Shown here: piece by piece, positions 1 to 40,000 of the stretch | How the letters are laid out: every line of letters begins with the position of its first letter | Numbering within the stretch: the first letter of the stretch is position 1 | NCBI GenBank assembly: GCA_035437565.1 | Contig: DAOMYL010000002.1 | Location: forward strand, 43,819 to 83,818 | DNA from: a bacterium | GTDB taxonomy: Bacteria > Patescibacteriota > Gracilibacteria > BD1-5 > UBA2023 | DNA: 40,000 bases | Reading direction: 5' to 3' | Notes under the pieces: model-generated | Told to the model about the DNA's origin: nothing | The model's input: the letters and a program-made list of their open reading frames with translations, nothing else | Databases searched by the model: none | Program-made: the position numbers and the translations under genes

Positions 1-51
1 AGAATACTCTTGGACGGATGGATAATTTATTTTTTAGACCCCCATTCGACT

Positions 52-1062
52 ATGGACATCTCCGCCCGCCATCCCGAGTACGCCTACCTCGATCTCATGC
101 GCGAGATCCTCGATACCGGCGTGCAGAACATCGACAATCTCGGCGGAGCCGAAGCCGTCTCTGTATTCGGCCGACAGATCCGATTCGACCTCTCCCGGGG
201 ATTTCCACTCCTCACCACCAAGAAGGTCTACTGGAAGGGCGTACTCCAAGAACTCTATTGGTTTATGAGCGGACAGACGAATATCAAGTACCTCGTGGAC
301 AACGGGGTGCATATCTGGGACGAACCTCCTCACCGAGCGTACAAGAGCGCGGCGATGCGCGGCGAAGTCCCACCCATGACGCAGGATGAGTTCATCGCGA
401 AAATCAAGGATGATGCCGTTTTCGCCGAGAAATGGGGGAATCTCCCCCGCATCTACGGGGAGATGTGGCGCCGCTGGCCGACCAAGAATCCCGGACGGAC
501 CGTAGACCAGCTCGCTTGGGCCGTGAAGGAGATTCAAGACGATCCCTACGCTCGGAACGCGATCGTGACCTCCTGGAATCCCGAGTATCTCTATCACATG
601 GCACTCCCGGAGGAGACCTGTCACTTCCCGATCTGCCACAACATGTACCAGCTCTCGGTAAAGAACAACAAGGTCTCGCTCCAGCTCTACCAGCGCAGCG
701 CGGACATGTTCCTCGGTGTGCCGTTCAATATCGCTTCCTATGCCCTGCTCGTCCATGTCATCGCCCACGTCACAGGCTACGAAGTGGGGGAATTCGTCCA
801 TACCTTCGGAGATGCACATGTCTACAACGCGCATATAGAACAAGCCAAGGAACAGCTCACGCGTGAGCCTTATCCTCTGTCCACGATCTCCATCAGTCCC
901 GAATGCACGAGCATCGACGATTTCCGTCCCGAGCATGTGACCCTGTCGGACTACAAGTCCCACCCCACGCTCAAGGCCGAGCTCCAGATCACGGGAGGAT
1001 TCTTCGACGCGACGCAGGTCGCGAGCGTGGCATCCGCGGACGGCTCGACTCCGAGCGCGTAA
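52..1062 (+). CDS. thyA: Thymidylate synthase ThyA
   Basis: Track ORF 10..1062. ThyA hallmarks are present: FPLLTTKK, LQELYWFMSGQTN, VTSWNP, CH.MYQ, QRSADMFLGVPFNIASYALL, GDAHVY. ATG at 52 (MDISARHPEYAYLDLMREIL) matches the usual N-terminus. TAA stop; no internal TGA. Confidence 0.9.
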   Translation: MDISARHPEYAYLDLMREILDTGVQNIDNLGGAEAVSVFGRQIRFDLSRGFPLLTTKKVYWKGVLQELYWFMSGQTNIKYLVDNGVHIWDEPPHRAYKSAAMRGEVPPMTQDEFIAKIKDDAVFAEKWGNLPRIYGEMWRRWPTKNPGRTVDQLAWAVKEIQDDPYARNAIVTSWNPEYLYHMALPEETCHFPICHNMYQLSVKNNKVSLQLYQRSADMFLGVPFNIASYALLVHVIAHVTGYEVGEFVHTFGDAHVYNAHIEQAKEQLTREPYPLSTISISPECTSIDDFRPEHVTLSDYKSHPTLKAELQITGGFFDATQVASVASADGSTPSA

Positions 1063-1064
1063 TT

Positions 1065-1751
1065 ATGATAATTTCATCATCGTCCGCGCCAATCGAGTAC
1101 CTCACAACCCTCTACGACTACCTCCGTCTCGGTCTCCCTCCGGTCGAATCCGATATCCTCGCGGTCTTCGGCAGCATAGACCCGGACGTGGCGACCTACG
1201 CGGCCGAGCTCTGGCATGCCGGATATTCGAAGTCCTGAAAGATCCTCGTTTCCGGAGGGATCGCGCATACCAACGATCTGCTCGCAACCGGATGGAACGA
1301 AACGGAAGCACGGGTTTTCGCTCGCGAAATGATCCTCCGCGGCGTACCGGAAGACGCAATTATTTTCGAAGACCGTGCCACCAACTCGGGCGAGAACGTC
1401 CGATTCTCTGCGGAGATCATTGAGCGAGAATTCCCGGACGCACGGTCGTTTCTCATCGTCCACCTCCCCTACATGGAGCGTCGCGCGATCGCCACATGGG
1501 AAGCACAATACCCACGACCGTACGATGCCGCCCGCCCCGTCTCGCGCCCGGAGACGCTCGACGAGTACCTCATACGAACCGGCATAGATACGGCGCGTCT
1601 TGCGAATATCCTCGTCGGCGATGCCCTCCGCATGGAGCGGTATACCGCGCTCGGATACCAATCGGATCAATGACCGCTCCCAACGGACATACGGACCGCC
1701 TGCGACACACTCATCTCACTCGGGTACGATCAGCATTTACCGAAATCTTAG
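1065..1751 (+). CDS. DUF218 / YdcF-like protein
   Basis: ATG 1065 overlaps the thyA stop region. Track ORFs 903..1238 and 1329..1673 share frame 0 and join through TGA 1236-1238. TGA 1671-1673 is also read through for 26 more codons to TAG 1749-1751. YdcF/DUF218-like pattern: SGG....ND, then EDRATNSGENV. Confidence 0.7.
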
Positions 1752-1752
1752 C

Positions 1753-2241
1753 ATGTCTATCTCCCTCATCGTTGCCATGGACCGCAACAACCTGATCGGG
1801 CGATCGGGGGAACTTCCATGGTACATTCCCGCCGATCTCAAGCGGTTCAAGGAATTGACCAAATGAGGCGTGGTCGTGATGGGACGCAAGACGTTCGATT
1901 CGATCATTGCACGGATCGGCACTCCCCTGCCAAACCGCATCAACGTGGTCGTGACCCGAGATACATCCTACTCCTATGAATGAGTCGTCATTGCACACTC
2001 GCTCGACATTGCTCTCGGCAATGCCCGACTCTTCGGTGGACGGGATATTTGGATCATCGGCGGAGCCGAAATCTACCGACAGGCTCTGGAGTCGAAAATC
2101 CCAGACCACCTCGTTATTACCCGAATAGATCGGGATCACGAGGGGGATGCATGGTTTCCAACCGTCCCGCCCGAATACACACTCACATCAACGGAACCAG
2201 GTGGAGAGTACTGGCACTACGAAGCCTGGACAAAGAAATAA
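1753..2241 (+). CDS. folA: Dihydrofolate reductase
   Basis: ATG 1753 lies 1 nt after the previous stop. Motifs: MSISLIVAMDRNNLIGRSGELPW, DLKRFKELT, VVVMGRKTFDSI, IIGGAEIY. In-frame TGA at 1864-1866 and 1981-1983; the fold is complete only if both are read through. TAA at 2239-2241. Confidence 0.9.
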
Positions 2242-2268
2242 TTGACAGCTCATTATTTAGCCTATAAT
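2242..2268 (+). promoter_or_regulatory. Sigma70-like promoter candidate (TTGACA-15 bp-TATAAT)
   Basis: Perfect -35 TTGACA at 2242-2247 and perfect -10 TATAAT at 2263-2268, about 37 nt upstream of ATG 2305. The 15-bp spacer is shorter than optimal. Confidence 0.5.
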
Positions 2269-2304
2269 CATATTCGTGGAATCTAATCATTTTTTAAAGT
2301 AGCC

Positions 2305-2991
2305 ATGAGCAAGAGAGGTGTAGAGGAACTCTTTTCACAGGGGGATACAAGCTCATCAGTATCTGGAAGCGTTGGTAAGATATTCGACCAACTGTTTGGA
2401 GATGTGTTCTGAGACAACGGAGGAATCCTGCCAGGGAACGACCGATCATACCGACCACCCCAAGGGTGGTTTCAAATCAGCGGCGGTGAACTGAATACTC
2501 TCTGGCTCACACCTGGGGGATCGGTCTCAAGTGCTCCGTCCCAGCATGAAGGACTCAGCCGTACACTCGTGAGTAGCGGGGCGGCTGGCCGCCTCTTCGC
2601 GGCATATCGGGAGGAGCAGGACGTGGTCGTACACTCGCCAAACTTTGGCGAGGTGTATCCTATTGGATGGAACGTAACGCCCGAGCGGTGGATGCTCTAC
2701 GCGAGCTTCGCAGAGATGGGAGCAAAACACTCGCCCCATGCGGGAAGCTGGTCGGGAGACGCGGCCAATCCCGATACGGTGGCCCTCCACCTCGCGGCAC
2801 TCGATTCAGACGGAGCAACCCACGAGATCCGCGGTATCGGTACGGCAATAGTTACTCGTGAGACGCTGAAGACCCGACGCAATGCCCGCGACACGGGGAA
2901 GACACCACCGGCGTTACCGATCGTCTTCGATCCCAAGTATGCCCAGCTGCTCGGTGAAGACGGCATGGAAGCGATTCGCACCTTCGTATAA
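2305..2991 (+). CDS. Hypothetical protein (228 aa)
   Basis: ATG 2305 is in the same frame as track ORF 2569..2991. Translated by hand with no TAA/TAG between them; one TGA at 2410-2412. No motif recognised. Promoter candidate upstream and terminator downstream. Confidence 0.55.
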
Positions 2992-3008
2992 TCCAGAGAG
3001 AAAAATCC

Positions 3009-3042
3009 AAAAAAGATGTCCGCTACGGCGAGCATCTTTTTT
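3009..3042. terminator. Rho-independent terminator hairpin (A-run / T-run flanked)
   Basis: aaaaaaGATG tccgctacggcgag CATCtttttt. GATG/CATC plus the A/T runs pair, and there is an inner CCG/CGG stem. It sits 18 nt after the 2991 stop. Confidence 0.6.
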
Positions 3043-3373
3043 GCTTTCGTATATGACTCGTATGCAATTCAATGACTCCTGATGTATGTATGCGTGTTCG
3101 TTTTTTTGTCTTCGTGCGCCACCAATAGACAATATAGAGCCTGCCTGGCGGATGATCGGTCACATGAATGAAATGATCCCGCTACAAAGACCGAATCGGT
3201 GACCAGGAAACCGCGCGTTTTACCACCAACAACCGCACCGTACTCCGAGGTCCGAGCAATTCGCCAATTTCGTCAGATCACTTTCCTCATATACTCACTG
3301 GCACTGATTGCTTCCGGTTTGCAATTCACCCCGTTCCTCCTACACTATTCCCATATTTTCACGGGAGTTTCTC

Positions 3374-4570
3374 ATGGCGGAAAAAGAAACCTTCTACCTG
3401 CTCGATGGACACAATTTCCTCTACCGGCTCTTCTATGCCGTACCGGAATTTACCACGTCCGATGGAACCCCTGTGAATGCGGTCTTCGGAATGACGCGCG
3501 TGCTTATGGGGATTCTCCGAGAAGATCGACCGAGTCACATCGCCGTTGTGTTCGACAGCCGTACAAACTTCCGAGAGCAACTCTATGCCGAATACAAAGG
3601 CACTCGCGACCGAATGCCCGACAATCTCCGGGGCCAGGAGTCGATCATGCGCGAAATGATCGGTCTGCTCGGAATCCCCGTTGTAAGTCTCGAAGGATAC
3701 GAAGCCGATGACATTATCGGCACACTCGCCACGCACTGCGCTTCGGCGAACCGTCGCATCGCTATTCTCTCATCGGACAAGGATCTCCTGCAATTCGTGG
3801 ACGATTCACGCGTGGTAGGGTACGACCCGATGAAGAAGAAGCTCATGAAGCGCGCCGATGTCATTGAAAAATTCGGCGTTCCACCGGAATTCGTAGGAGA
3901 CTACCTCGCGATCGTAGGAGACACTTCGGACAACATTCCCGGTATTCCGGGATTCGGCCCAAAGAAGGCACAAACACTCATCGGCGAGTATGGCCCGCTC
4001 GAGAACATCTACGCGAATATCGATGCGATTTCCGGAAAAACTCGCGAGACACTTATCGAGAACGAAGAACGCGCATTCTTGAGTAAGAAGCTTGCGACCA
4101 TTGATTGCAATGTTCCCATACCTACGGACAATGATTCGTATCGCTCACCCGGCACAGCCCGAATCGACTCGGCGGACTTCCGAGAGTTCCTCGGACGCTA
4201 CGAATTCCATTCCCTCCTGCCTCGGGAAACCCGAGAAATGCGAGATTTCAACTCGCTCGGACTTGAAGCTCGGGAAATCGCCTCACAAAGTGAGGCCGAT
4301 GAAACAATACGACAAGTCTCCGATTCTGAGCGTGTCGGTTTTGCGACCTGGGGACGAGACATCGAGTGCGATGGTATCGCGCTCACGTTCGATGGACAAC
4401 ACACCTTTTTGCTCCCTGCAACGAGCCGGTATTTCCCGTCCGTATTGGCAGCGGTCCTCGCTTGCGACACGCTCACTGGATACGATCTGAAGGACGACCT
4501 CCGGCGACTTGAATACGCCCGGATCTGGGGGTACGCCGGGGCAACCGGAGGGCAGACTGGACTTTTCTAG
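3374..4570 (+). CDS. Pol I-like 5'-3' exonuclease (FEN domain plus partial 3'-5' exo-like region); no polymerase domain
   Basis: ATG 3374 (MAEKETFYLLDGHNFLYRLFYA). Motifs: VVFDSRTNFREQLYAEYKGTR, EGYEADDIIG, GDTSDNIPGIPGFGPKKAQTLI. The C-terminal ~100 aa resemble the start of a Pol I 3'-5' exo domain (GIALTFDGQ...GYDLKDDLRRL). It ends at TAG 4568-4570 after 398 aa. Confidence 0.85.
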   Translation: MAEKETFYLLDGHNFLYRLFYAVPEFTTSDGTPVNAVFGMTRVLMGILREDRPSHIAVVFDSRTNFREQLYAEYKGTRDRMPDNLRGQESIMREMIGLLGIPVVSLEGYEADDIIGTLATHCASANRRIAILSSDKDLLQFVDDSRVVGYDPMKKKLMKRADVIEKFGVPPEFVGDYLAIVGDTSDNIPGIPGFGPKKAQTLIGEYGPLENIYANIDAISGKTRETLIENEERAFLSKKLATIDCNVPIPTDNDSYRSPGTARIDSADFREFLGRYEFHSLLPRETREMRDFNSLGLEAREIASQSEADETIRQVSDSERVGFATWGRDIECDGIALTFDGQHTFLLPATSRYFPSVLAAVLACDTLTGYDLKDDLRRLEYARIWGYAGATGGQTGLF

Positions 4571-5016
4571 AGCCCGAGCCAACCGAACAATCCTCCAGAC
4601 CGCTCTGTTTCAGGAGATTGAGGAGATGTGGTTTGTGCTTCGAGCTTGTCGTAGTCCTCGCGCGGTCCAACACGCCGGGTCATTGGGCGTACTTCAAATA
4701 TACCTGGTTCCGCAGCGGGACGGTTTTCATTGGCTCGATTGATTCGTGCACGCATGGAAATAGATTCCTCGGTGAGAGCGTCGCCGATACGTCCTGAAAA
4801 ATGCTCGCTCACGCGCTCGATACGATGCATATCTCCGGCAAGTGCAGACGTTGCCGACAAGCCAATATAGGCAGCCGTAACCACAGCCCTGGGGCCGTCC
4901 CGGAAGAATGGTGATTTCATACGGATCAATGGTGAAAAAAATATCGGCCGGAATTGTATGCTTCTTTCCTTAAAAGCAAGGAAAAATCCAAGAAAAACCG
5001 GGACGGTTTTTACCAT
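4567..5016 (-). CDS. Hypothetical protein (149 aa)
   Basis: Track ORF with ATG at 5016 and TAG at 4567-4569, sharing the palindrome TCTAGA with the converging gene's stop. The start overlaps the upstream gene's stop (ATGGTAA). No motif recognised. Confidence 0.45.
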   Translation of the reverse strand: MVKTVPVFLGFFLAFKERSIQFRPIFFSPLIRMKSPFFRDGPRAVVTAAYIGLSATSALAGDMHRIERVSEHFSGRIGDALTEESISMRARINRANENRPAAEPGIFEVRPMTRRVGPREDYDKLEAQTTSPQSPETERSGGLFGWLGL

Positions 5017-5309
5017 CTGTTCGCCAAGCCACGAAAACCCGCGTCCTCTCTCGTTCCTCCTGCTTGAGACACGGCACGGCCGATACCGAAAGAAGTCCGC
5101 TCGATAACGGACTCGGTCGCCGGACGGACACGGGGCGATGGTGCGAGCATCTCAAGGAGCAAATACGCCGCCCCCATCGCGACCATGGACGGAAGCGTCT
5201 CAAGATCCGACCATTTCACCCCGAAAACCCGGAGAGGCCGAGGGATATTTCGGGCAAAAGATTCGATCTGCGATCGCATAAGCAGAAGTGAGTACGTAGA
5301 TATGTGCAA
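5010..5309 (-). CDS. Hypothetical protein (about 90-99 aa)
   Basis: Track ORF ending at TAA 5010-5012. The start is TTG 5309 or ATG 5279. One hydrophobic segment (LPSMVAMGAAYLLLEML). The alternative frame upstream of 5016 is Arg-rich junk. Confidence 0.4.
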   Translation of the reverse strand: MHISTYSLLLMRSQIESFARNIPRPLRVFGVKWSDLETLPSMVAMGAAYLLLEMLAPSPRVRPATESVIERTSFGIGRAVSQAGGTREDAGFRGLANRW

Positions 5310-5370
5310 TGGACATCATCCGATTCTATTCAAACACGGTAAGAACTGGACGTATTTCTAACGGAAGAAG

Positions 5371-5398
5371 AAAAAATTGCCGTTTCGGGACGAAACGG
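5371..5398 (-). terminator. Terminator-like hairpin oriented on the minus strand
   Basis: CCGTTTCG gga CGAAACGG (5380-5398): a perfect 8-bp stem, followed on the minus strand by CAATTTTTT (complement of 5371-5379). It lies in the divergent region between the 5309 (-) and 5439 (+) starts. Confidence 0.4.
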
Positions 5399-5438
5399 AT
5401 ACTATGGCCGCCACATTCCGCACCGTATACCCGACCCG

Positions 5439-8198
5439 ATGAACACCATCTACGCGAGTTTCGACATAGAATCAACCGGCACCGATCCTCGCCGCGATGC
5501 CATCATCGAGATCGGAATCGTGCGTTTCACATCGGATGGGGAGATTCTGCGGACCTACTCTACCCTCGTGCGCCCCACCGGAGCATTGCCACCGGAAATC
5601 GCGGAGATCACGGGCATTACTGAGTCCATGCTCGCGAGTGCGCCAAGGATCGACTCACTACGGACGGCCGTCATGGAGGAGCTCGCAGACGCCGTGCTCG
5701 TGGGGCATAATATCGAATTTGATCTCGCATTCATGGAGGCAGCCGGCATTTCCCTTGCGGGACGGACAGCCATAGATACCTTCGCGATGGCGAAGTTCCT
5801 TGCATGGAACGAATCATCTCTCAATCTCGGTCATCTCGTACGATCTTTCGGTCTCGAGGCGGGAGAATTCCACCGTGCGGCTGATGACGCACTCGCTACG
5901 GCACGACTCTTTTGCTCTTTCGTATCCCGGTTGCGTGCGCTCGATCCTTTGCGGTCCGGTATTCTTCGGACTCTCTCAGACCGTAGCCCCAAGAACACGC
6001 TCTTCTCTCACGTGGAAGAGGAATTTCTCCCCGCAAACGAAAGCGGACCGGCAACATGGAATGATTGCAAGGATGCCATCGTCTCAGCCATAAGGGCGAG
6101 GACTGCGGTGGAACCAGTCGATGAAGAAACACCGAGACCCGAGATCTCGGTGGATGCTATTCTCTCGGCTATGGCCGAGACGGCCACGGAGAATGGTCGG
6201 ACCATGGAACCAAGACCCGAGCAACGACGCATGATCAACACCGTAGCTGACGCTCTGAGGCAGCGGAAAAACACCGTAATAGAAGCTCCGACCGGGATCG
6301 GAAAGACCTTCGCCTATCTCCTCCCGACACTCTCGAGATCGCTTCCGCGGCGCGAGCGCGTTGTGGTTTCCACCCATACCAAGCTCCTGCAAGATCAGCT
6401 CTTGGATCGGGATCTGCCGTTTTTGCGCGACTCGCTCGAACGTGCCGGAGTTCCGAAGAGCTCATGGCGTGTGGCAAAACTCAAATGACGAGGCAACTAT
6501 GCATCGGTGGCACTCGCATTCGAGCGTGTGGAAAATGCGACATACGATCCCGAGTTCTTCGTGTTTGCGGCGAAGATTCTCTTATGGATGACGGAAACCA
6601 AGACCGGGGAACTCGATGAGCTCTCGTGGTACGGCCGAGAATACGAGTGGGCAGCGGAAATCCGTGCCAACGGGTCGTACGTCCTCGATCGGGACAACCC
6701 GCACCGCGATGCCGAATTTCTCACGACGGCACGCGAGCGTGCGAAAGAGGCCGACTGCGTTGTGGTCAATCACGCATTTCTCCTATCCGAATACGCCGAG
6801 GAACGAGTAGGAAAACGAATCCTTCCGCCCGCGGACCATATGATCCTGGACGAAGCCCACACCCTCGAAGACGTAGTGACGGGAGCTTGTCGACGCGATG
6901 CCTCGTACGAACGATTTGATGAAACGCTCGCAAAAATCGAGACGACCATTCGGGCCTATAATACCCGAGCAAAAGACCGGCTCGAAGAACCGTTTATCAT
7001 GCCCGAGTGGACATCGCTTCGAGATGGCATGAATATCGATGCGGGGATCGCATTCGATTTCTTTGCCGAATACTTCGCCGAACGCTCGGGGATCGCAGCC
7101 GGGCAGGAACATCGCGACATGCTCCGGCGGGACGATATATTCGCCCGCGAAGGGTATGCGACCGTAAGTCGGGCCGGAAGCGCGCTCGAAGAGCGAATGA
7201 AGACCATGCTGGAGCTGCTCTGGAATGCACCGGAACCGCTCGTAAGACGAATCGATGCCTACACGGACGCGCTCGAATCCATGGTCGATACGATCGTGCG
7301 ACACATTCGCGAGAGCGAGAAAGATGCGATTCATATCGTGGGGTCGAGCGTGCGGTCGGGAGCGGTATTCCTTGCCACAGCCCCCTTGAAAGTCGGCGAT
7401 TTTCTGCGATCCAAACTCTGGAGTACGCCCGCGGTCAAGATTCTCGCAAGTGCCACGCTCCGAGTCGGCGGATTATTCGATGCCATGCGTTCGATGCTCG
7501 GATTTGAGGGATTCGAAGAAGCGGTGTTCGCATCGGACTTCGATTATGCCTCGCAATCACTCTTCTATGTACCGACCGATCTCTGAGATGTCCGACATGC
7601 CGGAAGCAAGACGCGCGTCCACCGCTTCCTTGCGGAATTGATCCGGACCGTTGGAGGGAAGACGCTCGCGCTCTTTACATCCTTCGCAAGTATCAAGGAG
7701 GCATATCTCGCCACGAATCCAGACCTCAAATCGGCGGGGATTCGCATACTCGCCCAGGGACTCTCCGGCGGCAAACAACGGATGCTCGCGGAATTTTTAT
7801 CGAGGCCGGAATCATGCGCGATCTACGGGACCGATTCGTTCTGGCAGGGCATCGACATTCCCGGTAATGATCTCGGCACTCTCGTCATTCACAAGCTCCC
7901 ATTCGCTGTACCGACCGATCCGGTCGTTGCTGCACGCTCTTCCCTGTATGCCGATGGCTTCGCCGAGTATAGTGTCCCGCAAATGATTCTCAAGCTCCGC
8001 CAGGGAATCGGACGACTCATACGCACTCGGTCAGACCGCGGCATCGTAGTAATGCTCGACTCGAGAGTCCTCTCCGGATGGGGATCCGCAGTGCTCGAAA
8101 ACCTACCGGAGGGAATGAAGATTCGTACCGCACCATCGGAGGAATTCTTACGCATGCTCAAGAATCGGCTCTCAGACAAGACCGAGAGGGCTGGCTAA
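5439..8198 (+). CDS. dinG: DinG-family helicase fused to an N-terminal DnaQ-like 3'-5' exonuclease
   Basis: Three track ORFs (5439..6488, 6507..7586, 7638..8198) share frame 0 and join through TGA 6486-6488 (KLK-G-RGNY) and TGA 7584-7586. Exonuclease motifs: FDIESTG, GHNIEFD, FHRAADDA. Helicase motifs: EAPTGIGKT, ILDEAH. TAA stop; 919 aa. Confidence 0.9.
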
Positions 8199-8255
8199 AA
8201 TTTGTGTTCGATTCGAACATATGGTATCCTCTCGGGGTATCATTTGTTTTTTGCT

Positions 8256-9110
8256 ATGGTGAGCCTATCGAATAAAGACGCGAGAACCGAGCAGGGTGCA
8301 GATCTCTTCGGACAGCTATCCGGCGAGCTCGATCTCGGACGATCCGAAGAAGAGCTGGGCTTCGAGACACACGATCCGATCGAGCGGCGCATTGTCCTCT
8401 GAAACCGCATACTTACGGGATTCATGGTCATCGGAATACTGACCGTGGCATTCATGAAGCTCGACATCTACCTGCGATTTGACGCGGCAGATATAGGATT
8501 TTTCCGGAATTTCCCCATCTGCGACCGCCTCATCTCGGGTGTGGAGGGATACGAAAACCCGGGATGTCTCAATACGACCATGCTTCGGGACAGCCTCACA
8601 CGCCAAAAGGAAGAGCTCGAAACCGCTACCACGAAGCAGCTGATGCTCTACGTACCGTTGGTGCTCCCAACAATCAGTGTCGAGACCCGACCCGATGTGC
8701 AGTTTATTACCGAGACGACATCGAGCCGCACGCCGATAGTAAAAATGCTTGATACCCTCTATGAGGCAAAGAACGACACGGATCTCAAGGGAGAAGATAT
8801 CGAGTGTTCTGGGTACAAGTTCATCCGCGGAGGAGCACTCAAATTCTCGTGCAGCGTCTACGGGTCATCTGTTCTCGGTCCTATGGGACAGGCTCCGGTC
8901 TCTTCGCGCACGAAGACATTTCAATTCCTCGACCGACTCCAAAAGAAAGATACCGGATTCAGCATTCTGAACTATCCGTCAACACTCCCGATCGATACAT
9001 TCAAGAGCGCGGAACCGGGAATTAAGTCCCTCTTCGAGACCCGCACAAAGATCAGTCTCGACCTCCTCTATACTCCGCCGGAGCCAGAGAATCGCGATTC
9101 CGAAATCTAA
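8256..9110 (+). CDS. Bitopic membrane protein at the head of the pilus block (284 aa)
   Basis: ATG 8256. Track ORFs 8202..8402 and 8424..9110 share a frame and join via TGA 8400-8402. Architecture: ~55-aa cytoplasmic N-terminus, one TM (ILTGFMVIGILTVAFM), then a ~200-aa external domain. No PilN INLLP motif is seen. Confidence 0.6.
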
Positions 9111-9121
9111 AAAGACCGACT

Positions 9122-10402
9122 ATGAAACTCCCGACCAATCTCTTCGAAGACGCGCTCGACATTATCGGAACATACCGATACCACTTCATGCTCACGGGAA
9201 TCTACCTGTTGATCATGGGAGCCACGGCATTCTATGCTTTTTCTCGAGTGCTTCCGACCTACGCAGAGAAACAACCCATCATAGACGAGGCGAATACGCT
9301 CAATGCCTCGATCCAGAATATCAAGGCTCATGGCCTGACCGTAGCTGAGTTCACCACCATCTCAAAAAAAATCAACTCCGACTCATCGTCCACGGATATT
9401 GCACAAGACAAGGGCAAGCTCCAAAAAGCTCTCACGAAACCGAGAGACTTCCGCGGAGACTACCTTGCATGGCTTGCAGATGAGATGAAACTCTCGGAAA
9501 AACGTGGGATAGAGATAGATCGCAATGAGCGAATTCTGCGGAGTATTCTCCCCTCGTTCATATCCGCGGACAAGCAAACGGCTGGCTCGCTCGCCACCAC
9601 CGGAGAGACTCTGACGCTTGAAAACTTCATCGAATACGTAGAAACGAATATCCTCCGACGCTTCAATATCCAGAGCAACGCTTCGGTCGGAATCAACGGG
9701 ATGGAATTCGAGGAGAATACGGCCGGGACACTCAATATCGGATCATTCATCGTTCGGATTGATTTCCAGGGCGAGATCGAGGATATTCGGAAGATGATCG
9801 AGTTTCTCCAATCATCGGGAAAATTCTCCATCAAGAACGGACGAATCGAGGGCGAACTCCCATCCGAACAGAACATCACAACTCTCTCGGAGAATTTGCT
9901 CGTAGATATAAGAGAATTTTCCATAAACGGGTGGCTCCCTTCGGATGACCCACTCATGAGCGCGAATGCCGAGACGAGCGGATCCGTTGCGCTCGAATTC
10001 TACGTCCAAGGAAACAACTCTCAGAAGGTCTTGCTCATGCGAACACAGGTTCTCAACGCCTACAAGGATCTCGAAAAGAAAATACAGTCCTACGACTCGT
10101 ACTGCGAGAAGACTGCCGGATCCCCATGTTCAGAAGAGTCTGTGCGCCTTGCGGTGGTTGCTATACGCAACCAAGCTTCGTCACTCGAGTCGTACTCGGA
10201 CCGGATAGACGTGATTTCACGACGCAAGGAGGTATCGAGAATCGATGAGGAGATGAGCGAGCTCATGCTCTATGCACGTTCGATCGAGCAAATCGACACG
10301 CTCGTGGAGCGCAATATCAAGACTATTGACTCCGCAACAAAACCGAGTGCCAAGTCCGCTCCGACACAAACACAAACCGCAACCGGATCGACAAACGAAT
10401 AA
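9122..10402 (+). CDS. PilO-like type IV pilus assembly membrane protein (putative, 426 aa)
   Basis: N-terminal TM (FMLTGIYLLIMGATAFYAF), coiled-coil-like stretches and a central alpha/beta-like region (IVRIDFQGEIEDIRKMIEFLQSSGK), placed directly upstream of pilB. The function is inferred from architecture and position only. Confidence 0.55.
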   Translation: MKLPTNLFEDALDIIGTYRYHFMLTGIYLLIMGATAFYAFSRVLPTYAEKQPIIDEANTLNASIQNIKAHGLTVAEFTTISKKINSDSSSTDIAQDKGKLQKALTKPRDFRGDYLAWLADEMKLSEKRGIEIDRNERILRSILPSFISADKQTAGSLATTGETLTLENFIEYVETNILRRFNIQSNASVGINGMEFEENTAGTLNIGSFIVRIDFQGEIEDIRKMIEFLQSSGKFSIKNGRIEGELPSEQNITTLSENLLVDIREFSINGWLPSDDPLMSANAETSGSVALEFYVQGNNSQKVLLMRTQVLNAYKDLEKKIQSYDSYCEKTAGSPCSEESVRLAVVAIRNQASSLESYSDRIDVISRRKEVSRIDEEMSELMLYARSIEQIDTLVERNIKTIDSATKPSAKSAPTQTQTATGSTNE

Positions 10403-10435
10403 GCACGCCTTAGCCAGAAACGCACCACCCGAATC

Positions 10436-11689
10436 ATGTCGACGAAAATCGATCTACTCAAAGAAGAGATCTACAAGGGAGAAAACGCCCAACTCATCTG
10501 TGACCTCATCATGGCCGCAGCGGTGGAGGCGGGAGCTTCGGACATCCATATCGAGCCGCTCTCGAACTTCGTCCGACTTCGGTATCGCGTAGACGGAGTC
10601 CTGCAGGAAGTATTGGAATACCAAAAATTCCTCCATGCGAACCTCGTTGCGAGATTCAAGATTCTCTCGAATCTCAAGATCGACGAGTCGCGCATGCCGC
10701 AAGACGGCCGCATTTCCACGAGCATCGATGAGAAAGGTATGGATCTGCGTGTCTCCACACTCCCTACGGTCAATGGCGAGAAAATCGTCATGCGTATCGT
10801 TGACAAGAGCAAGAAAATTCCGGATCTCGACGTCCTCGGAATTGAGGGATCGAACGGACGAATTCTCGACCGGTCCATCCATCAACCGAACGGGATCGTC
10901 CTCACATCGGGGCCGACCGGATCGGGAAAATCGACCACGCTCTATTCCTGTCTCATTCGACTCAATACCCCCGATGTCAATATCATGACGCTCGAGGACC
11001 CGGTGGAAAACACTGTCGATGGCATCAACCAGAGCCAGGTTTACCCTTCTATCGGCTATACATTCGCTTCCGGACTTCGTACCGCGCTCCGCCAAGACCC
11101 GGACATCATCATGGTGGGAGAGATCCGAGACCACGAGACCATTAACATCGCCATCGAGGCATCGCTCACGGGTCACCTCGTGGTTTCGACCATCCACACC
11201 AACTCGGCGGCCGAGACCATTACCCGTATCCTCAATATGGGAATTCCGGGATTTCTCCTCCCCGCTTCGGTAAACTGCATTATCGCCCAGCGACTCATAC
11301 GTCGCATCTGTCCGCACTGTCGCAAGGCTGTAAAGGCCCAGGATCTCCCCGCAAAACTCCAGGAGGATGTCCGTCGCTCCATTGGTCGCACTCGCAAGGA
11401 GGAATTGGTAGAACGCGTCTCCTCCGACATTCTCAAAGATCCCATCTTCTACGAGCCAGTCGGCTGCGAGAAGTGCAATGGCGGATACAAGGGCCGCGTG
11501 GGAATCTACGAGATTCTCGAAATCACGCCGAAAATAAAAGAAATGATCCTCAAGGAGTCGAGTGCCGTCGACATCCACGAGGTTGCCGTCTCAGATGGCA
11601 TGATCTCACTCGAACAAGATGGCGTGATTAAGGCACTCAACGGCCAGACCTCTCTGGAGGAGGTCTACGCCGCCGCAAAACAAGGCTAA
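10436..11689 (+). CDS. pilB: Type IV pilus / T2SS assembly ATPase (GspE/PilB family, short form)
   Basis: Walker A SGPTGSGKSTT, Walker B DPDIIMVGEIRD, His box GHLVVSTIHTN, tetracysteine CPHC...CEKC. 417 aa, without the long N-terminal domain. No internal TGA. Confidence 0.9.
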   Translation: MSTKIDLLKEEIYKGENAQLICDLIMAAAVEAGASDIHIEPLSNFVRLRYRVDGVLQEVLEYQKFLHANLVARFKILSNLKIDESRMPQDGRISTSIDEKGMDLRVSTLPTVNGEKIVMRIVDKSKKIPDLDVLGIEGSNGRILDRSIHQPNGIVLTSGPTGSGKSTTLYSCLIRLNTPDVNIMTLEDPVENTVDGINQSQVYPSIGYTFASGLRTALRQDPDIIMVGEIRDHETINIAIEASLTGHLVVSTIHTNSAAETITRILNMGIPGFLLPASVNCIIAQRLIRRICPHCRKAVKAQDLPAKLQEDVRRSIGRTRKEELVERVSSDILKDPIFYEPVGCEKCNGGYKGRVGIYEILEITPKIKEMILKESSAVDIHEVAVSDGMISLEQDGVIKALNGQTSLEEVYAAAKQG

Positions 11690-11698
11690 TACGTACAT

Positions 11699-12856
11699 AT
11701 GAACACTCCTTCCGATCTCATCATTCTCGACACCCCCCAATCAGGAGGGGTCGCAAAACGCCAGTCGAAGATCCCAACGGATCTCGGGGCGATCAACGAA
11801 TGGCTGATGAAGCAACAGAAGATCAAGGTTGCCCAGAAGGTGATCTTCTTCCGTCTGCTTGCGACCATGGCAAATGCGGGGCTCCCCATGCTCAAATCCA
11901 TTGCGATCCTGCAAAAACAAGAGAAAGACCCGATTCTCCAGATTCTCTACAAGACGATTCAGTCCGATATCAAGGGGGGGAAGAACCTCAGCCAGTCCAT
12001 GCGGGCATACCGCGGAAACTTCAGCGACTCGGAATGCTCCATTATCGAATCGGGAGAGAAAACCGGTAAGCTCAATGGCGCGCTCATTCAGCTCGCAGAC
12101 CAGGTGGAGAAGATCTCGAGTACCAGCAAGAAGCTCAAAGGAGCACTCATCTATCCGGTCGCTATCATCTTCGTCATGTTCGGTGCCGTGGGTGTGCTCA
12201 TGACCCTGGTCGTGCCGAAGATCGTGGAGATATTCGGGGATAAGACCAAACTCCCACCTCTCACCAAGGCTCTCATCGCCGTGAGCGATTTCTTCGTGGG
12301 ATACTGGTGGGCTATGATCCTGGGAGTTGTCGCGTTTATTCTCTTCGTCTCCATCTGGAAGCGCACAAAAAACGGACACTACCGGTATGATGGCATCATG
12401 CTACGTATCCCGATTTTCGGAAACGTCATCCGGAAAGTCATCCTCTCCCGATTCGCACGCGTCTTCTCGAACCTCCTCTCTTCCGGAATCTCGATCCTTG
12501 AATCACTACGAATCATTGCGGATGTCGTAGGAAATGAAGTATACAAGCAGCGATTCCTCCTCCTGCGCGAAGACATAAAAAAAGGAGTGAAAATCGGGGA
12601 GAGCCTCCAAGATGACCGCCTTTTTCCGGAGATGCTCGTACAGATGATCAAGGTCGGAGAGGAGACCGCGAAGCTCGACTCGATCATTCTCAAGATCGCC
12701 GACTTCTACGATGAAGAGGTGGAGACCGTCATCAATAGCATCCAAAAACTCCTCGAACCGATCATCATCGTCACGATGGCGATCGTCATCGGTCTCATCG
12801 CCGTGGGTATCATGCAGCCGATTATGAACATGGCGGACATTGTATCGGAAGGATAG
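11699..12856 (+). CDS. pilC: Type IV pilus platform protein (GspF/PilC family)
   Basis: 385 aa with duplicated GspF-type cytoplasmic domains (e.g. LATMANAGLPMLKSI and LSSGISILESL) and three hydrophobic segments. It starts 9 nt after pilB. Confidence 0.9.
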   Translation: MNTPSDLIILDTPQSGGVAKRQSKIPTDLGAINEWLMKQQKIKVAQKVIFFRLLATMANAGLPMLKSIAILQKQEKDPILQILYKTIQSDIKGGKNLSQSMRAYRGNFSDSECSIIESGEKTGKLNGALIQLADQVEKISSTSKKLKGALIYPVAIIFVMFGAVGVLMTLVVPKIVEIFGDKTKLPPLTKALIAVSDFFVGYWWAMILGVVAFILFVSIWKRTKNGHYRYDGIMLRIPIFGNVIRKVILSRFARVFSNLLSSGISILESLRIIADVVGNEVYKQRFLLLREDIKKGVKIGESLQDDRLFPEMLVQMIKVGEETAKLDSIILKIADFYDEEVETVINSIQKLLEPIIIVTMAIVIGLIAVGIMQPIMNMADIVSEG

Positions 12857-12871
12857 AACCAAGTTTTTTCC

Positions 12872-13042
12872 ATGCTTCACACCGCCTTCGACACACTCAT
12901 GCACTTCTTTCGCTCAATCAGTATGAGCGTCTCGACAACGTTCGATATATCCGGAACACTTGGCGACTCCGATAACTCCCCCTCAGACGATCCCGATGGA
13001 AACTCGGACGGTGGGGGCAGTTGTGGCGGAGGTGAAGAATAG
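12872..13042 (+). CDS. Small acidic Gly/Asp-rich ORF (56 aa), speculative
   Basis: ATG 12872 to TAG 13040-13042, found by hand because it is below the track cutoff. C-rich third positions. Sequence MLHTAFDTLMHFFRSISMSV...DGGGSCGGGEE. No homology recognised. Confidence 0.3.
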   Translation: MLHTAFDTLMHFFRSISMSVSTTFDISGTLGDSDNSPSDDPDGNSDGGGSCGGGEE

Positions 13043-13132
13043 ACGATTCCTCAAGAAAACCATCCCGGTTTTACACAAGAAAGAAAACCGATACAATGCG
13101 CTCATTGAGCGTATTTGTTTTCTCGCCGACCC

Positions 13133-14440
13133 ATGAGCGCGTTCTCTAAGCTCCTCCCCCTGAATCATCCGATCCGAGTCCTCTACCACTACGTCCGCGG
13201 TATCGCCGCCCACTGGCGGTATGGGCGACCTGGTCGCAACATGACCGTGATCGGCATCACCGGAACAAAAGGAAAAACCACGACCACGAATCTCATCGCC
13301 CGTGGCCTGAGTGGCAACGGCGCACGAGTGTTCGCATTCTCGACCGCAAACTACTGTATGGATGGCGAGTGGCACGAGAACACCACAAAAATGACGAGCC
13401 CTTCACCATTCGTGCTCCAGCGACTCCTTCGTGAAGCGGAAAACCGTGGCTGTACCCATGCGGTCATCGAGACATCGAGTCACAGCGTATTCTATCACCG
13501 GGACTACGGTGTCGCCTATGACACGGTCGTCTTCACGAATCTCTCGCGCGACCATCTCGATCTCCACCGCACCATGGCCGATTACCTCGCGACCAAGAAG
13601 CGACTCTTCGAGTGACTCGTTTACTACCGCCGAAAAAAGGGCGTGAAGAAGATCGGGATCGTGAATCTCGATGACCCCGCCGCCAATGAATTTCTCTCCG
13701 TGACAGCGGACGCGCTCATTACCTACGGGCTCACCCCCGCAGCCGAAATCTCCGCAAAGAGCGTACAGGAGACGGGGGACGAGACAGTTATTACCATTCG
13801 GATGCCCTCGAACGAATTTGTAATCCGATCTAAACTCCGCGGCACCTACAATGTATCGAATATCCTCGCTGCCACCGCGGCACTCATGGCCCAGAAGGTT
13901 CCATCGGCAGTAATAGCGGAGACGCTCTCGAAAACTTCTGGCATACCATGACGACTGGAACCAGTCCAAAATCACCTGGGAATACGCATCTTCGTGGACT
14001 ACGCTCACACCGAATGATCGCTGCAAAACGTCCTTGAGACCGTCCGAAACATTCCGGACTGCGGACGAGTTATTGTCGTGTTCTGAGCGACAGGAGACCG
14101 CGACCCAGCAAAACGTCCCAAGATGGGAGCCGTAGCAGACCGCTTGGCAGATGTCGTCATAGTAACGGATGACGATCCTTATACCGAGCCTTCCGCCAAG
14201 ATTATTGCCGAAATAGCGGAAGGGGTCTCGCGAAAAATCGGAGAGAACTATTGGATCGTCCCGAATCGGGAAGACGCCATCCGAACCGCTCTCGCAGTCT
14301 CCCGATCCGGAGATACCATCGTACTGGCTGGCAAAGGATCGGAGACGATCCAAATGACGAACCGCTGAGCGGTAAAATGGAACGATGCGGAAGCGACAAA
14401 ACGGATTCTTGCGGAGGTTGAAAAAAACGAAATCAACTAG
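13133..14440 (+). CDS. Mur ligase family protein, MurE-like, with a very short N-terminal region
   Basis: Track fragments 13115..13615, 13643..13951 and 14123..14368 share a frame. Five in-frame TGA at 13613, 13949 (IP-G-RLEPV = PGRxE), 14015, 14084 (VVF-G-ATGDRD) and 14366. Motifs: GITGTKGKTTT, VDYAHT, KRPKMG, VTDDDPYTE. Only ~38 aa precede the P-loop. TAG at 14438-14440. Confidence 0.85.
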
Positions 14441-14441
14441 G

Positions 14442-14810
14442 CTAGAATCGGACTGGAAAAATACGGGGATCTCGCATGGAAGACTCCCCATCGGATGAGC
14501 CGATGGAAGCTTCGGGTATGAGGTACGCGCGGTATGCCCGACCCCCGATGAAGATGACATACTCCCCTTCATCGAATCATTTGTCCGAGGATGAGATAAT
14601 TCCTCCGCGAGCATTTGACGACACGTCTACTGCGTATCACTGGGGTGAAACCATCGACGACACCGCGATCATGGCGACCGCGATGAACCCCACCATATGA
14701 GTGCTCGCCGCTGGAGAAGCATCGGACTGTCCGAATTCGAACGGCCGGAAGAGGTCGAACATGATCCGATAAAAAAAGAAGTACACTCTCCGAAAATAGC
14801 ACGAGGACAT
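14442..14810 (-). CDS. Small membrane protein (up to 122 aa), tentative
   Basis: Minus frame from ATG 14810 (or ATG 14762) to TAG 14442-14444, with two in-frame TGA. One TM (MVGFIAVAMIAVSSMV). Its GC3 is better than that of the overlapping plus ORF 14476..14700. Confidence 0.35.
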
Positions 14811-14845
14811 TAGACCATATAATCGGTAATCTGTAAAGTTTTCCC

Positions 14846-15550
14846 ATGCAACGGTTCTTACTCGATACCCCTCTTGCCGAACGAATTTGTCTGACAAACC
14901 CCGACCTCGTCCATCAGATCGGTCATGTCCTGCGATCAGCGGTCGGAGACTCGATTGTTTTCTTCGATGGCCACTCACCCGAAGAACACCTCTACCGGAT
15001 CGAGAGTGTCTCCAAGCGGACAGTAGAGTGCCGCCGGACGGCAATACGCCCCTCCGAATGCGAACCGCAACATCGGGTAACGATCGCTCAGGCCATGCCA
15101 AATACCATCGAAAAGCTCGAGTATGCCCTGCAGAAATGCGTGGAAATCGGCGCGACCGGATTCATAATATTTCGCGGTGACCGCTCGCAAAAACCGCTCC
15201 CGAATGAACACAAACGCGAGCGTCTCGAAAAAATCGCAAAAGAAGCACTGGAGCAATGCGGCGGCTGTATCATGCCGGAAATCCGCTATACCGAGAGCAT
15301 ATCCGATGCGATTGGGAGTCCACGGGAGACCTTCGCGCTCGATATGGGGCCGTTCCGTGCCGATTCCATGACCGAGCACGGATCGATAACACTCCTTGTC
15401 TGACCCGAAGGAGGATGGAGCAACGAAGAACGGGAGTTTTTCAGTCGGACAGGGATCGAGCGGATTTCATTCGGCAATCGCGTGATGCGAACCGAAACAG
15501 CTGCTGTGGCTGGATGTGTAATGTTTGCTCACGGCACACAGTTGTGATAG
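14846..15550 (+). CDS. rsmE: 16S rRNA (uracil1498-N3)-methyltransferase RsmE
   Basis: Track ORF 14846..15403 continues through TGA 15401-15403, giving LLV-G-PEGGWSNEE (the invariant GPEGG), then FGNRVMRTETAAV. It ends TTG TGA TAG, with TAG at 15548-15550. Confidence 0.9.
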
Positions 15551-15586
15551 ACTCAGATCAATTCACCCTCATTCTTTTTTCAAACT

Positions 15587-17437
15587 ATGGTCGCCAACTT
15601 CGCTTGATCGAATCGCTCCGCACTCAGCGATAGTGCAAGAAACCGTATCGAGGCGGCAAAATCCGCACTCTCGAACTACACCGCGAAGGACGCGCCCTCA
15701 AAAACCGATACACGGTCGCCCGAAATCTCACAAGACGTAGACGCGTACTTGGCACGGCAAACCGAATCGCTGTATCTTTTGGAGAGTATCGTTTCGGGGG
15801 ACATTACGACATTCCTATCAGAAGACGTATTCGAAGCAGCGGAACGACTATCCGCCATGCTCTCGGACCGTCGGGACACCACCGGAAACTCTAACGGAGA
15901 GACAGTCGAGACGATCATGTGATGGATCACGAAAGAGTGTTTCTCTCGGATCCGTGCGTCCATCGGAGAATTTCCCATGGGGGCGATCGATGCCTTCAAT
16001 GCAACGATCATCGTAGTTGACCGCCTCCTATCAGCATTCGGCTCTCCTTCCATGTTCCATCGGACAAGAACGATCGGAAACCGAAAACCGGACGATATGT
16101 TCGCCGGGACGCTGGTCATCAACTCGGCTCTAGACAAGACGATCAGCGAATACCCAGACGGCCTCAGGAGTCTCATCGGAATGTATGAACACATTGCCGA
16201 GTATCTGTGCCCAGAAGAGGAGTTCTCCGAGGCGGTACCCGCCCACAACAAAGCATCCCGAACACTCGTATGGCAGACCACCCGAGAGTACTACCACTCC
16301 CTCCCGGTCGTCACGATGCACGAGGATATTCGTGCGTACTTTATCGGCACACTTCGTGGCGTACGGATGTTTTCGACAATCAGAACCTCTTCACACGCCG
16401 GCCAGAGTGTCCTTCGCGGGAGCGATATATATGCGACATACGAGCAGCTCGTCCGACTCCAGAACTACCTCAGAACCAGAGGAGTCGAGGGAGAATATGA
16501 GATCGATGCGACCCGGACATTTACCGTATCACCGTCCGGTATCCAAATGCGAAAATGCCTCGTACAGTCAAAATGGCACGAAGGAAAACAGCAATTTCTT
16601 CTCGATATAGAGACTGCATGGAATGATCCGACTGATATACTCGGAATTGCCGATACGCCCGGAAAGAACCCAGTCTCCCGAGCAAGCAACATCGCAAGAA
16701 ACCTCAAGAACATTCGCCAAGCAAGTGACCAGGGCGAATTGGAAGGAGTGCGGTATCGGAGTGACTGAGCGAGACTCGTACGGGAACGATCCACGCGCAT
16801 GGTCGTGCGGATTGATGACGTCCTCTGATTCCGTATCGAGGAAGACGTGGAGACAACGGAGTGAATGCGCCGACTCTACGGCATGGCTACCGACATAACG
16901 CTCATGAACGTGATCGCCGAAGCGGTCGCACGAATGGCACACAGAGCCGAGAACACACCAGCGAAGCCGGAGCGCGCTCGACATATTTCTATCACCAAAC
17001 GGTCAATCGGACCAAAACAGAAAGTCGTCCTCTCGGCCCGAGATGAACTCCCCGAATCGACCCGTCCCGTACGCCACAGACCCCTATGAGAAGTAACCAC
17101 GGCCACGAGCGGTCGAATCGATGCGGTACTTGCCCACGGCGAACGCCGCTATACCCTCCCAGACAAGGGGTGGCATTCGGCAATGCCGACACTCCCTGCG
17201 TGATACCGGATCTCCCGGGAGGCATTCGATCGCGCGAGGGAAAACGGAAAAGAACTCGCGTTCGAAATCGTGCCACTCCACGATGGTGAGACCATGTATG
17301 ATCCGTATCTGGGGACCTACGATGACACGATGGAATACCTGAAAATGCTCTACAACGAATTCGATGAAAAGACGCACGTGATTCGCATGCAGACATACCG
17401 GCGATCCACGGCAGAAATGCGGCAGACTGCTCAGTAA
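15587..17437 (+). CDS. Large hypothetical protein (616 aa) containing 7 in-frame UGA codons
   Basis: The frame is continuous from ATG 15587 to TAA 17435-17437, translated by hand. TGA at 15605, 15920, 16766, 16826, 16862, 17087 and 17201. It absorbs track ORFs 15977..16768 and 16865..17089. GC3-rich codons throughout and a strong terminator right after. No motif recognised. Confidence 0.6.
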
Positions 17438-17462
17438 AAAAGGGGGGTTACTCCCCTTTTTT
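17436..17462. terminator. Bidirectional rho-independent terminator
   Basis: aaaaaaGGGGGG tta CTCCCCtttttt, between converging genes. The stop codon of the minus-strand gene (17448-17450) lies in the loop. Confidence 0.7.
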
Positions 17463-17678
17463 ACTCTTCCCGAAGAAGTGCTCGAGCACGATACCAGCCA
17501 CGGCCGCCGGGAGAAATTCGAGATTCTTGACGTAGCGGTAGGCGGTCGCGGCGTCCCGGACAATCTCTCGGACCTCCCGCAGAATCCCGATGAACATGGC
17601 GAGTGCCACGATCATCATGATACCGAGGATGATATTGAACGCAACGAGTACGACGATGAGCAAATCCATCGGTGTCAT
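17448..17678 (-). CDS. Small membrane protein (76 aa)
   Basis: Track ORF with ATG start and TAA stop. N-terminal TM (LLIVVLVAFNIILGIMMIVALAMFIGIL) followed by a charged helix. Confidence 0.6.
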   Translation of the reverse strand: MTPMDLLIVVLVAFNIILGIMMIVALAMFIGILREVREIVRDAATAYRYVKNLEFLPAAVAGIVLEHFFGKSKKGE

Positions 17679-17690
17679 GGAGAACGAACG

Positions 17691-18095
17691 TTAAAAAGCG
17701 AAATTGGAGAAAAAATCCCGCACAGGCTCATCCCCCTCGATCCGTCGGACTTCTTCTCCCGATTTGAAAAGCAAGACGGTGGGATTGGTCTCGATCGAGA
17801 GTTTTTTGTCGAATCCCGTCCCTGAAGCCATATCGAGGTAGCGCAAAGTCGCGGATTCAATCCATGCCTTCGTCACGAGTTCTGGGTAGCGAACCACGGA
17901 GAGTTCGTAGGTCTCATTTGTGGTAGAGCCGGCGATGAGGACCGCCTTCTTCTCGGACAAAAATGCCTGGTATTCATCGTCGCTCTTGAGCGTAGCGCGC
18001 GATTTGTGGGCCGTGTCAGCGGAGAATTTTTTGGCGCGGTCGGCATATTCCCGAGCCTTATTGGTAGCGTCTTCGCGCAGTTTCTTCCAGTCCAT
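17691..18095 (-). CDS. Thioredoxin-fold protein lacking the CxxC active site
   Basis: C-terminal NPTVLLFKSGEEVRRIEG resembles the thioredoxin PTLLLFKNGE..G strand. STTNET occupies the position where WCGPC would be. TAA stop. Confidence 0.65.
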   Translation of the reverse strand: MDWKKLREDATNKAREYADRAKKFSADTAHKSRATLKSDDEYQAFLSEKKAVLIAGSTTNETYELSVVRYPELVTKAWIESATLRYLDMASGTGFDKKLSIETNPTVLLFKSGEEVRRIEGDEPVRDFFSNFAF

Positions 18096-19164
18096 TGGTC
18101 AAAAAACGTTCGAGAGTATGTGAGAGGTTCGTCCGCATTGTATCGGAATCGCGCATGAGCGCAAGTCGCGCCTCCTCGTGCGAGGATTCGAGCCGATCGA
18201 AGACAGTGAATATCTCCTCCGGCGAGGTATCGTCCGCACAAACTCGATACGCGTGGTTGTAGCGGTCGAGCAGTGCATCGGTCTTGGTGGAGTAGGACAC
18301 TCCCACGAACGGGAGAGCATGGACGAACGAGAGGATATTCGCGTGGAGTCGCATCGCGATCATCGAGTGCAACCGCGGATACCATTCGAGCGATTCCTGC
18401 ATCGACACCGTGATCGTGACGCCGAGACGGTTGGCAATCGCCCGATAGCTCAAGTGGTCGTTCGATACCCTGTCCTCTCCGTGAAACGAGTGTGATATGA
18501 GTACCGGTTCGAATCCTCGTTCTCGCAATCATGCCACGAGACCAGCAAGCAGACTCTCGTCATCGGCAGCATACCCTCCACGCAGGGCAATGCCGACAAA
18601 GCGGGATTTCGAATCAGATCGAGCAAGCGGCTCGTAGAGATGGACGGGATCAGGGAGGAGATCGGCTTCGATACCGATCTCCCGGAGCGTCTGCTGCGAA
18701 GCCTCATCACGCACGGATACACGAGTACCGTGAAAGAGTGAACAAAGCGTCTCCCGGTGCTCCGGAGAAACATAGACTCAAACGGCACACCAGAAGACGG
18801 GTTTCCGCAAGAATTTGGCAACCATGACGCGCAATAACCACTGAAGCCGAAGACTTCGGAATGATTGTCCGGGTTCGTTGTCGTATACAAGCCCTCCTCC
18901 CCCGAAGATCACCAAGTCGGCGCGGGCCGTCTCCACGAGTGTCCGCAAGAATATGAGGATATTCTTCCAAGGATGGCGTCGGATTGCATGGGGAAAGTAT
19001 CCGATCGTCCGGACATCCGATACGAGCATGCTCGCAGGATCATACGTTGCACATACGCACTCAATGCCAGGAAATGCTCGCGCAAGCAGACGAACCTCCT
19101 GTGCGAGAATAAGCTCGTCTCAAAGGTTGCGATGACCGGAAGCGGTAAAAACAAACGCCCTCAT
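18058..19164 (-). CDS. Polysaccharide pyruvyl transferase family protein (CsaB-like)
   Basis: Track ORFs 18058..18528, 18529..18714 and 18778..19029 share a frame and extend to ATG 19164. They join via TGA at 18529, 18778 and 19120. Motifs: GHRNLGDELIL, VIFGGGGLVYD, SVRDEASQQTLREIG, MRLHANILSFVHALPFVGVSYSTKTDAL. 368 aa. Confidence 0.75.
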
Positions 19165-19225
19165 GTCTTGACTCGAAAAGTGACGGAGTATACTGAGGAA
19201 GTATAGTCCATAATCGAAAACACGT

Positions 19226-20095
19226 ATGGCAAAAAAGAATGCAACTCACTTCATACCCGCGCTCGCGCTCATTTTGCTCTTATCTGGTGTTGCCATCGGA
19301 TACGCGCTCTTCGGTGAGGAGAGCAACCCATGAGGCGAGATCGATTCTCACACTGGTCTCACGACCAACTCCGACACCCCCCTCTGCACGACCGATTACG
19401 CTCCGGTATGCGGTACCGATGGACGGACATACTCGAATCGATGCGTAGCGGAAAAGCAGAATGCCATCATGGTTGCCTCGGAAGGAGCATGTCCTCTGGT
19501 TTCCGAAACGGACGAATCTGAACCACTCCCATCAACGGGGGGCACGATGACCGATTCAGTCACCGCTCCGGAGTATATCGGCTCGGATATAGAGATGCGT
19601 GCAAATCCGGAGACCATCACATCGGAGGCGGTCATGGGATCGTCTTCGGACATGTCCGAATCGAGTACACGGACCGGGTCTGTCTTAGAGTCTCCGTCCG
19701 CCGTTATCAGCACTTCCGTAGCCACATACGACAATCCAGTGGTCGGCTACGGATTCGACATGCCGAAATCGAGCTACTACCAGGGATTCGGAGCGCGCGA
19801 TGGTGCGGTCCACTCCGTTGCTGTGCAGGCCGGCACGGGCGTGACGACCTTCGAAGACGCAACAGTCCGCGTGTTGCTCTATCGCTCCATCCTGGAGCCG
19901 CTCATGGAAAACGGGCGCAAGATTATCTCGGATGAGGAATCCGGACGCGTCTATGTCCGGATTGGGACGGGTATGACCGCGGTCGTGGAGGCATCGAGCA
20001 TGGACGATCCAACGGCCCGAGTAATAGTAGAGAGTCTGCGCGAAGCCCGCACGACTCCTGCCACGGATGATATTGTCGCACCGATCGGACAGTAA
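19226..20095 (+). CDS. Signal-anchored protein with an atypical (4-Cys) Kazal-like domain
   Basis: ATG 19226 joins track ORF 19469..20095 through TGA 19331-19333. N-terminal anchor FIPALALILLLSGVAIGYALF, then LCTTDYAPVCGTDGRTYSNRCVAEKQNAIMVASEGAC (Kazal core Y.PVCG.DG.TY.N.C). A Ser/Thr/acidic linker and a ~150-aa C-terminal domain of unknown type follow. Confidence 0.7.
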
Positions 20096-20098
20096 CCT

Positions 20099-20716
20099 AT
20101 GCTTCGATTCTTTGTAGCACGGCACGGACAAAACGTTGACAATGCGAATGGTATTCTCAATGGCCATCGTGACCTACCGCTCACCCGGATAGGTCGCGAT
20201 CAGGCACGGGAGCTTTCGCGTTTGATCCGTGAAAATGACATAAAATTCGATGCGATCTACTCATCGCCACTCATGCGGGCACGGGAAACCGCCGATATCA
20301 TCGCGAAATCGTGCGAAACGCCAGGGGCCATCATTCTCCCCGACTTGATCGAACGGGATTTTTGAGAGATGACCGGAAAATCAGTGTCGAGTATCCGCGA
20401 ACTTTGTAATCCCGATATTCTCGAAACACCGACCATTACGTATTTCCTCAGGTATCCGGGCGCAGAGAATTTTGATGCACTATACACACGCGCCCGAACG
20501 ATACTCGACCATCTCGCGTCCATCCATGAGGACGGCACTATTCTTATGGTATGTCATGGAGATGTCGGCAAGATGCTCATGGGGGCATATTTCAATATTC
20601 CGTGGCGTACGGCATTAGAGGGGCTTCATTTTGGTAATTCCGAGCTCATAGAGCTCTCCTCCGAGACGAATATCGAGAACTGCCGCCGGGTGCGTATCGA
20701 ACAATTCAACGGATAA
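20099..20716 (+). CDS. Histidine phosphatase (phosphoglycerate mutase family)
   Basis: ARHGQNVDN (RHG motif), SSPLMRARETA, ERDF-G-EMTG across TGA 20363-20365, MVCHGDVGKML. Track ORFs 20099..20365 and 20369..20716 share a frame. Confidence 0.85.
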
Positions 20717-20767
20717 CTCTCGTTGCCGGGAGAGCGAAACGGAGTATAGTGAAATAAAAAATCGCCC

Positions 20768-22744
20768 ATGCTGCTCTCTCCCGCACTCCTGCGCACGACC
20801 GACCGGTACATCGCGAAGCTCGCCGAGGCCTGAATCCGGACCGTCGAGGATTTTGTCTCGCTCTATCCGCGCGATCATCGCGACAAGACCGAGGTCCTCG
20901 ATGAATTCGCGAAGATCAATCTGAAAGAACCGAATACCGTGCGAGTGACGATCGAGTCGATCGCTTCGCAGCGTACAAAATTCGGCAAGCAACTCGTAAA
21001 AGCCGTGATCCGCGACCGACACGGAACGCTCGCGGAGGTAGTATGGTTCAATCAGGCGTATCTCGCGCGACAATATCACTCCGGAGACGAGACGATCCTC
21101 TATGGCCGGGCGAAGTACGGATACGGCCGTTTGTCATTTACCTCCCCGGATATCACTCCCGCGACGGACGGAGGTATCTTGGAGCCGGTATACAGTGATA
21201 CGAATACCATACCGGGACACTGGATCGGTTCGAAAATGCTCCTCCTACGAACACTCATGGGTGACTTGCCGGACCTCATCCCCGAGTCCATACGAGTCAA
21301 ACGGAAATTTCCAAGGCGAGGTATCGCGCTTGGTATGATTCATTTTCCATCCTCGACCGAGGAAATCGAGACAGCCCGCCGGACACTCGCCTACGAGGAG
21401 CTCTATCTTATCCAGGCAGAGCATGCCAAGAAGCGTGATCTCCATACGGATCTCACAGCCGGACGAACCACGCCGATCCCGCTCGATGCCGAGCGTGTGA
21501 GGACGATTCTCTCGCACCTGCCGTACGACCTCACAGAGAAGCAGCGGATCGTGACCTACCAGATCCTGCGCGATATGGAGCGCGATACCGCAATGTACCG
21601 GCTCCTACAGGGAGATGTCGGTACCGGCAAGACCGCTGTCGCGTTCATCACGGCAATCCATGCCATCATCGGCTCTGGAGGACAAGTGGTGGTCATGGCA
21701 CCGACAGAGATTCTCGCACGACAGCACTTCGCCGGATTCGAACCACTCGGGTTCGCCATGAATATTCGGTCGGATCTGCTCGTGGGAGGACTGTCCGCCA
21801 CGGAAAAAAAGGCAGCGAAGGCTCGACTGAAATCAGGAGAGACTGCTATCGTCTTCGGCACGCACGCCCTGCTCGAAGAAGATGTAATCTTCGAGAATCT
21901 CGTCTACACCGTGATCGATGAGCAGCATCGGTTCGGCGTGGAACAGCGCAAGGTACTGGAGGATAATTTCGCTTCCTACGCATCGGATCGCTATCCGCAC
22001 GTGCTCTCCATGACGGCGACACCGATCCCCCGAACACTCGCCATTACGCTCTACGGATCACAGGATCTCTCGATCCTGGACCAATATCCAGCAGGACGAA
22101 AACCCATTCACACCGCAATCATCCGCGAGAAAGACCGGGAGACCGCCTATCGGTTCATCGATACAGAGCTCGGGGCCGGCAGGCAGGCCTACTGGATCTC
22201 GCCACTCGTGGAGGAGTCCGACAAGCTCGATGTCGCATCTGCCACAGCAACGACAGAGAATCTCCGGGCGATATTCCCTCATCGCCGGGTGGAGCTCCTG
22301 CACGGCAAGATGGGGGCAAAAGAGAAGAATCTCATCCTCGATCGCTTCATCGCTCGAGAGATCGACATCTTGTCGAGTACGTCAGTAGTAGAGGTGGGGG
22401 TAAACAATCCGAATGCCACAATCATGTGTATCGAGGGGGCTGAGCGATTCGGACTGTCGCAGCTCCATCAGTTTCGCGGGCGGGTAGGCCGGTGAGCGGA
22501 CCAGTCGTATTGTTATCTCCTGCCGACCGATGGACGTGCGACCGAACGACTCCGTGCGATCGAGGGGACGCAGGACGGATTCGAACTCTCGGAGATCGAT
22601 ATGGAGCTGCGTGGCCCTGGCGAGGTTTATGGCGTGCGTCAGAGCGGACTGCCAGAGCTCAAAATCGCATCGTTCCAGGACCTCGAACTCGTGGAAGACA
22701 TACGCGAGGATATTCGGACACTCTCGAAAACCCGAACAAAGTAA
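20768..22744 (+). CDS. recG: ATP-dependent DNA helicase RecG
   Basis: ATG 20768 is in frame with track ORF 20939..22495. TGA at 20831 and at 22493 (FRGRVGR-G-ADQSYC). Motifs: GDVGTGKT, DEQHRFGV, MTATPIPRTL. TAA at 22742-22744; 658 aa. Confidence 0.92.
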
Positions 22745-22846
22745 ATTGACAATTTTTTCATATTCGTTCAAAATATTCGTGTACGAGGAAATTGGCGGTT
22801 TTCTCTATCGCAAATGAATCCGGTGCCTCTGTCGAGAGCGACAACC

Positions 22847-22874
22847 TTGAAACCGACCATATCCTCGTTATACT
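22847..22874 (+). promoter_or_regulatory. Promoter candidate for the pilin gene (TTGAAA-16 bp-TATACT)
   Basis: -35 at 22847-22852 and -10 at 22869-22874, about 50 nt upstream of ATG 22925. A second TTGACA at 22746-22751 has no convincing -10. Confidence 0.45.
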
Positions 22875-22924
22875 CTCCTTCGTGCATACCTCCTGTGCGC
22901 AAGCACGTTAACCCCCACCACTCC

Positions 22925-23635
22925 ATGCGTCTCCTTGCTTCGCGACGATCGGGATTCACCCTCATCGAGCTGCTCGTCGTCATTACTATTATCGGTATCC
23001 TCGCCACGGGAGCTACCGCGACCTACACTTCACAGATACAGAAAGCCCGCGATACTTCGCGTATCAACGACCTCAAGACTCTCCAGTCCGCGACTGAGCA
23101 GTACTACCAGGACTTCCAGGTCTACCCCGGAACCCAGAGCACCGACATTACGGCACAGATCGCGTCAGCGACTGGCGTCGTTCGTTACGCATCCAAGGTT
23201 CCCAAAGACCAGAAGCTCGGACAGACCTGTGCCCGATACTCCGCGCAGACCGCACCAGCGACAGTTCCATGTGGATACGTCTACAATACTGCCTCAGACG
23301 ACAACCAGATCGAGTATGGAGCATACGAGCTCTCCACGGCATTCGAGAACAAGGGAAATGTCGACTCCAAAGCTTTCAACGATGATAATGGTGGAGCGTA
23401 CGCCGACCCGGCAACATTTGAGCCGGACACCAAGGATGCAAGCCGTCTGGAGCTCGGTATCCGAGTGCTCAACGGAATCGACTCGTCAGTCACCAATGCC
23501 TTCGCTGATACGGGTGGAGCAGCCACCATCCTCGCTGCGGCCGCCTGCGGAACGACAACGACCAAGGTCGTCCTCGCGAGCGATGACGCATTCGGTGCGG
23601 ACGGAGGTCCGGCCCTCATCTGTGGAAACAACTAA
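22925..23635 (+). CDS. Type IV pilin (prepilin with class III signal peptide)
   Basis: MRLLASRRSG|FTLIELLVVITIIGILA: a canonical G/FTLIEL cleavage and methylation motif with the hydrophobic alpha1-N helix. A C-terminal Cys pair (AAACG...LICGNN) is consistent with a disulfide loop. The track ORF start at 22814 is rejected in favour of ATG 22925. Confidence 0.9.
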   Translation: MRLLASRRSGFTLIELLVVITIIGILATGATATYTSQIQKARDTSRINDLKTLQSATEQYYQDFQVYPGTQSTDITAQIASATGVVRYASKVPKDQKLGQTCARYSAQTAPATVPCGYVYNTASDDNQIEYGAYELSTAFENKGNVDSKAFNDDNGGAYADPATFEPDTKDASRLELGIRVLNGIDSSVTNAFADTGGAATILAAAACGTTTTKVVLASDDAFGADGGPALICGNN

Positions 23636-23650
23636 ATTCTTCACCCGGTC

Positions 23651-23683
23651 AAAAAGAAAGCCTCCGATGGAGGCTTTCTTTTT
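23651..23683. terminator. Strong rho-independent terminator (15-bp stem)
   Basis: AAAAAGAAAGCCTCC gat GGAGGCTTTCTTTTT: perfect complementarity, 16 nt after the pilin stop. Confidence 0.85.
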
Positions 23684-23709
23684 GACTCGGACCGGATATA
23701 CTCGCCTAC

Positions 23710-24669
23710 ATGATTATCACTGTTGTCGATCTCTCGCTCTCCCCTCGCGAGACACTGCCATTCGCGCCGGAGACGCTCACGTGCATAGAGCGTTCGCTCG
23801 CAAGCGGGAGACATGTCATTATCTACCACAATCGCCGCTGAGCCGGGACAGCAACAATCTGCCGTACTTGTTCGCATGTTTGGCAGTGTCCCCGCTGCGA
23901 TGTTGCGCTCGTCCGACATCTCCGACCGACAGATCGTCTTCGGTGCCACCGGTGCGGCTATGTGGGCCATCCTCCAGAAACATGCCCGGAATGCGGCGGT
24001 GCGGATATTGCAACGATCGGAGTTGGGACGCAGGCGATCGAGAGTCGCTTACAGACACTCTTTCCATCGTTCCGGATCGTACGGCTCGATGCCGACTCCG
24101 GAGAGTCAGCATGATGTGATGATCCGTTGCTCTCTCCGTCCATATTCGTTGGGACCGCGAGCGTCCTCTCAGTCTACTCAGATCGGATCGGGACATGCGT
24201 TTTTACGCTCTTCGAGAATGATTCCATTGTCACGAGCTACGACAGTGACGAAACACTCCACCGCCGCATCCGACTACTTTCGGAACGATCGAGTGAAACC
24301 GTGATACAGACCCATATTCCGCATCACCCAGTCATTCGCTCATTCGTCTCCGGAACCTACCGGGAATTCGCCCGGGAATCGCTCGATCGACGCATGCGTT
24401 TCTGATACCCGCCGTATGCCGAATTGGTCGATATCGTCATTCGCCACCGCGATCGGACGAAGCTCGACACGATTCTGGCAAGCATAGAATCGTGACTGAC
24501 AAACAGACAGAACACGACAGAACTCTCCTGTGATCGGTCGGTGACATCGCGGGAAGACGGTCTCTATGTGCGCCGCGTAACGATGAAGTGAATCGATCTC
24601 GGAACGGATCTCGCGCTCATACGCAATACGCTCTGGAAGAACCGTGCGGTCTCGGTAGAGTGGCACTAG
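23710..24669 (+). CDS. priA: PriA-like C-terminal module only (Cys-rich zinc region, degenerate RecA2 lobe, C-terminal domain); no helicase N-terminal half
   Basis: Frame 1 translated by hand from ATG 23710 to TAG 24667-24669 (319 aa), with 5 TGA including 23839 (YHNRR-G-AG) and the one in RMRF-G-YPPYAEL. Four CxxC pairs: CRTC..CPRC..CHRC..CPEC. GVGTQAIESRLQTLFP follows. Motif V/VI equivalents are degenerate (IFVGTASVLSVYSD; LLSERSS in place of QVAGRAGR). The start is 27 nt after the pilin terminator. Confidence 0.75.
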
Positions 24670-26177
24670 AGTTTGATGTTCGGTCTCATAGCGATACTCA
24701 CTGCCGCGAGAACGAAGAGGAGGAATCCGAAGACGAAGAAGAATTCATTGAATCCGAGTATCGACACGAGTGCCCCGCCTACGAGGAGCCCCACGATATT
24801 CGCGAAGTTGAGGAGCATTTTGAGGGGAGCAGCGGACGCGTTGGAATCGATTTCCCGCAGGTTGTGCTTCTCGGCATGGCAAGAATTGAACACATCCAGA
24901 AACGAGGCCTGTGCGAGCGGCATGGCTGCAGCATAGCCGAAGCTATTGAGAAATCCGAAGAGCATGACGAGTCCGAGATCGGTAGAATACCCGAAGAGCA
25001 TGACCGAACACGAGGACAGTATGACGCCCGAAAGCACCACCGTATAGACGCCGATACGCTTGGAAAGGCCGATAAAAAGCGACTGCATGAGAAAAACCGG
25101 AATAACCAGAAGCCCGAGAAGCAGATACGCGCTCACGAGGCGAGTACGGACAATGCCATTCCCGGAGTTGATCTCGAGGAGCTTCTGGAGGAAATCGACC
25201 TGAAACGTGGCGACAAACGTATCCCAGAATCCGAACATGAGAATCACAGCGAAGACCCAGAGGAGCGTATGATTGAGCGGAGCAGCAAACAGCACGTCAC
25301 GAGCGGTCCGAAATTCACGTTTGGTCGTCTCCACGAGCTCTTTGAATGTCACTTGTTCGCGCACCTCTATCGGCTTGATGAAGATGAATTTCTCCTTCTT
25401 CGCGAATTCCGCAAGATCGATCTTCCGAATCTTCTCCACACTGAATTCGCGCATTTTCTCAATATTCTCGCGCTCCATTACGAGCTTGAGACGCGATATA
25501 TCCCCGAGTCGGACCGTGTCGGTCGGGTTATCGAAAAATCTCGCGAGAAATACGAGAAGTACAATAATAACGACAATGAGGGAAACAATCGCGAAAAACG
25601 GCGAAAGTGGGATGATCACTCCAGCGGTAATAAGTCCGAGAAAAGAGCCGATACCGGTCGCAATGTTGTTTCGCGAGAGGATGACCGCATACTCGGAAGG
25701 ATCGGAGTTATTGAGGATATACGACAGGATCGTGACGTCATTAATCTCCTTGGTGAGCCCATAGAGCATGGAAGCGGCAAGCAGGAGAATGATATTGAGC
25801 GCGTCCTGCAAAAAAAATGTAACGAGCGACTCGATAATGGTTCCTCCGGTCTCTTCGGTCGATGTGAAGTAGATGAATTTGAGGAAGATGAGCGAAGCGA
25901 GGAGGATAGAGAATCCTCCGACCATAAAGAGTTTTTTTGCGCTCACATGCTTCTGGAGAACTCCGATGGGAATATCGAGGAAGAACGCCACGAGATTTCC
26001 GACTGCGAGAAACGCTCCGACGAGGAGAACCGACTGGAGAATGAGTCCGAAGAAGTAGACAACGGAGAAATGAAAGAAGATCCATACAAACCCGAGGATT
26101 CCCGAGAGAATATAGAGATTGCGACGGCGAAGGTCGTCACCTTCGGTCTCGATCGAGACAAAATTCTTCGTGGTCAT
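24666..26177 (-). CDS. MFS-type transporter with a large central cytoplasmic loop
   Basis: Track ORF 24666..26216. About 12 hydrophobic segments are split by a ~100-aa charged loop (RLKLVMERENIEKMREF...). The start is ATG 26177 (MTTKNF) or ATG 26216. The TAG stop overlaps the priA-like stop (CTAG). No internal TGA. Confidence 0.8.
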   Translation of the reverse strand: MTTKNFVSIETEGDDLRRRNLYILSGILGFVWIFFHFSVVYFFGLILQSVLLVGAFLAVGNLVAFFLDIPIGVLQKHVSAKKLFMVGGFSILLASLIFLKFIYFTSTEETGGTIIESLVTFFLQDALNIILLLAASMLYGLTKEINDVTILSYILNNSDPSEYAVILSRNNIATGIGSFLGLITAGVIIPLSPFFAIVSLIVVIIVLLVFLARFFDNPTDTVRLGDISRLKLVMERENIEKMREFSVEKIRKIDLAEFAKKEKFIFIKPIEVREQVTFKELVETTKREFRTARDVLFAAPLNHTLLWVFAVILMFGFWDTFVATFQVDFLQKLLEINSGNGIVRTRLVSAYLLLGLLVIPVFLMQSLFIGLSKRIGVYTVVLSGVILSSCSVMLFGYSTDLGLVMLFGFLNSFGYAAAMPLAQASFLDVFNSCHAEKHNLREIDSNASAAPLKMLLNFANIVGLLVGGALVSILGFNEFFFVFGFLLFVLAAVSIAMRPNIKL

Positions 26178-26192
26178 ACGAGGAAAAAGGAT

Positions 26193-26221
26193 TTGGAAAC
26201 GCGACCATGCTATCATATAAT
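26193..26221 (+). promoter_or_regulatory. Promoter candidate for rnr (TTGGAA-17 bp-TATAAT)
   Basis: -35 at 26193-26198 and -10 at 26216-26221, 22 nt before ATG 26243. It lies in the short divergent region shared with the MFS gene. Confidence 0.45.
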
Positions 26222-26242
26222 GGTTTTTCCCGCAATTTCCGC

Positions 26243-28327
26243 ATGCATACCGCTATCGGCATATTCCGCAACAAAAACGCTTCGGGCTCCATCATCGAGA
26301 CGGAATCCGGAGAGGAGGTTTTCGTGTCTGGACGAGACGGTGCAAACGCTCTCCCTGGAGACCGAGTTCGTATCCGGATCTTCAAAGCCGCGGCATGAGG
26401 CCGGCGCGCCGAGTGATCAGTCCTCCAGGTAATCGACCGGACAAACCCTCGCCAAATCGTGCGGATCTCGGGAGAATACCGTGGGTCCCTTCGGGCCGAG
26501 CTCGCGGGGATCGCCGCATCCGACACGACCATCTCGATCCCGAAGACATCTTCGCTCGGAGCACGGATCGGAGATATTGCGGTCGTGGAGATTGAGACAA
26601 CAGTCACGAAGAGCAATACGGGACGGGTCGTGGAAATCCTTGGGAATGCCGCGACCGCCGGCATCGAGGAGCGGATCATTATCGAGTCTGCGGGGATTCC
26701 ACGCACATTCCCTGCCGAGGTTCTCTCCGAAGCCAGCACATTTCAGACTCCTACCTCATCTGATTTCGCCGGACGACACGACTATCGTGATGAGTGGGTC
26801 TATACCATCGATGGGGCAGATGCCCGAGACCTGGACGATGCGATCCACGTCCGCCGCCTGCCGGACGGCGACTACGAGCTTGGCGTGCATATCGCCGATG
26901 TCTCGCACTATGTGCGCGAAGGATCAATGCTGGATCGCGAAGCATCGGCACGATCCACGAGCGTCTATCTCGGCATGGAGGTCATTCCCATGCTCCCCGA
27001 GCGTCTCTCGAACGATCTCTGTTCACTGCATCCTGGCACCCCGAAGCTCACACAGTCGGTCATCGTGCGAGTGTCGGCAGATGGTCAGATTCGTCTCCTA
27101 GAGCTCGGCGAATCAGTCATTGAGAGTCGGAAACGATTCACCTACCTGGAAGTGCAGGCCATCATCGACGGAGATGCGGACGAGTCCGCCTATCCTGATG
27201 AACTGCGAGAGAGTATTCGCACAGCCTACGAACTCTACACCCTGATCGCTATAAAACGAAAGCGCGAAGGAAAAATTAGTTTCGAGTTCAGCGAGACGGC
27301 GATCGACTACGAGAATCCTCTCACGATCCGGTCGATCCGACCGAAACATCGAGTCGACGCGCACAAACTCATCGAGGAATTCATGATTACCGCCAACGAA
27401 GCGGTGGCCAAGCATTTCGCGACGAAGCGACTACCGAATCTCTCCCGCATCCACGAGTGCCCCGAGCCAGATCGACTCTCGCGCCTCGCAGAGATTTTGT
27501 CTGCCTATGGGATCGAGACATCGGGAGAGGCACTCGCCCGCCACGAAGAAATGGAACGAATCGTGGAACAACTCTCCTCACCCGAGAAAGAGCCTCTGCT
27601 CAAGTACGTGCTCACGTCTCTGAAGAAAGCCGAGTACAGTCCGCAGAATCTCGGCCACCACGGACTCGGTCTCAAGCATTATTCACACTTTACCTCGCCT
27701 ATCCGGCGGTATCCTGACCTCATTACCCATCGACTCGTGAAGGCGTGGAGTCGGCACGAGCTCTCGCACGCAGTGATAGATCGCTACGCGAAGAATCTGC
27801 CGGAGATCGCCACCCGCACGAGTGCCCTGGAGCGTCGCGCGGAACGAGCCGAATACGACGTGCGCGACACGCGCCTCGCCCGATATGCTGCTGGTAAGAT
27901 CGGTGAGATCTACGGTGCGGTCATTACCGGCACGACCGAGTTCGGAGCCTTCGCTCGAACAGATGAAGGACTGGAAGGATTTTGTTTTTGGCGAGAGATT
28001 CCCGTGCGTACACGGTGGCATGAGCCATCGCTCTCGCTCGTGGACGCACAGGGGTACGCGTACCTACGAATCGGGGATCGCGTGCAGGTTCGCCTCTCGG
28101 CAGCAGATCCCGCGACTCGGCGTATTGATTTCGCGCTCGTGGATCGCGAGACACGCGAAGAAATCCGGATCGACCTGACCCATCGGATGAATATCGGACG
28201 AGGAGTAAAAAAGACCAAGAAGATACCTGTCCCACCAACATCTCCATCGAGTCATGCTCCTGCGAAGAAGCCACGCCGACCACGCCGACGGGGTGGCAAG
28301 GGACGAAAGAAGACTTCGAACAATTAA
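26243..28327 (+). CDS. rnr: Ribonuclease R (RNB family 3'-5' exoribonuclease)
   Basis: Track ORFs 26207..26398 and 26459..28327 share a frame and join through TGA 26396 and 26414. Cold-shock-like N-terminus, then RNB motifs DGADARDLDDAIHV, HIADVSHYV, STSVYL, HHGLGLKHYSHFTSPIRRYPDLITHR. An S1-like domain and a Lys/Arg-rich tail follow. The start is ATG 26243 or 26207. Confidence 0.9.
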
Positions 28328-29535
28328 TGAGATTCCGGAGCAATCGGTCGGAATCGGACAAACCACTCGAAGAGAATCGTACAACAGAGCAATACCCCTG
28401 CAAATCCCGCGAAGTACCAGAGCGTCACCGAGAGCGGATACCCTGCCACGAATAGTCCTGAAACAAACAGTAGGAGCGCATACATACCCCGACCTGAGAG
28501 TGATACGAGCGAGTGCACGGTTGCTCGTCGATCATCGGATACGAGGGCGTTGATCTCGGTGGGCTGGAGATACTGAACCGCCCCCCGAGCAATCTGATGC
28601 GCGAAGATACCGAGCCATCACCACGTCGGGAGCCACTGTGCCATGAAGACATATCCCAGAAGCAACAGAAGTACAGGGACGATAATTGTTATCCGGAAAC
28701 CATATCGCGGCAGCAACCGTGCAATAAGTCGTGACCCGAGTAGTACGAACACATAGAAGGATGCAAAAATGAACCCCATCCAGGTCATATCAATACCGCC
28801 CGCGGCGATGATTGGCTGATAGTACCAAAGACCAAGCTGATTCAGACTCACACATCCAGCAAAAACAAAGATCACATACAACATCGTGCGACTCCGCAGG
28901 ACGGTGTTCATGAGAATATCGAGCATGTGATGGTGGGCACGCATACCAGAGTCTCGAGCACGAATTCGTTCTGGCTCAATCAAGAACCATGCAGCGAGAA
29001 TCGCGGTAGAGCCAATAAGTGCCGATACACTCAATGCCCAGACTGCCCCAAAGTACCCAGCAATAATCGACCCAGCGATTGCGTAACCTGCCTGCATCGC
29101 ATATGTTCATTCTATCACCTTTGCCCAAGACTTCTTCCCCTCGGTCTCACGTTCTTCGGGAGCATGAGACTCATAAACCATCGACTCGAGCGTCCCGGAG
29201 TAAAAGCTTACAGCAAATCCGAAACAGAGCTCGGAAAGCAGAAACGTAAAGAAATCATACGATACGACGTAACCCCAGAGCCCGAGTGTCACGAACGCAG
29301 CACTCACGAGGAGTGATGTCCGACGCGAAAACCAATCGGAAAGAAATCCGGACGGTACCTCAAGAAGAGCGACTGCCGCAGCATACGCTGCCTGCAAAAA
29401 CAATACATCCGCCATTGTCAACCCCTTATCAAGCCAGTAAAAAACGATAATCGGTACGGTGAGAACAACAGATTCTTGCGCGGCATAGAACCACCGCAAG
29501 AGCAAAATATTCCGATGCTGGTAGGGGGATGACAT
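28324..29535 (-). CDS. MFS-type transporter (403 aa)
   Basis: Track ORFs 29107..29535, 28618..29097 and 28324..28518 share a frame and join through TGA 29107-29109 and 28618-28620. Hydrophobic segments run throughout. The TAA stop overlaps the rnr stop (TTAA). Confidence 0.8.
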
Positions 29536-29600
29536 AAATTTTCTTGAGACAAAAAAGTCTCGGCACTATACCGAAGCTGCCAGTACATGTCAACGTGATA

Positions 29601-30179
29601 CTAATGAGCCTCGGTGAAAGCATGCTCTCGCTGCTCTGCCACCACCGACCCGATCGCCTCTCGCTTCATATTGATACGATTGCTCTCGAGCTTTCGCACA
29701 TGCTCATTGAGAATTCGGAGCACCTCGAACGGATCGGGGATGAAGTGAAAACTGCGCACATCATTCTTCTTTTGCTCGATCACGAGCGTCCCATATCGGA
29801 AGAACATCGGCAGGAACCCATGGCGCTCCACATCGAACTTCATAATCTGCGGGAGACTAATGACCTCTATATCGTCTTGGAGAATGAGGGTGCAGTTCAC
29901 GATGATAAGCTTGTCATCCGCGATAATCATGAGCTTGTTTTCATACTTCACGATCGCGAGAATCAGTCGGAAAAATGCATAATTCCCGAGCAGGAAAATG
30001 ACAGGGAACATGAGCCCGTAGCGGACGATGTCCGGAATTACGTCCCGGTACATAGCCGTGAATGAAGCGAATGCCGCGCAGACGAGCAGAAAGAAGGCGA
30101 ACTTTGCGGTCGCATAGAAGAGAAAGATCGGATGCCGTCGGAAGATGCGATACCGACCGGCAACGTACGATGCCGGCAT
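29601..30179 (-). CDS. Bacterial PH-domain (YdbS/YdbT-like) membrane protein (192 aa)
   Basis: ATG 30179 (MPASYVAGRYRIFRRHPIFLFY), two TM segments, then KYENKLMIIADDKLIIVNCTLILQDDIEVISLPQIMKFDVERHGFLPMFFRYGTLVIEQ, which fits the bPH pattern. The Arg-rich 84 aa upstream in track ORF 29601..30431 are rejected. Confidence 0.6.
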   Translation of the reverse strand: MPASYVAGRYRIFRRHPIFLFYATAKFAFFLLVCAAFASFTAMYRDVIPDIVRYGLMFPVIFLLGNYAFFRLILAIVKYENKLMIIADDKLIIVNCTLILQDDIEVISLPQIMKFDVERHGFLPMFFRYGTLVIEQKKNDVRSFHFIPDPFEVLRILNEHVRKLESNRINMKREAIGSVVAEQREHAFTEAH

Positions 30180-30190
30180 ACCTGTCGTGG

Positions 30191-30424
30191 TTAGAGGAGT
30201 AAAAGCACCAATCACGTCCCGGTTACGATCCAGAGGACGAAAATAAAACGCACGGACGAAATCTGAGTACGGTATATTCGATAGAGGGCAATATTCGAGC
30301 CGTTCCCGATTTTCTCGGAATGACGGCGAGTAATGGTGCGAATACGCCTCTCGATGAGGTACCAAACAACGGTATACGAGATGGCGAGTGCGAGAACGAG
30401 AATCTCTTTCCAGAAAACGGTCAT
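30191..30424 (-). CDS. Small two-TM membrane protein (77 aa), tentative
   Basis: Track ORF 30212..30424 reads through TGA 30212-30214 to TAA 30191-30193. Sequence MTVFWKEILVLALAISYTVVWYLI...VRFIFVLWIVTGTGLVLLLL. The stop lies 11 nt before ATG 30179 of the next gene. Confidence 0.4.
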
Positions 30425-30522
30425 ACCGCATGAATTAGAGAACTCCCCGGGAGGGATATTATACCCCGGAATCCTTGGGAATCCAGCAAAAAGCGGTTCG
30501 CATCGGTGCAGGGCTGCTCGGT

Positions 30523-30552
30523 AAAAAATAATATCCCCTTAATCTCGGGGAT
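30523..30552 (-). terminator. Rho-independent terminator (minus strand)
   Basis: Minus strand reads ATCCCC gagattaa GGGGAT attatttttt, about 30 nt after the stop at 30581. Confidence 0.55.
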
Positions 30553-30580
30553 AGTATTTCAGTCGGAAAACTCCTGACTG

Positions 30581-31393
30581 CTACTGCTTGGCAAGCTTCT
30601 GAAGATCGCCAACCGTTTTTCCGGTCCGCCCGACACGGGCAATTTTTCCGTCTACGTCATTGCCGGTATATCCCAGAGATTGCTGGAGTCCCTTTGCTAC
30701 ATCTTCACTAAGAGACATCCACTTGGCACGAGCGTCGGCGGTAATCTGTTTCGATTTTCCGATAAGCTCCGTGAGAATCTTTCTCGCTTCATCAGGACTG
30801 ATGGTCTTATTTTCGATCGCGATACGGATTTCTCTCTGGAGGGGGCTCTCGGAAGCAGTAGATGACTCGAGCTTCTCATTTCCGGTCACTGCCGCATCGG
30901 CTGGAGAAATCTCCCGAACATTGGATGCGGAGAAGGTGTAGCTCGGAAGGTCCGAGCGAGACTGGGTCGAGCGATCTTCGTTGGAGAGGCTCCCATCAAT
31001 CTCAGCAAGCGAGGTCTGCGCTCCCGAGGCATCCACATAATACGTAGACCACGCCTGCACCTGGACCGATACGCCTCGTGCCTTGGCAAATTCGGTCGCT
31101 TTAGCCTTGAGATCGGTCGAGCTCACATCGCCGATCGCCGCAAAACGCTCCTGACCATCCTTGTCTACGATGCGGTAGATTTTCGCCTCCTTTGATTTTT
31201 CAGCTTCGTCAAAAGCTTTTTTGAGAACCTTGCGATCCGGCTCTTTCTCGGCCGCTTGTTGTGCATCGAGCTGCCGCATACCAGCCTGGGCAGCCCCACC
31301 AGGATCCCCGTTTGGCAGGCATGTAGAATCCGCCCCGACTTCGGGAGATTGATGCTTGCTATCCGGTCACCGAGCGACGATTTTTGTTCCCAT
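30581..31393 (-). CDS. Hypothetical protein with a C-terminal peptidoglycan-binding-like repeat
   Basis: Track ORF 30581..31279 extends through one TGA to ATG 31393; an upstream in-frame TAG limits any further extension. The C-terminal VAKGLQQSLGYTGNDVDGKIARVGRTGKTVGDLQKL resembles the PG_binding_1 pattern (LQ..LGY....DG.fG..T). No clear signal peptide. Confidence 0.55.
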
Positions 31394-31471
31394 AAAAATA
31401 TGGATATATACTATCTAAGTAGACCAAATTTATCACACTTTCAGAAGGAACACAAAAAAAACATGGGGGGC

Positions 31472-31520
31472 AAAAACAGTTAGGTGGGGTCCCGATATTC
31501 TCCCACCCCGAGGCTCGGGA
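31472..31520 (-). terminator. Possible terminator region after the dihydrouridine synthase gene
   Basis: On the plus strand, GGTGGG (31483-31488) pairs with CCCACC (31502-31507), next to CCCGA ggc TCGGG. On the minus strand a GTTTTT run follows. The geometry is imperfect. Confidence 0.3.
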
Positions 31521-31566
31521 GATTGTCATGGTTTTTGCTTTTTGACAAATCACCCGCATCCAGCCA

Positions 31567-32577
31567 TTATCCCTCGTACCCCTTCCACGCATCCATCAGG
31601 TTTTCATTCGCGTTCGGTGTGGGCTTATCGAGCTCTCCAGCGAAGTCTGATCGGATCGTGCCGAGCACCGCAAGCACGTCATCGAGCGACTCGACCGAGA
31701 CAAGCGACTTCCGGTAACCACGTGCACCGGGAAGGGCGTGAAGATACTGCACAAGATGCTTACGAATCTCCAGACACCCCTTGCGTCATTTTGTTGCAAT
31801 GAGCAGAGTCGCGTGTCGCTCCATTACGTCCACGGTTTCACCGAGCGTTGGGCGGTATCCACCAGGCAGGAAACACCACGGATTCCCGAAGCTCGCTCGT
31901 CCGATCATGAATCCGGCGAGGTTTTTTTTCTTCGCCATTCCGTCATCGTATCCCATTACATCACCATTCCCAATCACGGGGACCGATACCATATCAGCGA
32001 GCTCGTAGGTCCCCGTCCAGTCGGCCAATCCAGTAAATTTCTGTTGGTAGGTTCGCCCATGAATCGTGAGCATGTCCGCTCCGGCATCCACGAGTCCCCG
32101 ACAGAAGTCGATGAGGTTGGAATGATCCTCCCACCCGAGTCGCGTCTTCACAGAGATCGGGAGACTCACAGCCCGAGCCATCGCCTCCACACAGGCGTAG
32201 GCAGTATCGCGGTTGATCATGAGCCCCGACCCATGGCCGCTCTTTACCACCTTTTTTGCTGGGCAGCCCATATTCACATCGATACCAGCTGCCCCATATC
32301 ATTCTATGATTCGTGCGGCCTCAGCAAATTTCTCGGGGTCCTTGCCGAAGATTTGGAATATCACGGGCTTCTCGCTCAGATCATGCGGGAGTACCGTGCG
32401 AGCCAGTATAGGCGAATGCACAAGTCCGTCCGCACTGTAAAACTCGGAAAAAACAATAACATGAGGGGCAACGGATTTTACCACTTGGCGGTACGCGGAG
32501 TCGGTATAGCCGTCCATCGGGGCGAGTGCGACAATGGGGCCGGCATCGGCGCGTTCGCGCCAGAATGATTTACTCAT
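31567..32577 (-). CDS. tRNA-dihydrouridine synthase
   Basis: Track ORFs 32299..32577, 31786..32277 and 31567..31752 share a frame and join through TGA 32299-32301 (IIE-G-YGAAGIDVNMGCP) and TGA 31786-31788. Motifs: LAPMDGYTDSAYR, NMGCPAKKV, TIHGRT. TAA at 31567-31569; 336 aa. Confidence 0.9.
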
Positions 32578-32700
32578 GCGGTATCTAGATGATTGTGTTG
32601 CGTATTATCGGGTGGAAGAAGAAGACGTCAAGCGCAAATTCTTTTTTTCACGAAAAAGGTGTGCTAGGATAGGCGTATCTACCAACGAAAACGAAAACAC

Positions 32701-33207
32701 ATGTCCGCAGCCACCCCCGCAGTGCGTTCGTCCGTCAAAAAATCTCTCGCCAAGAAGTATCGCTTCTCGTCCAATCTCGCATCTGTCGGTATCGTTTCTT
32801 TCGCCGATCCGGAGCTCCGGCGTTTCGTTGCACAAGGAATCTCTGCCATAGGATTCGGAGCGGCCGTCATGGATGGTGATATCAATACAAACATCGAGAA
32901 TACCTACGCCGTAGACAAACTTACCGCGGATGAGCTCGCCGGTTTCGATTTCTTCGTGACGGACGGCGAGGGAAGCGTAGATACTATGAGCTTTATGCGA
33001 GCAGGGCTTGTGCCAATCCTCGCACAGGACAGCGTCTTCAGTGAACTCCTGCGAGACTTTGATCCCATGAAATTCGAAGGCAACGGATTTTTCTTCGCCG
33101 ATCTCGATCCGTACCGTGTCTTCGAGAAGATCGTCAGCTACAAAGAAACCACCAAATTCCCGGAGGACCGTCGCATCCTCCTACGAAACGTCCTCGCGAC
33201 ATTCTAA
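32701..33207 (+). CDS. Small protein resembling the C-terminal half of a GT-B glycosyltransferase / glycogen-synthase fold (168 aa)
   Basis: Track ORF. MRAGLVPILAQDSVFSELLRDFDPMKFEGNGFFFADLDPYRVFEKIVSY resembles the GT1/GlgA C-terminal segment (G.vPi....GGL.d.v........GF.F......l...i). No N-terminal Rossmann half is present. Confidence 0.5.
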   Translation: MSAATPAVRSSVKKSLAKKYRFSSNLASVGIVSFADPELRRFVAQGISAIGFGAAVMDGDINTNIENTYAVDKLTADELAGFDFFVTDGEGSVDTMSFMRAGLVPILAQDSVFSELLRDFDPMKFEGNGFFFADLDPYRVFEKIVSYKETTKFPEDRRILLRNVLATF

Positions 33208-33246
33208 AGAGACTCCGAAAGATACGCTCCGTCATCTCCGGCAGAT

Positions 33247-33277
33247 CCTCCCCCTCGGCAGAAGGGGGAGGGTTTTT
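33247..33277 (+). terminator. Rho-independent terminator (copy 1 of a repeated hairpin)
   Basis: CCTCCCCCT cggcaga AGGGGGAGG gTTTTT: a 9-bp perfect stem. It contains the 14-nt core TCCCCCTCGGCAGA (33249-33262), which recurs at 33444-33457. Confidence 0.75.
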
Positions 33278-33320
33278 GTTAGATCTTCGCGATACTATGG
33301 TGTCGGAAGGGTGCCGGGTT

Positions 33321-33434
33321 CGTCATTGCGAGCATTATGGCGAAGCAATCCGGATCCTTTTTGGTGATTAAGAAACCATCTTCATGATCCCGCGCTCTCT
33401 GGATTGCTGCATCGCTGCGCTCCTCGCAATGACG
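33321..33434. repeat. 114-bp imperfect inverted-repeat (REP/MITE-like) element
   Basis: The outer arms CGTCATTGCGAG (33321-33332) and CTCGCAATGACG (33423-33434) are perfect reverse complements. Inner arms AGCAATCC (33344-33351) and GGATTGCT (33401-33408). It sits between the two related hairpins. Confidence 0.6.
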
Positions 33435-33438
33435 GAAT

Positions 33439-33473
33439 AAAAATCCCCCTCGGCAGACGTGGGAGGATTTTTT
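33439..33473. terminator. Terminator-like hairpin (copy 2), flanked by an A-run and a T-run
   Basis: AAAAATCCCCC tcggcagacgt GGGAGGATTTTTT: one mismatch in the stem. It shares TCCCCCTCGGCAGA with copy 1. Confidence 0.5.
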
Positions 33474-33484
33474 ACATCATGAAA

Positions 33485-33800
33485 AATATTCGTCCTTTCG
33501 CAGGCCGAAAGGACCAAAGGCCGAGTCGCCCCGTCCGTTCGTCCTCGAGTCCGTATCCGCTCGCCGATGATGGAGCATCGTCCGCAATGCCCGCTGTCGC
33601 GAGTACGGAATGCGGACGATATTTTGCCCATCGGCTCTCGGACGGGACTCGGGCCGAGCCGGAATAGGGCGGGCTCGTCGCGACGGCCAACCCCGGCATC
33701 CGTTGTCCGGCTGTCGGCGTCCGCGAGGACGATCCGGCCATCGTGTCGCCGCACTACATTCCTCGCGGCTCACGGAAACCGAGCGAATGGTATACAAAGC
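33485..33800. ncRNA. Candidate structured ncRNA of unknown class (~310 nt, GC-rich)
   Basis: No credible ORF in any frame even with TGA = Gly. Nested helices found by hand: 33491-33499/33505-33513 (9 bp); 33519-33537/33639-33655 (~16 bp with bulges); 33563-33569/33629-33635 (7 bp); 33577-33586/33611-33620 (10 bp); 33680-33688/33736-33749; CGUCC-GCGA-GGACG at 33718-33731; and an alternative 9-bp pairing 33721-33729/33760-33768. The strand is unresolved. On the minus strand the 33491-33513 hairpin is followed by GAAUAUUUUU (terminator-like). On the plus strand one loop is a GNRA tetraloop. Confidence 0.35.
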
Positions 33801-34092
33801 GTCCGAGATATTGCAATCACTTTTGAATGGAAAACTCGAAAGAAAATTTGACCACATATGGTGTACGGGTATAAAGAAAGTACCACATCTTGTGGTTTGC
33901 TTCATCTAAACCCACTCGCCTATGTAGAAACCAACGAAAACAAAAATCGAAAGACGAAAAAACCTATTTGTTTGAGCCAAATAGGCTTACCGAGAATTTT
34001 TCCAAGTCACTATTACGTTAGCTCGAAAAATATCACTTGAGCAATGTTATGGTTTTTAGGTAAGAAATAGGTAAATATTGATAACTCTAGCT

Positions 34093-34332
34093 ATGCAAAC
34101 AGAATTAGAACCATACGCAAATCTTGGACGAGATTCCGCTATACTCAGGTACGGCTACGGCAATGATTTTATCATTGTAGAATTTCGCTCGTGAGCATTT
34201 ACGCTCTACACATATACCTATGAAAGTGCTGGAGCCCCGCATATTGAAAATATGAAACGGTTGGCTGACACGGGAGAGGGGCTAAACTCATATATCTCCA
34301 GACACAAACCCCCTTATCAATCTAAAGACTAA
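34093..34332 (+). CDS. KTSC domain-containing small protein (79 aa)
   Basis: Found by hand because a TGA splits it. Sequence MQTELEPYANLGRDSAILRYGYGNDFIIVEFRS-G-AFTLYTYTYESAGAPHIENMKRLADTGEGLNSYISRH. It fits the KTSC pattern (igY.....L.v.F..G..Y.Y......y..l..a.S.G.y.n..I). TGA 34192-34194 falls on the conserved Gly. TAA at 34330-34332. Confidence 0.7.
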
Positions 34333-34336
34333 GAAT

Positions 34337-34540
34337 ATGCCAAAAGATGCTACCGGAATGCGAGGATACCGCTCGCGCAATGAAGATGGTCGGCTTCGAA
34401 AGAAGAGAGATGATACTCATATCAAGACCATCGAAGATAAATACGGAATCGACTTAGAAGTCCGAGGAGATATGCATCTCGGCACCTACCTCGATTCACA
34501 CTGACTCAAATCTCTAAATGATCTCATAACAGGAGAGTAG
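34337..34540 (+). CDS. Small conserved-looking hypothetical protein (67 aa)
   Basis: ATG 34337 is 4 nt after the previous stop. Sequence MPKDATGMRGYRSRNEDGRLRKKRDDTHIKTIEDKYGIDLEVRGDMHLGTYLDSH-G-LKSLNDLITGE, with TGA at 34502-34504. It resembles a widespread small family with the pattern LRKKR.DT...TIE..YG.D......D..LGT.L...G..SL..L (family name not recalled). TAG at 34538-34540. Confidence 0.6.
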
Positions 34541-34546
34541 AGTAAC

Positions 34547-34575
34547 AAAACGCCCTTCGGGGCGTTTTTCTTTTT
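34547..34575 (+). terminator. Rho-independent terminator
   Basis: AAAACGCCC ttcg GGGCGTTTTTcttttt, immediately after the two small genes. Confidence 0.8.
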
Positions 34576-34658
34576 CATTGAATCCAAGACCGAAACAGGT
34601 ATACTCTCCCTGCCAAATATACCATTTCATAACTGTACTCGGATTTTTCGTATCCAAA

Positions 34659-34719
34659 TCCACAAAACTTTTGCAAGCACGGGTAGCCGTCCAGCTCTCG
34701 GTCTGCAAATGTTTTGTGG
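34659..34719. other. Long hairpin (16-bp stem with one mismatch, 28-29-nt loop)
   Basis: CCACAAAACTTTTGCA (34659-34674) pairs with TGCAAATGTTTTGTGG (34704-34719). It lies in non-coding DNA about 90 nt upstream of ATG 34812. Confidence 0.5.
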
Positions 34720-34811
34720 GTACAGGAGTGGTATGTTTGGCGACATAGGACGGTTGCCCGTTTTTACGTATTCGGAGAGCCCATCCACGCCATCCCTTCA
34801 CTCCCCTCCCC

Positions 34812-35069
34812 ATGGATCTCTCGTTTCTCCCTCCCGAGTTCTTGCTCCCCCTGCGCATGCCGCTCTGGGTCTTCGTGCTGGTGGTGGCTGGTGCGCTATC
34901 GTGCCCGTGGGCGTGGCTCTCCATGCTCGCGGCATGGCGTCGGCATGATCGCATCCGTTGGCAGTATGTCCTGCTGCGGCGCGAGGCGATTCATCGCGAC
35001 GAGACGATCCGGTCATTCATAGACGACCTGGAGTACGACGACGATGCCGACCGCGACTGTGCGTGATAA
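34812..35069 (+). CDS. Small membrane protein (85 aa), tentative
   Basis: Track ORF 34812..35066 with GC3-rich codons. TM segment MPLWVFVLVVAGALSCPWAWLSMLAAW, then a charged tail. It ends GCG TGA TAA, so under code 25 the stop is TAA 35067-35069. Confidence 0.45.
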
Positions 35070-35083
35070 CGATAAATCAGAAA

Positions 35084-35110
35084 TTAGCACTCTTTGTGTT
35101 CATGTGCTAA
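35084..35110 (+). promoter_or_regulatory. CIRCE-like operator (HrcA site) upstream of dnaK
   Basis: TTAGCACTC-tttgtgttc-ATGTGCTAA compared with the consensus TTAGCACTC-N9-GAGTGCTAA. The left arm is perfect, the right arm matches 7/9, and the spacing is correct. Confidence 0.7.
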
Positions 35111-35117
35111 TTTTTAT

Positions 35118-35145
35118 TTGACTTTTATAGAGAGTCGTCTACACT
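35118..35145 (+). promoter_or_regulatory. Promoter candidate for dnaK (TTGACT-16 bp-TACACT)
   Basis: -35 at 35118-35123 and -10 at 35140-35145, just downstream of the CIRCE element and about 38 nt before ATG 35183. Confidence 0.45.
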
Positions 35146-35182
35146 GGCATCGAGATGGTTTAGATGCTAACTTTTTTCAATT

Positions 35183-37060
35183 ATGTCCAAGATCATCGGA
35201 ATTGACCTCGGTACGACCAACTCATGTCTCGCCGTCATGGAGGGAGGAAAAGCAAAGGTCATTCCCAATGCCGAGGGAGGAAACACCACTCCGTCCGTCG
35301 TTGCCATGAAGGGATCGGACACACTCGTGGGTATGCCTGCCAAGCGTCAGGCCGTGAGCAATCCCGCTGGAACGATCTTCTCCGCGAAGCGATTTATCGG
35401 ACGCAAGTACGATGAGGTGCAGAACGAGCTCAAGAATGTGCCGTTCAAGGTGGTAAAGGGAAGCAATGGTGAATGTCTCATCGAGTTCGGAGGAAAGAAT
35501 GTCCGACCGGAGGAGATCTCCGCCAAGGTACTGGAGAAGCTCAAGCAGGATGCGGAGCGGTTCCTAGGAGCACCCGTCAAGGAAGCGGTCATCACCGTGC
35601 CAGCGTACTTCAACGATGACGAGCGACAGGCAACGATCAACGCTGGTAAAATCGCCGGACTCGATGTGAAGCGCATCGTGAACGAGCCGACCGCCGCAGC
35701 GCTCGCCTATGGAGAAGGATCGAAAAAGGATCAGAAGATCGCGGTCTACGACTTCGGAGGAGGAACGTTCGACATCTCGATCCTGGAGATCGGGTCGGAG
35801 GGGACGTTCGAGGTACTCGCCACAAACGGAGACACCCACCTCGGAGGAGACGATTTCGATCAGCGCATCTTCGAATACGTCATCAGCGAATTCCAGAAGG
35901 ATCAGGGGATCGACCTACGCAAGGACCCGATGGCGGTCCAGCGCGTCCGCGATGAGGCTGAGAAAGCCAAGAAGGAGCTTTCGAGCGCGAGCGAGACCGA
36001 GATCAACCTGCCGTACATCACTATCGATGCATCGGGGCCGAAAAATCTCTTCGTGAAGATTACTCGTGCGAAGTTCGAGGAGCTCGTGGCCGACCTCGTG
36101 GAACGCTCCATAGAGCCCTGTCGCAAGGTAATGAAAGATGCGGGGCTCCAGGCTTCGCAGATCGATGAGGTGATTCTCGTGGGAGGATCAACCCGCGTCC
36201 CGATGGTCCGACAGAAGGTCGAGGCATTCTTCGGCAAGGCTCCGAACTCGAGCGTGCATCCGGACGAGGCAGTAGCCGTAGGAGCCGCGATCCAGGCGGG
36301 AATCCTGCAAGGAGACGTAAAGGATGTCCTCCTGCTCGATGTTACCCCTCTCTCGCTCGGAATCGAGACACTCGGGGGCGTGATGACTCGCATGATCGAG
36401 CGCAACACAACGATCCCCACATCCAAGTCGCAGGTCTATTCTACCGCTGCAGACGGACAAACTTCGGTGGAGATCCATATTCTCCAGGGAGAGCGCGAGA
36501 TGGCAGCCGACAACAAATCACTCGGACGATTCATCCTCTCGGGGATTCCGTCCGCACCGCGCGGAGTCCCACAGATCGAGGTCACATTCGACATCGATGC
36601 ATCGGGAGTCCTCCATGTCACCGCCAAGGACAAGGGGACTGGCAAGGAGCAAAAGATTACTGTCCAGGGATCGACCGGTATGAGCGATGATGAGGTCGAT
36701 CGACTCGTGAAGGAAGCCGAGGCGAATCGTGACAGTGACAAGGCAAAGAAAGAATCTATCGAGGCTCGCAATATGGCAGAGTCTGCCGTCTATCAGGCCG
36801 AGAAGACTCTGAAAGACAACGAAGGGAAATATGACGCAGCGCTCAAGACTGAGGCAGAGAGCGCGATCGAGTCGCTCAAGGGAACACTCTCCGATGAGAA
36901 GTCCGACAAGTCCACCCTCGAATCCGGTACGAACAAACTCCAGGAAACCATGATGAAGATCGGACAGGAAATCTACTCGAAGCAGCAGGCCGAAGGGGCT
37001 GCAGACTCCGGACAGACGAAGTCGGACGACAGCGTGGACGCCGAGGTGGAGGAGAAATAG
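35183..37060 (+). CDS. dnaK: Molecular chaperone DnaK (Hsp70)
   Basis: [23 protein letters not shown]-type segment ([13 protein letters not shown]), [15 protein letters not shown]... 625 aa, no internal TGA, TAG stop. Confidence 0.97.
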
Positions 37061-37076
37061 CAATCTTCTTTCATAC

Positions 37077-37105
37077 AAAAAACCCCCGAATACTCGGGGG
37101 TTTTT
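37077..37105. terminator. Bidirectional rho-independent terminator
   Basis: AAAAAACCCCCGA atac TCGGGGGTTTTT, between the converging dnaK and Nudix genes. Confidence 0.85.
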
Positions 37106-37120
37106 CCGGTATACGGACGT

Positions 37121-37690
37121 CTACTTTCCGAGAATCCTCTCCCGCAATTCCCCTATCGTCCCATCGATCTTGGCACGAGCGAACAGGAGCGAAAGCTTAG
37201 GAGAAATACGAATCTTCTCGTAAATTAGCATGTCCACAAACTCGTCGAAACTCACCCACACCTCCTCGATTCGCTCCCCTGCATCGAGCGACTGCTCCGT
37301 GACCTTGCGAATACTGCGCGCAACATAGATGTATTCATCAAGTCGCATGACGCTCGTGCCACCGACCGTCATAAGCAGGTCCCACTCGTCAGCTTCGTAT
37401 CCCGACTCTTCCAATACTTCCCTTTTCGCTCAGAGAAGCGGCTCCTCATTGGACTCGATCCGTCCTCCGTATAGCGAGAGAAACGGTGGACGATGCGGTT
37501 GTTCCTGTCGATTGATCCCGATCCGACCCATATCATCCACGAGAATAACCCCTGCCGAGTCGCACCGAGAAACTGCTTCGAATGTCTGGATCGTCCCATC
37601 GAACATGGTTTGCGGCCACTGGTAGACATCAACGAGCTTCCCCTCGAAAACGAGTGAAGCATTCGGTGGGAACTCGCGTTTCGGTTGCAT
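37121..37690 (-). CDS. NUDIX hydrolase
   Basis: Track ORFs 37430..37690 and 37121..37414 share a frame and join through TGA 37430-37432. Nudix box GGRIESNEEPLL-G-AKREVLEESGY (G.5E.7REuxEExGu). TAG stop; 189 aa. Confidence 0.85.
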
Positions 37691-37748
37691 TGTCGCAAGC
37701 GTGAGATATTATCGCTCGCAGTCTATCGATTTTCGCACGAAACGCTAT

Positions 37749-38648
37749 ATGGATGTCATGACCGCCGCATGTCTCTCCGCCTGGATCGATCGAGCATCGG
37801 ACGCGCCGAAGCTCGTTGTCATCTATGGCCCTACCGCCTGTGGAAAAACAAGCCTGTCGCTCGATGTCGCCGAAATGCTTGGGACCGAGATTATCGGTGC
37901 GGATTCTCGCCAGATCTACGCAGATCTCGCCATTGGTACCGGTAAGATCCTACCAGAGGAAATGCGCGACATCCCCCATCACCTCATCGGTCACCTCCCA
38001 CTCGACCGTCGGTATAGTGCGGGGGAATTCAAGACCGACGCGCTCACAATATGCGACCGCCTCTGGGCAGAAGAAAAAATTCCCGTGGTCTGCGGCGGAA
38101 CGGGACTCTACATTGACTCGCTCGTCTATGATTTCGATCTCCCACAGACCCCGGCCGTACCCGAGTACCGAGCCGAGGCAGAGGCCTACCGACAGAGTCA
38201 TGGCAATGAGGCACTCTGGAAACACCTCGAATCGCTCGATCCGGAAGCCGCTACGACCATCCATCCCAATAGCTACCCCTTCGTCATACGCGCGCTCGAG
38301 CTCTTGGAAGTCTACGGACTACGGAAATCCGACCTCACCCGCTCAAACGAACCCGTATACGATACTTTTTTTCTCTCGCCCTACACGGGCGACCGAACCG
38401 GACTCTACGAGCGAATCGACCGGCGCGTGGCGAGCATGTTCAAGGAGGGGCTCGTAGATGAGGTGCGGATACTCCTGAATCATGGATGCTCTCCCGATCT
38501 ACCGGGACTCGCTACCATTGGCTATGTAGAAACTATTTCGCATCTGCGAGGGGATCGAGATCTCGAAGAAACGATCGCTCTCGTACAACAGAAAAACCGC
38601 AACTATGCCAAACGGCAAATCACCTGGTTCCGGAAGTATGCAGGATAG
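37749..38648 (+). CDS. miaA: tRNA dimethylallyltransferase MiaA
   Basis: IYGPTACGKTSLSLDVA, GADSRQIY, CGGTGLYIDSL, NYAKRQITWFRK. ATG 37749 is preferred over the track GTG 37701, which would sit 11 nt from the divergent Nudix start. TAG stop. Confidence 0.92.
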   Translation: MDVMTAACLSAWIDRASDAPKLVVIYGPTACGKTSLSLDVAEMLGTEIIGADSRQIYADLAIGTGKILPEEMRDIPHHLIGHLPLDRRYSAGEFKTDALTICDRLWAEEKIPVVCGGTGLYIDSLVYDFDLPQTPAVPEYRAEAEAYRQSHGNEALWKHLESLDPEAATTIHPNSYPFVIRALELLEVYGLRKSDLTRSNEPVYDTFFLSPYTGDRTGLYERIDRRVASMFKEGLVDEVRILLNHGCSPDLPGLATIGYVETISHLRGDRDLEETIALVQQKNRNYAKRQITWFRKYAG

Positions 38649-38671
38649 TCATTAAAATCCTGCAGAGAGTA

Positions 38672-38699
38672 TTGACAATATAAATTTAATTTTTATATT
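38672..38699 (+). promoter_or_regulatory. Promoter candidate (TTGACA-16 bp-TATATT)
   Basis: -35 at 38672-38677 and -10 at 38694-38699 in an AT-rich stretch right after miaA. It would drive the sORF at 38726 and possibly ftsA. Confidence 0.45.
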
Positions 38700-38725
38700 G
38701 ATATTTGTTTTTTGAAAACCCCACG

Positions 38726-38902
38726 ATGACACCTCTCAATATTAGCCCTCCAGGATTCTTCGAGAAACCGAGGACTCCTGATCTCCCAAGCTATGCGGAA
38801 GCGGTACGATTCTTGCAACTTCCGTGAGAACCGGACGCCGCCTTCGCCGCGCGCGCTGCACGCCTGCTGAATCCCTCGCATTTCCCTCTGGAATCACGGT
38901 AG
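38726..38902 (+). CDS. Small ORF (58 aa), speculative
   Basis: ATG 38726 to TAG 38900-38902 with one TGA. Sequence MTPLNISPPGFFEKPRTPDLPSYAEAVRFLQLP-G-EPDAAFAARAARLLNPSHFPLESR. A promoter candidate lies upstream, but it competes with the antisense track ORF 38742..38954. Confidence 0.25.
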
Positions 38903-39141
38903 GACGAGTTTCATCCCGGATATCCTCTTGTTGGACATTCTTCGCCTTCTTCATGGGTCGATCGTATATTCCGTGGCGTACATCATGTTTGGACGACTAA
39001 ATATTGTGTTCGGAGTATTGGGATAAAGGATCGCATTCGTATTGAAAAACTCCCGGAACCGTCTATACTGACGCTATGGAAAAACGGAGTGAATTGGTCT
39101 CGTCAAGACCTTTATATTCTCTCTATGAAGCCATAGAATCA

Positions 39142-39158
39142 GTATAAAAATTTTATAC
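39142..39158. promoter_or_regulatory. 17-bp perfect palindrome upstream of ftsA (possible operator)
   Basis: GTATAAAA a TTTTATAC at 39142-39158, 25 nt before ATG 39184. Confidence 0.35.
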
Positions 39159-39183
39159 GAACCAAACGAATTCCACAAAACCC

Positions 39184-40000
39184 ATGCCAACAGGAGAAAC
39201 ATTCACCGCCATCGACATCGGCAGCTCCAAGATCAAGACCATCATCGCGAACTTCTCCGAGAGCAACGATATCCGGGTTCTCGGAGTCGGAACCTCCGCC
39301 TCCGGATGAGTCCGGAAAGGCAACATTCTCGATATGGACGAGTTCAAGAAAAATCTCGATCACGCCCTTTCGGAAGCTGAGCGCATGACCGGAGAACAAA
39401 TCACCAACGTCTACCTCACCCTCTCCGGGCCCGTCATCGAGAGCGTCACGAACGTTGGGATCGTCTCGGTCCTCGGTACCGAGATCACGGAGGATGACGT
39501 CAATCGTTCCCTCGACATGGCACAGAACGGGGTCGATCTCACGAACCGCTCGGTTCTCAAGGTGATCCCGGAAACGTTCACTATCGACCGCGAACCCGGT
39601 CTGAAGAACCCTGTCGGCATGGCCGCAAAGAAGCTCGAAGTCCGCGCACATATCTACTCCATCGGATCGAATGTTCTCGCGAATATCCAGCGGGCCGTCG
39701 GCGATGTTGGGGTTGGGATCCTCGATATGTATCCGAGCGTCATTACCTCGGGAGAGGCTGTCCTGTCGAAGCGACAGAAAGAGCTCGGGGTCACCGTCAT
39801 CGAGATCGGATCATCAAGTACGAATATTGCCGTCTACGAGGAGGGCGCGCTCCTCTTCTCATCGGTGGTACCCGTCGGTGGAGAGCATGTGACGAGCGAT
39901 ATCGCGCTCGGTTTCCGCGTATCCATTGATCTCGCCGAGCGTCTCAAGCTCGAAGTAGCCGACCTCGCATTTTCTCCCGAGGATGATAAGGACGTGGAGA
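39184..40000 (+). CDS. ftsA: Cell division protein FtsA (5' part; runs off the window)
   Basis: Absent from the track because TGA 39307-39309 cuts off a 41-aa head and the rest has no stop inside the window. Sequence FTAIDIGSSKIKTIIA...GVGTSASG-G-VRKGNILDMDEF..., LKVIPETFTIDREPGLKNPVGM, VIEIGSSSTNIAVYEEGAL, GGEHVTSDIALGF. It aligns with E. coli FtsA motifs. Confidence 0.9.

Follow-up and report, generated by a model that had tools for sequence, protein, structure and literature searches.

What does the codon TGA encode in the window, the 40,000-nucleotide stretch of DNA analysed here, where it lies inside many otherwise intact genes? The initial annotation proposed glycine throughout (NCBI table 25). 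This proposal is upheld by the residues of homologues opposite the TGA codons, by Pfam scores and by relatives of the RecG helicase.

Genes were delimited by TAA or TAG, these ends being assumed by construction, which gives 31 genes and 11,417 codons. This map contains 44 in-frame TGA codons, spread over 19 of the 31 genes, and no in-frame TAA or TAG in any of them. One extra TGA is found in a small ORF (34096-34332) unconfirmed as a gene. The figures given at first, about 50 TGA codons and roughly 25 affected genes, were somewhat high (44-45 codons and nearer 19-20 genes are counted here). All nine coordinates offered as examples are in-frame TGA codons; 32299 reads TCA on the + strand because the Dus gene lies on the - strand. 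The genes were also said to end in TAA or TAG, as do all 30 complete ones (18 TAA, 12 TAG); ftsA runs off the window. In the off-frames of the same genes, TAA/TAG/TGA number 48/77/184 (frame +1) and 37/12/192 (frame +2). The own frame obtains the top score for every gene model in a leave-one-out codon-usage test.

Table 1. Genes and ORFs of the window and their in-frame TGA codons. Bits: Pfam scores with TGA read as G, X or W.
Gene or ORF	Coordinates	Strand	TGA	Evidence and residues opposite TGA
thyA	52-1062		none	
DUF218 (YdcF-like)	1065..1751	+	1236, 1671	Residue 58 inside Pfam DUF218 domain (E=8e-18); score equal with X, G or W, both sites uninformative
Dihydrofolate reductase (DHFR)	1753..2241	+	1864, 1981	Pfam DHFR_1, bits 151.5 G, 147.2 X, 144.1 W; each site opposite Gly in 5/5 PDB DHFRs
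Hypothetical protein	2305..2991	+	2410	Own frame best by codon score; no Pfam match
5'-3' exonuclease	3374-4570		none	
DinG-type helicase, N-terminal DEDDh exonuclease	5439..8198	+	6486, 7584	Pfam RNase_T, DEAD, Helicase_C_2; S. aureus DinG (PDB) alignment crosses both: S at 6486, A/V at 7584
Hypothetical membrane protein	8256..9110	+	8400	Own frame best; no Pfam match
Gene	9122-10402		none	
pilB	10436-11689		none	
pilC	11699-12856		none	
MurE-type Mur ligase	13133..14440	+	13613, 13949, 14015, 14084, 14366	PDB MurE to E=1.5e-60; 13949 and 14084 Gly in 5/5 PDB homologues each; 14015 opposite E/G/D/D/D; 13613, 14366 variable; Mur_ligase_C bits 120.5 G, 108.9 W
RsmE 16S rRNA methyltransferase	14846..15550	+	15401, 15545	Pfam RsmE, bits 129.7 G, 122.1 W; PDB alignment, 15401 Gly in 4/4 PDB RsmE; 15545 last sense codon, TAG stop at once, outside aligned region
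616-aa orphan ORF	15587..17437	+	15605, 15920, 16766, 16826, 16862, 17087, 17201	Codon score
Gene	17691-18092	-	none	
Polysaccharide pyruvyl transferase	18058..19296	-	19246, 19120, 18778, 18529	Pfam PS_pyruv_trans, bits 102.7 G, 89.0 X, 86.3 W; largest single Gly gain
Secreted Kazal-domain protein	19226..20095	+	19331	Pfam Kazal_1; site outside domain, uninformative
Histidine phosphatase (CobC/PhoE-like)	20099..20716	+	20363	Pfam His_Phos_1, bits 132.0 G, 126.2 W; Gly in 5/5 PDB homologues
RecG helicase	20768..22744	+	20831, 22493	PDB RecG E=4e-116; 22493 Gly in 2/2 RecG structures
Pilin	22814-23635		none	
PriA-like, C-terminal half only	23710..24669	+	23839, 24112, 24403, 24493, 24589	PDB PriA E=1e-26, residues 16-249; 23839 Gly in 3/3 PDB PriA; 24112 G or A beside gap; 24403 Q in 3/3; 24493, 24589 unaligned
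MFS	24666-26216	-	none	
RNase R	26207..28327	+	26396, 26414	PDB RNase R E=2e-54; 26396 opposite G/G, 26414 opposite G/I; CSD2 bits (whole protein) 60.8 G, 52.3 W
MFS transporter	28324..29535	-	29107, 28618	Pfam MFS_1 spans both, bits 72.3 W, 70.5 G; loose transmembrane profile
Gene	29601-30431	-	none	
Hypothetical protein	30581..31393	-	31367 (codon 9)	Own frame best; no Pfam match; true start may be downstream of TGA
tRNA-dihydrouridine synthase (Dus)	31567..32577	-	32299, 31786	Pfam Dus (E=6e-72) spans both; T. maritima Dus has Gly at 31786; PDB homologues show E, E, gap, gap at 32299
Gene	32701-33207		none	
Small 'KTSC' ORF, unconfirmed as gene	34096..34332	+	34192	
DnaK	35183..37060	+	none	55 GGN; 0 TGA
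NUDIX hydrolase	37121..37690	-	37430, within Nudix box	Pfam NUDIX, bits 49.2 G, 46.6 X, 44.4 W
miaA	37749-38648		none	
FtsA, running off window end	39184..40000	+	39307	PDB FtsA; Gly in 4/4 PDB FtsA

Single Pfam domains span TGA codons (DHFR, Mur_ligase_M, Mur_ligase_C, RsmE, PS_pyruv_trans, His_Phos_1, RecG wedge, MFS_1, Dus, NUDIX), and homology goes on downstream of every alignable TGA. Single TGA sites prove nothing. The initial annotation proposed tabulating the residue opposite each TGA; where PDB homologues could be aligned (21 sites), Gly is enriched and forms the majority at 12 (binomial P about 1e-8 against a background of 8%), and Trp at none. The Gly-majority sites include both sites of DHFR, those of histidine phosphatase, RNase R and FtsA, and the invariant-Gly motifs PGRLE and FGxGGDRD (MurE), GPEGG (RsmE), RVGRG (RecG) and NRRG (PriA). 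Seven alignable sites face non-Gly columns (Dus 32299; DinG 6486, 7584; MurE 13613, 14015, 14366; PriA 24403), as expected because the codon also occupies variable positions. Six of the nine sites described as invariant glycines are confirmed as Gly: RsmE 15401, RecG 22493, PriA 23839, MurE 13949 and 14084, and histidine phosphatase 20363. The description fails for Dus 32299, for DinG 6486, where S. aureus DinG has S and the E. coli alignment cannot be relied on, and for 34192, whose KTSC family is unconfirmed. Over 14 Pfam domains, G exceeds X by 49.2 bits in total and W by 66.4, W falling 17.2 below X; 11 of the 14 families prefer G.

The 37 best RecG matches (47-56% identity) each contain 3-37 in-frame TGA codons, and none is found in 43 standard-code RecG outgroups (Peribacteria, Peregrinibacteria, Veillonella). 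Across 797 TGA cells of the recoded RecG, the columns are 67% Gly in the outgroups (9.2-fold enrichment) and 0% Trp. The window's two columns, 20831 and 22493, are Gly in 31/43 and 36/43 outgroups, and Gly or TGA in the 37 recoded RecG, save one Asn at the first. The recoded relatives are mostly labelled Gracilibacteria, some Peribacteria or Patescibacteria. Of the lineage first suggested, Gracilibacteria or Absconditabacteria (SR1), the former part is supported; none of the top matches is labelled Absconditabacteria. In a BD1-5 bacterium, UGA=Gly was confirmed by proteomics (PMC4032931).

The hallmarks expected for such a code are a tRNA-Gly(UCA) and the absence of RF2 (PMC8629427; gTranslate preprint). 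The window and 8.6 kb beyond it contain no tRNA of any kind; neither a tRNA-Gly(UCA) gene nor prfB occurs within these 48.6 kb, where a tRNA(UCA) model finds no match (best E=0.8). A tRNA with anticodon UCA is carried by 25 related, TGA-rich metagenome contigs, in some cases adjoining homologues of window genes (rsmE, thyA, short priA). All 17 aligned tRNA(UCA) keep the Gly identity elements G1:C72, C2:G71 and G3:C70 and the U73 discriminator, with cloverleaf pairing in 98.6% of cells. Beyond the window, the same contig encodes a CHASE2-cyclase with a TGA in 'NKYE-TGA-DAIMALWG', at which the public call is split exactly. This TGA presumably belongs to the GD motif of the cyclase.

Other meanings of TGA can be weighed against these data. 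A first alternative is tryptophan, the code 4 reading of UGA known from Mycoplasmatales, Hodgkinia and some other reduced genomes. TGA is one base away from TGG, GC-rich genomes with UGA=Trp are known (Hodgkinia, 0.28-0.58 GC; PMC8629427), three loose profiles (MFS_1, PilM_2, Helicase_C) gain 0.9-2.3 bits with W, and W stands opposite MurE 13613 in one of five homologues. The total Pfam deficit of W, its lack of a majority at any of the 21 sites, the invariant-Gly motifs and the outgroup RecG columns nevertheless make tryptophan extremely improbable, and within the recG alignment TGG faces W and TGA faces G. Next to no weight can be given to TGA as a true stop, in which case the interruptions would reflect either pseudogenes in a genome undergoing decay or errors of sequencing or assembly. 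Many genes are interrupted, and the PriA-like gene is truncated and low in codon bias, with TGA making up a larger fraction of Gly+TGA (5/19) than in any other gene of the window. Decay would, however, also yield TAA, TAG and frameshifts, whereas 44 TGA, no TAA or TAG and no frame changes are seen. Essential single-copy genes are hit (murE, recG, ftsA, folA, rnr), the TGA codons prefer Gly columns, and the pattern is common to 37/37 close RecG relatives. A base-by-base comparison of the independent JGI and ENA assemblies over 27839-40000 shows 100% identity outside a stretch of N in the JGI scaffold, and the thyA end of the window is also present in the ENA contig.

Selenocysteine or programmed read-through within an otherwise standard code is equally hard to credit. 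Sec uses the codon UGA, which is also the leakiest of the stops, and ARAGORN names anticodon-UCA tRNAs 'SeC'; but the 44 sites are distributed over 19 mutually unrelated housekeeping or hypothetical genes, none of a known selenoprotein family, and Gly, never Cys, is found among the aligned residues. No base is preferred after TGA (G18, T12, C8, A6), and relative to gene length the positions extend from 0.01 to 0.99. The related tRNA(UCA) fold as normal cloverleaves of 76 nt, carry Gly elements in the acceptor stem and lack the long arm of tRNA-Sec. A dual meaning, Gly at most sites and terminator at some, such as rsmE ending at 15545 before its TAG, is very unlikely. The rarity of TGA makes an incomplete or reverting reassignment conceivable, this site lies outside the aligned region, and TAA/TAG stops are built into the gene models. 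Homology nevertheless passes the last TGA wherever checkable (MurE to residue 428-430 past TGA codon 412, RecG to 652 past 576, Dus to 299 past 264), normal length requires a TGA stop in no gene, and the clade is reported to be without RF2 (PMC8629427; gTranslate preprint).

The mis-splitting of genes under table 11, announced by the initial annotation, is seen where the identical contigs of JGI and ENA have public gene calls: Dus is cut into 161+92 aa, the MFS transporter at 28324..29535 into 159+142 aa, DinG into 349+359+186 aa, the DUF218 gene into 57 and 114 aa, and the membrane protein at 8256..9110 into 48+228 aa. The ftsA call begins only downstream of its TGA, preceded by a 41-aa piece. 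By estimate, table 11 breaks the 31 genes into 44 fragments 60 aa or longer, which retain 86% of residues. Eight of the 44 TGA codons lie in homologue-less ORFs (the 616-aa ORF and 2305-2991), where coding is backed by frame statistics only. The 616-aa ORF has no Pfam match and no homologue among 5.8 billion proteins searched; by composition only, it is a real gene (codon score 0.172 in frame, no more than 0.012 in any of the remaining five). The 34096..34332 ORF matches nothing in Pfam at E<=10, whether its TGA is read as X, G or W, and its codon score (-0.057) is lower than that of every confident gene.

The window is attributed, with a probability of about 0.95, to an uncultured Gracilibacteria-type (BD1-5 / GTDB JAEDAM01-like) Patescibacterium using genetic code 25. 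UGA serves as a rare, ordinary glycine codon, placed inside conserved domains with a preference for Gly columns and never for Trp columns, and avoided by the most codon-biased genes; translation stops at UAA and UAG only. From what is established for the clade, a dedicated tRNA-Gly with anticodon UCA would decode UGA; RF2, which otherwise stops at UGA, would be lost, and RF1 would then serve UAA and UAG. Codon-bias scores are highest in the TGA-free genes, 12 of 31 (0.33-0.51; pilin 0.21), and range from 0.13 to 0.26 in genes with at least four TGA codons, a pattern that fits TGA as a rare, minor Gly codon.

Code 25 itself is already known. For Absconditabacteria (SR1), an extra change of CGA/CGG to Trp is reported; in the window, the residues opposite CGA and CGG remain Arg, and no further code change is seen. 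In recG, the share TGA/(TGA+Gly) declines with rising GC (Spearman -0.82), from 0.9 at 20-23% GC down to the window's 0.04, and the window as a whole has 44 TGA to 771 GGN. The GC content of 54%, a point against the attribution, equals or slightly exceeds the upper limit of the values reported for the clade (0.21-0.53; PMC8629427). Modestly new are a genome of 54% GC in which TGA makes up only about 5% of Gly codons, and the absence of a close species representative.

Gene models were built from ORFs bounded by TAA and TAG only, and starts were then chosen; the 31 models cover 85.5% of the window. They contain 44 in-frame TGA codons, carried by 19 genes; TAA and TAG do not occur in frame. The counts of TAA/TAG/TGA in the two off-frames of these genes are 48/77/184 and 37/12/192; as all three stop triplets are common there, the in-frame 0/0/44 is not compositional. 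The 30 complete genes of the window all end with TAA (18) or TAG (12), as the initial annotation had stated. The nine TGA positions that it quoted are all in-frame codons; its totals, about 50 TGAs and roughly 25 affected genes, were slight overestimates (44-45 and 19-20 counted). TGA codons are evenly spread along the genes (relative positions 0.01-0.99), and the following base shows no preference. The annotated frame scores best for every model in a leave-one-out codon-usage test, homologue-less ORFs included. GC content is uniform (51-57% over 40 kb, 54% overall). Positions 27839-40000 are identical base for base, except for a run of N, to the JGI contig Ga0069787_10980705 (51 kb; metagenome sample 3300006417). 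The thyA end of the window is also found on contig NODE_157 (65 kb) of the ENA assembly ERZ761605.

UGA is translated in the window. When TGA is masked as X, single Pfam domains cross TGAs in DHFR_1, Mur_ligase_M, Mur_ligase_C, RsmE Methyltrans_RNA, PS_pyruv_trans, His_Phos_1, RecG wedge, MFS_1, Dus and NUDIX. Homology continues past the last TGA wherever this is checkable; the PDB alignments run to residue 428-430 of 435 in MurE, 652 of 658 in RecG and 299 of 336 in Dus. Public table 11 calls on identical contigs (JGI and ENA) break exactly at the TGAs, which bears out the mis-splitting predicted from the sequence: Dus is found as pieces of 161+92 aa, MFS as 159+142 aa, DinG as 349+359+186 aa and DUF218 as 57+114 aa. 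Table 11 is estimated to make 44 pieces of at least 60 aa from the 31 genes, with 14% of the residues lost. As about 86% are kept, detection of the code from coding density has less signal in such genomes.

The residue at UGA is glycine. Alignment of ten TGA-bearing proteins to PDB chains gave 21 alignable sites (see table). At 12 of these, Gly is in the majority (binomial P=1e-8 against a Gly background of 8%), and Trp at none; two columns are tied (G/I and G/A) and seven are non-Gly or variable. Fifteen proteins were rescanned against Pfam with each TGA set to G or W, and scored against the X version. Relative to X, the sum over 14 domains is 49.2 bits higher with G and 17.2 bits lower with W (G-W gap: 66.4 bits). 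Eleven of the 14 families score higher with G, the top gains over W being PS_pyruv_trans (+16.4), Mur_ligase_C (+11.6), RNase R CSD2 (+8.5), RsmE (+7.6) and DHFR (+7.4). The initial annotation had proposed the residue opposite TGA as a check of its reading, UGA=Gly under code 25; the finding is real and the interpretation right. Its examples of TGAs on invariant glycines stand for RsmE (15401), RecG (22493), PriA (23839), MurE (13949 and 14084) and the histidine phosphatase (20363). The example in Dus is contradicted by its PDB column, and the one in DinG (6486) is not established.

Coordinates of TGA sites and other features. Positions are those of the window unless a locus is named.
Feature	Position	Observation
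DHFR, Gly sites	1864, 1981	PDB 5/5 each
MurE, Gly sites	13949, 14084	PDB 5/5 each
RsmE, Gly site	15401	PDB 4/4
Histidine phosphatase, Gly site	20363	PDB 5/5
RecG, Gly sites	20831, 22493	PDB majority
PriA, Gly site	23839	PDB 3/3
RNase R, Gly site	26396	PDB 2/2
Dus, Gly site	31786	PDB majority
FtsA, Gly site	39307	PDB 4/4
Dus, non-Gly site	32299	E/E/gap/gap
DinG, non-Gly site	6486	S
DinG, non-Gly site	7584	A/V
MurE, non-Gly or variable sites	13613, 14015, 14366	
PriA, non-Gly site	24403	Q
rsmE, last codons	15545-15550	CTG TGA TAG
murE-rsmE spacer	14441-14845	405 bp, upstream of rsmE
priA-like gene	23710-24669 (+)	C-terminal half of PriA
616-aa ORF	15587-17437 (+)	7 TGAs
Small ORF, proposed as KTSC	34096-34332	79 codons
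Region around the small ORF	33208-35182	~2 kb
Gap	4571-5438	
Weak ORF in this gap	4567-5325 (-)	codon score 0.02, no Pfam match
Pilus/type II secretion genes	10436-12856, 22814-23635	no TGA
N run in dnaK	L001 8182-8248 (window ~36000)	67 bases, duplicated flanks
CHASE2-nucleotidyl cyclase gene	L001 17740-19206	~5.3-6.8 kb past the right window end; one TGA
tRNA(UCA) at ~0.6 kb or less from a rsmE homologue	L174 849-927	
tRNA(UCA) at ~0.6 kb or less from a rsmE homologue	L090 923-1001 (-)	
tRNA(UCA) at ~0.6 kb or less from a rsmE homologue	L137 304-382	
Other tRNA(UCA) of the recoded clade	L146 5053-5131; L122 624-702	
glyT-like tRNA with anticodon UCA	L161 76-146 (-)	71 nt
L001, locus on the JGI contig that reaches 8.6 kb past the right window end. 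Other L-numbers of this table, metagenome contigs.

The RecG protein was scanned against one genome per GTDB species, which gave 80 loci. The best 37 (47-56% identity) are labelled Candidatus Gracilibacteria, Patescibacteria group and, for some, Candidatus Peribacteria (third-party assemblies); the complete genome of Gracilibacteria HOT-871 is among them. The recG of each of these has 3-37 in-frame TGAs; there is no such codon in the 43 loci that follow (39-44% identity; Peribacteria, Peregrinibacteria, Veillonella). Joint alignment of recG shows that the columns occupied by the 797 TGA cells have 67% Gly (7% background; 9.2-fold) and 0% Trp in the 43 standard-code sequences. The two TGA columns of the window recG hold Gly in 31/43 and 36/43 outgroups and, in the recoded relatives, Gly or TGA throughout, save one Asn at the first. 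The placement among UGA-recoding Gracilibacteria/Absconditabacteria proposed by the initial annotation agrees with this one marker (ranking by RecG identity), as the 37 best loci are all recoded. No near-identical RecG locus was found among the 80 loci (one genome per GTDB species); the organism thus lacks a species-level representative in that GTDB collection. Almost no other window gene was found in the 10-kb flanks of recG in the 80 loci, so that only recG can be compared codon by codon with relatives. Nine of the recoded loci (L004, L005, L007, L012, L017, L021, L022, L029 and L032; third-party MAGs, recG at 10001-12000 in most) are titled 'uncultured Candidatus Peribacteria'. They carry 7-36 in-frame TGAs in recG and cluster with recoded Gracilibacteria-type sequences; judged from these sequences, their NCBI label looks wrong, and possibly their translation table too.

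Reading of UGA as Trp (code 4) is contradicted by every alignment-based test, i.e. PDB columns (Trp majority at 0/21), Pfam scores (W, -17 bits against X) and outgroup RecG (0% Trp), and has next to no probability left. Just as improbable is that TGA is still a stop and that the genes are pseudogenised or affected by sequencing errors: 44 TGAs are found without any TAA, TAG or frameshift, they sit on Gly columns, and they are common to the 37 relatives. Selenocysteine insertion or read-through of a stop fares no better, since the TGAs are found in 19 unrelated housekeeping genes, none belonging to selenoprotein families, and since Gly, never Cys, is found opposite TGA at the aligned sites; Rfam, the sole search for SECIS elements, gave no match in the window.

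A dual meaning of UGA, Gly at most sites and stop at some, is very unlikely, if a little less so than the preceding explanations. The end of rsmE would fit it, TGA being the last codon before TAG; this is the sole place where a terminating TGA is indistinguishable from a Gly codon. Normal gene length never requires a TGA stop.

With UGA read as glycine, decoding would be performed by a tRNA-Gly(UCA) and RF2 would be absent, both being accepted hallmarks of code 25 (PMC8629427; gTranslate preprint); RF1 would be kept. Proteomics of a BD1-5 bacterium gave 97 peptides unique to Gly translation, 3 to Trp and 0 to stop (PMC4032931). ARAGORN found no tRNA gene of any kind in the window, L001 or the locus L002 (48.6 kb), and no tRNA with anticodon UCA in 60 related loci. 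Neither prfA nor prfB is found within 48.6 kb (window and flank), and Rfam gave 0 matches in the window and L001.

A metagenome-wide pattern scan for Gly-type tRNA(UCA) found at least 25 contigs with a tRNA of anticodon UCA; no contig of the source sample, Ga0069787, is among the matches listed. These contigs are rich in in-frame TGA. Some of the tRNA genes are close to homologues of window genes: rsmE (3 contigs), thyA and folA (1), short priA (1). Seventeen tRNA(UCA) were aligned, 15 of which form a highly conserved family of 76 nt (+CCA). G1:C72, C2:G71, G3:C70 and U73, which are Gly identity elements, are invariant in 17/17; cloverleaf pairing is found in 98.6% of cells, with 12 compensatory pairs. 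The murE-rsmE spacer of the window contains no tRNA, and a covariance model built from the related tRNA(UCA) gave no match in the 72 kb of this organism, window and flanks (best E=0.8). Over contigs of 18-44% GC (among L083-L202), the recoded clade shows striking conservation of its tRNA(UCA). In the consensus, GCGGGGGTAACATAAAAGAGTGAGTGTACTAAGGCTTCAACCCTTGGGTGTGCCAGTTCAAACCTGGTCCCCCGCTCCA, the D-loop is of 10 nt and the anticodon stem may be lengthened by a sixth pair; ARAGORN calls this tRNA 'tRNA-SeC', from the anticodon alone. Another tRNA with anticodon UCA, close to proteobacterial glyT, is found on contig PJEL010153803.1 (L161; 1.5 kb, 53% GC); as this contig resembles neither the window nor sequences of its relatives, the tRNA is not linkable to this organism.

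The product of the priA-like gene aligns to E. coli PriA over residues 363-606 and to the full-length PriA of Peribacteria over about 382-640, and has no Walker A/B helicase lobe. A pilin gene is directly upstream. As the same short form (332 aa, 30% identity, E=5e-50) is encoded by the recoded metagenome contig L097, the gene looks like one for a conserved short protein, not a pseudogene. The 616-aa ORF has a clear in-frame coding signature; Pfam gave no domain, and a search of 5.8 billion proteins no homologue. It looks like an orphan gene, coding by composition. The small ORF assigned to KTSC by the initial annotation has no Pfam support and a poor codon score, and is not countable as a confirmed gene. 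Except for this doubtful ORF, neither strand of the surrounding ~2 kb has a convincing gene; the region gave no match to Rfam and contains no tRNA. The gap at 4571-5438 contains only a weak minus-strand ORF.

The type IV pilus/type II secretion set comprises a PilB/GspE ATPase, a PilC/GspF platform protein and a prepilin with an N-terminal methylation motif. Its genes lack TGA throughout and are strongly codon-biased, which suggests that they may be highly expressed. Pilin genes are also found beside recG in several relatives (L003, L007, L029). Beyond the window, the TGA of the CHASE2-nucleotidyl cyclase gene lies in 'NKYE-TGA-DAIMALWG', which we take to be the conserved cyclase GD motif; in public annotation this gene appears as two, for a CHASE2 protein of 277 aa and a Guanylate_cyc protein of 207 aa. 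What looks like a 90-bp insertion in dnaK of the JGI contig is a run of N, i.e. a scaffold gap. This N run, at which public DnaK is split (279+353 aa), is due to the assembly and not to the organism.

TGA accounts for 44 of the 815 Gly-type codons of the window (~5%). Twelve genes are TGA-free, among them dnaK, pilB, pilC, thyA and miaA. Codon-bias scores are highest in TGA-free genes, the pilin gene excepted, and TGA is densest in weakly biased genes, e.g. the priA-like gene, the 616-aa ORF and the pyruvyl transferase gene. Such a distribution is as expected if a sense codon is rare and is read by a minor tRNA. TGA/(TGA+Gly) in recG decreases with GC (Spearman -0.82, P=3e-10), being ~0.9 at 20-23% GC and 0.04 in the window. 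GC content is 20-44% in the 37 related recoded loci, and the range given for the clade is 0.21-0.53 (PMC8629427); the window is at or just above the known top of this range. As its RecG is at most 56% identical to that of any GTDB species representative and its GC content is that high, the contig may belong to a deep and GC-rich branch of the UGA=Gly clade that has had no representative so far, in which GC pressure would have reduced UGA to ~5% of Gly codons and removed it from the genes with the strongest codon bias. This proposal is tentative, its odds being somewhat less than even. If true, the lineage is a natural test of what becomes of a captured stop codon once the mutational bias that presumably enabled its capture is reversed: UGA may be a stable, rarely used sense codon, or may be in the course of loss or reversion.

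The UGA=Gly phenomenon is already known (NCBI table 25, known since 2013); the window is an unusually GC-rich additional member, which will not surprise specialists. Its main value is practical, i.e. re-annotation. Public JGI and ENA assemblies contain the same DNA with murE, dinG, dus, MFS and further genes cut up, and the fragments enter protein databases; in the window alone, 19-20 genes regain their full length when called with table 25. That UGA=Gly persists at 54% GC, with UGA now a rare Gly codon, is of mild interest, and its maintenance at low usage under a GC-rich composition is of minor evolutionary interest. The tight tracking of GC content by the UGA share across relatives bears on codon-capture accounts of reassignment.

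Code 4 (Mycoplasmatales, Hodgkinia, Zinderia, Nasuia, Stammera and others) involves the same stop codon and the same fragmentation under table 11, but its amino acid is Trp, not Gly. Hodgkinia illustrates that a reassigned UGA can coexist with high GC; unlike in code 4 endosymbionts, the gene content here is not extremely reduced (murE, recG, dinG, type IV pilus system, rnr). Absconditabacteria (SR1) belong to the same wider clade and share UGA=Gly, but are reported to have CGA and CGG reassigned to Trp as well (Shulgina and Eddy 2021, PMC8629427). CGA (202 uses) and CGG (190 uses) are abundant in the window genes and, in recG, fall mainly on Arg or Lys columns (Arg weight 0.56 and 0.43), Trp being outside the top four; reassignment of these codons to Trp was thus not found in this one gene family. 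None of the best RecG loci is labelled Absconditabacteria. As far as recG tells, the code of the window appears to be plain code 25, the SR1 and Gracilibacteria code of NCBI (GTDB class JAEDAM01, orders BD1-5 and Absconditabacterales). The window differs from other users of this code by its GC content (54%, the 37 related loci having 20-44%), by a best RecG identity of only 56% to any GTDB species representative, and by its use of TGA, which is the main Gly codon of AT-rich relatives (up to 90% in recG). It resembles them by UGA in frame in conserved genes, on Gly columns, by UAA and UAG as sole terminators of the window genes, and by nearest RecG relatives that are Gracilibacteria-labelled MAGs all sharing UGA=Gly. 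A tRNA(UCA) with Gly identity elements is found on related contigs.
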